This document shows positions 1-64,000 of a stretch of 64,000 bases of DNA, one piece after another. Below the pieces are notes generated by a model that searched no databases, was not told where the DNA came from, and saw only the letters and a list, made by a program, of their open reading frames with translations. The stretch lies in the NCBI GenBank assembly GCA_046483985.1, contig JAWOCD010000028.1, positions 9,636 to 73,635 on the forward strand. Direction: 5' to 3'. This DNA comes from Promethearchaeia archaeon. GTDB taxonomy: Archaea > Asgardarchaeota > Lokiarchaeia > Sigyniarchaeales > SOKP01. Numbering within the stretch: position 1 is the stretch's first letter; each line of letters starts with the position of its first letter. A program made the position numbers and the translations under genes.

Positions 1-331
1 GAGCATACACCGCACACCTCTCTAAATTCGGAAAAATTTGATTTGCATATTTTGTTACCTCCAGTAATTTTTTAAAAGGAGTCACCATTGCATTTCCATC
101 TAAAAAGAATATGCGATTTACATTTACTCCGTATTGTCTTCTGGCAATATCTAAATCTTGCTTTACCTCGTCTATTTCCCTAACCTTAAATTTTTTCCGT
201 AAGTTAGACATACAAAAATCGCATTTAAAGGTACACCCCTCTGTTAATTGAATTAATAAAGATTGTGCTTCACTAGGGGGTCTAAAAACGGGTTTACAAT
301 AATAAATTGATTCTTGTTTATGACTACTCAT
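1..331 (-). CDS. Radical SAM protein, 5' part (runs off window start)
   Basis: Not in ORF track. Manual translation from ATG 331: MSSHKQESIYYCKPVFRPPSEAQSLLIQLTEGCTFKCDFC..., with the CxxxCxxC motif and an RPP motif as in the paralog at 42156-43073. Confidence 0.85.
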   Translation of the reverse strand, partial: MSSHKQESIYYCKPVFRPPSEAQSLLIQLTEGCTFKCDFCMSNLRKKFKVREIDEVKQDLDIARRQYGVNVNRIFFLDGNAMVTPFKKLLEVTKYANQIFPNLERCAVYA

Positions 332-388
332 ATCTTCTTCGAATTAATAAGAAATGCATTATAAATTAATTAAGATAAGACCTTAAAA

Positions 389-1042
389 TTAATCTCCTTC
401 ATAATTTTTGCTTTCTGGGTTTTTTGGACAATAAGGCAAGTGGCGTGCCAACCTTATATATTCTTTGCCGCAATGCGGACATTTTTCTTTGTCTTTGTCC
501 GAAGAACTTTTCTTTTTTTTCTTTTTTTGGGTAGCCTTTTTTCGAGTAGGAATATAATCTTCGGGGTCTACATCATCAGGAGCGAATTCACATGTTTGAA
601 TATGGTCAGCCAAGTTATCAAATAAATCACCACAGAAGGGGCATTCTAATTCACCTAAGACTTCTGACTCTAAATCCGTCTTAACTGTTTCTATTTTTTG
701 GTATTTTTCCGGATAATCTTCGTTACTTTCGCTGAATTCGTCGGTTGATAAATCTATTTCCTCCTCCTCGATTTCGGTTATGGGCACCTCGAGCTTAGTG
801 TCCTCCTCTTCCATTTTCCTCTCCGCTTTCGATTTGCTTTCATCATATACTTCTGATATCTTTTTACTGGTTTGTTCGTAAAGCGAACACACTTGACAGA
901 CATATGCTTTTGTCCCTAAAACCAGCTCTCTTTCCGTACAATGGCATAAGGGCTGTGAACTTACTGAAACTTCTCCCATCGGTTCCAAGTGCTTACAAGC
1001 ATTCTTACGTGTGTATTTTTTCTTTTTCTTCCTTCTAGGCAT
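389..1042 (-). CDS. Zinc-finger protein with two C2HC (CxxC-x9-H-x3-C) fingers and an N-terminal Cys cluster
   Basis: CPFC..HIQTC and CPHC..HLPYC, with acidic and Lys-rich linkers. ATG 1042 preferred over TTG 1090. Confidence 0.75.
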   Translation of the reverse strand: MPRRKKKKKYTRKNACKHLEPMGEVSVSSQPLCHCTERELVLGTKAYVCQVCSLYEQTSKKISEVYDESKSKAERKMEEEDTKLEVPITEIEEEEIDLSTDEFSESNEDYPEKYQKIETVKTDLESEVLGELECPFCGDLFDNLADHIQTCEFAPDDVDPEDYIPTRKKATQKKKKKKSSSDKDKEKCPHCGKEYIRLARHLPYCPKNPESKNYEGD

Positions 1043-1175
1043 ATGGTTTTTGTAGTTTTTCCTAAAATTTATTTTTTTTGCTTTTTTCAAAAACTATTTG
1101 AGTTATTTTCCAAAAATCCTCTTGACTCAACCAAGATTTAGAGAATGTTATTATAAAATATTAAGAAGCAAGAAT

Positions 1176-2789
1176 TTAGAAATTATATCGGATAGAAGTT
1201 AGTCCCTCTTTAACCTTTTTGAGCACATTCGACTCGGAAATTGACGGTAATAAGTCTTCTACAATATCTTTAATTTCGGTAATCGTTTGAATTAATGCCT
1301 CCGAAGTGTTCCAAAAGGATTTCCGTAAAGGATGATTACGCGTAATTCCTTCATTATAATATCTTATTGCCTCAGTATAAAACAAACATGCGTTATCGAT
1401 TAAATTAAGATTAAGGTGACATACTCGACCCATTTTATGAAAACAGCGCCCAGCTCCGGCATAGTCATTAACTTTGAGATAGTTTACAGCCCCTTTTTGA
1501 AAATCTTCTAAGACCTTTTTTTTTTCCTCTTTTGTTTCTGATTGTTTTAATTTGAGATAACCCTGTAAGTAATGCGCGTCCCCTCGATAAAAAAAGTTTT
1601 CTTGGTCGCTTGAGATAGTGTGCAATTTCTCTATAAATTCATTTGCTAATACAAAATGGTTTGTAGAAATTAGTTGTTCGGCTATACTACTCAAAGATTC
1701 AAGCATTCTGTTATAATCTCCGAGATTCTGCAAAATTTTAAGTGCCCTCCGATATTTTGTAACTCCAGACACTGTATCTTTTTCCTTGAATGCTTGATTT
1801 CCTTGATAAATTAATTGTTCGGCTTCTTCTCTTGATTTTTTCTCTTTACTGCTACTAGTTTCTTTATCGGCAGTCATAAGGGTATTGCTCATATTAAAAG
1901 AAACCTCCTCCTCAGTAGGTATGTCCACAAGGTTCTCTTCGGTGGCGGGTTGTTCCTTTTGGTATCCTTGCGGGGGTGGGGAGTGAGGGGTATTCTGCAC
2001 ATTATTTTTTACCTCTTGGTCTTCTTCTGTTTCTTCCCCATATGCGGATTGTAGAGGCTTCTGTGCAGTTGCTAAAGCCGATAATTCATTCAAGACATTA
2101 GCAAAAAAGAACTTATTAAGACCGTCAATGATATAGTCAATTTTGTGATAATTATTTTCAAAATCAGGATTATCTGGGTCCATTTCTGTATCATTCAACC
2201 TATAGATTTCGAATCCCGTGTCGTACTTCGTAAGGACATTTCCTCCAATCTCCTCTTTTTTCTTTTTCCCAAGCAGTGTGTGATCATACACTAACCCGCA
2301 GAAATCTTTATTCCGTGATTGGAATCCTAATTGATTAATAATGTCAATATATGAAAAGAACAGACCCAGTCCAGGATGAGAATGAAACCATCCAACTATA
2401 TAATTATTGGTATCCTCTTGGTCAAGTTTTCTTTGAATTTCGTCAATAAATACGTAGTGTCGTTGATCTAATTGGACATCCGTGGCGTGACCGAAGGTTA
2501 GCGCCTCCGCCCGGTTAACATAGACCGCATCATCATCAGCGTTTCCGATTAAAAGTCCATAGACTTCCTTCCACTCTTCTTGTGGTATTGATTTATTTGC
2601 ATATCTACTGACATAAAGGATTATGGTCTTATAGGCTTCAGCTTTGAGGAGTACGGGTTTCATGTTAAGTTTACTTTCTACCGTCTCTTCTTTATTTTCT
2701 GATTTGATAGGTTTCTCTTGCCTTTGCTTTTGAATCGATTCCTTGCTTTTCTTGGGATCTTTATTGTTTTCCTTGTTCTTCTCGGTCAT
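1176..2789 (-). CDS. MPN+/JAMM metalloprotease (Rpn11-like) fused to C-terminal TPR-like helical repeats
   Basis: EVYGLLIG plus GWFHSHPGLGLFFSYID = E...HxH-x7-S-x2-D. TPR-like helices in the C-terminal ~200 aa. Confidence 0.85.
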   Translation of the reverse strand: MTEKNKENNKDPKKSKESIQKQRQEKPIKSENKEETVESKLNMKPVLLKAEAYKTIILYVSRYANKSIPQEEWKEVYGLLIGNADDDAVYVNRAEALTFGHATDVQLDQRHYVFIDEIQRKLDQEDTNNYIVGWFHSHPGLGLFFSYIDIINQLGFQSRNKDFCGLVYDHTLLGKKKKEEIGGNVLTKYDTGFEIYRLNDTEMDPDNPDFENNYHKIDYIIDGLNKFFFANVLNELSALATAQKPLQSAYGEETEEDQEVKNNVQNTPHSPPPQGYQKEQPATEENLVDIPTEEEVSFNMSNTLMTADKETSSSKEKKSREEAEQLIYQGNQAFKEKDTVSGVTKYRRALKILQNLGDYNRMLESLSSIAEQLISTNHFVLANEFIEKLHTISSDQENFFYRGDAHYLQGYLKLKQSETKEEKKKVLEDFQKGAVNYLKVNDYAGAGRCFHKMGRVCHLNLNLIDNACLFYTEAIRYYNEGITRNHPLRKSFWNTSEALIQTITEIKDIVEDLLPSISESNVLKKVKEGLTSIRYNF

Positions 2790-2923
2790 GGTATTCTAAT
2801 AACTCCTTATATTTAGCACGAGTGAATTATTACAATTCTCTAAATTACTAGTAAATTATTAATTTAATAACTTTTATTAAAAATTTAACAAGGATTAGTA
2901 AAAAACGGTTTCAGAAAATTATT

Positions 2924-4972
2924 ATGTCCTCTTTGGATTTAAGTCAAGGCATTTATCCTATTATCGTAAAACCCAATTTAGGATATCCGGAGATAATAAA
3001 TCTAAAGGACTATGTCGACCAGAATGACAATCTCCAAGAGGAGGTTCGCTTCACTGCGTATATAATTACAATCCCAAAGCAATCTGTTCAAGAGATCTTG
3101 GAATATTTCTATTCAAATATATACTATCAACCGATATTGAGCGAGACCGGGCCTTTTGCTGAAAGGAGAGGGGAGCGTTATCCGTTACACGTCAAAAAAA
3201 TTAGTAAAATCAAAAAGCTTGATTTTCGCGACCAACCGGTTTTATCGAAAGAGAATTGTATCATTTGGGATATGTATAATAAAATGCTCCAAATTGACGA
3301 TGTTTTTGGAGACCGGACAAAATTATACAAAGTATCTATTAAAGTTAAGAAAATTAAACATATCCAGCAATTATTTAAACAAACGAATCAAGACCTTCTA
3401 TTATGTGATATTATTCATGATATTCCGAACCGGATTGACGCTAAGATCAATTTTCATAGTTTGGCCATTTTTAATAAAGATATGAAGGATTTCCATTTCA
3501 TTCACGCCTCTGACTTTCACGTCGCACGCAGGAATGATTTTATAGGTCAGTTCCTCAAGGAAAAAGTGCGGCATAAACTTCAAAGGTATAAACATGATAA
3601 AAAAAAACTTGCGAAGATAGATAAGACCATTCTAAATAGAGATTTTGAGTACAAGGAAGGGATTCAGAAAGAGCGATTTGAGGAATTACGGTTTGCAAAG
3701 TATAATTTCAATTATAATTTAAGAAAGTTAATCGCCTTCATAAACGATCGAGTAAAACAAAATAAGTTAGATTTTGTCCTCTGTGGCGGAGATTTAATTG
3801 ATTATCTCGATATTGCCCGCGGAAACTATCAATATGAGAACAATGTTCACGTCCTTCTCGATATTATATTGGGCAGAAATCGGGGGTTAGACAAGTATCC
3901 TTACTTTCAAGATAAAGAATTTATAAATAGAAAAGAACTCCTTGCTCCGATTTTTACAATGGTGGGCAATCACGATTACAGAAAGGGGCATTACAGCATT
4001 ACATTAGGGCATGCCCGCAAGATTTATGGATTTACAAAAAATGACATTAAAGGATACCATGATTTTAAATTTTTTAATTATTTCACCGCTCTAAGATCCC
4101 GAGATAAAAATTTACGAGATTATTTTCGGTATTTTAATCCTAATCTGAACTATAAAATTCAGATAGGAGAATCTTATCATTTCATATTCATTGATACGGG
4201 CGAAGACTCCGTGGCTGATCTGCATGATTTCTTAAAAGCCTCACCAAGCACCAAGGGGTTAAAAGATTATCAAATAGACCTGCTCAGATCCTTTGTAAAA
4301 CTCTCAAAGGACGGAAAAGTTGTGGTGGTCACTCATACGCCACCCGTTTCTCCCAGTTTGGGCAGGATTAAACGGTGGAGATTTAAAAGAAAATTCAATT
4401 TAAAACGAAAACTGAAATGGGCAGATTTTTATGAACGTAATCTTGAGAAATATGTGGGAGATCCAAGTTTAGAGAAGCTTCTTAATTTAAAATATCAGAC
4501 CGTTATGTATAATTGGGAGGATCTATTAAAAATCTTTATAGGGGCTGACAAAGAAATCCGTAGGAAAGTTGATTTGATTTTCTGCGGACATACTCACACC
4601 TTAAAAGAATTCAGATTAAAAGAGACCCAAGAAACAGAACGTATTAATATGGGATTTTATATTGCACCCATTTATCTTGAAATTCCTTGCCATATCTATA
4701 CAAGCAAATATCGCAAAAAGTTTGAACAGTTCGAAGATAAAGAGAAATTAGATATCTGGTTTGATGTTAATAAGCCCTTCATCTTTCAAACCCAAGCCGT
4801 CGGACCAATCTCTTTAAATTATAAATTTAAACCTCCCGGATTCCGTTTATTAAAGGTAGAAGATTATCACCTTACTGAAAATCGGGTTTTTTCGCTTCAT
4901 TTAAAAGATTCGCTTTCAGAGACGGACAAAAAAGCATTGCAAGAGTTCGGATTAAACATTAAAAACCTCTGA
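2924..4972 (+). CDS. Calcineurin-like metallophosphoesterase with long N-terminal extension
   Basis: Motifs DFH, GGDLID, GNHD, TH and GHTH. Confidence 0.85.
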   Translation: MSSLDLSQGIYPIIVKPNLGYPEIINLKDYVDQNDNLQEEVRFTAYIITIPKQSVQEILEYFYSNIYYQPILSETGPFAERRGERYPLHVKKISKIKKLDFRDQPVLSKENCIIWDMYNKMLQIDDVFGDRTKLYKVSIKVKKIKHIQQLFKQTNQDLLLCDIIHDIPNRIDAKINFHSLAIFNKDMKDFHFIHASDFHVARRNDFIGQFLKEKVRHKLQRYKHDKKKLAKIDKTILNRDFEYKEGIQKERFEELRFAKYNFNYNLRKLIAFINDRVKQNKLDFVLCGGDLIDYLDIARGNYQYENNVHVLLDIILGRNRGLDKYPYFQDKEFINRKELLAPIFTMVGNHDYRKGHYSITLGHARKIYGFTKNDIKGYHDFKFFNYFTALRSRDKNLRDYFRYFNPNLNYKIQIGESYHFIFIDTGEDSVADLHDFLKASPSTKGLKDYQIDLLRSFVKLSKDGKVVVVTHTPPVSPSLGRIKRWRFKRKFNLKRKLKWADFYERNLEKYVGDPSLEKLLNLKYQTVMYNWEDLLKIFIGADKEIRRKVDLIFCGHTHTLKEFRLKETQETERINMGFYIAPIYLEIPCHIYTSKYRKKFEQFEDKEKLDIWFDVNKPFIFQTQAVGPISLNYKFKPPGFRLLKVEDYHLTENRVFSLHLKDSLSETDKKALQEFGLNIKNL

Positions 4973-4987
4973 CCATGTTCAAAACGT

Positions 4988-5947
4988 TCAATTTTCATTC
5001 ATGAGAGCAATAACTGCTTGGTATTCCGTATTGGGCATGGGGCCAAAGACTTGAACTTTTAATGCGCCAACCGCATTGGCAAACCTTGCAATTTTCTCTA
5101 TTTTCCAATCTAAAAGGTAACCCACCATAAAAGCTCCGCCAAATGAATCGCCAGCACCAGTAGGATCTATTTCCTCTACCTTATACCCCGGAATATGAAT
5201 TCCATCAGCTTTATCATCAGAAAATACCGTGCATCCCCGTTCCCCTTGTTTTAAAACAACCAATTTTGGATGCATTTTTAATAATTCTTGGCAAGCTTTT
5301 ACCTCCCCTGTATTCCCTGCCAGCATCTCAGCCTCTTCTCCGCTCGGCAGTAATATATCCGCCACCTCAAGGACGGGCTTACAAATTTTCAAAATTGTCT
5401 CTAAATCAAGCATTCCCGGTCTAAGATTAGGATCAAATGAGATCACGACTTCGGGATTTTGTTCTCGTGCAATCTTTATTGCGTTATAACATGCTTCCTT
5501 GGATGAATCACTGATGGAAAGAGCGCTCCCCATGATATGGAGATTTTTAACATCCTTAAAATATGAGGGATTAATATCATCTTGAGAAGTTTCTCCAGCA
5601 GCGCCCGCCGCAAAAATAAATTTTCTGCTTCCATCTGAATTGTATTGATTAAAAGCAATTCCTGTATGTAAATCTTCCTCCCTTCGTATTTGTGATGTAT
5701 CGACTCCGTCTTTTTCCAATTTGTGAATGATGGTCTCCCCGAATTCGTCATTTCCAATAACTCCAATATAGCCAGTAGAGATATCAAATTGTCTTCCCAT
5801 TCGAGCAGCAGAATCAATGAAAATTGCTGGAGCTCCGCTGGGGTATGGGCCTCTATAGACTTCACCAATCCGATTGTGAGGGGTATCAACCTCAGGACGC
5901 ATTATCTCAACTAAAAGTTCGCCTAAACAGATCATTTCTGGCGGCAT
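4988..5947 (-). CDS. PfkB-family sugar kinase
   Basis: GELLVE, SFDPNLR and DPTGAGDSFGG signature. ATG 5947 is the likely start. Confidence 0.92.
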   Translation of the reverse strand: MPPEMICLGELLVEIMRPEVDTPHNRIGEVYRGPYPSGAPAIFIDSAARMGRQFDISTGYIGVIGNDEFGETIIHKLEKDGVDTSQIRREEDLHTGIAFNQYNSDGSRKFIFAAGAAGETSQDDINPSYFKDVKNLHIMGSALSISDSSKEACYNAIKIAREQNPEVVISFDPNLRPGMLDLETILKICKPVLEVADILLPSGEEAEMLAGNTGEVKACQELLKMHPKLVVLKQGERGCTVFSDDKADGIHIPGYKVEEIDPTGAGDSFGGAFMVGYLLDWKIEKIARFANAVGALKVQVFGPMPNTEYQAVIALMNEN

Positions 5948-6372
5948 AATTTTTTTATATCTTTTTTGAATTAAAATTTTTCCGTTAGTCACTTTCATCT
6001 TTTAAGAGCGCTTCGACCATATTATGAGTCTCCAAGCTATCTTTCTTAAAACAAATTTCCTCGATGGGTTGATAAGTATCTATATGAGATTCCATTGTAA
6101 TTGTATTGTTGGAGTAATTTTCAAAACTTTGCCCGTCATTAATTGCTCCTGCCATAGGTCGAAGGTTGATCTTAATCTTTTTAGCAATCCTAAATATCTT
6201 AGCTAAGAAGGAGTCGCTTGGATGTATTTTGGAGAAACTCCAGTAAAGAATTGACTCGTTTAACGCAGCCTTAAAAGGTGACGTATTATGGGGTTGGCGG
6301 AAAATGAAAATCTATTATAAAAATAAAACATTTAAATAAATAATTATATATGAGCATTTGGTGATTTTCAAG

Positions 6373-6849
6373 ATGAGAAATAAAAGAAAGCAAATTTCTG
6401 AGTATGAATATATAGACTCCTTTTTTCAGAAGGATGCGCTATTGGTTTCAATGGACAAGGAGCAAAACCCGAATGTGATGACCTTAGCATGGAAAACAAT
6501 TGGAGAATTATGGCATCAACCCATTATTTCCATAGCCGTTGCCCCCAGCCGATATACATTTGAATTATTAACGGAAGGGATACGGGAATTTACTCTCAAT
6601 ATTCCCTCTGAGAAGATTTCTCATGCAATAAGCATTGCTGGTACGTCATCAGGAAGAAATACAGATAAGTTCAAAGAAGCAAATCTAAAGACAATCCCTG
6701 GAAAAAATACAACAGTGCCGACTATTGAAGAGAGTTTATTAAGTTATGAATGTAAAATAGTTCATTCGTGCGAGTCGGGTAACATGGCAAGTCATCATGT
6801 ATTTTATGGGCAGATCCTTACCGTATTCGCCTCAGAGGATCTTAACTAA
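6373..6849 (+). CDS. Flavin reductase family protein
   Basis: NVMTLAW, SRYT, G-T-x-SGR-x-x-DKF and ECK..H motifs. GGTGA RBS before ATG 6373. Confidence 0.88.
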   Translation: MRNKRKQISEYEYIDSFFQKDALLVSMDKEQNPNVMTLAWKTIGELWHQPIISIAVAPSRYTFELLTEGIREFTLNIPSEKISHAISIAGTSSGRNTDKFKEANLKTIPGKNTTVPTIEESLLSYECKIVHSCESGNMASHHVFYGQILTVFASEDLN

Positions 6850-6878
6850 TTACCACTCAATATTTATTTTGGCTTTTT

Positions 6879-7316
6879 TTAGACCTTTTTATTTTTGATG
6901 TTTTGACAATGACACGTAGATGAATTTAAAACCCTTTTTCCGCAAGGACATGCTGTGGGATGGTTATATTTCTCGCAGATCTTATTAATTAAATTACATG
7001 AAAAGAGCAAGTTTAGCTTTTCGCTTTCTCGGTGTGCTTCCTCCGCATTTAATTCCAATTCATTATAAAGAAGAATTTCAATCAATTGTCGGTGTCTGAT
7101 TAATTCCTTGGCAAATTCCTCCCCTTTCTTGGTAAGTTCTACATTGTGATATGCTTCATAATTAACATAATTTTTCTTCTCTAACCGCTTAATGCAACTT
7201 CCGACGGTAGAATGGACTAAATTTAAATCTCTAGCTAAGTCACCCACTTTTAAAGGGGATTTTCGCTCATGAAGGGTGGATAATACCTTATAATCCAAAT
7301 TTACTGATATATTCAT
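6879..7316 (-). CDS. DtxR/MntR-family metal-dependent regulator
   Basis: N-terminal wHTH, RHRQLIE metal helix, and HPTACPCG (cf. PxxCPHG). Confidence 0.9.
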   Translation of the reverse strand: MNISVNLDYKVLSTLHERKSPLKVGDLARDLNLVHSTVGSCIKRLEKKNYVNYEAYHNVELTKKGEEFAKELIRHRQLIEILLYNELELNAEEAHRESEKLNLLFSCNLINKICEKYNHPTACPCGKRVLNSSTCHCQNIKNKKV

Positions 7317-7338
7317 ATTTTTAATTGAAATTTTCTAA

Positions 7339-8070
7339 TTAAACTTCAATTTCTTCGGGTAAATTAAATATTTCCCTTATTTTCTCATGAACCTCTTCAC
7401 TTTCTGGTTTTCCGTCATAGATAATTGATCTATTGAGTAATAAAAGCCTCGAACAGTAGGGCAATAAAAGATCTATATGATGGTGGATGACCAGTAGGGT
7501 AATATTATATTTTTGATTGAGTTCTTCCATTAATTCCATCAAATTCCGGGTCATCATGAAATCCAAGGAACTTGTGGGCTCATCTAAAAGGATAACTTTC
7601 GGATCTGAGACTAATGCACGAGCAACCATGACTTTTTGTAATTCCCCTCCGGATAGATGGCCGATAGGTCTATTTTTATAATCACCCATGTGCACCTTGT
7701 GAAGAGCTTTTTCTGCTTTCCGATGATCTTTTTCTTTTAAAGGTTTTAAAAAACCAATCTTCCCATAAAGTCCCATTTCCACCACTTTCTGCACAGAAGC
7801 AGGGAAATGTCTTTCGACAATGGGATTTTGAGGCACATATCCAATATTTTTCCTGCTATTTTTAATGTCCTTTGACCCAAATAACTCGATATTTCCTTCG
7901 TCCGGCTCAATTAATCCCAATATTGTCTTTAATAATGTAGTCTTGCCAGATCCATTCGGTCCAAATATTCCGATATATTCTCCTTGATACACTTCCAGAT
8001 TTACATCCATTAAGGCAAAAATATCTTGATAGCTTACTGAAACATTCTCTAGTTTAATAATTGGCTCCAT
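7339..8070 (-). CDS. Mn/Zn ABC transporter ATPase (ZnuC-like)
   Basis: GPNGSGKT, LSGGE and LLDEP, plus GYVPQ. Confidence 0.93.
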   Translation of the reverse strand: MEPIIKLENVSVSYQDIFALMDVNLEVYQGEYIGIFGPNGSGKTTLLKTILGLIEPDEGNIELFGSKDIKNSRKNIGYVPQNPIVERHFPASVQKVVEMGLYGKIGFLKPLKEKDHRKAEKALHKVHMGDYKNRPIGHLSGGELQKVMVARALVSDPKVILLDEPTSSLDFMMTRNLMELMEELNQKYNITLLVIHHHIDLLLPYCSRLLLLNRSIIYDGKPESEEVHEKIREIFNLPEEIEV

Positions 8071-8140
8071 ATGTCATCTTTGTTTTATTCTTATTAGTTT
8101 ATATAAGTTTTTATTGAAAGATAAGAATTTGAAATTGGTT

Positions 8141-9181
8141 TTATCTTCTTCGCAAATAAAGGAATACTCCAATAATTCCCGCAACCACCAATCCGAGAAC
8201 TATATATATTGGCCAAAGCAAGTCGGGGGGGTTGGAGGGATTTTGAAACGCCCATAAATCATAGTCGATCATTTTTTGATAAGTATCAATTATTTTAGTC
8301 TCTCCATCCCATTCCACTTCCACGTTTAAGAGAGGGGTCAATAAGGCAATCTTAAGATCACTTTCCCGCGCGACTTCATACACATTTTCTGATTGATGCT
8401 GTGGATTTGCGACCACAAGATCTGCATTTTTTTCCTTTGCTTGCTTCATAATTTCTGTAATATCCTCCGCTGAGGGCTCTTTTCCTTCCCCCTTTTCTAT
8501 TGCTGCAATTCGATCAATCTCTAGCAACTCGAAGAGATAAAAAAATGCGGGATGGTTAACAATGACTTTAGTTCCTTTTATTTTATTCCTCGCCTCATTA
8601 ATATCGGATATTAAGTCATTTAAATTACTAATATAATTATCCGCATTTGATCTAAACGTATTCGTGTTTTCTGGATCCTCGCTCTCCATTGTACTATTAA
8701 TTTGTCTCGTGAAATTTATAAGATTGTGAGGATCCATCCAGACATGAGGATTTTCCACGTCCAGCAGAGGATCTACTTTTAGCATATCGGCATCTACTAA
8801 TTCTATGACGGTGGCACCAGATTCCCATTCGGTTTCCCACCATGGCTCAATCTTTTCAAGGCCTAGTCTGAAGATCACGTCTGCCTCTTCTAACGCCTCC
8901 ACTTCACTTGAGCTTGGTTCGTATGAATGAGGATCCTCAGCCCCGCTCACAACCACGTCAACTTCTTCTCCAACTACATTCTCTGCGATATCTTGAAGAA
9001 TGGTATTTGCGGTAACAACCTTTTTAGATGTATCGGACGCAAAAATGTTATTGTCCTCTTTATGTAGTATTCCAGCGGGAGTAGTATTCCCGTTATTCAA
9101 GAGGATTGGGTTAAGTAGCAACACACCGATTAAAACCCCAAAAATTGTTAATTTTTCTCTACTTTTTATAATAATCACCAT
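8141..9181 (-). CDS. Mn/Zn ABC substrate-binding protein (ZnuA/TroA family) with C-terminal TM anchor
   Basis: DPHSYEP, NPHVWMDP and HPAFFY motifs. Start at or after ATG 9181, since 9229 would overlap the operator-like palindrome. Confidence 0.9.
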   Translation of the reverse strand: MVIIIKSREKLTIFGVLIGVLLLNPILLNNGNTTPAGILHKEDNNIFASDTSKKVVTANTILQDIAENVVGEEVDVVVSGAEDPHSYEPSSSEVEALEEADVIFRLGLEKIEPWWETEWESGATVIELVDADMLKVDPLLDVENPHVWMDPHNLINFTRQINSTMESEDPENTNTFRSNADNYISNLNDLISDINEARNKIKGTKVIVNHPAFFYLFELLEIDRIAAIEKGEGKEPSAEDITEIMKQAKEKNADLVVANPQHQSENVYEVARESDLKIALLTPLLNVEVEWDGETKIIDTYQKMIDYDLWAFQNPSNPPDLLWPIYIVLGLVVAGIIGVFLYLRRR

Positions 9182-9204
9182 CTTGCGTTGATATGATTCG
9201 CAAT

Positions 9205-9224
9205 ATTTACGATATATCGTAAAT
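9205..9224. promoter_or_regulatory. Perfect 20-bp palindrome, candidate MntR/DtxR operator
   Basis: ATTTACGATATATCGTAAAT is its own reverse complement and lies between the divergent SBP and permease genes. Confidence 0.7.
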
Positions 9225-9318
9225 TTCATAATATTTAAATATTTTTAGTTATACTTTAGAAAATAGTTTAAGAAGAATAAACTAAAAATTAAAAATTATA
9301 GAAATTATCTCCCTTATT

Positions 9319-10284
9319 ATGATATCACAGAGTTTCTTTCAAGCTCTTTTAGAGTATTCTTTTCTTCAAAGGGCATTATTTACTTCGATTCTAGTTGGCG
9401 TTGTCTGCGGATTAGTGGGTGTCTTTATTATCTTGAAAAAATTAGTTTTTATGGGAGCCGGGATTGCACATGCTTCATTTGCAGGTGGGGCATTGGGTGT
9501 ATTATTGAGTGTTAATCCTTTTTTAATAATTTTCTTTTTCGGTGCGGGCTCTGCGCTGAGTATTGGTTATATAAACGAGAAAGGATACGTGGAGGATAAT
9601 AATGTGGCCGTAGGGATAATTTTTTCATTAACAATGGCCTTAGCAGTTCTTTTTGTGACCCTCATCCCGAGTTATAATGTAGCAGTTAATGCACTCCTTT
9701 TTGGAAATGTGTTGGTCGTCACCACGGAAGATGCAATTTTACTTTTCATTTTTACTATTTTAATTATCTCAATAATTTATTTTATGAAAAAAGAACTATT
9801 CTTTGTCACTTTTGACGAAGAAATGGCCCGAGCAACTGGTTTACCGGTGAGATTTTTATCTTATATGTTTTTAATCTTGATTTCATTGGCGATTGTAATT
9901 TCTATTAAAGCTATTGGAGCTTTGCTTGTATTTGCAATGATCATAACGCCCGCAGCGGCAGCATATCAATGGAGTTATAAAATTGACAAGATTATCTATC
10001 TATCGGTCTCTTTTGGGGCAATTTCGGCTTTTATTGGTTTATATTTATCATATATACTAGATTTACCGTCTGGCTCAACTATCACGGTCACGGTGAGCAT
10101 TATTTTTGCAATATCGATGATTTTTTCGCCTAAAAGACGGGGTGGAAAACATCTGGGCTTTGGGCATGGCGACGTATGTAGCACTTGCCAAGAAGCAGAT
10201 GAGATGGGAATATGTAAATACTGTACCCATAAGAATAATCGAGCTGAACACACCACCGAAGAACACTCTCATTCAGATGATTAA
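9319..10284 (+). CDS. Mn/Zn ABC permease (ZnuB-like) with Cys/His-rich tail
   Basis: AHASFAG, LFGNVL and FDEEMARATG motifs. Hydrophobic profile. Confidence 0.92.
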   Translation: MISQSFFQALLEYSFLQRALFTSILVGVVCGLVGVFIILKKLVFMGAGIAHASFAGGALGVLLSVNPFLIIFFFGAGSALSIGYINEKGYVEDNNVAVGIIFSLTMALAVLFVTLIPSYNVAVNALLFGNVLVVTTEDAILLFIFTILIISIIYFMKKELFFVTFDEEMARATGLPVRFLSYMFLILISLAIVISIKAIGALLVFAMIITPAAAAYQWSYKIDKIIYLSVSFGAISAFIGLYLSYILDLPSGSTITVTVSIIFAISMIFSPKRRGGKHLGFGHGDVCSTCQEADEMGICKYCTHKNNRAEHTTEEHSHSDD

Positions 10285-10409
10285 TTAACACGATTTCTCA
10301 ATTAAAATTAAAATTGATCACATCATACTAAAAATAGAAACAAAAATATGGTAGTTAAAAATAAAACTCGAAGTGTTGTATTATTCCAAATCCTTTACTT
10401 CTGACTTGC

Positions 10410-11819
10410 ATGAATTGTGATTCCTTGTTTAAACTTGAGAAACTCCAGCACCACTGTCCAAACTGTGGAGGCTTTTTAGTCTTTAGGCCCGAAGCACAGA
10501 CCCTTGAACAGGGATTTTCGGGACTTCAGACCTCCAAAAGTATTTGGGATTATAATTTTAGTTTTCCGGAGATTGATTTGAAATATCGAGTCACATTGGG
10601 AGAAGGGAACACAGAATGTCGCCCCTCAAGAAAATTTGGGGGACTTTTTGATCTGGATAATGTCTACTTCAAATTAGAAACTCAGAATCCAACAAACTCA
10701 TTTAAAGATAGAGCCGCAGCACTCCTAATTGCCCATGCAAGAAGTTGGGACTTTAGTAAAGTTGTTTGTGCCTCTAATGGCAACCAAGGGGCATCAATTG
10801 CTGCCTATGCCTCTCTGGAAGGTATGAATTGCGTTAATATAATTCCGGAGGATATTGATATTGGAAAAAGGGCTCAGATGGTTGCATATGATTCAAAAAT
10901 AAGTGTTAAAGGGAAAACCGTGGATGAAGCACTTAAAGAATCCCTCCGAGAAAAATATGTGAAAAATTTCTATCAATGCACTCCGGAATTTAACCCGCTT
11001 ACCATTGAAGGGCAGAAAACAATTTCTTTCGAGATATTTGACCAAATTGGAGTTCCCGAGTGGATAATTATCCCTATGGGGAGCGGAGGATTGGTTATGA
11101 GCATTTGGAAGGGATTTAAGGAGCTGAAACGAGCGAAAATAATTGATCATTTTCCAAAATTAGTGGGAGTTCAGACTAATGCATGTTCTCCCATTGTAGA
11201 TTCAATTAATGAAAACGTTGATTCGTCCGATATCTCTTACTCCGAAGATCTGGATTCTTATGCATTAGGAATTTTAGTGAGAAATCCTCTTTATTTAAAG
11301 CCTGCCATGGATGCAATAATTGAAACTGGTGGTAAGGCTGTTGCCATACCTGAGAATCTAATGCTAACCAGCTCCGAGGAGCTTGCACGACATGAGGGTA
11401 TCCTCGCCGAACCTTCATCTGCACTTACGGTAGCCGCCTTAAACGTGATGACTCAAAATGATGAAATTTCACCTGCTGATTCGGTTGTCTGTATGATTAC
11501 TGGAAGTGGTTTAAAAACGCCTTATATACTAGATGCGATCTCAACCAGAACTAAAACGGCTGGAATGGGGTCTATTTTATCCACAAAATTAAAAATTCTT
11601 TCACAAATTTCTATATCTGAACACAGAGGGATTAATGGAAGCAAGCTCCAAGAAATTATTGGAAATGTCTCTCTCTCTGCAATTTATCAGCATCTTAAGG
11701 ATTTAGAAGAAAAGAATCTGATCTCTCGTAAAAAGGAAGGTAAAAGTGTATTATATTTCATTACGGAGAGAGGAAAAAAAGTACTCGATGCTCTGGATAT
11801 CTTAATAACGCTTCTTTAA
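10410..11819 (+). CDS. thrC: Threonine synthase (PLP) with N-terminal Zn ribbon and C-terminal winged-HTH
   Basis: TLGEGNT, NPTNSFKDR (PLP Lys), ASNGNQG and TGSGLK. C-terminal SAIYQHLKDL..YFITERG wHTH. True start is probably slightly upstream. Confidence 0.85.
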   Translation: MNCDSLFKLEKLQHHCPNCGGFLVFRPEAQTLEQGFSGLQTSKSIWDYNFSFPEIDLKYRVTLGEGNTECRPSRKFGGLFDLDNVYFKLETQNPTNSFKDRAAALLIAHARSWDFSKVVCASNGNQGASIAAYASLEGMNCVNIIPEDIDIGKRAQMVAYDSKISVKGKTVDEALKESLREKYVKNFYQCTPEFNPLTIEGQKTISFEIFDQIGVPEWIIIPMGSGGLVMSIWKGFKELKRAKIIDHFPKLVGVQTNACSPIVDSINENVDSSDISYSEDLDSYALGILVRNPLYLKPAMDAIIETGGKAVAIPENLMLTSSEELARHEGILAEPSSALTVAALNVMTQNDEISPADSVVCMITGSGLKTPYILDAISTRTKTAGMGSILSTKLKILSQISISEHRGINGSKLQEIIGNVSLSAIYQHLKDLEEKNLISRKKEGKSVLYFITERGKKVLDALDILITLL

Positions 11820-11820
11820 C

Positions 11821-11862
11821 GATCTGCGAAAGAAGTCCCCATCCCTTTAGGGAGGGGATGAA
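11821..11862 (+). repeat. IS200/IS605 left-end-like palindromic repeat (family A)
   Basis: GATCTGCGAAAGAAGTCCCCATCCCTTTAGGGAGGGGATGAA, identical at 25923 and 40724. Preceded by TTAAC. Confidence 0.85.
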
Positions 11863-12095
11863 AACTCTACCTCTTTTATTTTATCGGAAATATACCATGT
11901 TTGTTTGGAAAGCCCTTTCTCCGTTTTTTGTTTATTTTTCCGTGCCATTTTATCACATTCCCGTGGTTCTGGGCCTTCATTTTTTAATCCAATCGGAATG
12001 TCAATGACCATAATTTCGGGATTGGAAATATCTTTCCAGACCAAGATCCAGCCAGCGGAACATCCGTCGATCCCGAAATACTTGTACTTTTCCAT
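11847..12095 (-). pseudogene. DUF429-like (RNase H-like) gene remnant
   Basis: GIDGCSAGW, IDIPIGL and RECD..AR motifs, collapsed into 82 aa. The 3' end runs into the repeat. Confidence 0.65.
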
Positions 12096-12186
12096 TTTAT
12101 TATCACAAAGATCACTAAGGAATAGTTGATTTAAACGTTAATTAGAAAAGAAAAAACTTTCTAATTCTCTGCATATTAACCTTCTT

Positions 12187-12813
12187 CTATTTGAAAACTT
12201 TCTCAAATACACTAGGGATGCTCTCAATGATATTTTGTCTAACTGTACCAACAAAAATTAAGGCCGCAATAGCTCCTACCCCAAATTGAATTAAACCATT
12301 AAGAAATACTTCTAACAACGCAACATTCAATCCAAAGAGTATCATTTCATAAATGAAATAGCCTATTACCATGATCAAGCCTCCAATAACAATTCCTGTA
12401 ATATCCCTAAAGTCAATTCTTTTATGTTTCTTTTTTGGGTTTGAAATCAATCCGACTACTAACCCTTCTAAACCCTTAATAACCAATGTAGCGGGAGCAT
12501 ATAAGGTGTAACCTAGAAAAAGATCAGCAAACATTGAACCCACTCCCCCAGCTAACGCGCCAATGAAAGGTCCAAATAATAAACCCGCACTCATTACCAG
12601 AGCATCTCCAATATTAATAAATCCTTGGGTTGCTGGGACAGGAATTGCAATAAGCATCGTCACAATGCAGATTAATGCAGCAAAAATGCTAGTCACAGCA
12701 ATTGTAACTGGATATATTGGTAAAATATATCCCAAGCGACTTTTTAATTTCGATTCGTATTTTTTTTCTTCATTAGTCTGGTACTGCTCTTTTTCTTTTT
12801 TATCAACCTGCAT
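12187..12813 (-). CDS. ECF transporter S component
   Basis: GFINIGD, FGP..GA, GS..ADL and TLVIKGLEG motifs. Confidence 0.9.
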   Translation of the reverse strand: MQVDKKEKEQYQTNEEKKYESKLKSRLGYILPIYPVTIAVTSIFAALICIVTMLIAIPVPATQGFINIGDALVMSAGLLFGPFIGALAGGVGSMFADLFLGYTLYAPATLVIKGLEGLVVGLISNPKKKHKRIDFRDITGIVIGGLIMVIGYFIYEMILFGLNVALLEVFLNGLIQFGVGAIAALIFVGTVRQNIIESIPSVFEKVFK

Positions 12814-12900
12814 ACTATCTTATATAAGTTCAATCTTATATATAAGTTTTAACTTATATATCTTTAATTTCCAATAAATTTTATACATTTTACCATTAGA

Positions 12901-12939
12901 ATTCGAGAAAGCACCGTCCTTTAGGGCGGGGATGAATCG
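12901..12939 (+). repeat. IS200/IS605 left-end-like palindrome
   Basis: ATTCGAGAAAGCACCGTCCTTTAGGGCGGGGATGAATCG. TTTA loop and GGGGATGAA tail as in family A. Confidence 0.75.
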
Positions 12940-13118
12940 CACATAGATCTATAAGTTTCTTAAAGAGCCACTACAGTAATTACCCGCATTCTTAAATAAT
13001 GGATATAGCAGACCAATAAAAAGTTTAGGAATAAGAAAGTATCTGAAGGTATCTACTGATTACTACATTTCTCTCGAAATATAATAAAAAAGAATAATTT
13101 AAAAAAGAGAATGTTTTT

Positions 13119-13721
13119 TTACTTTTGTTTGAGTTTGTATTTTTGATAACGTCGGTAGATTAAAATTTCGAATAAAATTATCAGCATTGCGGTGAATGTA
13201 ATCATTATCCCAAGATTGGCAAAATCGGTCCCTCTCAATACCCCATGAAAATAGGCAAAAATTAATGCTACATAAATGAATCCATGAAGAATACGCCATA
13301 TTTTAGGAGAAAAGTATTTCCTTACAACGGCAATCAAGGCAGAAAAATAAATAATATATAACGCTATTGGTCCTGCACCCGCCCAAAATGAGACCCAATC
13401 TTCAAAGGCTGGGATAAATAATGCAAGTGTTCCCCATTGGATAGCCATTGTAATTGGATGCAACGTGACTAAAATTACTCCAGTTACCGAAAAAACATGA
13501 TGTATATTAAGAAATGAAGTTCCAAAACTTTTAGTTATTTGTTTCATGAGGGAGGTAGTTAAGGCAGCTAAAAATAGCGACGTATACCCAAGTAACACAC
13601 CTAAACGTATAATGGTTGCAGAAAAACCACCGGGATTTCCAAAAAAATATAATAAAGTTATCCATGCATAAAGAGAGACTATTAACCCGATAAAATAAAA
13701 TCCTTTTTTAGTAATTTGCAT
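13119..13721 (-). CDS. Ferric-reductase-like transmembrane (heme-binding) protein
   Basis: Six TM segments with His pairs (IHH..LH, WRILH..FH). Confidence 0.75.
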   Translation of the reverse strand: MQITKKGFYFIGLIVSLYAWITLLYFFGNPGGFSATIIRLGVLLGYTSLFLAALTTSLMKQITKSFGTSFLNIHHVFSVTGVILVTLHPITMAIQWGTLALFIPAFEDWVSFWAGAGPIALYIIYFSALIAVVRKYFSPKIWRILHGFIYVALIFAYFHGVLRGTDFANLGIMITFTAMLIILFEILIYRRYQKYKLKQK

Positions 13722-13754
13722 ATTTTAATATGATAAAAACTTAATATAATTTAT

Positions 13755-13800
13755 CAAAAAAGCAAAAGAAATCTCTCTCCTTTAGGATGGAGAAGTTCGG
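13755..13800 (+). repeat. Minimal single-hairpin element (family B)
   Basis: TTTAT|CAAAAAAGCAAAAGAAATCTCTCTCC-TTTA-GGATGGAGAAGTTC, co-linear with 50925-50971. Confidence 0.6.
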
Positions 13801-13902
13801 AGTAGTGATATTTGGAACTTGGCTAATTATTACAAAAGATAAGCCTATTTTGATAAAAATAAGGAAGTTGCTCCTATACAGACCAATTTGAAATCTCTTT
13901 CG

Positions 13903-14820
13903 CTACATTCGCATCCTACAACTTCTTATCTCCTCAGAGTGGGTTGGCTGGATAGTTGTTTCAAAGATCGCAAACTCATCAAATAGGAAATCATTTATTC
14001 GTGCAATAATCTCATCTTGATCTACCCCTTCCTCTAATCTTATATGTGTTGAAAGAACCGTAATATCCGGGGTAATTGTCCAAATATGGGTATCATAAGC
14101 CTCTAAAACGTTTTTAAATTCCTTTTTTAAACTCTGCTCGATCATTTCCACATTTACTCCTTTTGGGGCGATTTCCAGAAGAATTCTTGACGAATCTTTC
14201 AAGATACCCCATGCCCAATAGATAATAATTCCCGCAATGACAAAACTGACCAAAGGATCGAAGATCCACCATCCTGTATAGGCAATTAGGATGGAAACAA
14301 AGACAATTCCTATTGAAGAAGCAGCATCTCCGATCATATGATAAAAGACACCCTTGACATTGATATCTCTTTCATAACTCCCTTGTAAAATTATTATACT
14401 GGTAATATTTACCCCTAAACCTACGAGAGCAATGATTAACATGTAAAAACTATCGATCTCCAAGGGATTTAATAACCGCAAAATTCCCTCATATATGATA
14501 AGTCCCACCATGACAAGGAGAAATAATCCGTTTATAAAAGCTGCCAAGACTTCTGCTCGGTAAAGTCCATAGGTCTTATGATGGCAAACTGGTTGTTTTG
14601 TAAGATATATTGCAAATAGACTAATACTTATCGCGAACGCATGAGTAAACATATGTCCAGCATCACTAATTAAAGCAATACTGTTTGTAATAATCCCTCC
14701 GATAATTTCCAGAACCATCACGGTCAATGTAATGGTTAATGAGAGAATTAGCCGCTTTTTATGTGTTTGCTTATAACGAAATAGCTCTCGTAAATTGTTT
14801 TTTGCTTCCTTTCCCACCAT
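13903..14820 (-). CDS. Cation diffusion facilitator (CzcD/ZitB-like)
   Basis: SIALISDAGHM, TYGLYRAEVLAA and HMIGD motifs. Confidence 0.92.
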   Translation of the reverse strand: MVGKEAKNNLRELFRYKQTHKKRLILSLTITLTVMVLEIIGGIITNSIALISDAGHMFTHAFAISISLFAIYLTKQPVCHHKTYGLYRAEVLAAFINGLFLLVMVGLIIYEGILRLLNPLEIDSFYMLIIALVGLGVNITSIIILQGSYERDINVKGVFYHMIGDAASSIGIVFVSILIAYTGWWIFDPLVSFVIAGIIIYWAWGILKDSSRILLEIAPKGVNVEMIEQSLKKEFKNVLEAYDTHIWTITPDITVLSTHIRLEEGVDQDEIIARINDFLFDEFAIFETTIQPTHSEEIRSCRMRM

Positions 14821-15079
14821 AATAATCCTTTATTGTCAATATGTTTGTTTGATATTAAGGATCTTTCTTTTAATATTATATTAACGAAAAACCAATTTTA
14901 AGATTCCATTTATAACATATAAGGAAATCGGTTTCATTGGTTTTCAAAGTTTTCAACTTTCCATTGGCATTGCGGGCAAAAATAACCATACCGACTGGAA
15001 CTCTTGAAAATAGTTCTGATTATTTCGCTCAGGATTCTTTTATAAGTGGTTTGACACTACTCTATACGTTTTTTTGCTC

Positions 15080-16576
15080 TTATCCCACTCGAGGCCATGC
15101 CTTTTGCTTTAATTCTGGATCTGGGGGATATTTGGGCTTTTGTGCTTTTTTAACAGAACGAAGCTCTTTTTTATTGACATGATATTTTAGATCTTTAATT
15201 TCACTATAGGTTGGAATTGATTCGGAAAATTGTGGCAGCCATTTTTGTTCATAATATAATATATTATGCATCATCTGTTCAATTTTCTCCTCGTCTTCAA
15301 TAAATTGGCACATAGGATCAGCCAATAAAGATTCTAACAGATCTTCTGGATTTCCAGATAAAGCTGCATCAACGATTAATTGCTGATTTTCTGCATGAAG
15401 CTTTACTAACTCATTGATATCGGAAGGCAATGCTCCGATGTCTGCTTTATGAATTTTTTTATCCTGAAAGTAGCAAGGAATTTCAACCACGCAATTATCG
15501 GGCAATGAGGAAATGGCTCCATTATTCATAATGTTACACACATGATGGTTCGGCAAGTTTCTTTCCCTATGTTTTGCCATAAGCAGCGCCTTTTCCCCTC
15601 CTTCCATTGGTCTTAAGAATAATTTTACAAACCACCGGTTTCTATTTTTTGCACCCCATTGAATAAGATCATATACTAATCCCCGATACCAGTGTAAACG
15701 CTTTACTTGACGTAGTTTAGTCATACCGAATGGACCATCTTGGTAATTGAAAAAATTATAATATTTTGGTAAAAATTCTCCGACATGTCGATCTTCTACA
15801 TAGTTAAAATATCCATACTTTTTCAGTAAATAATAATTAAACGGGCGCCCGAAATTTCCCGATTCATAAGCATAGGATGCTGCATCTCGTAACTGGGGAT
15901 ATATATCTTTTCCCCCATATTTGATATCAGTAATCCACGCAAAATGATTTACTCCTCCGTAAAGAACCTCAAATCTCTCTTGTGTAGAGGTATCTACTCC
16001 TGCATATTTTAAAAAGCGAGCAAATTCTTTAGAGCCCACATAGAAAAATTCATGGCATAATCCAATCGATTGAAGTTGGGGTTCTGCTTGAATTGCGCTG
16101 AGCATTAAAGTTCCTTGTGGATTGGTATAGTTTAGGACTGTAGCGTTGGGGGCTAATTCATAAATGTCTCTAATAATCTTAATTAAAACTGGGATGGTGC
16201 GGACAGCTCGAAAAATGCCCCCGGGTCCCACCGTATCTCCCGTATTTTGAGGAATGCCAAATTTCAAGGGAATGTGAATATCATACCAATCTGTCTGTTG
16301 GATTCCCACCGAGATGGAAATTAATACATAATCCGCATTTGGGAGTGCCTTTCTACGATCGGTGGTGAGATGTAACTCGATATCTTTATGCTGCATATAA
16401 ATAATTTGTCTTAATGCCCTCCCCATAAATTTTAGTGAGTTTACATTAATATCGACCAACCATAATTCAACGGGATGGAAATATTTCGCAAAATCTAAAA
16501 TATTCAAGGCACATGGGATGGTAAATCGAAATGAGCCTGCGCCTATATAGACTATTTTATATTTTTTCGGGCTCAT
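15080..16576 (-). CDS. Family 4 glycoside hydrolase (NAD-dependent alpha-galactosidase/glucosidase-like)
   Basis: IGAGS, DTVGPGG, NYTNP, GLCHE and GVNHFAW motifs. Confidence 0.9.
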   Translation of the reverse strand: MSPKKYKIVYIGAGSFRFTIPCALNILDFAKYFHPVELWLVDINVNSLKFMGRALRQIIYMQHKDIELHLTTDRRKALPNADYVLISISVGIQQTDWYDIHIPLKFGIPQNTGDTVGPGGIFRAVRTIPVLIKIIRDIYELAPNATVLNYTNPQGTLMLSAIQAEPQLQSIGLCHEFFYVGSKEFARFLKYAGVDTSTQERFEVLYGGVNHFAWITDIKYGGKDIYPQLRDAASYAYESGNFGRPFNYYLLKKYGYFNYVEDRHVGEFLPKYYNFFNYQDGPFGMTKLRQVKRLHWYRGLVYDLIQWGAKNRNRWFVKLFLRPMEGGEKALLMAKHRERNLPNHHVCNIMNNGAISSLPDNCVVEIPCYFQDKKIHKADIGALPSDINELVKLHAENQQLIVDAALSGNPEDLLESLLADPMCQFIEDEEKIEQMMHNILYYEQKWLPQFSESIPTYSEIKDLKYHVNKKELRSVKKAQKPKYPPDPELKQKAWPRVG

Positions 16577-17655
16577 TAAGTCTTTAAGTCTACTATTAAT
16601 TTTAAAAGTTTAGGATTGATGGTTAATATCTTTAAGAGGGTAATATAATTATCGGTAGAGAGGATTTCATCGCTTTTGGTAGTATTTTCTCCATTTTTAG
16701 CTCGTTTCTGGGGATGTGCTGCCTCATTACGCAAATCTGAAATTTTAATCCCTTCCACCGTAAAAAAATTATGATTAAATAGCGTTTTTGAAATTAAGAG
16801 TACATTTTCATATTTTTCTCCAAATCGTTTTTTTAAAAATTCAGCGAACCGGGTAAACAAAGGGGTATGCCTCCGAATTTTTTTATCAGTGAGATTTAAT
16901 AAGAAAAAAGGGATATTACCGAAAGTCAAATGCCGTTTCTCCTGCAGATAGTTTTTGAAATTATAGTAGGTCCTTTGCCGGGGGTCTGATCCGCCGGAGG
17001 CAAATGGTTGTTTTATCCTAAAAAACGAGAGTTTATCTTCGGATCCTTGCAAATATTTTTTAAATGGTTCAAAAATCGCTACTTTCAATTCTCGTTCGAT
17101 CCCTTTACACACGTTAACAATTGCATTTGCAATATTATTCGCCCTGACGCTTGTTTCTGCTTGTTTAAAATCCCTCCGTGTTGAGCCTTCCAATTCATTC
17201 CATATTTCATCATTGATGATATATTGTCTGAGGAACTTTTCTACCTGCAATAATGAGAGTTTTTCAAGAACCACTATAGCTAAAAGAAAAATTAAAGGGA
17301 GAATACAGACAACAAAACCAATTGTCTCCTTGGGCTCGATGATGATATAATATAAGCAAGAAAGAATTCCTAAAAAAAAGCTAAAAATTACTTGAGAAAA
17401 AAAGGTGAAATATTCTTGGAAACCGAGTTCCACAATATTTCTCCGTGCAATTATATAAAAATAGATTAATCCCCCGAGATAAATGAACAATAAAATGAAC
17501 GCATATAGTCCAATTGCCTCATTTGTGGGAAAATTAATTAAAAAGTCATAATATCCTAAGAGAACCAATACTATAATCTCAAAAATTAAGAAATTTTCGT
17601 TCTCTCTCGGATTAAGTGTTTCTTTTAAATTCGCTAAGGTTTTCTTTACATGCAT
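16576..17655 (-). CDS. 4-TM membrane protein with C-terminal HEPN-like domain
   Basis: N-terminal TM helices, CKGIERELK helix and RNEAAH (RxxxxH). TAATG overlap with the GH4 gene. Confidence 0.65.
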   Translation of the reverse strand: MHVKKTLANLKETLNPRENENFLIFEIIVLVLLGYYDFLINFPTNEAIGLYAFILLFIYLGGLIYFYIIARRNIVELGFQEYFTFFSQVIFSFFLGILSCLYYIIIEPKETIGFVVCILPLIFLLAIVVLEKLSLLQVEKFLRQYIINDEIWNELEGSTRRDFKQAETSVRANNIANAIVNVCKGIERELKVAIFEPFKKYLQGSEDKLSFFRIKQPFASGGSDPRQRTYYNFKNYLQEKRHLTFGNIPFFLLNLTDKKIRRHTPLFTRFAEFLKKRFGEKYENVLLISKTLFNHNFFTVEGIKISDLRNEAAHPQKRAKNGENTTKSDEILSTDNYITLLKILTINPKLLKLIVDLKT

Positions 17656-17868
17656 ATATTAGCCTAATAAGTTTAGAATTATTCTTTTGTTCATCTAAAC
17701 ATTTAATTATTTTTATAATTTAAAAATAAAATAAAAAAAATTGTACTTAAGTTTTAAGGGTTATTTTAAGTAGGTAAAAATTATATACAAAAAGATTTAT
17801 TATTTTGTAAGATAATATCAAAGTATAAAGAAAAAATTTTCTAAAAGTTATTTTAAAATTGATAAAAG

Positions 17869-18030
17869 ATGTCAGAATCAGATAGACAATCAGTAGAGTA
17901 TTTCTTAGAATGGATTAACAATGGAGGCTTAAATGACTGGATAGAACATTTCTTGAATCAAGGAGATGAACAAAAACTAAGAGAAATTAAACAAGTTTTT
18001 GATAAAATTAAGGAAATCTTTGGATTTTAA
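17869..18030 (+). CDS. Small 53-aa helical protein
   Basis: Below the ORF-track cutoff: MSESDRQSVEYFLEWINNGGLNDWIEHFLNQGDEQKLREIKQVFDKIKEIFGF. Sits in an otherwise empty gap with AT-rich upstream and T-rich downstream. Confidence 0.65.
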   Translation: MSESDRQSVEYFLEWINNGGLNDWIEHFLNQGDEQKLREIKQVFDKIKEIFGF

Positions 18031-18167
18031 CTTATAACGGAAGAATTATACAAATAATTTTATCATTTTCATACTTCTTATTTCCTTTATTTCTTTTTCG
18101 GAAAATATTGTATTTCTCCAATTCCTAATTTAATAAAATCTAATTACTTTATATATATTGAGAGACT

Positions 18168-20840
18168 GTGGTAAAAACTCGTAAGAAATTTTTCATAGTC
18201 ATAGAAAGGGATAAAAGCAAACCGGAAAAATTACTCTTCAATGTGAATTTTTTCTATTTAAGGTCATATGACCCCCGGTCTGATTCGTTTTCCTTTATTG
18301 ATAAGCCCTTCTTCAGAGGGACCGTGCAATTAGGGTTAGATATGAATGATAAACTCCGTCCTTTACGCTTTGTTAAATTGAGAAAGGATAAGACAAAAAA
18401 ACCCATCAATCCAGGGATTTTTAAAAAATTTCTTTTTGACGAGCATAATAAGTTTATCGCCTTTTCTCGAGCCACGAACAAACAAGATCTCTCTTCTATG
18501 TTAGAAATGCTGAATCACTTTCAGTTTGAGAAGGAACGGATAAAATATCTTACTTTTTGCCAGAGGTGTTTGGATAAGCGCCGCTTTAAAATCTTAGATA
18601 AACAAGTGCAAATTAAATCCTTTAACGATCAAATAATTTGTTCTAAATGCGCAATGAAAATTGTTAAACGGAAGGCAGAATTATCCGGATTCTTGCCCGC
18701 AAAGAAGGATTCAATCCGAAAATTGAAAGGGTTCTTACAGCATATGATTTTAAAATTCAAGGATATCAAAAAGGTGCTGGAAGCGTTTAAACCCGATTTT
18801 CAACCAGCAGAAAATAGAGATGTCACCTTATATGACATGGAAAAGAAAACACCGATCAGCAAAAAATATATGAATGTCAAGGTTGAGGAATTACCAATAT
18901 CCGATCCATTAGAGAGGGTTTTGAGAAAAGAGAACATCAAAACACTACTCCCCATTCAAGCAATTTCTATAGACCAAGGATTAATAAGCGAAAGACAAGA
19001 TCAACTGGTGATGGCCCCCACTTCGGGGGGAAAGACCTTAGTAGGGGAAATTGCTGGAATTATGAATGTACTTAAGAGTGAGGGAAAAATGCTTTATTTA
19101 GTCCCTATTGTTGCACTCGCGAATATAAGAACTAGTGAGTTTAAGGAGAAATATTCTCCAATTCACATGAAGGTGGTAAAAAAAACGGGAGAATCGTTTT
19201 TAGACCCAGAGCCCATGAAATCAAGCCTTTCGGATATAACCGATGCAGATATCGTCATAGCAACCTATGAAGCGATTGATTACATTCTCCGAAGCGGGAA
19301 TTATCGTTTTTTGGGTGAGATTGGAACGATAGTTATCGATGAAGTGCAGACTCTTATTGATCAAGATCGGGGCTTTATTCTGGACGGATTGATTAGCAGA
19401 CTCAAATATCTACATCAAGATGCCCAATTTCTTTATTTAAGTGCAACAGTCGGAGAGCCTGAAGATCTTGCAGAAGAATTACACTGTAACCTTATTCGGT
19501 ATAATAACCGGCCCGTTCCCGTAGAGCGACATTTAGTGTTGTGTCTTAATGAAAGTATGAAGCATAAAACTATTGCAAACCTCGCCCGGAAAGCCTATTA
19601 TCAAAAATCGAACTACGGATTTAAGGGACAATCGATTGTATTTTCCAATGCCCGAAAAAAATGTGAGGCCCTTGCGAAATATTTGAATGAACGGGGGCTT
19701 TTTTTCCGTGCTTATCATGGGGGCTTAACCAACACCGAAAGAAAACGCATAGAAAGAGAATTCCAAGACCAGAAAATTGCAGGTGTTGTTACCACGGCTG
19801 CCCTTGCTGCAGGTGTAGACTTGCCGGCAAGTCAAGTTATTTTTGAATCTTTAGCAATGGGGATCGACTGGTTAACTGTTGCAGAATTTGAACAGATGCT
19901 GGGGCGAGCGGGCAGATTAAGAAAACATGATCTCGGACGGGCGTATCTATTAGTTGAGCCCGGTAAGATTTACTCTCCGAAAATGAAAAACACCGAGGAG
20001 ACCATCGCAATAAGATTATTAGCTGGTAATATCAAGGATTTCGAACTAACTCCGGATCAAACAAAATCAAATACAGAGCTTCTATCATTTATTTCTATGT
20101 TTGATGAAGGCGTCTCACATAGATCTATTCGTTCCTTTTACAACCATTTAATCAATGGGGATTATAACATAGACGCCTCCCTGAAAAAGCTTAAAAGCCA
20201 AAACTTGATTCGCATAAAAAAGGGATCCCAATATTACGCGACGAATCTCGGCAGATCTATAGCAAAATCCTTCCTCACAATTCGAGAAAGTTTAGACATC
20301 ATTGACTTAATCCGGGATGAGGAAAATACGATTACAGAGATCTCATTAGAGTTAAAGCCACTCAAAAATGTGTATTTATCTAAAGGAATGGTAGCCGACT
20401 TGGCTAAAAATGTGAATATGAAATATATGTCCAATAATTTCTTCAGTGCAAGCGTTTTAAACCTGATGAACGCGGAAAATGTCAGAAAGCGTAAAAAGTT
20501 TTCCCGCAAATTCATCAGATTTGTCACCAGATGGATGGATGACATCTTTACGTGCGATTGCGAAGATAAGCCCTACTGTGATTGCGGAAGGATCAATCTT
20601 GAGAGCATAATTTTAGATCTACGCACTAAAGATAATTTCTCGATTAGCGAAATCTGTATGTATCTCCACGAAAAATATAACCTTACCGTGTTTAAAGGAG
20701 ATATCATTGATTACTTGAATAGTCTCATATATTCTTTTCAAAGTATTAAAAATATTGCCCTAGGGATTCCTGATTTAGGAGAGGCTTACGAAGCGGAAAT
20801 AAAAAAGATCCCAAAAATTGTTCAAAGTATAAAGACCTAA
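18168..20840 (+). CDS. Archaea-specific Ski2-like SF2 helicase (COG1202-type) with Cys-rich C-terminal domain
   Basis: APTSGGKT, DEVQ, SAT, QMLGRAGR and C-terminal CDCEDKPYCDCG. Confidence 0.88.
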   Translation: MVKTRKKFFIVIERDKSKPEKLLFNVNFFYLRSYDPRSDSFSFIDKPFFRGTVQLGLDMNDKLRPLRFVKLRKDKTKKPINPGIFKKFLFDEHNKFIAFSRATNKQDLSSMLEMLNHFQFEKERIKYLTFCQRCLDKRRFKILDKQVQIKSFNDQIICSKCAMKIVKRKAELSGFLPAKKDSIRKLKGFLQHMILKFKDIKKVLEAFKPDFQPAENRDVTLYDMEKKTPISKKYMNVKVEELPISDPLERVLRKENIKTLLPIQAISIDQGLISERQDQLVMAPTSGGKTLVGEIAGIMNVLKSEGKMLYLVPIVALANIRTSEFKEKYSPIHMKVVKKTGESFLDPEPMKSSLSDITDADIVIATYEAIDYILRSGNYRFLGEIGTIVIDEVQTLIDQDRGFILDGLISRLKYLHQDAQFLYLSATVGEPEDLAEELHCNLIRYNNRPVPVERHLVLCLNESMKHKTIANLARKAYYQKSNYGFKGQSIVFSNARKKCEALAKYLNERGLFFRAYHGGLTNTERKRIEREFQDQKIAGVVTTAALAAGVDLPASQVIFESLAMGIDWLTVAEFEQMLGRAGRLRKHDLGRAYLLVEPGKIYSPKMKNTEETIAIRLLAGNIKDFELTPDQTKSNTELLSFISMFDEGVSHRSIRSFYNHLINGDYNIDASLKKLKSQNLIRIKKGSQYYATNLGRSIAKSFLTIRESLDIIDLIRDEENTITEISLELKPLKNVYLSKGMVADLAKNVNMKYMSNNFFSASVLNLMNAENVRKRKKFSRKFIRFVTRWMDDIFTCDCEDKPYCDCGRINLESIILDLRTKDNFSISEICMYLHEKYNLTVFKGDIIDYLNSLIYSFQSIKNIALGIPDLGEAYEAEIKKIPKIVQSIKT

Positions 20841-20918
20841 AAACAATCAGAAACTAATATTAAAATAGGTTAAAATATAAGATCAAATATAATTCAAGAT
20901 TAATTATTAAGTTATCTC

Positions 20919-21872
20919 ATGCTCTATACAATCTTTCTCTATCAAAGCAGTAGCGGCTTGTTAATGTACGATAAAAGTTTCCAAGATGTTAGTTCGGGAA
21001 GAATGGAGCTATTTTCGTCTTTTTTTTCTGCAATCAAGTCATTTATTAAAGAATTAGTCTTAGAAGGATCAACTGAATTAAAGAATATTGAATTAGGCGA
21101 TTACACCGTTATAATTACAGCCGTTCCCGAGATTAACGTGGATTTGGTGATGATCGCAGATAAGAAAGATTATAAAATATTAAAAAAGCTTATTCCTAAA
21201 ATTCTTAAAATTATCTTGAATCATAAACAATTGTTCTTGGAATGGGATGGGAATCGGGAACAATTGATGGTATTGGATAAACCCTTGACAGAATTAATCT
21301 TGAAGAAACGAAAAAAACTGATTAGTGACGATAACCTTGTTGAGAATTCAGAAGATCTCTTACAATCTATATGGGATCGCAAAGAAAAAATAGAAAAGGA
21401 GCAAAGAAAGCGCTTACTTCAAGAGAGAGATTTTCTCATCGAACGAATCTCCGAGACAACGAATTTACAAAGAAAGTTGGAAATTGCTAAAAACGTCCTC
21501 AAAATTTCGGAGCGTTTAAAAGACGAAAAGTCTTTTTTAAAATATCAAAAAAAAGTAAAAAGGCTAAAAGATCAAATTGAAGACACAAAATTTAAACTCG
21601 AATATTATTTGGAAAAAGTAAAAAAAACACTTTCCTCCTCAATTGATAAATTAGGCAATAAATCCCTTCACCAAGCGGATTTTAAGGATGCTTATTTAAA
21701 TCTGTATTCCTTTAGTACCAAATTAAAGAATTTAACGGAAGATGACAAATGGGAAAAGTATCGAAATCTTGCTAAAGCCCTCATCAATAAAGATGAAAAA
21801 GAAAAAGGTAAACTCTCTAAGATAGTTTCAGAAATCTTTAATATGAAAGATAATATTGAATCTTATTTATAA
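20919..21872 (+). CDS. Longin-domain protein with C-terminal helical/coiled-coil region
   Basis: IFLY..SGLLMY..F..LFSSFFSAIKSF..EL..IELGDY pattern typical of Asgard longins. Confidence 0.75.
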   Translation: MLYTIFLYQSSSGLLMYDKSFQDVSSGRMELFSSFFSAIKSFIKELVLEGSTELKNIELGDYTVIITAVPEINVDLVMIADKKDYKILKKLIPKILKIILNHKQLFLEWDGNREQLMVLDKPLTELILKKRKKLISDDNLVENSEDLLQSIWDRKEKIEKEQRKRLLQERDFLIERISETTNLQRKLEIAKNVLKISERLKDEKSFLKYQKKVKRLKDQIEDTKFKLEYYLEKVKKTLSSSIDKLGNKSLHQADFKDAYLNLYSFSTKLKNLTEDDKWEKYRNLAKALINKDEKEKGKLSKIVSEIFNMKDNIESYL

Positions 21873-21882
21873 TAAATATGCA

Positions 21883-23067
21883 CTAATCTATGTGAATTTC
21901 TATTTTGTCGTTGTCCTTCACGGGATAATCTAATCCCACCCTCTTTCTTTTGATTCTGGCACCTTCTCGCATAACAACTGCAAAAGAAAACTTTTCAACG
22001 AAAGATTTATGAATTTTTCTTGCCACATCTTCAATCGTCCCTCCTTTATCCACCAATAAAGGCTTATCTGAGACCTTCCCATCGGTCATTGTGTAGATTT
22101 TAATTTTTCCCAGAAATTTAATCACCTTTCTCCCGAAATTTTCGGGAAAGATCCCTTTTTTTATACTCACTCCAAAAATAAGCGGGAAATTTTCCGAATA
22201 TTTCTTTTTGAGTTCTTGGAATCTCTCTTTTGTATGTGGGAGGTCTCCTTTTGTTCCAAAGATAATCGCCTTCTTGTAGACGACAGAAGGATCTAACGCA
22301 TCAGCTAATTGGCGTAAACTAATCTCATCATAAACTTTCACTATACAGTTCTGAATCCCGCTCTCTCTGACGATTTTCTTAATTTGATCTGTAAGGTGCA
22401 ATTTTTCTTTTGCTTCATTGGTGAGAAAAAATACTTGAATATTGTTGGCTCCAGTTTTTTGAATTTTTATAGGAGGAGGAGGTTCATTAATCCGTATTTC
22501 TCCTTTGCTGAGCTCATTTAAAATCAACTCCATCTGCCTTTCTATATTTCTTGTTAAATCTATACAAATACAGATTAAATCCGTTGCCCTCAATTGAGCG
22601 AGAATTTCTTTTCCGTTTCCCACTCCTTTATGAGCATTTTCCATAATTGATGGCATATCCACAATTTGAAAACGTACTCCTAGATCCTTATATATTCCGA
22701 GTTCAGGAGTTGGGGTAAACTGTCCTATCTTTTCTTCAGCGGCGCCGGTTAAGAAATGGAGTAATGATGTTTTTCCCGCGCCAGGAGTATAATAATCACT
22801 GATGAGAATTAGCTGTGTGCCCTCCTTTTTAATGGAAAAAGGGCTTACTATGCCCTTTTGGCTTTTTTCTCGTTTTTTTTGCTTTTCTAATTCACGGCGG
22901 AGCTTGGCCAATCGGGTTTTGTTAAGCGCAACAATATTTTCCGTTGCTTTATGTTTAGGGACTAAGGAAATGTATTTTTCGAGTTTCTGAATCTTTTCTT
23001 CAATTGAATCTGCATTCAGATATTCATTATAGGCAGCTTGTGCCTCTGGGCCGACATTTGAACTCAA
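21883..23067 (-). CDS. DRG/OBG-family GTPase with TGS domain (divergent G motifs)
   Basis: PKHKATE..RLAKLR N-terminus, PGAGKTS, and C-terminal TGS (VARKIH..RVGLDY..D.D.IEIH). GGAGG RBS before TTG. Confidence 0.85.
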   Translation of the reverse strand: MSSNVGPEAQAAYNEYLNADSIEEKIQKLEKYISLVPKHKATENIVALNKTRLAKLRRELEKQKKREKSQKGIVSPFSIKKEGTQLILISDYYTPGAGKTSLLHFLTGAAEEKIGQFTPTPELGIYKDLGVRFQIVDMPSIMENAHKGVGNGKEILAQLRATDLICICIDLTRNIERQMELILNELSKGEIRINEPPPPIKIQKTGANNIQVFFLTNEAKEKLHLTDQIKKIVRESGIQNCIVKVYDEISLRQLADALDPSVVYKKAIIFGTKGDLPHTKERFQELKKKYSENFPLIFGVSIKKGIFPENFGRKVIKFLGKIKIYTMTDGKVSDKPLLVDKGGTIEDVARKIHKSFVEKFSFAVVMREGARIKRKRVGLDYPVKDNDKIEIHID

Positions 23068-23176
23068 AATAATCTAACCTCCGTTTTTCTTTTTATTGTA
23101 CAAAAAAAACTCATAAAGATTAGCAATATATATTAATGAGTCCTTAAATTTGAATTTCATTTCAATGACTATATTA

Positions 23177-23644
23177 TTATAGAATTGAACGAAACCGGTC
23201 TTCTGTTTTTAAGCGGAGATCTCCCAGCGATTCATCAATTCGCTTATTAAATTTATGATATTTGGCCTTTTTTTTCTCCTTAAAGAAGATATCATGTAGG
23301 GAGTAGCGATTAAGAAACAAATTGGTAATCCTCTTTAATAAATTTTTGATTACATCGGGTTCGCTGGTATTTTTCTCAATAATAGCATAGCAGAGTAATG
23401 TGTTTTGGGTTTTTTCTTCATTTCCCGGTAAAGCAATCTCCTCAGAATAACATACTAACTTAAAGGAAGCCAGGGATACAACATTAATATTATCGCCAAA
23501 CACTTCAGTGGTGAAACTTTCCAGTGCAGATAAAAACCCAGCTCTTAAGTTTGGATCCAAGCCCCGATCATCGGTTTCTTTATAATAAATCCTTTCGAGT
23601 AAATTTTCTGAACCCCTGTTTATTCCAACTTCTAATATAGCTAT
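23177..23644 (-). CDS. Stand-alone longin-like protein
   Basis: DPNLRAGFLSALESF motif. The frame is open upstream of TTG 23560 and encodes the first strands (IAILEVGI). Probable ATA start at 23644. Confidence 0.7.
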   Translation of the reverse strand: MAILEVGINRGSENLLERIYYKETDDRGLDPNLRAGFLSALESFTTEVFGDNINVVSLASFKLVCYSEEIALPGNEEKTQNTLLCYAIIEKNTSEPDVIKNLLKRITNLFLNRYSLHDIFFKEKKKAKYHKFNKRIDESLGDLRLKTEDRFRSIL

Positions 23645-23742
23645 GATTATCGCCTCACAAAATTTTTAGTTTTAAAGGATTATCCACATTTTTTCCTTAC
23701 TATTTATTGATAGTGAATTAAGTATTTAATTTTTTTCTGACT

Positions 23743-24603
23743 TCAACTAGAGTCGATTTGTTTTTTATAGGCAATAATTGTATTTCTCATCAAGGAATGC
23801 ACAGTCATAGGTCCTACGCCGCCTGGGACGGGAGTTATTAAAGAACATTTCTCATATACATCGTCAAAATCAACGTCTCCGTATATTTCTCCCTCTATTC
23901 GATTAATCCCCACATCGATTATAATTGCTCCCTTTTTTATCATATTTTCCGTGATGAACTTGGCTTTCCCTACTGCAACAACGAGGATATCCGCTATTTT
24001 TGTATATTGTTGTAGGTCCTCTGTTGCAATATGACAAATGGAAACCGTGGCATCCCGTTTTAAACACATGAATAGCAAGGGTTTTCCCACTAGATTGGAA
24101 TGATTTATAATGGTAATATCTTTCCCGGCAAGATCTATGTCGTAATGTTCCAATAAGGTAATAATTCCTTTGGGCGTGCACGCCACCAGATCTTCCTTAT
24201 AATCGAATAACTTTCCTCTATTAATTGGATGAAATCCGTCAACATCTTTTTCTGGAGAAATTTGAGACAAAAATTCTGAAGTATAAGGTTTTAAATAATC
24301 GGGAAGGGGTAGTTGTAAGAGAATGCCATGGATCGATTCGTCTTGATTTAATTCTTGTATTTTATTCAGTAATTGCTCTTTATTAATAGACTGATCGTAT
24401 TTAATTGTGATAGAGTTAATTCCCACACTCTTACAAGTTCGATGCTTTATTTTTAAATAAATTTCCGATGCGGGGTCGGCTCCCACCAAAATAGTCGCTA
24501 AAGTAGGTTGAATGTTAGTTTTTTGGTACAATTGATCAATCTGTTTTGCGAGTTTTTCATTCAACTGATTCGCTAAACTTTTTCCATCAAGAATTTTTTC
24601 CAT
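23743..24603 (-). CDS. folD: Methylenetetrahydrofolate dehydrogenase/cyclohydrolase
   Basis: ILDGK, HGILLQLPLP, KDVDG, CTPKG and TPVPGGVGPMT motifs. Confidence 0.96.
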   Translation of the reverse strand: MEKILDGKSLANQLNEKLAKQIDQLYQKTNIQPTLATILVGADPASEIYLKIKHRTCKSVGINSITIKYDQSINKEQLLNKIQELNQDESIHGILLQLPLPDYLKPYTSEFLSQISPEKDVDGFHPINRGKLFDYKEDLVACTPKGIITLLEHYDIDLAGKDITIINHSNLVGKPLLFMCLKRDATVSICHIATEDLQQYTKIADILVVAVGKAKFITENMIKKGAIIIDVGINRIEGEIYGDVDFDDVYEKCSLITPVPGGVGPMTVHSLMRNTIIAYKKQIDSS

Positions 24604-24788
24604 TTTCTTTTAACGCCTCAGAGTATATATGATATAGGGATAGTTAAAATAAAAAAGATAAGCCTAATTTATTTAATATCTGAAAAAGTGATCAAAGGAA
24701 AATTAAAGGGGAAATAAGAATAAAAAATTTGAATTTATAATTTATCATTCATTTAGAGAAATAATTTATCATTCCCAATTCAATAATT

Positions 24789-25952
24789 ATGAGACTAACC
24801 AATCCACTACTTAATAATTCTGATGATTTCACCTTTCCCGCTCCACTTTTTTATCTGGCAAATATAGTCGATTATCTTAATCCTTTAGTGAGATCTCTAA
24901 GTAAATTAGAAAGTTTAATACTTCAGAGAAAAATGAAGAAGGAAAAAATTAAAGAGCCGATTTATGTTACGGGATTAGCGAGAGCGGGAACTACCATTAA
25001 TTTAGAGATCTTGAATAAACATCCCGATACCGCAACTCACAAATATCTCCATATGCCATTACCCTATTTACCCTATTTTTGGACGAAACTCGCGGAAAAA
25101 ACATCAATCTTTATAGAACCAAGACAACGACTTCACAAGGACGGTATAATTGTAAACCGGGAGAGTCCAGAAGCCTTAGAAGAGATTATATGGGATAAAT
25201 TTTTCGACGATTATAAGTCAGAATTAAAAAGTAATATCTTTGATGAAAATATCAGTAATAAAGATTTTGAAGACTTCTACAAAAATCATATATTAAAACT
25301 TTTAGTAAAAGAAAATGCTTCCAGGTATGTAGCAAAGAATAACTACAATATTACAAGGATGTCTTATCTATTGCAATTGTTTCCAGAGGCAAAGTTTTTA
25401 TTAGTGATTCGCAACCCAATTAATCATATAGCCTCCACAATTAAACAATGTCAAATATTCGAAAAAATGGGAGAAAATGATCAAAAATTAAAACGTATGA
25501 CGGAAATCATTGGACACCATGAATTTGGACCTAGTAAAATTTATATCAATGTGAATAATACTCAGACGGTTAAAAGGATAAAGAAACTGTGGGATAAGGA
25601 AAAAAACATAAAAGGATGGGTATTATATTGGAAGAGTGTATATGATTTTGCTGCGAAACAACTTAAAAAAAATAAAAGACTCAGAAAAAATACACTTATA
25701 GTTAGATATGAAGATCTGTGTAAAGAGCCCAGGAAAATGATTAATAAAATCCTAACGCATACAAACCTTTCTAAGGGTAAGTTTCAAAAAATCAAAGAAT
25801 ACTATGTAAAAAAAATTAGGTGTCCCGATTACTATGACTTTAAATTCTCAAAAGATGAACTAAAAATGATATCCAATATTACCAAAAAGACAACCGATTT
25901 TTTTGGGTACAATGGAATTAACGATCTGCGAAAGAAGTCCCCATCCCTTTAG
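24789..25952 (+). CDS. PAPS-dependent sulfotransferase family protein
   Basis: GLARAGTT (5'-PSB), RNPINHIAS (3'-PB) and VRYEDL. The last codons come from the family A repeat. Confidence 0.85.
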   Translation: MRLTNPLLNNSDDFTFPAPLFYLANIVDYLNPLVRSLSKLESLILQRKMKKEKIKEPIYVTGLARAGTTINLEILNKHPDTATHKYLHMPLPYLPYFWTKLAEKTSIFIEPRQRLHKDGIIVNRESPEALEEIIWDKFFDDYKSELKSNIFDENISNKDFEDFYKNHILKLLVKENASRYVAKNNYNITRMSYLLQLFPEAKFLLVIRNPINHIASTIKQCQIFEKMGENDQKLKRMTEIIGHHEFGPSKIYINVNNTQTVKRIKKLWDKEKNIKGWVLYWKSVYDFAAKQLKKNKRLRKNTLIVRYEDLCKEPRKMINKILTHTNLSKGKFQKIKEYYVKKIRCPDYYDFKFSKDELKMISNITKKTTDFFGYNGINDLRKKSPSL

Positions 25953-26071
25953 GGAGGGGATGAATTTCGTATTTATAAAGACCACCTAAATACAAGGGAA
26001 AAACCTATTTTACTACTTTATGCTATAATCAAAGCGGTTTCAAGATTAAAAATAATACAATTGTGTTTTTA
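25923..26071 (+). mobile_element. IS200/IS605 remnant: left-end palindrome plus tnpB-like fragment
   Basis: Family A repeat, then 25979-26071 translates as RPPKYKGKTYFTTLCYNQSGFKIKNNTIVFL, resembling the TnpB N-terminal PxxK..Y.QSGFK segment. Confidence 0.7.
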
Positions 26072-26244
26072 TCTATGAAAATTTATGTGGGTACATCCCA
26101 AGGAAGTTTAATTTGTATATAATCGGTATACCCTCTGAAATGTTAAAGGAATATGCTTTCTTTTGGGTCTTTGGAAATGAAAATTAAAAAAAACAAAAAA
26201 TGAAGAAGGAAAGAGTTGTATGTGATAAAATGTTTATCAAGAAA

Positions 26245-27537
26245 TTAATATGAACCTAGATCCTTGATTAGGGTCGAAATAAATGCGGCAATATCTGGTA
26301 TATTAAAAAGAATAATTAATTCCACAAAAATTAATCCAGATAAGATTAAGAGTGCTCGTCTCTTTTTTTTCGACATTTTTTTCTTTTCTTCCTTAGTTCC
26401 AGTTATAAATGGTTTAAGAATCAGACCAATAGAAAATAAATGAGTTGTCATTAAAAGCAAAAGATTTAAAGAACTGACAGATAATATGTAAGACACTCCA
26501 TATGACCAGACAACATTTCCATCCTTATCGACCTCATAAACCACGCCACCTAATCCACCGCCGATAAGAGTATTTTCATTTTCCAATCGGTCAGCTTCAT
26601 AAGCAAACATTAGATCTCCACTATATTCCCACTCGATTTCTTTCGTATCTTTATCGATTTCAAAAACCCTATGAATATCAGTTATTAAAATATTTCCGTT
26701 GTCTAACTCATCAGCATCTCTTGCCCACGTTAATCCTTTATTATACTCCCATACGATTTCTTTTGATTCACGGTCCACTTCTATAATTCGGTGATTCTCA
26801 GAATCGGCTACGAGTATGTTTCCATTTTCCAAATAGTGGGGATTGTGTTGATGATTTAATTTTGTTTTATCTAAATAATCTCCAAAATACCATACAATAT
26901 CCTCTGCACTGGCCTTATCGCGATTTTTTGCAGAAGTATAATTCACTTCTACGATCAAGTCGAAATTACGTATTGATACTAACATAGCGGTCCAATTCCC
27001 ACCGTCATAATCTTTAAAATTCACATCATTTAAATGGGTCCAATCATATTCAATTGGATTATTAAAATAATGGGCTGAATCCCATGTATCATTATTAATC
27101 TGTTCCCAATCAATATCTTCTGGTTTCCATTCCCAAGTTATCTCCTTTGATTCATATTCGATTTCGCACACTCTGTCAAATCCCGTATCAGCAATCATTA
27201 AATTGTCATTTTCCATCTCCACGATATCATGGGGGTGTGCAAATCCTTCTTTTTCCCAAACAATATTACCCGCTGTATCCACTTCGATAACCCGATGATG
27301 CGGAGAATCTTCTTCCACGGGATTTTGTTGAGAAACTCGTGAAAGATGTAATAAGAGTTGTGGTACTGTATTAGAAGCAATAAAAGTATTATTATTTTCT
27401 CTCCGGTTCACACCTTCGAAGACGCCCATATTTTTGTAGTTATCCGCCGCTAAAACTGACCATAATATAAGATTAGAAAGGATGAAAATGATAAGTATGA
27501 CAATTATTTTTTTACTTCTTAATTTGAGATTAACCAT
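26245..27537 (-). CDS. Arylsulfotransferase (ASST)-like beta-propeller, membrane anchored
   Basis: Repeated IEVD..G.IVWE blades, WTHLNDV and HQHNP motifs. N-terminal signal and two C-terminal TMs. Confidence 0.75.
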   Translation of the reverse strand: MVNLKLRSKKIIVILIIFILSNLILWSVLAADNYKNMGVFEGVNRRENNNTFIASNTVPQLLLHLSRVSQQNPVEEDSPHHRVIEVDTAGNIVWEKEGFAHPHDIVEMENDNLMIADTGFDRVCEIEYESKEITWEWKPEDIDWEQINNDTWDSAHYFNNPIEYDWTHLNDVNFKDYDGGNWTAMLVSIRNFDLIVEVNYTSAKNRDKASAEDIVWYFGDYLDKTKLNHQHNPHYLENGNILVADSENHRIIEVDRESKEIVWEYNKGLTWARDADELDNGNILITDIHRVFEIDKDTKEIEWEYSGDLMFAYEADRLENENTLIGGGLGGVVYEVDKDGNVVWSYGVSYILSVSSLNLLLLMTTHLFSIGLILKPFITGTKEEKKKMSKKKRRALLILSGLIFVELIILFNIPDIAAFISTLIKDLGSY

Positions 27538-27645
27538 AGATTAGATATTTTTAAAAGATATAAAAATTTTAGCGGAAAACGAATGCTAGAAGGGTTTATC
27601 TGTCCAATTCCAACTCCATCCTTTAAGGTGAAATCTGAAAAATTC

Positions 27646-28782
27646 CTAGATTCTTCTTTGTTGCCAGTACCAAACACCAAACCCTATAACCGCTCCAATA
27701 CCCACTAAAATTATGATTAGGACAACCCAATTGAATTCCACCATCCATACATTTTCATCCAGATAAAGGAGGTCCTCATCATAGGTTTTTAAGATATGAA
27801 AAGCATAATATGTGTTGGTCACTGCAGAAGTTTCTTGATCATCTAAGCCGTTATAATTGAAAAATCCTCCGTCTTTAAAATTCTGCTTATTTAAGACCCA
27901 TTCCGTAGTGCTTTCATTAGGAAGTTCATTTTCATCTAAGAGTTTTATGCTTTCAATTGCAAAAAAGGTGCTACTTAATAAACAGAATTCTGACTCGTCT
28001 CCGGGTAAGAATCCGCCATAATTTACCTCGTCTGCTTGGTTGTCCACATAATATCCGTTAAGGTATTCTATGGTATTTTCTGCATCTGAAATCTCATCTA
28101 AATCACCCAATATTTGTAATGCATTTAAGGCGTAATAGGTATTTGCAACAGTGGAATCCAAACTTGTATTTCCACCAAAACCGCCATTTGAATTTATGCA
28201 CGAGAGGATAAAATCCTTGTGTTTGTCTGCATTATCAATATCCATATCCAGAACATCTAAAATCTTAATACTGTAGGATGTAGAGATAAGATTGGCGGAA
28301 GTGGACGTATTGGTGGGACCAAAACCCCCATCTTGTTGTTCCATATTTGAAATATAGAGTTCAATATCATTTCTAACACTAGAACTTATAGATGAATTGA
28401 CAAGTTCATTTGCTCTTAATAAATAATATAAGTCATAAACACTATGCATAGTTTTTACGAAATCGGTTAGCTCGTTTTTTAAATTAGTTTGGAAGACAGA
28501 AACATTCACATTTATTTTTGCATCTCCAAACAGTTGGGGTTCCTCATATAATTCAAAAAAATCAAGCATTTCTAAAGCATAGCCGGTTGCTTTATATGAA
28601 ATATCATCACTTTTCAAACTATTGGTAAATCCAGTATCCTTTTCATTATCTAAGAGATAATCCGTTAAATAAGTCTTTCTTGTTTTAGCTAATACAACAG
28701 GTAAAACAATGCTGATACTAATGATGAATATTATTCCGACAATCAGAATATATCGTAATTTATGATTTATTTTCAAGAACAT
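27646..28782 (-). CDS. Prenyltransferase/squalene-oxidase repeat (alpha-alpha barrel) protein, exported and C-terminally anchored
   Basis: Four Q/N-x-x-GGF...T-Y/F-x-A-x-x-x-L repeats, N-terminal signal and C-terminal TM. Confidence 0.8.
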   Translation of the reverse strand: MFLKINHKLRYILIVGIIFIISISIVLPVVLAKTRKTYLTDYLLDNEKDTGFTNSLKSDDISYKATGYALEMLDFFELYEEPQLFGDAKINVNVSVFQTNLKNELTDFVKTMHSVYDLYYLLRANELVNSSISSSVRNDIELYISNMEQQDGGFGPTNTSTSANLISTSYSIKILDVLDMDIDNADKHKDFILSCINSNGGFGGNTSLDSTVANTYYALNALQILGDLDEISDAENTIEYLNGYYVDNQADEVNYGGFLPGDESEFCLLSSTFFAIESIKLLDENELPNESTTEWVLNKQNFKDGGFFNYNGLDDQETSAVTNTYYAFHILKTYDEDLLYLDENVWMVEFNWVVLIIILVGIGAVIGFGVWYWQQRRI

Positions 28783-28923
28783 TAATCCTCCAATAGTTTT
28801 ATTTGAAGAATTCTCCTTTTAATTTTAATTTAATTGAATTGTTTAGAATCTTTTTTATAATTGATTAAATGATGAGGATAAGGACTCTTAGAAATCAAGC
28901 CTCTCGTGGAGAAAGGACTTCTA

Positions 28924-30465
28924 TCATAAGATTTCTGAAATGTCACGATATAATAAATCTTTGTTTTGTTGGAAATCCTCTTGGGTAATAAATAATCGTT
29001 GAAATGAAGGCAGACTCCCTAAAATTGATGCTCCATCGAATATCGACGTTTGTAAATTTTCTGGGATATAAAATTTAATAATATTTTCAGATTCTTCGTA
29101 AAATCCTGTAAATTCTTTAGCTTCAGGAGCTTTTTCAACTTTTTCTTCTACGGGTCCTAAATCTGGTTCTTCTGGTATATTTTTTCCGCAATAAGGACAA
29201 AATCTGGATGTGGAGTCAGTAATCTTTTTATTACAATGCGGACAAATTAATTCTTCAGGTGTTTCTTCTTTTTTAGCTCCTTTTTCATCTTCCATATTAA
29301 TGGCAATCGGAATTTTGGGGATTTTCATCTTCGCACCACATTGGGGACAAAATTCGTTATCATCCGATAAATCTATTAACTCTCCACACTTTGGACAAGT
29401 ATCTGTCTTCTTTTCTTTCCCCTCTACTGGCTGTAACCCTTGTTTTTCTTGCGTGGTACCAATCTCCTTACTGCCCGCTGGTTTTGGAATGGGTCCTAGT
29501 TGAGGAAGGCTTTTTTTTAATTCTTGCTTAAACCGTTCTGTGAAACCACTATACGATAAATTCCCACCCGAAAGTACTATATGGGATAATAGATCTCCCC
29601 AATAAGTCTTTTCCATCATTTGCAAGCTGTAAATGGTCGCTTGCGTGATATTCTTCATATTATATCCCAACATTCCTGGTTGAAATAAGACTTCGGGAGC
29701 CTCATAAAGAATATGATTGGGAATTTGTATAATTGATCCATCTGGCATCGAGTATTCTAACGCATCACGTGTTTCATTCGGATTATCCGGATCAAGCACC
29801 ATATAACAGTTTTTTTCCTTTATCTCTTGGATGATTTGTTCTAATGCGGAAGCATCTAAATTTATTCCTTCACGCATCAAGAGTGATTTAAAATTATGAT
29901 TCACATCTATCCCAGCTAAATAAAGTCTTTGAGTAGCTTGTTCCATAATTTGTCCATCAATAATGGGAACTGTCCATGTTACCCCGTCTCCAGATTCTAC
30001 CACTAAACCGGTAGTGAGCCCTATAGAGAACATTGATAAGAGAGGAGAAGGAACCATAACTAAACTTTTCACGCTATGAGTTTCGAATAATACGCGTGCA
30101 ATATATTCCTTCGTTTCTTTGGCGACAAAGGGATGCTCGACATAAATAACGGGATATTCGGCCACACTTTCCAGCCGCAGTAGATTATAGAAGATATGAT
30201 TTAATATTTCATAATAGTCATTCCAATCTTGAATTTGTCCCCGTTCAATTGGTCTTTCCAATTTGAGGACCCCTCGCATATTCATTGCATCATTACCGAC
30301 GTATAAATTTCTTGCATCTACATCCACCATGACCGTTTGATATTTTTCTGTACCAGTTATACATGGAAATATATATCTTGGCTCAGAATCACCGGCATAC
30401 CCTACTTTTACATAGGCACTCCCCACATCAATAATTATAGGTGTTCCTTCTTCTGGTTCAGACAT
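28924..30465 (-). CDS. Actin-family protein (Asgard actin-related) with double zinc-ribbon insertion
   Basis: IIDVGSAYVKVGYAGD, GLVVESGDGVT, EIKEKNCY, Y.MPDG..I, PEVLFQP, IVLSGGN and GASILGSL motifs, plus an insert with four CxxC pairs. Confidence 0.93.
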   Translation of the reverse strand: MSEPEEGTPIIIDVGSAYVKVGYAGDSEPRYIFPCITGTEKYQTVMVDVDARNLYVGNDAMNMRGVLKLERPIERGQIQDWNDYYEILNHIFYNLLRLESVAEYPVIYVEHPFVAKETKEYIARVLFETHSVKSLVMVPSPLLSMFSIGLTTGLVVESGDGVTWTVPIIDGQIMEQATQRLYLAGIDVNHNFKSLLMREGINLDASALEQIIQEIKEKNCYMVLDPDNPNETRDALEYSMPDGSIIQIPNHILYEAPEVLFQPGMLGYNMKNITQATIYSLQMMEKTYWGDLLSHIVLSGGNLSYSGFTERFKQELKKSLPQLGPIPKPAGSKEIGTTQEKQGLQPVEGKEKKTDTCPKCGELIDLSDDNEFCPQCGAKMKIPKIPIAINMEDEKGAKKEETPEELICPHCNKKITDSTSRFCPYCGKNIPEEPDLGPVEEKVEKAPEAKEFTGFYEESENIIKFYIPENLQTSIFDGASILGSLPSFQRLFITQEDFQQNKDLLYRDISEIL

Positions 30466-30558
30466 AAGTTATCTATCAAGTGTTTTTTTGTTAAATTTCA
30501 ATTAAAATTATCATTTATCAATATAAATATTAATAAGGTTTCTCATAATTAAATGCTT

Positions 30559-30993
30559 TTAATCATCCGCTATTAGATAATCATATAAATTTCTTAGAAT
30601 TTGTTTTTGAAGCAAAAGACCAACCAAATGATCTTTATTATCCACCACTGGAAGCCGTTCTACACCATATTTAAACATTTTCTCCAAAGCTTCCTTAATT
30701 ATATTATTTTGTTTTACGCAATAGGGGTTTGCAGTCATTAAATCCTTTACTATGGTAAAGGGTGATTCTAATGATAAAGCAAATCTGGCTAAACGTATAT
30801 CTCTTTGAGTAATAATCCCAATCACCTGTTTTAATTGTGGATCATTGACAACGGGTAAACCCCCAATTTTTTTTTTTAACATATATAATTCTGTTTTACT
30901 TATTTTTTCATCTGGAAATGTAAAATAAGGTTCTTTTATCATTACATCCTTTACTTTAAGATCGCCGAATTTTTTTAGACTTTTATTTCCCAT
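30559..30993 (-). CDS. CBS-domain pair protein
   Basis: VKDVM..GLPVV..GIITQRD and VKDLM..RLPVV repeats. Confidence 0.9.
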   Translation of the reverse strand: MGNKSLKKFGDLKVKDVMIKEPYFTFPDEKISKTELYMLKKKIGGLPVVNDPQLKQVIGIITQRDIRLARFALSLESPFTIVKDLMTANPYCVKQNNIIKEALEKMFKYGVERLPVVDNKDHLVGLLLQKQILRNLYDYLIADD

Positions 30994-31087
30994 AATCTTT
31001 TCCTTTACTCACAGAATTATTCGTTGATTATGATTTTAAAATGTAATCTCTTGTGTGAAGATAATTCATTTTTTAATTAAAATCTAT

Positions 31088-31471
31088 TTATTCACTATTG
31101 AGAATTGAATTTCTAATTTTTTTTTCCATTTTGTTTATTTTAGAGTCTAATTTCTCAAATATATTCAGAATTGTTTTACCCCATTCATTCAATTTAATGA
31201 ATCCACCACCTCCCGCCCCTCCTTTCCCAGTAATAACGGGAGATTGACCGGTTCTTTTTTCTATTCGCTTTAAGATATTCCATGCGTATTTGTATGAATA
31301 GCCACACTTTTGAGCGGCGTCGGTTAGGGAGGTTACATCATCATCATGAATATTCTGTAATAAATTTGCCCATCCTTTTCCTAATATATTTTCATCATTG
31401 TAGCTTAACCAATATTTTATTCCAAAGGAAATATTTTTCTTCAATTTTTCTAAATTGGGTTCATTATCCAT
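31088..31471 (-). CDS. ModE-like winged-helix regulator (no TOBE domain)
   Basis: SLTDAA..GYSYKYAW..GGAGGGG..L..G motif. Confidence 0.85.
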   Translation of the reverse strand: MDNEPNLEKLKKNISFGIKYWLSYNDENILGKGWANLLQNIHDDDVTSLTDAAQKCGYSYKYAWNILKRIEKRTGQSPVITGKGGAGGGGFIKLNEWGKTILNIFEKLDSKINKMEKKIRNSILNSE

Positions 31472-31608
31472 TGTTCTATTGTAATGATATAGGAAATTTT
31501 ATATAATTTATCTTTGTATCCTCACATTTTCTTTTTTCAATTATAAACGAAAAAAATTAAAGTTATCTCATTTTTATCTCTTTAAAACTTGGGAACAGTT
31601 ATAGAAAA

Positions 31609-32358
31609 ATGTTTAGAACAAATACTAATTCCATTAAGAAAGGAACTGCAGTTACCGATAAAGTTTACTTCTTCTCTGAATTGCCCATGTTGGATTGCAA
31701 CCAAATTGTTGTTGAAAGCCCCGATAAGAAGAACTTGACTTTATTCGATGCTGGAAATGGCTTATCGTTAAATTCATTAATTAAAGGCATGAAGAAGAAG
31801 GATTTAAGTCCTCAAAACATTAAACGTGTATATCTTACTCATGAGCATTTGGACCATGTAATTGGGTTATATCCGCTACTGGATATGTTAAAAGATCACC
31901 CCCCTGAACTCTATGCCTATGGAGTAACCGCGAGGATTCTAGAGGAGGGGGACCAGTCCAAGATCATCCCTGCCAACTTGGGAGTAAGTCCAGATCGTTT
32001 TGGGATTACAATAAGACCTTTAAATGTCAACGATATCAAGGATAAGAAGGCTGTGGAACTGGACGATGAGTTTAGGCTGAAACTTTATCATACTCCGGGA
32101 CATTCTGAGGGATCTGTGACATATTATGAACCAGATAAGAAGATTTTGATTCCGGGCGATCTCGTCTTTGCGGGGGGATCATTTGGGAGGTATGATTTTC
32201 CTGGAGGTTCCTTAAAAAACCTTCAAGATTCCATCGAATTTGTGAATACTTTAGATGTAAAATACCTACTCCCAGGTCACATGAATTATAGTTCGAAGGG
32301 CAACCAAGAAATTGAACGCTCAAATAAGGTCGTCCATTCTTTAGGAAGCAATTTCTAA
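31609..32358 (+). CDS. Metallo-beta-lactamase fold hydrolase
   Basis: THEHLDH, HTPGHS, GD and PGH motifs. Confidence 0.92.
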   Translation: MFRTNTNSIKKGTAVTDKVYFFSELPMLDCNQIVVESPDKKNLTLFDAGNGLSLNSLIKGMKKKDLSPQNIKRVYLTHEHLDHVIGLYPLLDMLKDHPPELYAYGVTARILEEGDQSKIIPANLGVSPDRFGITIRPLNVNDIKDKKAVELDDEFRLKLYHTPGHSEGSVTYYEPDKKILIPGDLVFAGGSFGRYDFPGGSLKNLQDSIEFVNTLDVKYLLPGHMNYSSKGNQEIERSNKVVHSLGSNF

Positions 32359-32551
32359 GTTCGTGGTTTCTTTTCTTATTTGTTAGGAATATAATTCTTT
32401 AAAAGTAGAATCTCTATATAAGCCAAATATAGAAAATCTTGTGCTTTTTTCATTTTTAGAATTTTTAAAATAACACATTAGAAAATACAATTATTAATAT
32501 AAAGAAAGAATTCATATATAATAACATAAACAATCTAGAGTGAAAAAAAAA

Positions 32552-33241
32552 ATGTCTGAAGAAACTGAAATGTCTGAAGAAACTAGAGAAGTTGAGGCTA
32601 GTCCAAAGGATGATGTTGAACAAGTGACCTTAAGAAATCTATCTAAAGCCATCTTTTTCTATCCGCTCTTTTTCACGTCACTGGTACTCGGGCTTATCCA
32701 GATGTTTGTAGGGGAACCAATTCCTATACTAGCCAATTTTTGGATTTCTATCTTTTTCCTTAACCTTTTCGTCATTGCATTCGATTTCAATTCAACTAAA
32801 TTCTTTGTCTTGATTTTGGGAATTATAGTGATAGCCCTCTTAGTTATCTTTCTGGTGTTTCCAAATATAGATTTACCGGAAATAGATATAGAGTTTACAA
32901 TTGTAATGAGTGCAGAATTCTACTTGGTAATGACCATTCTTTTGGGAATAATTTTAGGTCTGATCATCCTATCATCTAGATTCGACTATTGGACCATTGA
33001 ACGAAATGAGATTTATCATAAAACTGGACTCCTTGGTGATGCAAAACGATACCCTATGGAGAATTTCAGATTTGAAAAAGAAATTCCGGATGTATTTGAA
33101 CTTCTTTCCCTGAAAGCAGGGTCTATTACGTTAAAACCCGATAGACAAACATCCATACGTTTGCGTACCGTTGTCAATGTCAATGAAAAGGAAGAGCAAT
33201 TGGACTACCTCTTAAGTCGTAAACATGTTCAAGTTGACTAG
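32552..33241 (+). CDS. Hypothetical membrane protein (4 TM plus soluble beta-rich C-terminus)
   Basis: Hydrophobic segments. No diagnostic motif. Confidence 0.75.
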   Translation: MSEETEMSEETREVEASPKDDVEQVTLRNLSKAIFFYPLFFTSLVLGLIQMFVGEPIPILANFWISIFFLNLFVIAFDFNSTKFFVLILGIIVIALLVIFLVFPNIDLPEIDIEFTIVMSAEFYLVMTILLGIILGLIILSSRFDYWTIERNEIYHKTGLLGDAKRYPMENFRFEKEIPDVFELLSLKAGSITLKPDRQTSIRLRTVVNVNEKEEQLDYLLSRKHVQVD

Positions 33242-33394
33242 ATCAATTAGATTTGATCCTCAAAAGTTTTATAATTAATTTTTTTCTTTTTAATCAATAT
33301 TTCTTAAAGCCCCTTCCAACAGCAAAGAATTCGAAAAATACTGGCTTTTGTAGCAATATATTTAAAATAAATACGTTATTTTATCTATTAATTT

Positions 33395-34105
33395 ATGGTA
33401 AAGAATATCTGCTTATTTGACTTCGATGGAGTACTTTTAACTCAAAGGGCCTTAGAATATACCGCTTTAAAACTCCTCAAAAACGATTTTTATCAATGGA
33501 CAAATGTGGAAGACTTGCGTTTAATTGATTTTGCGAAAATGTTTGAAGAAGCAGATTCAAAAGGCTCAAGGAGTTCCCTTATCAATATTTACCGAGCCTA
33601 TAAACCGTATATTCCCAGTAGATGGCGTCGTTTAGTGTTCTTTTATGTGTTTAGTAGAAATTATCGCAAATATGAAAAGATCTATGAAACACTAAAACCG
33701 GGATTAAGGAATGTGTTAACTTCCTTGAAAGAGCATCACATCTTGCTCGGGATAGTCTCAAATACCAGCAGAGACCGGTTGGATTATTTTGCTGAAAAAT
33801 TTAATCTACATAATTATTTTTCAGTGTTAATATCTCGGGATGATGTTCTTTTTCGAAAACCCCATAAGTACCCCATCCTTTTGGCAATCCACAAGATCGT
33901 TCGCAAACACAACCTTCAATCCGTCTCAAAGGACCACATTTATTTTGTAGGGGATTTACCGTCGGATATTCAAAGTGCAAATCACGCAGGTATCAAAAGT
34001 GTGGCTGTACTCTCCGGACACGGAAGTCGAGAAGAATTATTTAAGACTAATCCTGATTATTCTATAAAGAGTATTCATGGATTGAAAAAATTATTATTAA
34101 AATAA
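33395..34105 (+). CDS. HAD-superfamily hydrolase (phosphoglycolate phosphatase-like)
   Basis: FDFDGVL, SN, KP and VGD...DI motifs. Confidence 0.9.
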   Translation: MVKNICLFDFDGVLLTQRALEYTALKLLKNDFYQWTNVEDLRLIDFAKMFEEADSKGSRSSLINIYRAYKPYIPSRWRRLVFFYVFSRNYRKYEKIYETLKPGLRNVLTSLKEHHILLGIVSNTSRDRLDYFAEKFNLHNYFSVLISRDDVLFRKPHKYPILLAIHKIVRKHNLQSVSKDHIYFVGDLPSDIQSANHAGIKSVAVLSGHGSREELFKTNPDYSIKSIHGLKKLLLK

Positions 34106-34123
34106 TTATTTGTTAATGTGAAA

Positions 34124-36868
34124 ATGGCTAATATATATTTCGAGATCGATAATTTCAGCAAATATGAAGATTTAGATAAATACATAAAGAAACTAAATAA
34201 ATATCTACGGAAAGATAAAGAAAGGAAAATTAACAAAATATTCGATAAATTTAAGGACTTTATTGAAGAAGATCAGTTTATTATCCCTATTACATATATA
34301 TTAAGCATTTTGGCTGAAGAAAAAATTGATTTAATCGAAGAGGATATAATATCGGCCATCACCCCTTATCTTGAGAGTGACGATATAAAATTAAGAACGA
34401 ATTCGATAATTATTCTCGGCTTTTATCTTCTACAGCATCCTTCTTTAATTAAAGAATATTTCAACGAATTTACGGAACTTTTAATGGAAGGATCTCCAGA
34501 TTTAAAGGAGAATGGCTATTATTTCTTGCAAAAATTTATTGAAATTAATCCAAAACTCATTAAGAACTATAAAAATTTACTCTTAAAAGCATTAAAAAAG
34601 GAAAAAGAGAAAAAAAATATTATCTCCTTGCTTACTTTTTTGAATGAGTGTGATATTTTAAACTTTAAGCAAACTTTCAAGCTTAGAGAAATCCTTATCC
34701 AACTTTTAAAAAAATATCAAAAGAGAGACAATCCAAAATTTGCAGCGATATTGCACTCACTGATTCCGAAATTCTTTCAAACGATAGATCCATCTGAAGT
34801 TAAAGACAGCACTAATCAACAGATGATAGACCTATTAAATAAGCATTTTATAATGAATAAATACAATTTTACCAAGATTTCTAAGAAAAGAAAAATCAGA
34901 TTTAAAACATTCTTAAAAAAATTTAAACAGACAAGGCTTAAAGAAGAAGAAATCTATTTTTATGCTAAAGATCACGATAGAAATATCATTTTCTTTTTTG
35001 AACTTGAAAAGGATAAACTCTATGAGTATTTTCAAAATCCTGATGAAAAAATACCTCGAAGCGAGATATTAAAAGAATTTTCATCCATTTTAGAAGGAGA
35101 GGAGGACCTGGAACTTTTCATTACTACCTTAACAAAATTAGGGATTATCAAGGGGTATCTCTCTGAATTTTACTATTATCCGTTAGATTTTCTAAAACAA
35201 CAGATATTAGAGACGTTGGAGAAGAAGGGAATTGTAAAACTAAAAAATTATAAATTTTTACCCCCTAAATTCATCAAAACAATTCTTTCCAATGCGGATT
35301 CTGAAGACAACATTACCATTCTAACTGGAAAGGGACACAAAAGTTATTATTCACTTAAATTGATACAAAACCAAATAAATTCAGAATCTGCAAGATATAA
35401 TGTGATTGATCTCTCAGAATTTCAAAACCGATTAATTAAAAGGGATTTTATTAAATTGATAAAAAGGTTACCAGAAGGATACCTTACGGATATCCATAAA
35501 GGAACAGTCTGGTTAACCAATATTGGACTAATAAAAATCAAAAATGCGATTGAGGATTCGAAAGTCATAGGATTTTTAGATCTAAAGAAAATATCTGAAA
35601 AGTTAGAAATAAAAAAAGATATTTTAGTAGAAGTTCTTAAGGAATTCATTGATTTTCGAAGCGGAGTATGGGATAATGGTAAGGAAACATTTTATTATTC
35701 GAAATATATAAAGGAAAGAATTAATAATATTGCAAAAATCGCTGAGAAGGAAAAGCAAAACAAACAAATTATTAATCTTTCAGAAGAGCTAAATATTTCA
35801 CGGAAACGAATTTTAACAAAATTAGAAGAAAATTATCAATTGATCGGGGAAGAAATAAAAAAGAAAGACCAGATTAGAATCAGCGAATATATAGAAAAGT
35901 TGGGGATGAAATCAGATCAATTTATGAAATTCATTAAAGATTTGGACATAAATTTCTTGAAGAAAGGAGATCTCCTCATATTTGAGGATAAAAAAATTGA
36001 ATCCGCCCAAAAAGAACTTAAAAGTACACTTATTAAGAATGCAAAAGAGAAAGAATATTTTGATTTAGAAGAATTTGAAATTAATGCCAGTTTGGTAACA
36101 GAACTCCTACAACAACTCATTGACGAGGGGAAACTTAATGGCATCTTTTACAACACAGAGGATGGAAAGTTTTTTTACACCGTAAAAGGCATCCAGAATA
36201 TGATGTTAGGTACAGAGATTACCTTATACTTTGAAGATTTATTTTACGGAAAGGAATTAAATGAAAGAGAGATTGCATTATTGAAAAAAATTCTTAAGGG
36301 TTTGATTAAATCAGGTGAATTAAAAGGAACATTCGACGAAGAACAACTTGCCTTTTCTCGAGAAGTGTTAAAGTTTGCAGATGATTTCTTTGGAACCTTG
36401 CAGTCTTTTGAAAGGATGATAGAAGAATTTCAAGAAAAATTTGATCAAGAATTCCAGGAAATCAAATCCATTCTTACTAAAAAGGAGGATGTAATTTATC
36501 CTCAAGAAATTAAAATTGTGGAGAAATCAGTGAAAAGAATTAAGAAACATTATCTGGGCTGGCAAAATAGGATTGATGCATTTATTCATCGCCATAATAA
36601 ACGACTTTTAAAAGAACAAGGATATTCAATAAGTAGATATAATGGATTAGCAGCGGACGAAAAGCAAGAGATTCGGTCTTTTAAAGACGATGAAAGAGTA
36701 GAACAGCTTGTTGAGGGCTTTGACCAATGGGTTCGACTCTTTAAAGAAATTGAAAACAATTACGGAAAAATTATTTTTAATCAAAAAAAGATTCAGCGGA
36801 ATCCTGAAAATCAAGAAGCTCGGGAAAAGTTAGAGGAAATGCTATACAGGCTAAATATGGAATCTTAA
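34124..36868 (+). CDS. Large ARM/HEAT plus tandem winged-helix (PCI/UFL1-like) protein
   Basis: HEAT-like N-terminus. Repeated L..L...G.(I/L).G.(L/F) and G.(V/L).L.....L patterns. Confidence 0.7.
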   Translation: MANIYFEIDNFSKYEDLDKYIKKLNKYLRKDKERKINKIFDKFKDFIEEDQFIIPITYILSILAEEKIDLIEEDIISAITPYLESDDIKLRTNSIIILGFYLLQHPSLIKEYFNEFTELLMEGSPDLKENGYYFLQKFIEINPKLIKNYKNLLLKALKKEKEKKNIISLLTFLNECDILNFKQTFKLREILIQLLKKYQKRDNPKFAAILHSLIPKFFQTIDPSEVKDSTNQQMIDLLNKHFIMNKYNFTKISKKRKIRFKTFLKKFKQTRLKEEEIYFYAKDHDRNIIFFFELEKDKLYEYFQNPDEKIPRSEILKEFSSILEGEEDLELFITTLTKLGIIKGYLSEFYYYPLDFLKQQILETLEKKGIVKLKNYKFLPPKFIKTILSNADSEDNITILTGKGHKSYYSLKLIQNQINSESARYNVIDLSEFQNRLIKRDFIKLIKRLPEGYLTDIHKGTVWLTNIGLIKIKNAIEDSKVIGFLDLKKISEKLEIKKDILVEVLKEFIDFRSGVWDNGKETFYYSKYIKERINNIAKIAEKEKQNKQIINLSEELNISRKRILTKLEENYQLIGEEIKKKDQIRISEYIEKLGMKSDQFMKFIKDLDINFLKKGDLLIFEDKKIESAQKELKSTLIKNAKEKEYFDLEEFEINASLVTELLQQLIDEGKLNGIFYNTEDGKFFYTVKGIQNMMLGTEITLYFEDLFYGKELNEREIALLKKILKGLIKSGELKGTFDEEQLAFSREVLKFADDFFGTLQSFERMIEEFQEKFDQEFQEIKSILTKKEDVIYPQEIKIVEKSVKRIKKHYLGWQNRIDAFIHRHNKRLLKEQGYSISRYNGLAADEKQEIRSFKDDERVEQLVEGFDQWVRLFKEIENNYGKIIFNQKKIQRNPENQEAREKLEEMLYRLNMES

Positions 36869-36923
36869 TTGAGAGAGTCGTATTTATTTCAAGATTAAAG
36901 TTTCTCCTAGTTCAATTTTAGAA

Positions 36924-37217
36924 TTAGTGATTATTATTTTTCTTCTCATTAATTTTTTTTATAACCTTTGGGATTTCTATTTTCTTTTTTGGAGTGATTT
37001 TATAGGTGAGAGGTTTGGATTTTCCGTTTCGTTCCAACACGTTTTCTTTTTCTAGATACTTTAAAGACCGCCAAATAAAGTTTATTTTAGATCTGTTCGA
37101 GGACTTAATATCATTGCACCGTCGCACTCTTTTCGTGGTCACAGTATAAATATTATTGTCAATTAATTTGTTAATTGCTTCTAGAGTTTCCTTTACATTC
37201 TTTATGAAGAAATCCAT
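36924..37217 (-). CDS. Small basic protein, probable winged-helix
   Basis: 97 aa with IWRSLKYLEKENVLER..TYKI wHTH-like end. Confidence 0.65.
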   Translation of the reverse strand: MDFFIKNVKETLEAINKLIDNNIYTVTTKRVRRCNDIKSSNRSKINFIWRSLKYLEKENVLERNGKSKPLTYKITPKKKIEIPKVIKKINEKKNNNH

Positions 37218-37397
37218 AATGAAGATTATTACCTCTTACCTACCTTAAATGACTTAAAGCTTATAATTTCTTTTTTTATAAATGGTTAGGTATCTATAAG
37301 ATATGGATATATAATTTAATAATATCTAACAATTTAAATGTTATTTTCTTAATTTATATTTTATCAAAAAAGGAAAAAATAAAAACTGAGTGAACCC

Positions 37398-39002
37398 CTA
37401 ATGCCTAAATACACGCTTGCCACAAAATACTAATCCACAGTTTAATTCGTTTGCTCTTGCTATTACCTTTTCATCACGAATTGACCCCCCGGGATTAATA
37501 ATACATTTGGCACCAGCTTCTACTGCTGCTTCCAAGCCATCTGGGAAGGGAAAGAAGGAATCAGTTCCCATTACAGAATCCGTAAGCGCGTTTTCATGCC
37601 CAAACTCTTTTGCTTTCCTTGCGGCTAGATTCACAACATGTACACGACTTTGTTGCCCCGCGCCGATTCCGATTGTATACATTCCCGTGTTGTAGGTTTG
37701 CGCAAAACAAGCAGAATTGGATTTAGCCCACTTACATCCCTTATAGGCAAATATTAAGGCTTCTTTTTCCTCTTTGGTTATTTTTCTCTCACTCACCACG
37801 TCCCAATCTTTTATTACCGATTTATAATCATATTCTTGAACTACTGCGCCCCCGATCATCGACCGAATTTCAGGATTTTCGTAGATATTTTCTCGTTTAT
37901 CCAAAAGATCTCCAAATTCTAAAATTCTCATATTCTCCTTCTTCTTTAAAATTTCTAATGCTTCTTTTTCGAATGAGGGAGCCATAATAACTTCAACGAA
38001 AATATTTTCCTCATTGACGATATAATCCGCCACTTCCGTAGTCAATTGTTGATTAACCCCCCAAATCCCGCCGAAAGCCGACATTGGATCGCAGCTGAAA
38101 GCCCGTTTTACAGAGGTTAATTGATTTTCCTTGTCAATAGCCATTCCGTTGGGTGATGTGTGTTTTAAGATGGCGGTGGTATAATGCTCTGTTCCATAAT
38201 CCAATAAGATCTGAAAACAAGAATCTATATCCAAATAATTATTAAAAGAGATTTGTTTTCCTCCTAATTTTTTAAAATTATGGAGACCGTATTTCGCGGA
38301 GATATCCTTATAAAAAGCTGCTTGCTGGTCCCAATTTTCACCATAGCGACAATCTTGTACTTTTTTATAGACTTTTATTAGATATTCTCCCAATAATTTA
38401 TCGGGGTTATAATATTGTTGTAAATAATCTGCGATGGCAGCATTATAATCTGCCATGATTGCAAAGACTTCTTGTGCAAGAGAGGCACGAATGGTATTGC
38501 CGATTTTACCGTCATTTTTTTTTAGTTCGTCTAGAATTGATTGATAATGTTCTTGGCTGGGAACCACTATCACATCAGGAAAATTTTTTGCAGCAGCTCT
38601 TATCATTGTTGGACCCCCGATATCAATCATTTCTAAAGCATCTTTAAGTTCAATATTGGGTTTTCTTATTGCTTCCTTAAACTGATATAAATTGCATACA
38701 ACCATATCAATAGGAGGGATATTATATTCTTCGGCATCTTTTACATCTTGTTCATTTTCCCTGCGGTAAAGGATCCCCCCCTCGACTTTTGGATGAAGGG
38801 TTTTTACTCGACCCTCAAACATCTCAGGCGAGCCGGTATATTCAGAGATCTGAGTTACGTCAATCCCGTTTTTTTCCAATAATCGTCCAGTTCCTCCCGT
38901 TGACAGAATTTCGACTTTATATTTATCCACCAATTCTTCGACAAATTCAACAACCCCTTCTTTGTCAAATACTGACACTAATACTCGTTCAATTTTCTTC
39001 AT
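37398..39002 (-). CDS. purH: Bifunctional AICAR transformylase/IMP cyclohydrolase
   Basis: STGGT, GRVKTLHP, IDIGGP, RYGEN, SDSFFPF-like and PGGSIRD motifs. Confidence 0.96.
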   Translation of the reverse strand: MKKIERVLVSVFDKEGVVEFVEELVDKYKVEILSTGGTGRLLEKNGIDVTQISEYTGSPEMFEGRVKTLHPKVEGGILYRRENEQDVKDAEEYNIPPIDMVVCNLYQFKEAIRKPNIELKDALEMIDIGGPTMIRAAAKNFPDVIVVPSQEHYQSILDELKKNDGKIGNTIRASLAQEVFAIMADYNAAIADYLQQYYNPDKLLGEYLIKVYKKVQDCRYGENWDQQAAFYKDISAKYGLHNFKKLGGKQISFNNYLDIDSCFQILLDYGTEHYTTAILKHTSPNGMAIDKENQLTSVKRAFSCDPMSAFGGIWGVNQQLTTEVADYIVNEENIFVEVIMAPSFEKEALEILKKKENMRILEFGDLLDKRENIYENPEIRSMIGGAVVQEYDYKSVIKDWDVVSERKITKEEKEALIFAYKGCKWAKSNSACFAQTYNTGMYTIGIGAGQQSRVHVVNLAARKAKEFGHENALTDSVMGTDSFFPFPDGLEAAVEAGAKCIINPGGSIRDEKVIARANELNCGLVFCGKRVFRH

Positions 39003-39109
39003 AGTCTTTCAAATCTATTTCTTATTTTTCAAATTTCACATATAAATTGAGAACTTTAGTAATTCTGAAGGTTAAAAATTATTTAATAATTTGTTAATAA
39101 CAAAAAAAA

Positions 39110-40576
39110 TTAATATTTCCCCAATAGGTCGTGTGGCGCTGTTTCTAATTGACCGACTGCGGATATGAGACCTATCTTTGCTTTTTTCATCTCTTCTATT
39201 GTCCTTGCACCAGAGTATATCATTCCGTTTTCTAAACCCTCCTTAAGGGTAGAAAGAACGCCATCTAAATCGCCTACGAATGGAACATAATCGGAGACAC
39301 CTTCGGGTAAGCTTTTAGAATCCTTGACATACCGATCCAGAGCATATTCTGTGGCTCTTGCTTCCTTGGATCCCATCCCACGATAGATTTTTACCTTACG
39401 CCCTTGGATAGTATCAACGTACCCAGGACTTTCGGAACATCCCGCGAAGAAATGTCCAGACATGATTAAATCGGCCCCGACTGCAAATGCCTTCGGGAGC
39501 TCACCGGGATTCTTAAACCCTCCATCGGCAATTAGGGATACATCAGGATTATAATCTGCAATTGCATCCGCAGCTTGCGCTGTTGCGAAAAAGGTTGGCG
39601 CGCCTACACCAGTTTGTATTGTTGTTGTACAGATGGAACCAGATCCCATTCCGACCTTGATTCCAATAAACTGTTCTTCAGGGAAATCATAAGTGAGTAA
39701 GTGCTCCGCGGCTTCATATGTGCCTATATTACCCAATACAAATTCTGAATCTAATAATTCCATTAATTTTTTGGTTCCTTCGAGATCATTACTTTTAAAG
39801 AAGTCTGCAACATCTATAAAGAAAACATCAACGTAATTATCAAGTTCTTTTAATTTAGAGATAGCTTCAGATGATTTTGGAAATTTTGGGGAGATTCCCA
39901 ACCCACATAAGAGTCTTCCCTCTTCATCTTTCGAAGAAAGAGGAAATTCGGGTTTCAAGTCTTTTTTTGTAATAAGACCCCGTAACTTCTTATCTTTATC
40001 AATTATAGGTAATTTCTCCTTTCTGTGCCGATACAATTCTTCTAAAGCTTCTTCTCTTGATGCTCCGGGTTCGAGAGAGATAACATCTTCGGTCATAAAA
40101 TCTTGTACCTTCCCCTTTTTGAAATCCTCCTCAAAGTATGGAATATCTCTTTTAGTAAAGATACCAGCGACTTCGTTCTCTGAATTAACAACCACTAATC
40201 CGCTAATGCCATAATTCTCCATCATATATTTTGCTTGCGAGACGGGTGCATCGGGGTTGATGGTTGCAATATCCGTAATTACAAATGATCTCGCACGTTT
40301 TACACTCTTTACCATCTCTAATTGCTTTTCATAGGAACAATTTCTATGTAATACCCCTAAGCCGCCTAATAGCCCCATTTTTATTGCCATTTCGCTTTCG
40401 GTTACGGTGTCCATTGCAGCCGATAAGATAGGGACATTTAATTTATATTTTCCCAACTCCGTAGAGATATCTACTTCACTGGGATCAAATTTAGTATGCC
40501 CGGGTAAAATGATTGCATCGTTGAATGTAGCTACTAATTCTTTAGCATGTGCCTTTTTTCTGAAATAGTTTGTCAT
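39110..40576 (-). CDS. guaB: IMP dehydrogenase with CBS pair
   Basis: SAAMDTVTE, GSGSICTT (catalytic Cys), ADGG, YRGMGS and PEGV motifs. Confidence 0.95.
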   Translation of the reverse strand: MTNYFRKKAHAKELVATFNDAIILPGHTKFDPSEVDISTELGKYKLNVPILSAAMDTVTESEMAIKMGLLGGLGVLHRNCSYEKQLEMVKSVKRARSFVITDIATINPDAPVSQAKYMMENYGISGLVVVNSENEVAGIFTKRDIPYFEEDFKKGKVQDFMTEDVISLEPGASREEALEELYRHRKEKLPIIDKDKKLRGLITKKDLKPEFPLSSKDEEGRLLCGLGISPKFPKSSEAISKLKELDNYVDVFFIDVADFFKSNDLEGTKKLMELLDSEFVLGNIGTYEAAEHLLTYDFPEEQFIGIKVGMGSGSICTTTIQTGVGAPTFFATAQAADAIADYNPDVSLIADGGFKNPGELPKAFAVGADLIMSGHFFAGCSESPGYVDTIQGRKVKIYRGMGSKEARATEYALDRYVKDSKSLPEGVSDYVPFVGDLDGVLSTLKEGLENGMIYSGARTIEEMKKAKIGLISAVGQLETAPHDLLGKY

Positions 40577-40723
40577 TTTTATCTCTAACTAACAATCCAT
40601 CATTAAAAATTTAAAATAATTAAGAAAAATCTATTAAAAAATAATTTAAAATATTATTAAAATAGATAATTCTTTGTGAATAATAATATATTTGTTAGTA
40701 ATTAAATCAATTTAACTTTTGAC

Positions 40724-40877
40724 GATCTGCGAAAGAAGTCCCCATCCCTTTAGGGAGGGGATGAATTTCGTATATTATACAAACATTTTTATATTTGGTT
40801 GGTATTATCTTAGTAACCAAGTGAAACGCTTAGTGGACTCGTAGGAATCCCCGTCCTTTAGGGCGGGGAGACTTCAA
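40724..40877 (+). mobile_element. 154-bp non-autonomous IS200/IS605-derived element (family A, both ends)
   Basis: TTGAC, then the left hairpin repeat. Right end GAATCCCCGTCC-TTTA-GGGCGGGGAGACTTCAA. Confidence 0.8.
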
Positions 40878-40904
40878 TTTCTAAAAGTAAATATCTGATT
40901 TTAT

Positions 40905-41044
40905 CATTAAAGGCAAAGTATAATCAAGTTCGCCGTCCTTTCGGGGACGATCCTGTCGGGGTGGAGAACCACGCCGTATTGTCTAGTGTGGGTATGATGC
41001 ATTAGGGAGTACGAATCTCACGCCTTCAGACGTGAGTAGTTCAA
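40905..41044 (+). mobile_element. 140-bp non-autonomous IS200/IS605-derived element (family B)
   Basis: TTTAT|CATTAAAGGCAAA... to GAATCTCACG-loop-CGTGAGTAGTTCAA. Homologous to 45064-45163. Confidence 0.75.
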
Positions 41045-41216
41045 ATTATTATTAAAAATAAGAAATATTAAATCAATTTTTATCTTTCAAAATTTATTTA
41101 GATCAAAAATTAAGTCGGATTTATAAGTATGCTATTGGACCTCCCGAATACCTTTTCCACTTTGAAGGTGAATCGCCTTTCAGCACTTTGATGGTGAGAT
41201 TCAACAAATAATTTAT

Positions 41217-42113
41217 TTATTTCTTTCTTCCCCTATAAAAAAAGATTCCAACAGCTGCTATACAGACTATTCCTATAATAATCGCCCAGATAATCCACGG
41301 AGGAAGGGGGACGGGATCATCGCATTTTGATGGTTCATACTCAAATCCCTTTATTACTACTTCGGTTTCCTCTCCATCACTGGGGGCCATTCCATCCATA
41401 AGCCATAAATTCATACGAGCTTTCTCTGTACTGGGTTCGGGATTATTGTTTCCTGTATAGAACCATTCTTCCACCACATTCTGCTCATCATAATTAAAAG
41501 TGGAATCGATTGCGGAATAAAACTTAATATACTCTTCACACCACGTAAATCCATGTACCGAATCCTCAGTTTTATTAGGAAACTCAAATCGATGAATGTT
41601 GCCCAGATTACTGGAAGGTTGAACCACAAATTGCCCCAACTTAGCATTTTTATCCCCCCATTTAGCAAACTCAATATCTATCTCATTTTCATCGTCTAAA
41701 TAGGTAAATAAGCCTAAAATAACATTTTTATCCAAATCTTTAAATCCCGGTGCCAATTTGAAATTATATGTTCCGTGTCCGAATGATTCATCTGAGTAAA
41801 TCTCGGCACAATACCATTTACCATTATTCTTAGTTATCTTCAGATGAAGATATCCATCTTCATCAAGCCATACATTCTCTTCGCTACTATTAAAATAATT
41901 GGGACCTGGTCCTTGTTTCTCTCCAGCGGACGTTCTCTTGGTCCAATTATACCCCGAAAAGGAAAATTCATTTTCCCCCGAAGTTGCCCTTATCTGGGGA
42001 TCTTCAGAACCTTCGGACAAAGTATTGCTGTTTCTTGGCTGAGTAAATATGAGTGAGGGGAAAATTAACACGAAAAGAAAGAAATAAACACGATACTTCG
42101 ATTTTTTTATCAT
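41217..42113 (-). CDS. Glycoside hydrolase family 16, exported and C-terminally anchored
   Basis: EIDIE catalytic motif, N-terminal signal and C-terminal TM plus RGRKK. Confidence 0.85.
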   Translation of the reverse strand: MIKKSKYRVYFFLFVLIFPSLIFTQPRNSNTLSEGSEDPQIRATSGENEFSFSGYNWTKRTSAGEKQGPGPNYFNSSEENVWLDEDGYLHLKITKNNGKWYCAEIYSDESFGHGTYNFKLAPGFKDLDKNVILGLFTYLDDENEIDIEFAKWGDKNAKLGQFVVQPSSNLGNIHRFEFPNKTEDSVHGFTWCEEYIKFYSAIDSTFNYDEQNVVEEWFYTGNNNPEPSTEKARMNLWLMDGMAPSDGEETEVVIKGFEYEPSKCDDPVPLPPWIIWAIIIGIVCIAAVGIFFYRGRKK

Positions 42114-42155
42114 ATACCATCTCGACTTCTTATAAGTATCTAATTAATTTGAATT

Positions 42156-43073
42156 CTACATCCTTATAAGATTTTTTCTCTCCATGTTTTGAATCTTCGG
42201 GTCATTGATATGTTTATTTAACACTTTTATGAAATGTTCTCTATCTTCTTGGATATTTTTCGTGTGCAAGCTTACATAATTACTTATATGGTCGTTATAG
42301 ACCTCTGAAGTTACATTTTCACCTAAGTTTGCAATGATATCTCTTTCTTCTTTTAAGTTCTCAACGGGCGAGAGTAATCGAAACTCCCCACTTTTCCACT
42401 CATCCCAGAGCGGCGTATTAGGTAGCACATTTAATGTTCGAAAGCGGAAAATGGTGGGATTTACCTCTGTTAAAACTCTGGCAGTCCCTTTTACATGGTC
42501 TTCTGAATGTTTTTTTCCTCCCAAACCCAATAAGATATAAAGCGATAAGTCTATACCTGCTTTTAACACTCGCTTACCTGCTTCTATCATAGATTCGGCA
42601 TTAGTTCCCTTCCTCATTATTCGTAAGACCTCACTACTGCCGCTTTCTAAGCCCATATAGACAATATCGAGTCCAGCCTCAGTTAATTTTTCTAATTCCG
42701 CATCGGACTTTCGTAAAATATCCAAGGATTTTGCGTAGCAGCTCACTCGTGGTACATTTTTCAACTTCTTTCTGACATGTTTGATGATCTTTGCCAAGTA
42801 ATCTGTGGAAGCACTGGTAGGGTTTCCACCGGCTAAAAAGACAGGTTTCCCATGAAAATTTCTTTCTGCAAACTGGTCAATATCCTCGAGTACATCTTCT
42901 AACGGTCTAATCGCATATTCTTGAATCCCTCCATATACTCCTTTATACGTACCGCAGAATTTACATTTATTCCAAGAACATCCTCCCGTGACAGGAATCA
43001 AGACAGAGTATGCTTCTACGGGAGGGCGGATCACAATTCGATCCGGAGGTAATTTTCGAACCATTTTACTCAC
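42156..43073 (-). CDS. Radical SAM protein
   Basis: RPPVEA, GCSWNKCKFC and GLESGS motifs. Confidence 0.92.
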   Translation of the reverse strand: MSKMVRKLPPDRIVIRPPVEAYSVLIPVTGGCSWNKCKFCGTYKGVYGGIQEYAIRPLEDVLEDIDQFAERNFHGKPVFLAGGNPTSASTDYLAKIIKHVRKKLKNVPRVSCYAKSLDILRKSDAELEKLTEAGLDIVYMGLESGSSEVLRIMRKGTNAESMIEAGKRVLKAGIDLSLYILLGLGGKKHSEDHVKGTARVLTEVNPTIFRFRTLNVLPNTPLWDEWKSGEFRLLSPVENLKEERDIIANLGENVTSEVYNDHISNYVSLHTKNIQEDREHFIKVLNKHINDPKIQNMERKNLIRM

Positions 43074-43263
43074 CAGAATTTATTTTCGATTATAATAGTA
43101 AATAATAATTAGTAATTTTTTTCTAATCCTATATTTTTTAAAATGATTCAGAAATAAAGAATTTCACTTTTATTATTCAAACCCTCAAATTCAATTATTT
43201 TTTTTAAGAAGCAACAATTTTGCTAATTAATTATAATAATAAAATAAGTATCTTGGAGCTTTC

Positions 43264-43920
43264 ATGAGAGAAAACCACGAGGATCCGCATTATGGATATA
43301 AGATAACAATATTGGGCGGCGGTGGCGTAGGAAAAACGTGTCTATTTAACAGATATTGTTTTAATTCATTTTCCTTTAATACTCTCATGACCATTGGCAT
43401 TAACTTCCACTCAACAAAATTACAAATTAGTGCTAAGGATAAGGATAAGGATAAGGACAAGGACAAGGACAAGGACAAGAACAAGAACAAGAACAAGAAC
43501 AAGAACAAGAAGGGGGAATTTACTGTAATCAATTCTATTTTTGATTTCGGAGGACAAGATCGGTTTAAGAATTTGGTACCCAAATTCTTGGATGGAACCA
43601 GCGGTGCCTTGCTTGTATTTGATATATCCTCGTTTGCGAGTTTTCAGACCTTAGAGTATTGGCATGAAAAACTACGTAAAAACACAAAGGAAAAAGTGCC
43701 TACACTCTTGGTTAGTAGTAAATACGATTTAGTTGATAAGGTTCCAAAAGCCCAGCTTGTGAATCAACAGTTAATCGAGAGATTTGTTGAAGAAAAAAAT
43801 CTGGATGGCTATATCTGTACATCAGCATTAGAAAACAAAAATGTTCTAAAAGTATTTAAAGAATTGACAAAATTGATGCTCAAACAAGACCATGCCATGT
43901 CCCACATTAAGATCCTATGA
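43264..43920 (+). CDS. Ras-superfamily (Rab-like) small GTPase
   Basis: G1 GGGGVGKT, G2 TIG, G3 DFGGQ, G4 SKYD and G5 SAL. Confidence 0.92.
   Translation: MRENHEDPHYGYKITILGGGGVGKTCLFNRYCFNSFSFNTLMTIGINFHSTKLQISAKDKDKDKDKDKDKDKNKNKNKNKNKKGEFTVINSIFDFGGQDRFKNLVPKFLDGTSGALLVFDISSFASFQTLEYWHEKLRKNTKEKVPTLLVSSKYDLVDKVPKAQLVNQQLIERFVEEKNLDGYICTSALENKNVLKVFKELTKLMLKQDHAMSHIKIL
43435..43512 (+). repeat. In-frame hexamer microsatellite
   Basis: (AAGGAT)3(AAGGAC)4(AAGAAC)5AAGAAG encoding (KD)7(KN)5KK. Confidence 0.95.
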
Positions 43921-43975
43921 ATTTAGTTTAATCTTATTTTTCACTTTTCAGATTTGAACTTAACTATCCCCGAAA

Positions 43976-45028
43976 TTAAATATAATCTAAGAATTCATTA
44001 AAGAAGCCTATCTGTTCTTTGTTTAAATCGGGATAGATTTCTTTTAAGCTGGATTTTGCTTGATTTACCAAATTTTGAGAAAATTGCTTTGCAACCTTCA
44101 CTACTTGCCTCTCTCTAAAAATCCGTTCGACTGTTTGAATATCCTCGTTTGATAATTCTGGCTTTCGATAAATTTCATTAAGTTTTGATTGTTCTTCGTC
44201 GGCTTTTTGAACGGCAAGAATATATAAGAATCTTTTCTCTTTGGCCTTAATATCTTTTTTCATATCTGCGATATCGTCTCGAATGGCATATGCTTGCCCC
44301 ATTTTTACCATTGCTTTACTCAATGGCTTAATTTGATAATGAATATTTCCTTTTGCCAATATGGCGCCTATCGTTGTTGATTTTTCAAACATTCGGGCAC
44401 GTTGCATCTCTGCGATCTCTAAATATTGTTCCAAAGTCATCGTTTGCTGCTGATAAGACATATATTCCTCAATAATCTGACCCTTTATGAGGTAATTCGA
44501 TGCGGTAGTATACTCATTGATTGCTTTTAATTTTAATTCAGGCGGAAATTTTCCTGACTTCAGAATATCTAACCCTAATATATATCCATAATTACCTCCC
44601 AAAATGCCTAAATCACGCCCATAAAGGTCAATTTCCATGTTTTTGCTTTGAAGATTAAGACTTTTATATGTTTCTGAAACTTGGTTTCCCAACTGAACAT
44701 GAAACGTGGGTTTCCCTCTTCTTTTTGTATCGTCATCAATTAAATCATCAAAAATCAAATTACCCGAATGCAATAATTCTACGGCAATGGATACATTCCG
44801 AATCTCATCGATGTAATCCTCCAAATACATGGGATTTACAATACCGCTATATGCCGCGATTAATAAGATTGGATGGATTCTTTTTGCCTCTTCGTTAACA
44901 ATAAATGTACGCAGTTCACTAAGAAAGTCTTTAAATAATGAATCCGACTCGTTTTGTGCGATGCGATTAAAATACTTGTTTAATTTTTTGTTAACAAATC
45001 TTTTTTCCCTTTTCAAAAATTCTTCCAT
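43976..45028 (-). CDS. Polyprenyl diphosphate synthase (GGPP synthase-like)
   Basis: KRIHP, ELLH, DDLIDD..RRG, GQ and DDIAD motifs. Start ATG 45028, since the longer ORF extends into a repeat element. Confidence 0.88.
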   Translation of the reverse strand: MEEFLKREKRFVNKKLNKYFNRIAQNESDSLFKDFLSELRTFIVNEEAKRIHPILLIAAYSGIVNPMYLEDYIDEIRNVSIAVELLHSGNLIFDDLIDDDTKRRGKPTFHVQLGNQVSETYKSLNLQSKNMEIDLYGRDLGILGGNYGYILGLDILKSGKFPPELKLKAINEYTTASNYLIKGQIIEEYMSYQQQTMTLEQYLEIAEMQRARMFEKSTTIGAILAKGNIHYQIKPLSKAMVKMGQAYAIRDDIADMKKDIKAKEKRFLYILAVQKADEEQSKLNEIYRKPELSNEDIQTVERIFRERQVVKVAKQFSQNLVNQAKSSLKEIYPDLNKEQIGFFNEFLDYI

Positions 45029-45063
45029 AATAAAGATTAAAAACCTATCATTTTTAATTTTAT

Positions 45064-45163
45064 CATTAAAGGCAAAAGCATACCCCGTCCTTTCCGTATT
45101 GTCTAGGGGTGTATTACGCATTAGGGAGTACGAATCTCACGCCTCCAGCCGTGAGTAATTTAA
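45064..45163 (+). mobile_element. 100-bp internally deleted copy of the family B element
   Basis: Shares TTTAT|CATTAAAGGCAAA, CCGTATTGTCTAG and GCATTAGGGAGTACGAATCTCACGCCT with 40905-41044. Confidence 0.75.
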
Positions 45164-45174
45164 TTTGAATAAGA

Positions 45175-47547
45175 TTATTTTCGCATTGCGGTCCTGATAA
45201 GTTTTAGAGCCTTATCTGCGAACCTGCGGACTAAAAAATAATCATCGTGGAGAGCATCTCTTAATGCGGGAATTGCTTCTTTAGCCTCCAGCGGGATTGC
45301 TTCTGCCATTGCGCCTAACGTATATGCTGCTAATCTCCTCACGTGTTTATTTGGGTCATTTAATGCTTCAATGATGGGTTCTTTATGTTCCATCAACATT
45401 GTTGGATTTGCTTTTCCAACTCTCGATAATTCTAAGAATGCCTTCATCCGTGTCGTTTCGTCTTTATCTTCCGTGGAAAGTTCGACCAGTTTGGAAATAC
45501 CCATATAGGCCCATCCCGGTCTCTGCACCGTCACTTCACCTAATCCCTTAATTGCCCGGAATTTTGTATCCTCATCTTCACTTTCAACCATGTCCAAAAA
45601 CATATCTATTGCGGGGGAGATGAGTTCAATATTTTGCTTAGCAATCTTTCCCAGTACTTCAATGATCTGATTTAGCCGCTCCTCTTCCTTTTCATTGACA
45701 AACCAATCAATAATCGTCTGAACGTGTTTTACTACCTCTTCTTTCTCCTTCGCCTTGATCGCTTCATTATAAGCTCTACATACCTTCTGCAATTTTTTAT
45801 CGTACTCTAAATCAACAACAATCGTGGTCACATCGAGTTTGATGGCATCCCATTTATCCTTTAACTGTTCTTGTTTGATTTCCTCTTCTCTTGCTTCATT
45901 TTCCTTTTTGATTTTGTTTAGAAGGTCCTCATCTAATAAGTCATCAAATAAGATCTCTCTATTTGGATTGGTTATTAAGTCTCCCAGAAAATCGACTGCA
46001 ATATATCGTCTTTCATGCTCACTCTGAAATAGTTCAATGATTTCTGGTATTATTTCCTTGATAATTTCGGGATACTTTTTTGCCACGTTATTTAGAAATA
46101 ATTGTGCTTGTCTTGAGACCTCGTCATCATTTGCGTAAATATAGTCTTTGAAGGTCCCTAAAATCAATTTCTTTGCGTCTTTTTTATCTTCGTTGATAAA
46201 ATTATTATTAATTTCCTCAATAAGCTCTAATAATACGTTACTCCAATCCGCAGAGAATTCCACCTTTAATCGTTCTTGTCTCTCGATCTCTTTTCGGCGT
46301 TTTTCTCTTTCCTTCCTCCTTTTTTCTTCCCGTTTCTGTTTATCTTGGATTAGGTAAGATCTGATTTCATTATCTAATAATTCCTTATTGTCTAATATTT
46401 CGATGTTTTCTTCCAGAATGAGTGCGTTTTTGGGTTTTTTATACTTCTTCATTAATCGCTCAGTGAATCTCTTGACTAATTTAAAATTCTTTTGGAGTAA
46501 TTGGGAATATAATTGGATTGCACTATTTGCCAAGTACTGGTTCTCTTCATAGAGGAATGATTTTAAAACATCAATCACCTCTTCCATTTTATCTTCGTCT
46601 TGGGTTTTTAATGCATCATTGTATTTTTCCGCTAATTCTTTTACCTCCTTTTCCCAAGTAACATCTATATTTATTGATTTTTTCTGTAATTCCTTAATTA
46701 ATTGAATTTTTTTCTTCTGTTCTTTCTTTTTCTCTTCCATCCTTTCTTTTGCGATGGATCGATACTTAAATTTTTTTGGAAACATATCCTCGATTGCAGT
46801 AATAGTGTTAATTAAAAATTCTTCGTAGGCTTCTTTTTCCTTTTTCTTTTTTTCTTTGACATCTTTTTGTAATTTGCTGACCACATCATTTATAAAGGGT
46901 TCTCGGTTTTCGGGTTTGGCAATTAGTGAGAATGTGGAGCATCCCATTTTGAATCCATCCATATCTTCCTCCTTGTAGCATTGTATGGTTTTCTTAATTA
47001 GATCTTCAACGACTTCTCTTGCGGCAATCTCATCTTCATCGATGAGTAATTTATTATAAAATTGCCCGAGTCGGAGAAATTCTCCGGTAATTCCTACATA
47101 TTTAATTTCTTTCCTTTTGACCTTTTCTAAGAACTCCTTTTTCTTTTTTTCCTCGATTTTTTTTCGGGATATCCGCTCTTGATGTTCCGTTAAGATCTTT
47201 TTCAGCGTCTTTTGATCGTCAATTAATTCTTTTACGGGGGTTTCCGTTAATTTTCCTAAGGCGACAGAAGCATAGTTAGACTTTTCCTTATCGTTTCCCT
47301 TGTATCTATGGAGTAGTACTCGAATCCCCTTTTTTAAAAAGCCTGGTTGTAAGTTTCCAATTCTTTTCAAGAGATCAGTAGCTAATTTTCTGTAATTCTC
47401 TTGAGTGTGAAAAACCAATTGGAGTATTCCGTCGATGGCGAGATTGACTTCCATAACATCTTCGAGTTCTACCCCATTGTTATAGTCCTCGATCAACCTT
47501 TTTATCTCATCAGGATACTTTTCCTTGACTTCTAATTTCATTGACAT
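45175..47547 (-). CDS. HEAT-repeat protein with five ~140-aa internal modules
   Basis: C-terminal HEAT repeats (ALNDPNKHVRRLAAYTLG, ALHDDYFLVRRFADKAL) and periodic YN/IN helices. Confidence 0.8.
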   Translation of the reverse strand: MSMKLEVKEKYPDEIKRLIEDYNNGVELEDVMEVNLAIDGILQLVFHTQENYRKLATDLLKRIGNLQPGFLKKGIRVLLHRYKGNDKEKSNYASVALGKLTETPVKELIDDQKTLKKILTEHQERISRKKIEEKKKKEFLEKVKRKEIKYVGITGEFLRLGQFYNKLLIDEDEIAAREVVEDLIKKTIQCYKEEDMDGFKMGCSTFSLIAKPENREPFINDVVSKLQKDVKEKKKKEKEAYEEFLINTITAIEDMFPKKFKYRSIAKERMEEKKKEQKKKIQLIKELQKKSINIDVTWEKEVKELAEKYNDALKTQDEDKMEEVIDVLKSFLYEENQYLANSAIQLYSQLLQKNFKLVKRFTERLMKKYKKPKNALILEENIEILDNKELLDNEIRSYLIQDKQKREEKRRKEREKRRKEIERQERLKVEFSADWSNVLLELIEEINNNFINEDKKDAKKLILGTFKDYIYANDDEVSRQAQLFLNNVAKKYPEIIKEIIPEIIELFQSEHERRYIAVDFLGDLITNPNREILFDDLLDEDLLNKIKKENEAREEEIKQEQLKDKWDAIKLDVTTIVVDLEYDKKLQKVCRAYNEAIKAKEKEEVVKHVQTIIDWFVNEKEEERLNQIIEVLGKIAKQNIELISPAIDMFLDMVESEDEDTKFRAIKGLGEVTVQRPGWAYMGISKLVELSTEDKDETTRMKAFLELSRVGKANPTMLMEHKEPIIEALNDPNKHVRRLAAYTLGAMAEAIPLEAKEAIPALRDALHDDYFLVRRFADKALKLIRTAMRK

Positions 47548-47665
47548 TATTATTTGAGCACGCTATAATATTCTTATTAATTTTAAATTTAGCTTTTAAT
47601 AGAGAAAAAATCTTAATATTATATTGGTTTTTGCATTATTATATTTTAACTTTGGTGGTAAACAG

Positions 47666-48169
47666 ATGTTATTAGGAGTTATTTCAGATACGCATGACCA
47701 TAAGGATAATATTTTAAAAGCAGTCTCTCTAATGAATGAAAGAGGAGTGAAAGCATTGATTCATTGCGGTGATTTCATTGCTCCCTTCGTTCGAAGATGG
47801 TTCGATAATTTAAATGACGAGATAAAAGAAAATTTCTATGGCACGTTCGGAAATAATGACGGAGAATTACTTTTTTTAGAAAAGAATCTCGGACAAATCT
47901 GCGAGCTGCAGAATGAATTAATTATTGAGTTGGACGGAAAAAGGATATATACCGGCCATATGCCGAAACAAGAAACCATCGAAGCGTTAGCGGCTTCTGG
48001 TAAGTTTGATATCGTGCTCTCTGGTCATACCCATGAGATTGTTAATGAAATAAAGGATAACGGGGTATTAGTCGTGAATCCGGGAGAAGCATGCGGTTAT
48101 TTATCAGGGACTGCGTCATTTGCCATTATCGATACCGATCAGATGCAAGCGGAGATAATTGAATTATAA
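47666..48169 (+). CDS. YfcE/MJ0936-type metallophosphoesterase
   Basis: SDTHD, HCGD, GNND, GHTH and NPGE motifs. Confidence 0.9.
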   Translation: MLLGVISDTHDHKDNILKAVSLMNERGVKALIHCGDFIAPFVRRWFDNLNDEIKENFYGTFGNNDGELLFLEKNLGQICELQNELIIELDGKRIYTGHMPKQETIEALAASGKFDIVLSGHTHEIVNEIKDNGVLVVNPGEACGYLSGTASFAIIDTDQMQAEIIEL

Positions 48170-48272
48170 TCTTAATTTTTTCTTTTTCTTTTTCTTTTGG
48201 TCCAAGGCCCGATTTTATACATCTTTTTCAAATATTAGAAACTTAAATAGACTGCTTAGCTAATTATAAAAT

Positions 48273-49505
48273 ATGAACAATACGAAGGATCAATTACCCC
48301 TTAGTTCGATTAAAATTTTGGATCTAAGTCGTATGCTTCCGGGGCCTTATTGCAGTATGGTTTTGGGAGACTTAGGAGCTGAAGTCATACGCGTGGAAAA
48401 CCCGCGATATCCATATAGTAGTCCTCCTCCTCTTTACCGAAAGGGGCGCTATAATGAGAGTGCGTTTAACGCAATTCTCATGAGAAATAAGAAATCGATT
48501 GGCTTGAATTTAAAAAAAGAGAAGGGAAGAGAGATATTTTACGAATTGGCAAGAGAGGCAGACGTTATTTTAGAAACGTTCAGACCAAAAGTGGTTGAGA
48601 AGTTAGAAATTGATTATGAGACCATCTCAGAGATTAATCCCTCCATTATCTATTGTGCGCTAACGGGATATGGTCAAAATGGACCCTATGAGCAATTGGC
48701 AGGGCATGACATGAATTATCTTGGAATTTGTGGGATTATGGATTTAAATCGTCCCAGAAAACATTACGATAAATCTAATGAAATACGAAAACCTGTCGTT
48801 CCGGGAATGCAATGTGCGGATATTGGTGGTGCCCTCGTTGCTGTGATAGCCATCCAAGGGGCAATCATCGAGCGGGAGAATAATGGCTCCAAAAAGGGTC
48901 AATACATTGATGTTTCAATGTTAGATTCTGCATTCTCATTTATGCCTATGGCTGCCGCGTATCATTTTGCTCAATCCGTGAATGAAAAACCGCTACGATC
49001 CGAGAATCCGTTACACGGAGCAATGCCGTATTACAGCGTATACCGAACCAAGGATGATAAGTATCTCACGATTGGAGCCATCGAAATGAAATTCTGGCAT
49101 CAACTCTGTGAGGGCTTGGGTAGAGAGGATCTGAAGTTGAAGCAAAACACGCGGGGGACTGAAAGGGAAGCAGTTTTTGAAGAGTTGCAGAAGGAATTTT
49201 TGAAAAAAACACGAGCAGAATGGATGGACATTTTTCAAGAGTATGACACGTGTGTGATGCCTGTAAAAACATTTGCGCAAGCATGTGAAGATCCCCAAAT
49301 AAAAGCCCGTGAGATGATAACAACCCAAGAGCATCCAGAATTTGGGGAGATACCCAATGTCGCATCGCCCATAAAATATTCTAGAACTCCTTTAAAGATA
49401 AGGTCCCTTGCCCCAAAAACAGGAAAACAGACCACCGAGATTCTGAGATCCCTCAACTTTTCAGAAGAAGAGATTAAAACGCTTAAGAAAAAAAATATTA
49501 TTTAA
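48273..49505 (+). CDS. Family III CoA-transferase (CaiB/BaiF)
   Basis: LDLSRMLPGP, RNKKS, GYGQNGP, GHDMNY and catalytic Asp in ADIGG. Confidence 0.93.
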   Translation: MNNTKDQLPLSSIKILDLSRMLPGPYCSMVLGDLGAEVIRVENPRYPYSSPPPLYRKGRYNESAFNAILMRNKKSIGLNLKKEKGREIFYELAREADVILETFRPKVVEKLEIDYETISEINPSIIYCALTGYGQNGPYEQLAGHDMNYLGICGIMDLNRPRKHYDKSNEIRKPVVPGMQCADIGGALVAVIAIQGAIIERENNGSKKGQYIDVSMLDSAFSFMPMAAAYHFAQSVNEKPLRSENPLHGAMPYYSVYRTKDDKYLTIGAIEMKFWHQLCEGLGREDLKLKQNTRGTEREAVFEELQKEFLKKTRAEWMDIFQEYDTCVMPVKTFAQACEDPQIKAREMITTQEHPEFGEIPNVASPIKYSRTPLKIRSLAPKTGKQTTEILRSLNFSEEEIKTLKKKNII

Positions 49506-49617
49506 CTCATGTCTTGATTACCTTTTTTTTCTTCGGGTATCCCGAAATAATCTTCTTTTGACCTACTACAGTTTTGCTTTTGTGAGAAAAATAAATATTG
49601 GTTTATTTATTGGATCA

Positions 49618-50631
49618 TTAGTTTAACAACTTCAAGACGGTCGGTATTGCAATAACTGCGACAATGACAATTATTCCGATGATCCACATCGGATCAAATC
49701 CTGAGGAGGAAACTCCACCAATATATGCCATTGCAGAAGCAATAGATTCTACTGCCTCAGTAAGCAGAACTTCTGTCCTGTCGTAATATGCTTGCTGAGT
49801 TGAGTTGTCGTTATCTCTGTCATCTTTATTGGCTGCCCAATCGGAGAAGAAATTTTCGTGAAGCCACTTCGCATCGTGAGCCCCTCCGTGAGACTCATCA
49901 GCATACGTTTCCCATGCCAAATCCACTGCAATATCATAAGGGTTCTTATCTTTCCCAATATCAATACTTCCTAGTTCAAAAAATTCATCTCGATCTTCAT
50001 AATCATTTGTGCGTGTTCCTACACGGCCCTCTACCTTAGAGTGTTGTTCGTGTGTTTCCCACCCGTCAAAATCGACACCTGGGTATCTTTCATCATTGTT
50101 ATTCTGAGCTATGTGGGCATACATACTCATATCGGCTATATAATGCGTCATCGCACCCAGATAAAAAGCCGCTTGTTCCTTTTTTCCCTCCTCTTTATGG
50201 GCATCGGCAAGATTCCCCCATTTCTTTGCCAGCAAAGCCGCATCGTCTTCCAAAACTTCTCCATCTTCGTAAAAATAGATGTGGTGTTTGCTTCTATCAC
50301 CAAAACCTTCTATTTTTTCTCCATCTAAAGTAGTTTCTACTTCAGAGTTATCGGGGGCCTCGGTACCCAATAAGAAAATCTTTTTCATTTCTGCTTGATT
50401 CAACCACTGCCAATTCGACTCATCTTCTTTAATCAATTGATCTAATGCATGTTCTGCTATCCAATCGTGGGTGGCATAGTCCGTCTCATAATCGTAATCT
50501 GTTTTATTGTAAGCATAAGAGCCATTATTCCAAGCGTTTACATATAAGATGTTGGAGAGGAAAATTATTGTGAATAAAGCCCCGATAAGGAATCTAGTAT
50601 AATATTTTTTTCTTTTTTTTAATCTCATCAT
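49618..50631 (-). CDS. Zinc-dependent phospholipase C / S1-P1 nuclease fold protein, C-terminally anchored
   Basis: Signal peptide, then W...TH, PD, HYIAD..H and H...E zinc ligands. Confidence 0.8.
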   Translation of the reverse strand: MMRLKKRKKYYTRFLIGALFTIIFLSNILYVNAWNNGSYAYNKTDYDYETDYATHDWIAEHALDQLIKEDESNWQWLNQAEMKKIFLLGTEAPDNSEVETTLDGEKIEGFGDRSKHHIYFYEDGEVLEDDAALLAKKWGNLADAHKEEGKKEQAAFYLGAMTHYIADMSMYAHIAQNNNDERYPGVDFDGWETHEQHSKVEGRVGTRTNDYEDRDEFFELGSIDIGKDKNPYDIAVDLAWETYADESHGGAHDAKWLHENFFSDWAANKDDRDNDNSTQQAYYDRTEVLLTEAVESIASAMAYIGGVSSSGFDPMWIIGIIVIVAVIAIPTVLKLLN

Positions 50632-50924
50632 TTTAAAGCAAATATATTTCTTATTATTGAATATTAATAACTCACTATAATAAAAATAGAGTCCTATTAA
50701 TTAGTAAATAAACAAAGTATTCCATCTCGAAGAATTATCTCAATAAATTAAAAACGTAAAATAGATAAATCTTAGATTCCAATAGACAAACATAGGATCC
50801 ATAATTATTGAATTGTGCAAGAATTTGGTTTAATGAGAAGACCTATGAAACCCAGAATTTTAGAGAAACGCCTTGGCAAATTTTGCATAAGGTCAAAATT
50901 GTGAATAAAGAATTAAAAATTTAT

Positions 50925-50971
50925 CATAGACGGCAAAAGAAAACACCGCCCTTTAGGGCGTGGTAGTTCAA
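50925..50971 (+). repeat. Minimal 47-bp single-hairpin element (family B)
   Basis: TTTAT|CATAGACGGCAAAAGAAAACACCGCCC-TTTA-GGGCGTGGTAGTTCAA. Confidence 0.75.
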
Positions 50972-51121
50972 GTAAATTATTCGACTTAAGTTTTCGCGAA
51001 ACAGAAAAGGATTTAATAAATGAGGTTTCAGAGGAACTTCGGGCTGTTTTTGAATTCAAATTAGAATGGATAACGTAATAATTCAAAATGTTCTTATAGC
51101 ATTTAAAATATGTGATAAATA

Positions 51122-52612
51122 ATGAGTGAACAACGATTATATCAACCGGATTTCTCGGGAATTTTCGGGAAACGGTTCGCGAATGCGTTTCTTTATGGCA
51201 CAATTGATAGCCTTATTTGGCCTATTCTGACAGACGTTTCGCCATCACCCCCATTAGAAACATTATTGTCTATGACGAATCAGGAAGGGGATCCCTATTT
51301 TTATCGGCGCGGAATATCCCTTAATCATCTCAAGGTGGAATTGGACTGTTCGAATATAGATCTCGGGCTCCTTCAAGCAATGAATTTGGGACGGGACTAC
51401 GGTATTAAAAATCAAGATGTCCAAAACGTCCTAGAAAAGGACCCAAAACACTTCAAGGCGATTTTATCGTATGATTTCTCTCAATCGGAAAATATTCAGA
51501 ATGCGCTTTCCGATTTAAGGGCTAAGCAGAAGAAGCTTGATACTGCAGGAGTCGTTCTTTATCCCTCCTATACCAAGTTTGACTTATCAGAAGAAGACGG
51601 AAAGCAATTTGAGAAGTTCCTGCGATTTTGTGATAAAAATAGCCTTTTCCTAAAAATAGATGTTGGAAATCTCTTTTTGCCCGATAATTACTCTGAATTT
51701 ATTACTCCCGATAAATTGAAAGATTTCTTTTCCCGTCATTCAAAAAATACGTTTATCTTGAGCGGCTTAGACATCTCAGGCGATTTCACACTTTACTATC
51801 AGCTGCTCAAATATTATAACAATGTATGGATCGAACTGGATCCTCGTAGTTTTGGGGGATCTACTCCCGCAGCGTGCTTTACAAAATTTTTTGATCTGAA
51901 CGGATTTATCCCGAATTCATGGTATCGATTCTGTATTGGGAGTGCCACTCCAACGTTAGAGTCATCTCAAATGATGCGAGGTTTTCTGGAGGCAACGGAA
52001 GATCTTACTTTTGCCCAAAGGAATTTGCTTAGAACATGGGGATTTCGAAATCTGAACCGTTTAAATCCTTCAGTATTCCAGCCCGTGAATTTGCAAAATA
52101 TTGAGAGTTATAAAACACACATTGATCACGCACTTATTGATAAACTTGAAAAGCCAGAAAAAGTGTCTCTTACTTATCGAGTTAAAATGCGAAGCTATAG
52201 TATCACTCAGCTCATTTTCCTTACGGATTTGATTAAGGATGTTTTTGCGGAATCCGTTGAGAAGTATCCAGATTACGCTTCGGGTCAACTTTTGCTTAAA
52301 TCATATCATACAACTACCACTTTAATCGTAAACGAGCATGAGCGGGGAAATTACTTAGACCTTCATTACAAGTTCGCCGAAAAATCCAAACAACCTACCG
52401 ATTCCTATTTGCATACAGTGCGAGCCTTGGAAAACCGGGCAGACTTTAATCATTATGATCACGAACTGGCAAGCACCTACGGGAATCGCCAGTTAATCAT
52501 CCCGATTGTTAATCAAAACTTGGAAATAGGTGGGCGAGAGAACTATTATATCCTTGTCACATTTGGACCCCGAACATTTAATATTTTAATCAAGATTGAC
52601 TTATTTAAATAG
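51122..52612 (+). CDS. Amidohydrolase-like TIM barrel fused to YjbQ (UPF0047) domain
   Basis: GVVLYP and IGSATP barrel motifs. C-terminal HTTTTLIVNE and G..LIIPI....L.IG....GPR. Confidence 0.7.
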   Translation: MSEQRLYQPDFSGIFGKRFANAFLYGTIDSLIWPILTDVSPSPPLETLLSMTNQEGDPYFYRRGISLNHLKVELDCSNIDLGLLQAMNLGRDYGIKNQDVQNVLEKDPKHFKAILSYDFSQSENIQNALSDLRAKQKKLDTAGVVLYPSYTKFDLSEEDGKQFEKFLRFCDKNSLFLKIDVGNLFLPDNYSEFITPDKLKDFFSRHSKNTFILSGLDISGDFTLYYQLLKYYNNVWIELDPRSFGGSTPAACFTKFFDLNGFIPNSWYRFCIGSATPTLESSQMMRGFLEATEDLTFAQRNLLRTWGFRNLNRLNPSVFQPVNLQNIESYKTHIDHALIDKLEKPEKVSLTYRVKMRSYSITQLIFLTDLIKDVFAESVEKYPDYASGQLLLKSYHTTTTLIVNEHERGNYLDLHYKFAEKSKQPTDSYLHTVRALENRADFNHYDHELASTYGNRQLIIPIVNQNLEIGGRENYYILVTFGPRTFNILIKIDLFK

Positions 52613-52794
52613 AATAAGCAATAAAGAGCGGGGTCATTATGCTTGTATAAATGCGAATCCAAAATACGTAATCAACGATTACTATTTCCGTCCAGTTCAA
52701 AAGCATAAAAGCCCCTTGTGAAAGTATAAAGACCTCACATATAACCTTATTCATCGGAAATCTTAGATTTCCTAGGAAAAAATTTAAAAATATA

Positions 52795-54550
52795 GGGGTT
52801 GTTTAAAAATAACTTCCCCTCCCTTAAATACTAATTCTTTTGGAGAAGACAAAATAACATCCCCTCACGCTGGTATATATATCTCTCTTTCCCATAGCCC
52901 CCCGGAAGTCGGATAGGGGCGTGTATTAGCGCGGGCTTATGCAATAATTCCATTGAGGACAGGTACACGAATGTTTGATCTGGAGCGACTTCATCTCCTT
53001 ATTGCTCACCTTAATTCCCGTCTCGTATTCCTTCTCGACGAGGGTCGCATTTACGGTCAATCCCGTTTTCGTGCTCGTTGACTTGATAAGGTCTAAAGCT
53101 TTCGGGTAACTGGTTAACGGTTGACCTGCCCAATTGAGGGAGATAAAACTGAATACCTTCCGCTCGATGGGGTTATACTTCGAAGCGCCCGAAGGATAAT
53201 GGCATACGTAGACATGCAGCCCGAATCGGTCCGCTAACTTGATCTGGAGATCCCGCTTCCATAAACGGCGTCGATAGCCGTTTGAACCGCCGCTATCGCA
53301 CAGAATTAGGAGGTGAGGGCAATTTGGGTAGAGCACTTGCCCGTAGGTCTCCCACCATTGCACGATACAATCCACGGCAAAATCGGATGTCTCATGGCTG
53401 GTACCGCAATATACGTGGGCATCGTGCTCTTGAAGGTCATAGACTCCATAAGGGATAAATATCCCTTTCCCTAAAGAGGGAAAGTCGTGGTCTAACACCG
53501 CCCGGGGGTCCTTACGCCATATCCGACCCTTATTCTTAAAATTTCCGATGTATTCCTTCTTTTTGGCGTCTATGCTAATAACGGGGACACCCCACCCGAT
53601 ACAAGCGTTTTTAAACTTGTTTAGGTACTGAAATTGCGTATCTCGGTCGGGATGGTCGCGTCTATTTACGGTTTTTACATTTTGCCGGAGGGAAATGCCG
53701 AACTTCTTCAAGGTCCTCCAAATCGTCCCGATTGAGGTGGAAATCTGTTTATAGTGCAGTTGATTCCTCATCCAGCGTAAGGTCTTCCTTACCCACTTGT
53801 GTCCGCTCATCGGGTCTCCGGCTACATCATCTTTAATAAGTTTTTGAAGCTCCTCCTCATAACGGGGTTCGCTCTCCGCTTTAGACGGTCGACCACCCCC
53901 CTTCCTGCGAATGCCGCACTTCAAGCGCTTATCACGGCCTTTAAGCTCTTTTTTCCCCCTTCGGACCGTCTTCCTACAGAGCCCCGTGATCTGCGCCGCT
54001 TTTGACACCCCGCCGTTCTTGAATGCCCTGGCCAAAAAGCCCGCGAAAAGCCTCTTGTCCCGCTCATTGTAAACGCTATTCAAAAAAGTTATATCTTTTT
54101 TTAACGTATCCTCCTCTTTTTGGTACTTCTTTTTGGGAAGGCGCCCAAAGAGCTCCCTATACCTGGCTTTTCCCGCGGAAGTCCGCAAATCGACCACTTC
54201 CATTGTCGAGGAGCCGATAAAGTCAAATAAGGTATATTGAATTACTATACTCATTAAACTAATTATTTTATAAGCCATGTGTCTATTTATATTTAATGTT
54301 TTTTGAGATCTTATTATGGAAACTAATGATAACTTTATATATAATAACGAACTATATCTATTTAAATCTTTTGGGTGAGAAAAGAGGGAAATTAACTATC
54401 TTATATTTTTAATATAATTTTAACCCCTTTGTGAACAATTCAATTAGGATATCGAACGATACTTTCATGAATTGGGAGATCGAAGCCTTGAGAAGATCAA
54501 AAAAAGATGAAGCCTTTATAAGGATGGGGAAATTATTTTTGAACAACCCC
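52795..54550 (-). mobile_element. ISAzo13-family insertion sequence, 1756 bp
   Basis: 25-bp TIRs (GGGGTTGTTTAAAAATAACTTCCCC vs GGGGTTGTTCAAAAATAATTTCCCC), ATA duplication on both sides and a GC-richer transposase. Confidence 0.92.
52926..54203 (-). CDS. ISAzo13-family DDE transposase
   Basis: HPDRDTQF, ISIDAKKKE, DHDF, CDSGGSN and SKYNPIE motifs. Start is ATG 54203 or 54278. Confidence 0.92.
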   Translation of the reverse strand: MEVVDLRTSAGKARYRELFGRLPKKKYQKEEDTLKKDITFLNSVYNERDKRLFAGFLARAFKNGGVSKAAQITGLCRKTVRRGKKELKGRDKRLKCGIRRKGGGRPSKAESEPRYEEELQKLIKDDVAGDPMSGHKWVRKTLRWMRNQLHYKQISTSIGTIWRTLKKFGISLRQNVKTVNRRDHPDRDTQFQYLNKFKNACIGWGVPVISIDAKKKEYIGNFKNKGRIWRKDPRAVLDHDFPSLGKGIFIPYGVYDLQEHDAHVYCGTSHETSDFAVDCIVQWWETYGQVLYPNCPHLLILCDSGGSNGYRRRLWKRDLQIKLADRFGLHVYVCHYPSGASKYNPIERKVFSFISLNWAGQPLTSYPKALDLIKSTSTKTGLTVNATLVEKEYETGIKVSNKEMKSLQIKHSCTCPQWNYCISPR

Positions 54551-54776
54551 ATAAAACTTAAAAGCATTAAAATAATTAATTTTAATATAGTTTTTTTATT
54601 AGTTGATTAAATTGAAAAGTACATCAATTTACTTAGAAAAGTATTTGATTGGTAAAACTCTTTCCAATTTATATAAAGAACAATATGGTTTTCTAACCAT
54701 AATAGAATAATTAATTAATTTACTCTACCTTAAATTATATTATCATATTCAAATTATTTTAAATATATGAATTAAA

Positions 54777-56345
54777 ATGTCAGACCAAAAAGAAAAGGAC
54801 TCTCATTCGGAAGAACAAAACAAGGAAAAAGAGAAGAATTCCAAAGAAACAAAGGAGAGTTCTGACAAAAAAAATAAAGATTCAGATAAAGAGAAAGTAC
54901 TTGATAAGGAAGATTTTGATGAAGGCAAATCAGATAATGAAGTAGAAAAGGTTGATAAAGAGTCTCTTACCAAGGCGAAAGACTCTCGAGATCAAATTGA
55001 CAAAGAACTAAAAAAATTTGAAGACAATATAGAAGGAATTTCTGAAGATATTGAAGAAGAAAAACCTCTTCAGGAAAAAGTTGATAAAACTAAGGAAGCC
55101 ATTGATCAAGACCTACAAGATGCTCAAGACGAATTAGAGACATTGGAAAATAAAATAAAAGATAAAAAGGTCTATCTAGATGCCTTAGAAAAGAAAATTT
55201 CCGAGCTTGAAGAGACTTATAATAAAAAGTTAGAACAGAAAAATAACGTCGAAGAGGAGTTAAAATTAATCAAGGAAAGTAAGGAAAAATTAGAAGAAGA
55301 ATACGAGGAACTGAAGAAAAGTAATCAACAACTATCGGAAAATTACGAGAACCGGAAAGTCGATTTGATTGTATTAACTGACAACGTAAAGGAAAAGGTC
55401 ACAAAACGAGATGATCTACGGAATGAAATACAAAAACTAAATAACGAAATTGAGGAAAAAGAAGCTGAGATTGAAAAGAAAAATGAGCGATTAGAATCTT
55501 TAGAAAAAAAGATTCAAAGCCTTCAGACGGAAAATGAGGGCATTAAAGTTTCCATCGAAAAGAATGAGGCTGAATTAGATCACTATAAGAATATAATTGA
55601 AGCGAAGGAAGAAGAGAAAGATCTCTTGGACGAACAAATTGCTAAACGAGAAGAAAACCTCAAGGAAATGGAAAAGCAATACAAGGAATACGAAGAAGGA
55701 TTTCCTGAAATCAAGAAGCAAAGGAAGACCTTTGAAGAGCTCTTAGAAAAATATAAAACTCAAATGAAGGATAAGCAAAAGGAAGTCCTTGAGGTAGAAT
55801 CACGAATTCAAGAATTAAACGATACTTTAGAATCCCTTAAGGAAGAAATCAGAAACAAAGAAGACTTAATAGAGGTTAATGAAAAGCGTTTAAACGATCT
55901 TAAAGAAGGAATTGCCTCTGCCACTAAGGAATATGAAGAGCGAGAGGAACGTTTAGTCGCCACCACCGAAAAGTTGGAGGATACCAAACAAGAATACGAA
56001 AAATTAGAAAAAGCGAAAGAAAACATTGAGGATAGTATTAGCGAATCTAAAGAAAGTTTTCAAAACTTGAAAAAAGAATTGAAGAATCAAGAAAAAGAAA
56101 TAAGAGATAAGGAAGGCCGAATTCATCGATTAGAAGTTCTAAGTGCAATTTATAGACTTTCTAAGTTTTTTGGAGGAATTTTAATTGGATTTGCAATTAT
56201 TTTCTTACTATTCCCGATAGGGATATTTCTCGGATTCTTTAATGGGAGTTTTGATAAGGCTTTTGTTGATTTAATCGCTATATTCTTGATAGTAAGTTCC
56301 ATCTTAATGCTTATTTCTGGATTTTTTCATTTGGAAAAATCCTAA
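54777..56345 (+). CDS. Long coiled-coil protein with two C-terminal TM helices
   Basis: About 390 aa of E/K-rich heptads with no ATPase motifs, and a hydrophobic C-terminal hairpin. Confidence 0.85.
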   Translation: MSDQKEKDSHSEEQNKEKEKNSKETKESSDKKNKDSDKEKVLDKEDFDEGKSDNEVEKVDKESLTKAKDSRDQIDKELKKFEDNIEGISEDIEEEKPLQEKVDKTKEAIDQDLQDAQDELETLENKIKDKKVYLDALEKKISELEETYNKKLEQKNNVEEELKLIKESKEKLEEEYEELKKSNQQLSENYENRKVDLIVLTDNVKEKVTKRDDLRNEIQKLNNEIEEKEAEIEKKNERLESLEKKIQSLQTENEGIKVSIEKNEAELDHYKNIIEAKEEEKDLLDEQIAKREENLKEMEKQYKEYEEGFPEIKKQRKTFEELLEKYKTQMKDKQKEVLEVESRIQELNDTLESLKEEIRNKEDLIEVNEKRLNDLKEGIASATKEYEEREERLVATTEKLEDTKQEYEKLEKAKENIEDSISESKESFQNLKKELKNQEKEIRDKEGRIHRLEVLSAIYRLSKFFGGILIGFAIIFLLFPIGIFLGFFNGSFDKAFVDLIAIFLIVSSILMLISGFFHLEKS

Positions 56346-56411
56346 ATCCCGGGAATAGAATTTTATAATTTAAAAATTGATAAGAATATATTTAAAGGAT
56401 AATGATAGAGC

Positions 56412-58406
56412 ATGAAAACTGAATTGGAAACTGAATCGGAAACTGAATCGGAAACTGAATTGGAAACTGAATTGGATGAGAGGGGAGATGAAGAAGAGGA
56501 GCCCGGATTTGATGAATTTGGGGAAAAAATCGGTCTTTTTGCCTTGGTAATTCTCGGAATTGCATCTTTAACGGGGGCGGGGATCTATTCGCTTATAAGT
56601 CCTACAGTACGCATTGCGGGTCCTGCTGTGATAATTTCCCTCTTTATTGGTTTTTTTTTCGCACTGCTTATTTCAGGCGTTTATTCCGAATTAATAAGTG
56701 TTTATCCAAAAAGCGGCGGCGGCTTCATATTTATTGAAAGAGCTTACGGGGAAAAAGGATTATATATCGGATGGTTAACATGGTTAGCCAATATGTCATA
56801 TGGCGCTTTAGTGTGTCAGACTGCCGCATATTTTATCCTCGATCTTTTTCAGATAAATAGGATTTTTAGTGTCCCTCTTGGCATATCCTTTCTTCTTCTT
56901 ATGGCAACAATAAATACCTTTGGTTCTAAATCCTTATCACAGATTCAAATTCCATTAACGTTTTCCCTTATAATTAGTCTTATTATTGGCGCAATTTATT
57001 TATTCTTCCGCCCAGATACTTCTATTAGTTGGAATTTAGATTATTTTATGCCTTATGGAATATTTCCCGTATTCACGGCGGCAGCTATGTTATTTAATAT
57101 CTTCATTGGATTTGAAGATATAGGTTCAATTGCGGAAGAAGTAAAGAACCCAAAAAAAAATATACCTAAAGCTTTTCTAGTTAATCTATTTGTCGCCACT
57201 ATCATTTACTCTATTGTAATTCTTTCCCTAATCTCATCAACAAGCCTCTCAGCAATTTCGCAAAGTGAAGTTGCATTCCTAGATGCTGTTGCCGGTAATC
57301 AATTAATTTATTTAATAGTTTTTCTGGGTGCAATTTTTGCCCTTCTAGCTACGGCTGGGATCTCTCTGATGGCCTCCTCTCGAAATGTTTATGCTCTATC
57401 CAGGAAAGATTTTATGGATAGAAGATACGGTACTGTAAATGAAGAAACAAATGCTCCCGTAAAGGCTGTATGGTTATCAGCTTTTATTTCGGCATTGATA
57501 TTAACTAGTGGTCAAATAGAATTTTACGCATCTGTTTCGGTTGTATCTTATATGATCAAAATGGTGGTTATGTGTTTCACTCTTTTTAAATTTCGAAAAA
57601 CCGAAGAATACACAGAGGATTCATTTAAAATCCCTTTCCATCCCTACAGTACAATTATGGTAATCTTTATATCAATCTTATTTATAGTATCCATAGAAAC
57701 ATCTAGTTTAATTGTTGCAATTTTCTGGTTATTTCTCGGCTTAATTCTTTATTTATTTTTCAGCAGCAAAAGAAGAGTATATGGAACAATTTTTTTAGTA
57801 ACTGCCTTCTTCTTCATGATATCTTCAATATTTATTGGTATATTAATCATTTTTATTGGATTTGTTTATTATCTCTTGACCATCACCGATCGGACTTCAA
57901 TAAAATTAACATTAGCGGGGATTAAGTTTATTTTTCTTTTCCTAACTATTCTATTAATATGGACAGTTATGAACAGTATTGAAATTTTCTTATTAATTAT
58001 TCTCGTCATTATTTGTATTGTTACCACTCTAAGTATCATCCTTGATATCATTCCGTTTAAAGAATGGATATACTATATTTATAAAAGAAGACATAAAGAA
58101 GTTGCCATTAAAATAGGCGATGGATATATAATTGAATTGAATAAATCTCATAAAAAAATTATCTATCTTTTCAATGATATTTTGGCATATATTCAATTAT
58201 TATCAATGGGTTTTATTTTTTATTTATTTAGTTTGATAATGACCGAAAATCTTGCTATTGAAATTGTTATTTTACACATTACTCTCTCACATATTGCAAG
58301 TAATTATCTTTTTAGCTTTGTAATTTTATTTTTAGCCATCTTTCTTGGATTGAGCGGAGGGTTATCATTATATTACAACAGAGAGTCTAAAAAAATAGGC
58401 ATTTAA
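56412..58406 (+). CDS. APC-family amino acid permease with extra C-terminal TMs
   Basis: GAGIY, AGPA, YSEL..P..GGG, GFE..AEE.KNP and F.IPFHP motifs. Confidence 0.9.
   Translation: MKTELETESETESETELETELDERGDEEEEPGFDEFGEKIGLFALVILGIASLTGAGIYSLISPTVRIAGPAVIISLFIGFFFALLISGVYSELISVYPKSGGGFIFIERAYGEKGLYIGWLTWLANMSYGALVCQTAAYFILDLFQINRIFSVPLGISFLLLMATINTFGSKSLSQIQIPLTFSLIISLIIGAIYLFFRPDTSISWNLDYFMPYGIFPVFTAAAMLFNIFIGFEDIGSIAEEVKNPKKNIPKAFLVNLFVATIIYSIVILSLISSTSLSAISQSEVAFLDAVAGNQLIYLIVFLGAIFALLATAGISLMASSRNVYALSRKDFMDRRYGTVNEETNAPVKAVWLSAFISALILTSGQIEFYASVSVVSYMIKMVVMCFTLFKFRKTEEYTEDSFKIPFHPYSTIMVIFISILFIVSIETSSLIVAIFWLFLGLILYLFFSSKRRVYGTIFLVTAFFFMISSIFIGILIIFIGFVYYLLTITDRTSIKLTLAGIKFIFLFLTILLIWTVMNSIEIFLLIILVIICIVTTLSIILDIIPFKEWIYYIYKRRHKEVAIKIGDGYIIELNKSHKKIIYLFNDILAYIQLLSMGFIFYLFSLIMTENLAIEIVILHITLSHIASNYLFSFVILFLAIFLGLSGGLSLYYNRESKKIGI
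56416..56475 (+). repeat. 5 x 12-bp in-frame tandem repeat
   Basis: AAACTGAATYGG x5, encoding TE(L/S)E units. Confidence 0.95.
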
Positions 58407-58789
58407 AAAGTTGATTACTGTTGTAACTAGTTGAAAAAAACTTTGACAAACTTGGACATCTCCATTATCGAAGCTCTTTCGGGTTCTATTCCTATTTTCC
58501 GAGGGGGACATAAATCAAAAAATGCCCGGACAAAGTCGTTATACTTAAATTCATGAAAATTGGCTCTGAATTTGTTTTCAATTCCGTATTATTTATAATG
58601 AGAGATTTACTCACCTTTGGAGGGATGGTCTCTTCTCTATTTTAATCAAAAACTTAGAAAGGCTGAAAAATTCTAATTAAATGATTATTTATTGTATTAT
58701 CTCTATTAATCTTTTAATTTTGATTTTGAAATAAACAAACTTTATATTACAGATTTTTTTATCCAACTAAAATAAAATGAGGTTATAAT

Positions 58790-60250
58790 ATGGAAACACA
58801 AGAAAAGGGGAATTCCATTGGAAACTCTTCAAATATGAAAAAAAGCACAGATAATGAAGCTAAGAGTAAAACTGATACCAATTTTATTATTAAAGTTTCT
58901 ATACTTATTGCACTTTTAACCAGTATCTTTACGGGATTAGCCTACAATGTTTATGCTATCATTCAGCCCGCCATCTTTGAAACACAACCCGCATGGAAAT
59001 TAAATGCTGCCATGGCAGGTGACCTTCTTTCCTCAATGGTCCTTTTGTTTGCTGGGGCTGGACTTATTGCCGGCTATTATGTTGATAGTATTTCCAAGAA
59101 GCCCGTTGCTATTCTCGGAGGGACTTTAACAGGGATAAGCTGCATATTTTCTGGTATTGCACAAAGTTGGGAGCTCTTCTTTCTTTCGCAAGTTTTTATT
59201 GCATTGGGGAATGGAATTATTAGTCCCGTAATCTTTGCGCTTATTTCAGACATTACCCCTCCGGAGAAGAGAGGAACTAACTATGGATTGGTCATCTTTT
59301 TTGGAGTTGTGGGAGGCTTAGTAGGAGGTGTACTATTTCTCGGATTTTTAGCTTTTGGGGAATGGCGAGCTCCCTATGTGTTAACGGGAATTATAATCCT
59401 ATTATTTTCTCTTATCTTGTTCCCAATACGATTGCCGAAGCGTGGAGCAAGTGAACATGCCTTAGAAGATGTTTTAAAAGAGGAGGGGGTAGAATATGAT
59501 TATTATATCAAACCAAAAGATATCCCCGAAATTTTAAAACGAAAATCTAATATCATTTTAATACTCAATTTTGCTGATGCTCTTCCCGGTGGAGTTTTTC
59601 TCTTTGCAACTTTGTGGCTGACTAGCGAACATAATTTAGGGCTTGGGGTGGCAGGAATCTTTGCAATTGTGCTTTTAGCCATTCGTTTTATAAGCCCACC
59701 AATTTGGGGAAAAGTTGCGGATATTGTATACGAAAAAAAACAAGATCCCCTTACGAGGATTAAATTTTGTCTAACATTATTAATCACCTATACGCCCATT
59801 TTCATTACCGCCGTATTAATACCGTGGCGAGCTCCCGATGGTGCTGGTCTCCCAGAATTACTTGCAATGCCTAATTTTGTCTTATTCTTAGTCTTGCTTT
59901 TTGTGGCGATATTTATTAGTTCTGGGAATCAACCCGTCTGGCAAAGCGCTATTAGTGAAATAAATTTACCTGAACATAGAGCCACCAGTTATCAACTAGC
60001 AAATTTTGTTGACCAATTGGGTGTATCCTTAGGTGCTTTTGTCGCTGGGCGTCTCATTGTTATTTTTGATAATGGGTATACAGTAGCCTTCATTTTCGCA
60101 GCTATTGCAGGTATACTTAATATTGTGACATGGTTTATTGCACTCTTTACCTATCGAGAGGATAAACAATATGTTGATAACATATTGGAAAAACGTGCTC
60201 AAGAACTCGGGAAAAGAGTAGATAAAACTCAAACAGCAAAAAAATCATAA
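58790..60250 (+). CDS. MFS transporter
   Basis: G.YVD..SKK motif A, ISDITPPEKRG, and 12 TM segments. Confidence 0.9.
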   Translation: METQEKGNSIGNSSNMKKSTDNEAKSKTDTNFIIKVSILIALLTSIFTGLAYNVYAIIQPAIFETQPAWKLNAAMAGDLLSSMVLLFAGAGLIAGYYVDSISKKPVAILGGTLTGISCIFSGIAQSWELFFLSQVFIALGNGIISPVIFALISDITPPEKRGTNYGLVIFFGVVGGLVGGVLFLGFLAFGEWRAPYVLTGIIILLFSLILFPIRLPKRGASEHALEDVLKEEGVEYDYYIKPKDIPEILKRKSNIILILNFADALPGGVFLFATLWLTSEHNLGLGVAGIFAIVLLAIRFISPPIWGKVADIVYEKKQDPLTRIKFCLTLLITYTPIFITAVLIPWRAPDGAGLPELLAMPNFVLFLVLLFVAIFISSGNQPVWQSAISEINLPEHRATSYQLANFVDQLGVSLGAFVAGRLIVIFDNGYTVAFIFAAIAGILNIVTWFIALFTYREDKQYVDNILEKRAQELGKRVDKTQTAKKS

Positions 60251-60280
60251 AATAATTAAAAAATTTTCTTTCTTTAGTTT

Positions 60281-61822
60281 TTAGTTGATTGCATTGATGG
60301 TAAATCTTTCTAATTCATTTCCTCCTAATTCGTATGCGGTAAAAGTTGCTTCTTCATTCTCTCCGTCAACTTCAATAATGTAATAATGATAGGCCTTAGT
60401 ACAGAATTCCGTTTTTCCTGAAAAACCCATATTATATGTATTATCCCATTTGCCATATTGGGGGTTTCGAAGATTTGCGCCTCCCCCTCCAGAGATTACA
60501 TAATTGACATCCCTATTAAAGGGGTCTTGATCCCATTGAATCTTTTGATGAGCCAAGACATGATTATGCCCATTGAATACAGCCTCTACACAATAGTTAT
60601 GGAATAAAGGACATTCATTCTTAATAATATCTGGATTATCATCTCCATCATCACCTTCTCTATCATCAAAAGGTGGTCGATGTAAAGAGACAAATGTAAA
60701 ATCATATGAGCTATTTCCAATATCGAGTTGTTGTTCTAACCAGTTTATATATTCTGTATTCTTTGAGCCCGCATGTGGATAACCGATAAAGATGAAAAAT
60801 GAATTTGAAAACCCGAAAGAATAACTAACCTCGTTTAATGAATATATATTGCTACTTGGGTTGTCTTCCTCTGGGAAATCTTGAATGTCTAATGCGGGTT
60901 GATCTTTCAAGTTCCATGAGTCATCATTATTCCACTCATGGTTACCAGAAGCTACAAAATAAGGAAGGTTTCTTGCGATATCTCTTATAGCATCAAAATG
61001 GATATTCCAGAGATTAATTTCATCATGTTCTCTGGCAGTATCTCCAGTATTAATAATAAATGAGAATTCATTGAAATCTAATTCCGTCTCCATTTGGTCT
61101 ATTAAACTATAATGTTGGTTTCCCACAATACGGTTACTTTCTCTTGAATCTCCGTAGAGGATAAACTTATATGAACTAGTGGTGCTATTGGGGGCTGTTT
61201 TAAAATCACTTAATTTATCTATAAATTTAGGGATTTGATAATAATAGCGAGTATCCGGATCTAAGTTAGTTAAAGTGATAGTATAATGATAATATCCATC
61301 ATAATCTCTTTTTTCTATTCGATTAAATGAATCTTCCAAATTCAATAAATCATGTGAGTCTGAAGGATCATCATGACCTTTTCCGAACTTTATTTTAAAA
61401 TCTTGCTTTTTTCTCGTTTCAAAACTGATAGTCATTGTAGTTCTGGGATCATCCATCCATGAAAGGTAGGGCCCTCGCTGTTGGGGGACGATCATACCAA
61501 CTGAATAAATAATTCCAAATATCGTTCCCAAAATCAATAATGGTAATAAAATACCCGCAAGAATCTTTGCCCGAAGAGAATAATTATTCTTCACCTTATT
61601 ATAGACCATATAAGCACTAATTAGTCCAAAAACACTCGAAACAATGATAGTTCCCAAGACCCAATAAATTGCATCATCGTCTGAACCAAGGTTTAAAAAT
61701 GCATCTCTGATAAAATCGTTTAAAGCAATTATCAATGTTCCTAAAAAGATGATACTAAATATCGCTGTTAGTAAAAATATGATTGAAAACTTCTTATTGG
61801 TATTTTTTTTAGTATTTGACAT
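60281..61822 (-). CDS. Purple acid phosphatase-like metallophosphoesterase with FN3 domain and 3 N-terminal TMs
   Basis: L.PDT.YYY, GDSR, TGD, GNHE, HRPP and GHNH motifs. Confidence 0.88.
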   Translation of the reverse strand: MSNTKKNTNKKFSIIFLLTAIFSIIFLGTLIIALNDFIRDAFLNLGSDDDAIYWVLGTIIVSSVFGLISAYMVYNKVKNNYSLRAKILAGILLPLLILGTIFGIIYSVGMIVPQQRGPYLSWMDDPRTTMTISFETRKKQDFKIKFGKGHDDPSDSHDLLNLEDSFNRIEKRDYDGYYHYTITLTNLDPDTRYYYQIPKFIDKLSDFKTAPNSTTSSYKFILYGDSRESNRIVGNQHYSLIDQMETELDFNEFSFIINTGDTAREHDEINLWNIHFDAIRDIARNLPYFVASGNHEWNNDDSWNLKDQPALDIQDFPEEDNPSSNIYSLNEVSYSFGFSNSFFIFIGYPHAGSKNTEYINWLEQQLDIGNSSYDFTFVSLHRPPFDDREGDDGDDNPDIIKNECPLFHNYCVEAVFNGHNHVLAHQKIQWDQDPFNRDVNYVISGGGGANLRNPQYGKWDNTYNMGFSGKTEFCTKAYHYYIIEVDGENEEATFTAYELGGNELERFTINAIN

Positions 61823-61973
61823 TTTTATCAGAAATATTATTATTCTATTGTTCTATAAATATTTTATTCTAAAAGGATAAAATAGTTTTGACTCCTCTTG
61901 ATAAAAAAATCCTTTGGCTTAAATTTAAATTATAATTTAAACTCTTAAAAATTCCTCTATTGATTAGATTATT

Positions 61974-62539
61974 ATGAATTCTCTGAATGAAAATGAAAAA
62001 TTTGAATCCATTAATCTGGACGGAATAATCTCAATTGTTACCTGAGCTAATTCGGGTATTGGAAAACAAACGGCTAAAAAATTGGCAAATATGGGTGCTC
62101 GAGTGGTCATGATTTGTCGTTCAAAGGAGCGTGGAGAAAAAGCACGTCAAGATATTATGGCAGATAATCCTAATGCGCAATTGGATTTAATTTTCTGTGA
62201 TTTTGTCGTCTTTCAGCGAAGTGCGGCAATTTGTCAAGGATTTTCAAACTAAATATGATAGTCTCCAGCTCCTAATAAATAATGCTGGAATTTATCATAG
62301 TAAATATAAAGTATCATAGTAAATATAAAGAGTGCGAGGATGGAATCGCTATGATGGCTGTAAATCATTTTTCTCCTTTTCTGCTTACAGACTTATTGTA
62401 ACCGATGTTGAAAACCAATTCATCTTCTCGAATTATTAATCTTAATTCTGGTCTTCACAAAATGGCCAAGTTGGACAAACAAGATTTAAAAAATCTTAAT
62501 AAGTGTAAAGATACTGGAATGAAGGGAATCTTTCATTAA
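61974..62539 (+). pseudogene. Short-chain dehydrogenase (retinol-DH-like) pseudogene
   Basis: IVT*ANSGIG (TGA replaces Gly at 62043), LINNAG and VNHF motifs in shifted frames, a 19-bp duplication at 62293-62330, and truncation. Confidence 0.88.
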
Positions 62540-62727
62540 AAAACCAAACCCCTAAAAAAGACCCACTCTCCTTCTCTATTTCTAAACAGATTATCCTAAG
62601 ATTGCTTTGTAGATAGTTTTGAAATGATAATCAAAATTTATAAAAGGATCATTGATTTTCTTAAACTAATACTACATGTCTATATGTAAATTCTTTTACA
62701 CATTTTTTTTTCAACTTAAAAAAATAT

Positions 62728-62828
62728 TATAAGATGGAACATAAACCAGAACACGAGAATAGCATGGAGGATAAAAGATATAAGATGGAACATAAACCAG
62801 AACCCGAGGATAGCATGGAGGATAAAAG
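62728..62828 (+). repeat. 51-bp tandem duplication spanning a start codon
   Basis: Encodes MEHKPEHENSMEDKRYK / MEHKPEPEDSMEDKSYT. ATGs at 62734 and 62785. Confidence 0.9.
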
Positions 62829-64000
62829 TTATACAGAAAAGCTAAAAAAAATAGGACTTCCTTCAGTTGTAATTCTTGGAATATCGGCCCTTACAGGAGC
62901 TGGGATCTATTCTCTAGTGGGGCATGCAACTGAGATTGCGGGACCAGCTGTAATTATGTCCCTTCTTATAGGTGCTATTTTTGCGCTCATTGTGACTAGC
63001 TTTTACTCCGAATTAGTTAGTATTAAGCCGCTTAATGGAGGCGGTTATATTTTCATAAAGGAGGCATTTGGACAAAAAGGCTTATATTTAGGGTGGCTAA
63101 CGTGGCTGGCAAATATGGCTTATGGAGCTTTAGTTGCCCATACCACTGCATCATTTGTAATAATTCTCTTTCAGATAGATCCTGTGTTTATTCAACCTAT
63201 TGCCATTTTATTCATTATCCTTATGGCGGGTGTTAATATTCGCGGTTCTAAGTTCCTATCAAAAGTTCAAATTCCTTTGACGTTTTCCCTTTTGATTTCG
63301 CTTATTATTGGTTCGATATATTTACTAATTAATCCCGATCCATCAATTTCTTGGAGTTTAAATTACTTCTTTCATAAAGGAATATTTTCTATAATACCAG
63401 CAGCAGCGTTATTATTTGTTGTATTTATTGGTTTCGAGGATATTTGTACAATCGCTAATGAAACAGAAAACCCCCGTAAAAATATTCCACGAGCTTATTA
63501 TATAATCCTTTCAATTACAACTATTGTGTATCTTATCGTCTTGATTTCTTTATACTTTTCTACAAGTATATCCGAGATAGTAAATAGTGAAATAGCTATT
63601 TTAGACGCCGTATCACAAAATTACATTATTTACTTCATCGTATTACTTGGCGCCATTTTCTCTTTATTCGCTACTTTGGGAGTATCCTTAATGGCACAGT
63701 CCCGAAATCTTGTAGGTCTTTCTGTCAATGATTTTGTAGATAGAAAATATGCTAAGATAGATGAAGATGCTAATGCGCCCACAAAGGCGATAAAACTATC
63801 TGCATTTATGACAATTTTAATATTATTAAGCGGACAAGTTGAATTCTATGCCTCAATCACGATTATCTCCTTTATGTGTGTGATAACTGGGTTAGCCTTA
63901 ACGATATTTAAATATAGAAAAACGAAAAAATATGACGAAGAAACATTTAAAGTCCCCCTTCACCCATATAGTACCATTATAGGAATTCTCATGTGTGGAT
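62734..64000 (+). CDS. APC-family amino acid permease (runs off window end), paralog of 56412-58406
   Basis: Not in ORF track. Translation gives LGISALTGAGIYSL, AGPAV, GWLTWLANMAYGALV and GFEDI. Confidence 0.9.
   Translation, partial: MEHKPEHENSMEDKRYKMEHKPEPEDSMEDKSYTEKLKKIGLPSVVILGISALTGAGIYSLVGHATEIAGPAVIMSLLIGAIFALIVTSFYSELVSIKPLNGGGYIFIKEAFGQKGLYLGWLTWLANMAYGALVAHTTASFVIILFQIDPVFIQPIAILFIILMAGVNIRGSKFLSKVQIPLTFSLLISLIIGSIYLLINPDPSISWSLNYFFHKGIFSIIPAAALLFVVFIGFEDICTIANETENPRKNIPRAYYIILSITTIVYLIVLISLYFSTSISEIVNSEIAILDAVSQNYIIYFIVLLGAIFSLFATLGVSLMAQSRNLVGLSVNDFVDRKYAKIDEDANAPTKAIKLSAFMTILILLSGQVEFYASITIISFMCVITGLALTIFKYRKTKKYDEETFKVPLHPYSTIIGILMCG

Follow-up and report, generated by a model that had tools for sequence, protein, structure and literature searches.

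Gene-less hairpin repeats in an Asgard-type archaeal genome as probable debris of at least four IS200/IS605 subfamilies

The dispersed hairpin repeats found in a 64,000-nucleotide stretch of DNA from an Asgard-type archaeon (hereafter the window) are very probably eroded ends and non-autonomous derivatives from at least four IS200/IS605 subfamilies, whose members inserted as single-stranded DNA, lost their genes and lie in a strand-specific orientation. Elements of this kind are already known. Eight repeat loci, with nine hairpin-bearing ends between them, lie in the window; every one is on the + strand and devoid of a transposase gene (Table 1). An earlier note on this DNA had listed eight positions, each of which proved to be a repeated, hairpin-bearing sequence on that strand, and its list was complete: when the entire window was compared by BLAST with the remainder of the genome, repeat intervals appeared only at 11812-11862, 12872-12956, 13744-13887, 25915-26069, 40710-41085, 45031-45172 and 50912-50977, together with two 2-copy blips, and no missed locus was added. 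The placement of the copies mostly in gene gaps also holds genome-wide, as 201 of 222 loci fall outside any ORF that is at least 120 aa long.

Table 1. Hairpin-bearing repeat loci in the window and the families to which they are assigned
Feature	Coordinates	Strand	Content
Family A solo left end	11816..11862	+	target TTAAC 11816-11820, then first 42 nt of the IS
Family C solo left end	12889..12956	+	target TTTAC 12889-12893, then 63 nt; no right end
Family D remnant	13750..13887	+	target TTTAT 13750-13754; left end 13755-13793; no right end
Family A remnant	25918..26069	+	target TTAAC 25918-25922; left end 25923-25977; no right end
Family A miniature element (PATE-like)	40719..40878	+	target TTGAC 40719-40723; both ends present
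Family B1 miniature element	40900..41044	+	target TTTAT 40900-40904; 140-nt element 40905-41044
Family B1 miniature element, decayed	45059..45163	+	target TTTAT 45059-45063; 100-nt element 45064-45163
Family B3 single-hairpin mini-element	50920..50971	+	target TTTAT 50920-50924, then 47 nt

Where the earlier note saw a single dispersed family, the window copies derive from at least four IS200/IS605 subfamilies. Its family A, described as identical over 42 bp in three places following TTAAC or TTGAC, stands, except that the identity spans 47 nt, with TTAAC, TTAAC and TTGAC as the three targets. The statement that family B always follows TTTAT is correct for the copies at 13755, 40905, 45064 and 50925 but not for that at 12894, which follows TTTAC and constitutes a separate family (C) that the note had left unsplit. 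Across the genome, 46 of 49 family A left ends sit directly 3' of TTAAC, true B1, B3 and D copies have TTTAT as their target, and TTTAC lies upstream of 39 of 59 family C pattern hits, a set that was retrieved with 4 mismatches allowed and includes chance matches. GC-rich hairpins of the form N8-TTTA-N8 number 157 genome-wide versus 23 in a reversed-sequence control; given this excess and the position of the A left ends after TTAAC, the repeats are far beyond chance. The flanks of complete miniature elements carry no repeat and thus no target duplication, and comparison of the copies with one another suggests that insertion would be precise. The 30 related genomes examined belong to other genera, with ~70% identity in coding DNA and intergenic DNA that is unalignable, and metagenomes scanned once with a flank and once with the left end of family A gave no match to either. 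No empty site or presence/absence polymorphism came to light.

These elements carry a subterminal imperfect palindrome at either end, without terminal inverted repeats. The left hairpin foot lies 16-19 nt from the cut at the left end, and right ends have the form GAAT-hairpin-TCAA, in which TCAA finishes 8-9 nt past the right foot; the stem of the A left end carries one bulged A. Between families the stems covary at four pair positions, and the TTTA loop is constant. Wherever a target was detected, the tetramer 5' of the hairpin goes together with that target, AAAG with TTTAC in 9 of 9 copies, AAAA with TTTAT in 14 of 14 and AATA with TTTAT in 4 of 4, a covariation that rests on only three or four independent families, and the 63 copies with GAAT in this position have no target upstream. 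In IS608 of Helicobacter pylori, a member of the IS200/IS605 family with co-oriented tnpA and tnpB, the left cleavage site CL is 19 nt away from the hairpin foot on the 5' side and the right site CR 10 nt away on the 3' side (PMC3201880), and guides and cleavage sites are paired as AAAG/TTAC on the left and GAAT/TCAA on the right (PMC5934647). The elements described here resemble IS608 in their subterminal imperfect hairpins, in the spacing of the cleavage sites from the hairpin feet, in the left guide AAAG with target TTAC of family C, and in the right guide GAAT with cleavage site TCAA. The IS608 motifs, the fixed 5' target and the subterminal hairpins that the earlier note had pointed out were all borne out. 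The elements differ from IS608 in that their targets are pentamers varying by family (TTAAC, TTTAC, TTTAT), in their TTTA loop closed by CC/GG, and in being known from sequence alone. Family A also departs from the simple guide rule, its AAAG being displaced 4 nt from the hairpin foot and its foot tetramer, AAGT, mismatching TAAC. Within family A, GCGAAAGAAGT is a candidate stretch for the bases that would read TTAAC.

The earlier note called for tnpA/tnpB loci with the same ends, and these exist: family A ends flank copies of tnpA (Y1) and tnpB elsewhere in the genome, so that the repeats do share their ends with gene-bearing elements, contrary to the refuting condition set in that note. Of the 15 genome matches to PF01797 (Y1_Tnp), 11 have a left end of family A ~100-150 nt upstream. 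One TnpA fragment (C66) matches the Y1_Tnp Pfam model at 1.3e-36 and carries, as does the Y1 TnpA of IS608, the HUH (here HIH) and SPSY motifs; no canonical PCNA-binding motif was evident on inspection of the TnpA C-terminus. Every assembled and translated tnpA copy is broken, by frameshift or deletion, and the assembly contains no intact tnpA. The TnpB Zn-ribbon (PF07282) has 26 genome matches, and the right end of family A (50 copies) lies ~110-150 nt 3' of such matches. An ORF of 408 aa on C97 encodes a near full-length family A TnpB with HTH_OrfB_IS605, OrfB_IS605 and TNB domains, and all B-type TnpB matches lie in open frames of <180 aa or contain stops.

Against this background the window copies can be read as stages of decay, the signs of which are variable truncation points, unique deletion junctions, fusions of left-end and right-end hairpins, and the broken tnpA. 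The family A copy at 11816 consists of the guide block and hairpin and is truncated directly 3' of the latter; its target contains the TAA stop of ORF 10410-11819, such that the copy begins one base past the stop codon. The family C copy has AAAG immediately 5' of its hairpin foot. In the family D remnant the left-end stem has decayed and is followed, after an internal deletion of ~145 nt, by a 94-nt internal segment (13794-13887) common to D and B1 elements. Positions 25981-26069 of the second family A remnant match reference positions 844-935, the 5' part of tnpB (codons 108-137), and a sulfotransferase ORF (24789-25952) owes its final 10 codons and its stop to this remnant. The same copy was also considered as part of the neighbouring 430-aa minus-strand ORF, a reading that was rejected, that ORF encoding a beta-propeller protein.

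The miniature forms carry the decay further. In the family A element at 40719, ~104 nt from the start of the IS are fused to the ~55 nt at its end (GAAT-hairpin-AGACTTCAAT); the element has neither an ORF nor a target duplication, and its deletion junction is found nowhere else in the genome; the three other family A miniatures each have a different one. The B1 element at 40905 runs from a left end through a portion of the tnpB-distal (omega-RNA) region to a right end of the form GAAT-hairpin-TAGTTCAA, and is 83-85% identical to longer B1 elements elsewhere in the genome. Its relative at 45064 has lost the 3' arm of the left hairpin by deletion and carries a mutated right cleavage site, TTAA for TCAA. 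The B3 element is reduced to a left tip, an AAAA guide, one hairpin and the right tip TAGTTCAA. At least six further copies of this 47-nt form occur elsewhere in the genome, and such stubs appear to be the sole deleted form that was copied further. The dense population of non-autonomous elements proposed in the earlier note is gene-less, but it is made up mostly of eroded fragments or unique deletion derivatives and is not a uniform mobile set.

The closest counterparts are the palindrome-associated transposable elements (PATEs) of Haloquadratum walsbyi, which include 52-bp terminal-only forms (Dyall-Smith et al. 2011, PMC3119063). Neither kind contains a gene; in both, palindromes related to IS605-type transposons lie near the termini, targeting is by a short 5' oligonucleotide, inverted terminal repeats and target duplication are absent, and the parent transposase genes are for the most part broken; deletion of the core between two similar palindromes yields single-palindrome stubs of ~50 bp. 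The window elements of 47, 100, 140 and 154 nt likewise carry both tips and are too short for a transposase, and the solo left ends are fragments, not PATEs. The two differ in that the host here is Asgard-type (Promethearchaeota-like) and not a haloarchaeon, in their sequence families, in the absence here of SMR-type elements within the palindromes, and in that the derivatives of family A are for the most part one-off deletions in situ, whereas PATEs are amplified and homogeneous.

In the favoured explanation, a Y1 (HUH) TnpA would insert the single-stranded element 3' of a family-specific pentamer without target duplication, the pentamer being recognised by the tetranucleotide guide 5' of the left hairpin. 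Most copies would then lose their genes by internal or one-sided deletion, in several cases between the left and the right hairpin, which resemble each other, and these deletions would leave solo left ends, two-ended PATE-like miniature elements and 47-nt single-hairpin stubs.

Two readings would grant these remnants a function. They might form a bank of stand-alone guide RNAs, in which the miniatures keep their omega-RNA end and are protected or re-homed by TnpB acting in trans. The B1 miniature does retain ~130 nt of the tnpB-distal region up to its right end, one near full-length family A TnpB ORF is present, and TnpB homing is documented in bacteria (PMC10055086). The idea is nevertheless quite improbable: the family A miniature keeps only ~55 nt of its right end, the B-type TnpB frames are short or interrupted, the 45064 copy has a mutated right tip and lacks a hairpin arm, and a scan of the window against Rfam (gathering thresholds) matched no RNA family. 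A scan of the window for tRNAs gave none.

The second reading, suggested in the earlier note, is that of domestication in the manner of bacterial REPs, in which the host, or else a Y1 enzyme of the RAYT type, would retain the hairpins for roles such as stabilising transcripts, terminating them or structuring the chromosome. Like REP/BIME sequences, which resemble IS200/IS605 ends (PMC3333891), the repeats are short GC-rich hairpins, mostly intergenic and, at 157 genome-wide, of high copy number. Yet there is no stand-alone RAYT-type gene, most Y1 matches lying just beside family A left ends and every translated copy being frameshifted or deleted, and there is neither a conserved GTAG head nor any BIME-like inverted pair: all 17 pairs <1 kb apart are co-oriented, and the window pair 40724/40905 is in tandem. 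Truncation points are arbitrary, with some stems broken, and there is no bias relative to the direction of flanking genes. The copies are decaying and are not conserved across relatives; none of the 30 related genomes yielded the family A left end, and 5 of 10 relatives checked had right-end-type hairpins at control level. We regard domestication as highly improbable, more so than the guide-RNA bank, and take the repeats to be transposon remnants.

The shared strand of the window copies, which the earlier note had linked to replication, is part of a genome-wide orientation bias that follows strand compositional asymmetry. Family A loci lie in the majority orientation of their own contig in 64 of 67 cases, and 22 of 25 contigs are uniform for family A orientation versus 8.8 expected. 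Pairs 10-170 kb apart are 73-82% co-oriented. Between families A and C, co-orientation is 83%. Orientation bears no relation to the direction in which flanking genes run (49 vs 51). In 35 of 38 contigs the AT3 asymmetry, corrected for gene strand, has the sign opposite to the A orientation (p 7e-8), and in 31 of 38 the corrected GC3 asymmetry agrees with it in sign. Taken locus by locus, the AT3 rule is followed by 72 of 79 A, 47 of 60 B, 20 of 28 C and 12 of 19 D copies, although in these orientation counts loci sharing a contig are not independent. Raw GC skew and gene-strand bias showed no link to orientation, which emerges only with the gene-strand-corrected third-position skews.

The top strand of the elements is thus T- and G-rich, which fits the lagging-strand template as the site of insertion, with fork direction read only from the third-position skew. 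Bacterial members of the IS200 and IS200/IS605 families show a bias for the direction in which the fork advances (PMC3971601; PMC5027513), and a lagging-strand-template insertion bias is reported for ISDra2 and other IS200/IS605 members (Ton-Hoang 2010, cited in PMC5027513; Gomez et al. 2014, PMC3971601). The same bias is known for IS608. As in ISDra2 and its relatives, the bias seen here is of chromosome scale, with the element pointing with fork advance as judged from leading-strand-type composition, and the target is a pentanucleotide (TTGAT in ISDra2); those systems, however, are in bacteria with known origins, whereas fork direction is here deduced from skew in a 128-contig archaeal assembly. 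The common orientation would then stem from strand-specific insertion at chromosome scale, the top strand joining the one whose third codon positions are rich in T and G and whose composition would be that of the leading strand and hence of the lagging-strand template.

Several observations call for caution. The orientation flip at an origin that the earlier note had anticipated was not seen at cdc6 on C85, the sole cdc6 gene with enough elements nearby, and the polarity of the skew is uncalibrated against real forks, because the cumulative-skew turning points near cdc6 on C37 and C50 have opposite senses. An orientation switch at the left edge of the window's contig (contig 6.9-21.4 kb) was rejected as an origin, as it coincides with no turn in cumulative third-position skew and involves two non-A copies only. 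In the related genome G003, 70 B3-type right ends show no within-contig co-orientation (8 same, 13 different); the closed relatives G026 and G027 have 0 and 4 TnpB matches, numbers too small for a whole-chromosome view of orientation. Together with the raw GC skew, the results for C85 and G003 would favour a cause other than replication, such as orientation-preserving local hopping, regional duplication or transcription-linked selection. Such a cause is unlikely, if less so than either functional reading, for co-orientation extends to 170 kb and across families, is indifferent to flanking gene direction and tracks the corrected third-position asymmetry; segmental duplication is excluded, since the flanks of the copies are unrelated. 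As to whether family A orientation and third-codon-position skew together give a faithful record of fork direction in this uncultured archaeon, we consider this a real possibility while leaning slightly against it.

The elements are ordinary transposon debris, and their relevance is chiefly one of annotation: they account for repeats and contig breaks, for one altered gene end and for hairpins that could be mistaken for regulatory RNAs. To our knowledge, no replichores, origins or termini have been mapped experimentally in Asgard archaea. The near-uniform orientation of the youngest family, in agreement with the corrected skew, offers a cheap and testable handle on the direction of replication in these organisms, and would extend the pattern of replication-coupled IS200/IS605 insertion beyond bacteria. 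If the record proves faithful, IS200/IS605 debris could be used for mapping replichores, origins and termini in Asgard MAGs.

The repeats of the window are IS200/IS605 remnants and PATE-like miniatures (PATE, palindrome-associated transposable element) in an Asgard-type archaeon, and belong to a known kind of element. The earlier note had listed at least eight plus-strand IS200/IS605-end palindromes, and repeat detection and direct reading recovered them all. In a BLAST search of the entire window against the rest of the genome (4.06 Mb, 128 contigs), multi-copy sequence was restricted to seven stretches. These are flanked by ordinary chromosomal genes, among them those for a PLP enzyme, an ECF transporter, a cation efflux protein, a sulfotransferase, IMP dehydrogenase and a polyprenyl synthase. 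No transposase was found among the window ORFs near the repeats, and Rfam and tRNA scans of the window gave no matches.

Multi-copy stretches of the window (BLAST against the rest of the genome) and the elements read in them
Stretch	Element	Strand	Description
11812-11862	11816	+	Family A solo left end, 42 nt; begins one base 3' of the stop codon of ORF 10410-11819
12872-12956	12894	+	Family C left end only
13744-13887	13755	+	Family D: left end, ~145-nt internal deletion, internal segment; without right end
25915-26069	25918	+	Family A remnant: left end and 92-nt tnpB piece, without right end
40710-41085 (two adjacent elements)	40724-40877	+	Family A derivative: first ~104 nt and last ~55 nt of the IS
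	40905-41044	+	Family B1 miniature, 83-85% identity to longer copies
45031-45172	45064-45163	+	Family B1 miniature; one left-hairpin arm lost, TTAA replacing TCAA
50912-50977	50925-50971	+	Family B3 single-hairpin stub, 47 nt: left tip, guide, one hairpin, right tip

Two elements touch coding sequence. The sulfotransferase-family ORF 24789-25952 (+) continues across the TTAAC target into a family A left end, where a TAG in the hairpin loop terminates it; its final ten codons are therefore transposon-derived. ORF 10410-11819 (+), which combines a PLP-dependent enzyme domain with a fused winged-helix (PadR/HxlR-like) domain at its C-terminus, has its TAA stop within the TTAAC target of the next element. 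Elsewhere in the window, two long ORFs (56412-58406 and 62734 onward) start with in-frame tandem repeats, a 12-nt unit present about five times (56416-56476) and a 51-nt unit present twice (62728-62829). Because they have a 70-nt stretch in common at 71% identity (56524-56593 and 62846-62915), they probably encode paralogous repeat-bearing membrane or surface proteins. Adaptin_N, Cnd1 and Integrator-like matches, all weak, were obtained for the 790-aa HEAT-repeat product of 45175-47547 (-), which may be one of the eukaryote-like repeat proteins that have been discussed in Asgard archaea.

The repeats do not form one family. Split by the sequence 3' of the target in genome-wide pattern and BLAST searches, they fall into at least four, with TTTAC as the target of family C and TTTAT as that of B1, B3 and D. 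Family A has 49 left ends in the genome, 46 of them with TTAAC directly 5' and unrelated DNA upstream, and 50 right ends, which read GAAT, hairpin, AGACTTCAA and usually T before unrelated DNA; in the B-type right end, GAAT and the hairpin are followed by TAGTTCAA. GC-rich N8-TTTA-N8 hairpins number 157 in the genome vs 23 in a reversed-sequence control. Their loop and closing CC/GG are invariant, while several alternative Watson-Crick pairs are found at each of four of the eight stem positions, the pattern to be expected if it is the hairpin structure that is recognised.

The cleavage sites of IS608 are TTAC, located 19 nt 5' of the hairpin foot on the left, and TCAA, located 10 nt 3' of the foot on the right (PMC3201880); guide tetranucleotides 5' of the hairpins, AAAG left and GAAT right, read them (PMC3201880; PMC5934647). 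In the present genome the cut and the left foot are separated by 16-19 nt, and on the right the last base of TCAA falls 8-9 nt beyond the foot. Among GC-rich hairpins genome-wide, counting only those whose target pentamer was detected at the expected spacing, a foot-adjacent AAAG accompanies upstream TTTAC (9/9), and AAAA (14/14) and AATA (4/4) accompany TTTAT; hairpins with GAAT are right ends, 63/63 being without an upstream target. A G-to-A change in the guide thus pairs with a C-to-T change in the target, across only three or four independent families. The matching rule is that of IS608, and cleavage would follow IS608-type chemistry, with the guide reading the target. Family A is the exception: its AAAG lies four bases from the hairpin foot, and no simple guide reading of TTAAC can be assigned.

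Elements that share these ends and bear tnpA and tnpB, whose absence would have told against the earlier note's reading, occur elsewhere in the genome. On many contigs family A left ends are followed after ~100-150 nt by Y1_Tnp (PF01797) matches, TnpB Zn-ribbon (PF07282) matches precede family A right ends by ~110-150 nt, and one contig (C97) carries a left end, tnpA and a 408-aa tnpB (HTH_OrfB_IS605, OrfB_IS605 and TNB domains) in IS608 order. A TnpA fragment matches Y1_Tnp at 1.3e-36, with HIH and SPSY motifs. Frameshifts or internal deletions affect all tnpA copies in the assembly, and only one TnpB frame exceeds 180 aa; many copies lie at contig ends, and intact ones could be hidden in collapsed repeats. 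MAGs labelled Promethearchaeota supply the closest TnpB relatives (61-90% identity), and two of them also show a left end that is preceded by TTTAAC and contains the GCGAAAGAAGT block seen here, which supports the Asgard assignment.

Deletion appears in many forms. The junction of the derivative at 40724-40877 is unique in the genome, the other short family A derivatives all differing, and at least six copies like the 47-nt B3 stub occur elsewhere. At other sites in the genome, family A left and right ends are fused via their similar hairpins or shortened to 23 nt, which makes deletion the predominant fate of the elements. Haloquadratum PATEs, 52-bp terminal-only forms included, have been described in the same terms (PMC3119063). 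The 23-nt relics (C85:35013, C98:24969), the smallest deletion products seen, join the first 17 nt of the A left end directly to TTCAAT of the right end and still have TTAAC 5'. At C127:1-170 and C125:1-110, at least three tandem copies of a 54-nt unit (family C left tip after TTAC, one hairpin, family A right tip) run into the contig ends; the position of the array, with a full right end of family A on one side and a left end of family C on the other, suggests unequal recombination between these two similar hairpins.

The suggestion that the repeats may have been domesticated like bacterial REPs gains no support, and four observations count against it. The search for Y1 genes gave no stand-alone one, the copies examined being broken and adjoining a family A left end; no inverted pairs of repeats occur; truncation points are arbitrary and some stems broken; and the family A left end was not found in the 30 relatives searched, with right-end-type hairpins only at control level in five relatives.

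The shared strand remarked on in the earlier note extends genome-wide, within contigs. The 222 merged loci comprise 110 plus and 112 minus, and locus pairs 10-170 kb apart are 73-82% co-oriented. Family A, which is the youngest and alone carries tnpA, gives the strongest signal, with 64/67 loci in the contig-majority orientation and 22/25 contigs uniform vs 8.8 expected; that of the other families is weaker (68/87 vs 61.7 expected). Orientation is unrelated to flanking gene direction (49 co-directional, 51 opposed) and to raw GC skew. In a related genome of another genus of the same family (G003), 70 B3-type right ends (CCTTTAGG...GGTAGTTCAA) were found vs 0 in the control, and unlike family A here they show no within-contig co-orientation (adjacent pairs 8 same, 13 different). 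Closed genomes of relatives hold few elements, too few for an orientation test.

Orientation does track the third-codon-position asymmetry, computed apart for plus- and minus-strand genes. On 35/38 contigs the AT component of this asymmetry (AT3) and family A orientation have opposite signs (p 7e-8), and on 31/38 the GC component (GC3) has the same sign as the orientation, so that T and G richness falls on the element top strand. Such richness is the classical leading-strand composition, and the leading strand is identical in sequence to the lagging-strand template. By locus, the AT3 rule holds for 72/79 in A, 47/60 in B, 20/28 in C and 12/19 in D; along the window's contig the cumulative AT3 curve declines over the full length, consistent with all A copies being plus. 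The genome has three Orc1/Cdc6 genes (C37:28.8 kb, C50:83.3 kb, C85:39.5 kb). On C37 the cumulative third-position AT skew reaches its minimum at ~11-18 kb, and on C50 its maximum at ~64-72 kb, turning points each 10-19 kb from the cdc6 gene and opposite in sense; on C85 there is neither a turn nor, at the cdc6 gene, the orientation flip that had been proposed for an origin. With fork direction here judged from skew alone, the orientation bias matches the strand bias on record for bacterial IS608, ISDra2, IS200 and IS200/IS605 families (PMC5027513; PMC3971601). The analysis thus adds a genome-wide measurement of strand bias and shows that this bias depends on family and agrees with gene-strand-corrected composition skew.

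What the first reader, a model, noticed from the sequence alone, without database searches (positions are those of the whole stretch)
28924..30465. Actin homolog carrying a ~140-aa double zinc-ribbon insert
Seen: a co-linear actin fold, interrupted at about 29085-29500 (between KQELKKSLPQL and IKFYIPE) by a Pro/acidic linker with CPKC..CPQC and CPHC..CPYC. Known: this is the subdomain-3 loop near actin residues 320-330, where some eukaryotic ARPs carry inserts. Canonical actins have no zinc ribbons. Inference: a distinct Asgard ARP class with a built-in interaction, nucleic-acid-binding or redox module.
Basis: partly seen in the sequence, partly recalled or inferred. Interest (0 to 1): 0.8.

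Follow-up and report, generated by a model that had tools for sequence, protein, structure and literature searches.

The report
Lokiarchaeal actin relative with zinc ribbons
This is a real, conserved actin-like gene of one order of Loki-type Asgard archaea that carries two small zinc-binding modules in a loop actin uses to stack into filaments; the fusion was listed in a 2020 genome table, but its function has never been tested.

Summary
Window 28924-30465 (-) encodes a 513-aa actin-fold protein (Pfam Actin E 2e-70). Actin residues 324-326 are replaced by a 140-aa insert (residues 323-462, nt 29080-29499). The insert is three flexible linkers and two Cys4 zinc ribbons.

All eight Cys are invariant in 49 orthologues. 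Full-length copies occur in 142 of 153 other genomes of the window's own order, and in none of 7 sister-family or about 240 other Asgard genomes searched.

It is not Lokiactin: the genome has its own Lokiactin, 33% identical. Actin's Q137 is replaced in all 17 copies examined, and H161 in most.

The family includes MK-D1 DSAG12_03244, listed in Imachi et al. [quoted passage not shown] It also includes Ca. L. ossiferum UYP44711.1. So this is a new member of a catalogued but unstudied kind. This scan had already flagged the same family in other genomes.

My best guess is inferred, not shown. It is a poorly hydrolysing regulatory ARP that docks on Lokiactin by its conserved pointed face and presents tethered zinc ribbons as protein-binding adaptors at its altered barbed face. 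A type-I surface-protein gene lies just downstream in most genomes examined, but general synteny weakens that link.

The parts
28924..30465 (-). Whole ORF, 513 aa plus stop: zinc-ribbon actin-related protein (ZnR-ARP, P0001)
29500..30465 (-). Actin core, N-terminal part (residues 1-322). Phosphate-1 DVGS, phosphate-2 ESGDG and adenosine SGGN motifs are kept. Q137->S140, D154->E157, H161->W164.
29404..29499 (-). Insert linker 1 (residues 323-354): conserved QLGxIPKP exit motif, then a Lys-rich stretch that is mostly predicted disordered
29329..29403 (-). Zinc ribbon 1 (residues 355-379; C357, C360, C373, C376). Fixed length of 24-25 aa, acidic.
29248..29328 (-). Insert linker 2 (residues 380-406): conserved PxIxIxL-like motif, then a variable basic stretch; pLDDT <50 over 383-404
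29179..29247 (-). Zinc ribbon 2 (residues 407-429; C408, C411, C423, C426; conserved SxFCPYCG). Fixed length of 23 aa.
29080..29178 (-). Insert linker 3 (residues 430-462): acidic, variable length, conserved AxEF motif; pLDDT <50 over 432-452
28927..29079 (-). Actin core, C-terminal part (residues 463-513), aligned to actin 328-366 and beyond
27646..28782 (-). Conserved downstream neighbour: 378-aa type-I membrane protein. It has a signal-like N-terminus, an extracellular prenyltransferase-type alpha/alpha toroid, a C-terminal TM helix and a short basic tail ending in RRI. It is a candidate partner only.
31088..31471 (-). Conserved upstream neighbour: 127-aa ModE-N-like winged-helix protein. 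It scores below the NCBIfam cut-off.

Best explanation
Shown: the gene encodes an actin-fold protein with intact nucleotide-binding loops. The three-residue subdomain-3 loop (actin 324-326) is replaced by a 'beads-on-a-string' insert: basic linker, acidic Cys4 zinc ribbon, linker, second Cys4 ribbon, acidic linker. In F-actin that loop touches subdomain 4 of the next subunit. The protein is a paralogue separate from Lokiactin, is confined to one order of Lokiarchaeia, and its orthologues are transcribed in two cultured strains. Inferred: it binds ATP but hydrolyses it poorly, because Q137 is replaced in every copy examined, D154 is Glu in nearly all, and H161 is replaced in most. It works as a low-abundance regulatory or adaptor ARP of the Lokiactin cytoskeleton. 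It would dock through its conserved pointed face (D-loop, subdomains 2 and 4) onto a Lokiactin barbed end or protomer. Its altered barbed face would then present two flexibly tethered zinc ribbons as protein-binding modules that cap, anchor or recruit a partner. That partner may be a membrane complex that includes the type-I surface protein encoded just downstream.
For: Actin fold and insert site. Actin 322-325 contacts 243-245 of the adjacent subunit: PMC7247010. Ribbons under constraint: eight invariant Cys and fixed ribbon lengths against linkers of 18-44 aa; the linkers have pLDDT <50. Separate from Lokiactin: the genome's own Lokiactin L001 keeps Q137 and H161 and is 33% identical. Catalytic changes across the order. 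Consensus identity to Lokiactin is 52% on the pointed face against 37% overall, 36% on the barbed face and 29% on lateral contacts. The D-loop motif GTEKYKxVMVDV is near-invariant. Lower transcript level than Lokiactin: MK-D1 RPKM 229 against 501. In L. ossiferum, Lokiactin transcripts are severalfold higher than those of the other actin homologues, and the UYP44711.1 primers match the orthologous ORF. Ribbon 1 is acidic, which favours protein over nucleic-acid binding. The toroid gene is immediately downstream on the same strand in 14 of 16 loci inspected across four families, and in about 49 of 52 f1/f3 genomes by coordinates.
Against: There is no binding, ATPase or polymerisation data. The interface comparison uses small residue sets (21-44 positions) taken from eukaryotic F-actin and is not statistically significant on its own. 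Barbed-groove residues (SILGSLPSF) are also well conserved, so polymerisation is not excluded. An insert of flexible linkers could loop out of a filament interface; from memory, neighbouring actin residues K326 and K328 are surface-exposed. FolD, a housekeeping gene, is equally syntenic, so neighbourhood conservation may be plain inheritance. The toroid protein exposes only about 8-10 cytoplasmic residues at each end. Distant toroid homologues in sister families have no actin neighbour.
Confidence: 0.4

Rival explanations
1. It is a filament-forming or co-polymerising actin paralogue. The insert loops out of the longitudinal contact, so the zinc ribbons decorate the filament surface as built-in side-binding adaptors, for example for bundling or membrane attachment along protrusions.
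For: Both end faces are conserved within the family (75-85% column conservation). The D-loop length is actin-like. The linkers are long and disordered, so they could exit an interface. An insert-less paralogue (L019) shows the core is viable alone.
Against: Lateral-contact positions are the least Lokiactin-like (29% identity). Q137 is replaced in every copy examined, which removes the hydrolysis clock typical of dynamic filaments. Transcript levels are lower than Lokiactin's.
Confidence: 0.25
2. It is a non-cytoskeletal ARP, analogous to nuclear Arp4 or Arp8. The actin fold would be a nucleotide-sensing scaffold and the ribbons would bind DNA, RNA or a transcription or chromatin factor, possibly linked to the ModE-like winged-helix gene upstream.
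For: A ModE-N-like HTH gene lies upstream on the same strand in families f1 and f3. Zinc ribbons are common in nucleic-acid-binding proteins. Linker 1 is Lys-rich.
Against: Ribbon 1 is acidic and the insert is net neutral. The HTH match is below its curated cut-off, and a CBS-domain gene sits between HTH and ARP in several genomes. The D-loop and pointed face stay actin-like.
Confidence: 0.1
3. The Cys4 ribbons act as a redox or zinc sensor. They would fold or unfold with metal or thiol state and so gate access to the barbed face of the ARP, rather than recruiting a partner.
For: There are eight invariant cysteines in an anaerobe. The ribbons sit at a subunit-contact loop.
Against: Residues other than Cys are conserved in both ribbons (DTCPxCG, SxFCPYCG) and in linker motifs, which suggests specific binding surfaces. 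One ribbon is dispensable in L. ossiferum and family f4. There is no direct evidence.
Confidence: 0.1
4. It is an artefact: a chimeric assembly, a mis-called fusion or a decaying gene.
For: None found. One incomplete genome (G194) has a copy with in-frame stops.
Against: The frame is uninterrupted. The same architecture occurs in 142 of 153 other genomes of the order, including single-contig genomes. More than 120 clusters at 90% identity carry both Pfam domains. It is transcribed in MK-D1.
Confidence: 0.01

Closest known systems
Ca. Prometheoarchaeum syntrophicum MK-D1 DSAG12_03244 (Imachi et al. [quoted passage not shown]
   Same: Same family. The actin core is interrupted at the same loop by two Cys4 ribbons. 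It has the same downstream toroid membrane-protein gene and upstream ModE-like gene, and Q137 is replaced. The L016 ORF is 557 aa with Cys at 373-430, matching the table.
   Different: About 36% identical. It is 557 aa against 513 aa. Its third linker is longer, with a basic-then-acidic motif (DRKEKKLLKKT...SEYGG...) absent from the window's family. H161 is Thr rather than Trp. It was only catalogued, and no function is reported.
Ca. Lokiarchaeum ossiferum UYP44711.1, one of three unnamed 'ARPs' in Rodrigues-Oliveira et al. 2022 (PMC9834061)
   Same: It is the orthologue: the published RT-qPCR primers for UYP44711.1 match the orthologous ORF in L015. It has the same insert site and the same neighbours.
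   Different: About 40% identical. It has only one zinc ribbon and keeps His at the H161 position. The paper does not mention the insert.
Lokiactin (this genome: L001, 380 aa)
   Same: Actin fold, nucleotide-binding loops, similar D-loop and pointed-face residues.
   Different: 33% identity. Lokiactin has no insert and keeps Q137, D154 and H161. It is present in all Asgard classes and is 79-95% conserved among 28 relatives, against 57-82% for the ZnR-ARP.
Eukaryotic Arp3 (Arp2/3 complex)
   Same: From memory only: Arp3 carries a conserved insert between helix alphaK and strand beta15 at its barbed end, which would be the same structural site. Both are ARPs whose barbed face is specialised.
   Different: Arp3 has no zinc ribbons and keeps Q137 and H161 (also from memory). 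No orthology was tested. The 60 best PDB sequence matches of the window's protein are all conventional actins, not Arps. The Arp3-insert paper could not be read.

Membership tests
Actin family (Pfam PF00022) | Profile match above the curated cut-off, and the actin fold | tested here: met
   237.9 bits against a cut-off of 27. PDB actins at E 1e-71. Foldseek TM-score 0.82-0.86 on the actin length.
Actin family (Pfam PF00022) | Nucleotide-binding motifs (phosphate-1 DxGS, phosphate-2 xSGDG, adenosine SGG) | tested here: met
   D13, G15, S158, G159, G161, G300 and G301 are invariant in 49 orthologues.
Conventional actin / Lokiactin | Catalytic-water residues Q137 and H161 (with D154) | tested here: not met
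   S140, E157 and W164 in the window's protein. Q137 is S, T or A in all 17 copies examined across the order. The genome's own Lokiactin keeps Q, D and H.
Conventional actin / Lokiactin | Orthology: high identity to Lokiactins and an uninterrupted subdomain-3 loop | tested here: not met
   33% identity to the genome's own Lokiactin, whereas Lokiactins are 79-95% alike. The 140-aa insert interrupts the loop.
Zinc ribbon (PF13248, PF13240, PF12773 DZR) | Two CxxC knuckles per module, with a profile score above the cut-off | tested here: met
   43.5, 42.0 and 41.1 bits against cut-offs of 27, 25 and 27.3. Eight Cys are invariant.
Zinc ribbon (PF13248, PF13240, PF12773 DZR) | Zinc actually bound | not testable with these tools
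   Needs metal analysis of purified protein.
Lokiarchaeal ZnR-ARP (DSAG12_03244 / UYP44711.1 type) | Zinc-ribbon insert at actin 324-326, shared gene neighbourhood, restriction to the same order | tested here: met
Eukaryotic Arp subfamilies (Arp1-Arp10) | Phylogenetic grouping with a named eukaryotic Arp clade | not tested
   I did not collect named eukaryotic Arp reference sequences, so no tree including them was built. Published trees place UYP44711.1 among 'Asgard and eukaryotic ARPs' without naming a clade.

The most novel reading that the evidence does not exclude
The ZnR-ARP is a dedicated filament-end adaptor. It would sit on Lokiactin barbed ends without hydrolysing ATP and use its tethered zinc ribbons to couple filament ends to a membrane complex containing the co-located type-I surface protein. 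That would make it an archaeal cytoskeleton-to-envelope linker, acting in a way reminiscent of Arp-based nucleators or cappers, but it evolved independently within one Asgard order.
Probability: 0.15. Interest if true: 0.8.

Novelty: new member of a known kind. Interest (0 to 1): 0.45.

Why it matters
[quoted passage not shown] This ARP is present in both cultured Lokiarchaeia genomes identified here (MK-D1 and Ca. L. ossiferum), is transcribed there, and has a clear, testable structural peculiarity at a filament-contact loop. That makes it a practical target for biochemistry and imaging. The gene itself is not a discovery: it is in public annotation and in a 2020 supplementary table. What remains open is its function.

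Tried and rejected
1. Complex prediction of the ZnR-ARP (A1) with the genome's Lokiactin (A2).

2. Co-absence test. The two fairly complete f1 genomes without the ARP (G147, G232) also lack the toroid orthologue. They lack the flanking metallo-beta-lactamase gene too. So the whole region is probably unassembled and the co-absence says nothing.

3. Literature searches for Asgard or Lokiactin with 'zinc ribbon', 'double zinc ribbon' or 'Zn-ribbon' found no description of the insert in any main text. Only the Imachi supplement lists it.

4. The Liu et al. 2013 paper on Arp3 inserts is not held, so the Arp3 parallel rests on memory.

5. The Pfam zf_UBZ hit (27.8 bits when the insert is scanned alone) covers only a CxxC knuckle (profile positions 1-16 of 32) and falls below the cut-off in the full protein. 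I rejected it as evidence for ubiquitin binding.

6. A search of the genome with the ribbon region found only generic zinc-ribbon matches (E >= 6e-5), so no informative paralogous module.

7. Longer hits in the 50%-identity library (P0248, P0249, P0253, P0259) proved to be tandem actins, not larger inserts.

8. The small tree did not resolve the base, so it neither shows nor rejects monophyly of all ZnR-ARPs relative to Lokiactin. It also kept the insert columns.

9. No tRNA genes and no Rfam matches above gathering score in the window.

Full report
**Observation**

Window 28924-30465 (-) is an uninterrupted 513-aa ORF. Pfam finds Actin over residues 6-321 (E 2.1e-70). It also finds three zinc-ribbon families (Zn_ribbon_3, Zn_Ribbon_1, DZR) over 356-380 and 408-428, each above its curated cut-off.

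Against PDB sequences, residues 5-322 align to actin 4-324 and residues 463-501 to actin 328-366, at E 1e-71. In standard actin numbering the chain breaks after residue 323 and resumes at 327. So 140 residues (323-462, nt 29080-29499) replace actin 324-326.

**Anatomy of the insert**

- An AlphaFold2 model built on 49 orthologues has mean pLDDT 72.7.
- The actin core is well predicted. Foldseek gives TM-scores of 0.82-0.86 against actins.
- Two small ribbons (about 353-382 and 405-431) reach pLDDT 55-72.
- Three linkers (331-352, 383-404, 432-452) fall below 50.
- Across the 49 orthologues the ribbons have fixed lengths (24-25 and 23 aa), while the linkers vary from 18 to 44 aa.
- Mean net charges are: linker 1 +3.8, ribbon 1 -2.4, ribbon 2 +1.4, linker 3 -5.1.
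- All eight Cys are invariant. So are or nearly are flanking residues (DTCPxCG, SxFCPYCG) and short linker motifs (QLGxIPKP, PxIxIxL, AxEF).
- In F-actin, residues 322-325 of subdomain 3 contact residues 243-245 of subdomain 4 in the adjacent subunit (PMC7247010). The insert therefore sits in a longitudinal filament contact on the barbed-end side.

**Distribution**

- The protein database holds more than 120 clusters at 90% identity, of 490-520 aa, carrying both Actin and zinc-ribbon domains.
- At 50% identity the family collapses to about seven representatives. No zinc-ribbon actin appears outside it.
- I searched 400 genomes of the phylum in six frames. Full-length matches occur in 127 of 134 genomes of the window's family f1, and in 1 of 1, 10 of 14 and 4 of 4 genomes of families f2, f3 and f4 of the same order.
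- None was found in 7 genomes of sister families or in about 240 genomes of other Asgard classes. There the best hits are at Lokiactin level (about 1e-85).
- Most of the genomes without it are incomplete. For the two fairly complete ones, a flanking gene is missing as well, which suggests an assembly gap.

**Paralogues and catalytic residues**

The genome has a separate Lokiactin (L001, 380 aa, about 60% identical to eukaryotic actins), two other ARPs and a ParM-like protein. The ZnR-ARP is 33% identical to that Lokiactin.

- Actin Q137 is Ser, Thr or Ala in all 17 copies examined across the order.
- D154 is Glu in nearly all of them.
- H161 is Trp in most of family f1 and variable elsewhere.
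- The Lokiactin keeps all three residues.
- The nucleotide-binding loops are invariant.

ATP binding with weak hydrolysis is therefore the likely state. This is an inference.

**Variation within the family**

- Ca. L. ossiferum and family f4 have a single ribbon.
- Most family f3 copies (L014, L016, L021 and L. ossiferum's L015) add a longer basic-then-acidic linker.
- One genome (G195) has an extra 385-aa paralogue that keeps the family-specific flanks but has no insert. It nests inside the f1 clade on a long branch (100/100 support for the enclosing set). That indicates a secondary loss of the insert after a recent duplication.

**Link to the literature**

- The published RT-qPCR primers for L. 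ossiferum UYP44711.1 match the orthologous ORF in the 6.035-Mb single-contig genome. So this orthologue is one of the three unnamed 'ARPs' in Rodrigues-Oliveira et al. That paper reports Lokiactin transcripts severalfold higher and does not mention the insert.
- Imachi et al. [quoted passage not shown] The DZR domain is at 373-430 and expression is RPKM 229, against 501 for Lokiactin. The L016 ORF matches in length and Cys positions.
- No main text in the searched library describes or tests the fusion.
- This scan had already reported the same family from other genomes. I re-derived their main points independently.

**Neighbourhood**

The ARP is followed on the same strand, after 41-337 bp, by a gene of about 380 aa. 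That protein has a signal-like N-terminus, a prenyltransferase-type alpha/alpha toroid (PF00432, E 1e-19), a C-terminal TM helix and a short basic tail that usually ends in RRI or NRI.

- This holds in 14 of 16 loci inspected across four families.
- By coordinates it holds in about 49 of 52 f1 and f3 genomes; the exceptions lie at contig ends.
- A ModE-N-like winged-helix gene lies upstream in f1 and f3.
- However, FolD, a housekeeping gene, is about as persistently syntenic.
- The toroid protein exposes only a few cytoplasmic residues.
- Distant toroid homologues in sister families have no actin neighbour.

The pairing is a lead, not evidence of interaction.

**Mechanism**

I compared the family consensus with the Lokiactin consensus at positions that form F-actin contacts. 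The contact lists come from my knowledge of eukaryotic F-actin.

| Position set | Identity to Lokiactin consensus |
|---|---|
| All mapped positions | 37% |
| Pointed-face positions | 52% |
| Barbed-face positions | 36% |
| Lateral contacts | 29% |

The pointed-face positions are also the best conserved within the family (85%), and the D-loop motif is nearly invariant. The sets are small and the difference is not significant alone.

Taken with the insert on the barbed face, the lost catalytic Gln and the lower transcript level, I favour an end-binding or adaptor ARP (confidence about 0.4). It would dock on Lokiactin by its pointed face and present zinc ribbons as protein-binding modules. A co-polymerising, filament-decorating paralogue is the main rival (about 0.25). 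A non-cytoskeletal ARP and a redox or zinc switch are less likely. An artefact is excluded. The one complex prediction allowed was not folded by the tool.

**Verdict**

This is a real, strongly conserved, order-restricted zinc-ribbon ARP. It is already catalogued but uncharacterised, so the window adds one more member. Interest is moderate. It is a good experimental target in the cultured Lokiarchaeia, but neither the sequence nor the architecture is new.

Noticed in passing
L019:6873-8030 (-) (G195:C37): A 385-aa paralogue of the ZnR-ARP with no insert (QLGVIPGSFDLSKRALGFFIPDNLQ) in a genome that also has the full-length gene. It nests within the f1 clade on a long branch, so it is a secondary loss of the insert. 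No other copy scored as high among the 150 best matches from 400 genomes.
   Followed up: partly
L015:7004-8503 (-); L017:6982-8490 (+); L018:7012-8475 (+): Ca. L. ossiferum and family f4 orthologues carry only one zinc ribbon, so the second ribbon is dispensable in some lineages.
   Followed up: partly
L014, L015, L016, L021 (family f3 orthologues), third linker: These four family f3 copies share an extra conserved basic-then-acidic stretch (e.g. DRKEKRLLKKT...ESEYDSEELEE) after the ribbons. It is absent from the window's family and may be a further short linear motif.
   Followed up: no
window 27646-28782 (-) and its orthologues in L006-L021: The neighbouring toroid membrane protein has a very short cytoplasmic C-terminal tail that ends in (K/R)(K/N/R)RI in 11 of 14 orthologues across four families. 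That is more constant than the positive-inside rule alone would require.
   Followed up: partly
window 24789-27537: A sulfotransferase gene (+) and a beta-propeller (PQQ/NHL-like) membrane-protein gene (-) lie between the toroid gene and FolD. Most related genomes have the toroid gene and FolD directly adjacent, so this looks like a local insertion.
   Followed up: no
G194:C12:3312-4412 (-): The ZnR-ARP match in this 58%-complete genome carries five in-frame stops (3 TAG, 2 TAA). It is either a decaying copy or a poor assembly.
   Followed up: no
window 30247-30360 (-), residues 36-73: AlphaFold2 gives pLDDT <50 for the whole subdomain-2 / D-loop stretch, although it is among the most conserved parts of the family. 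This could mean a segment that orders only on binding a partner.
   Followed up: no
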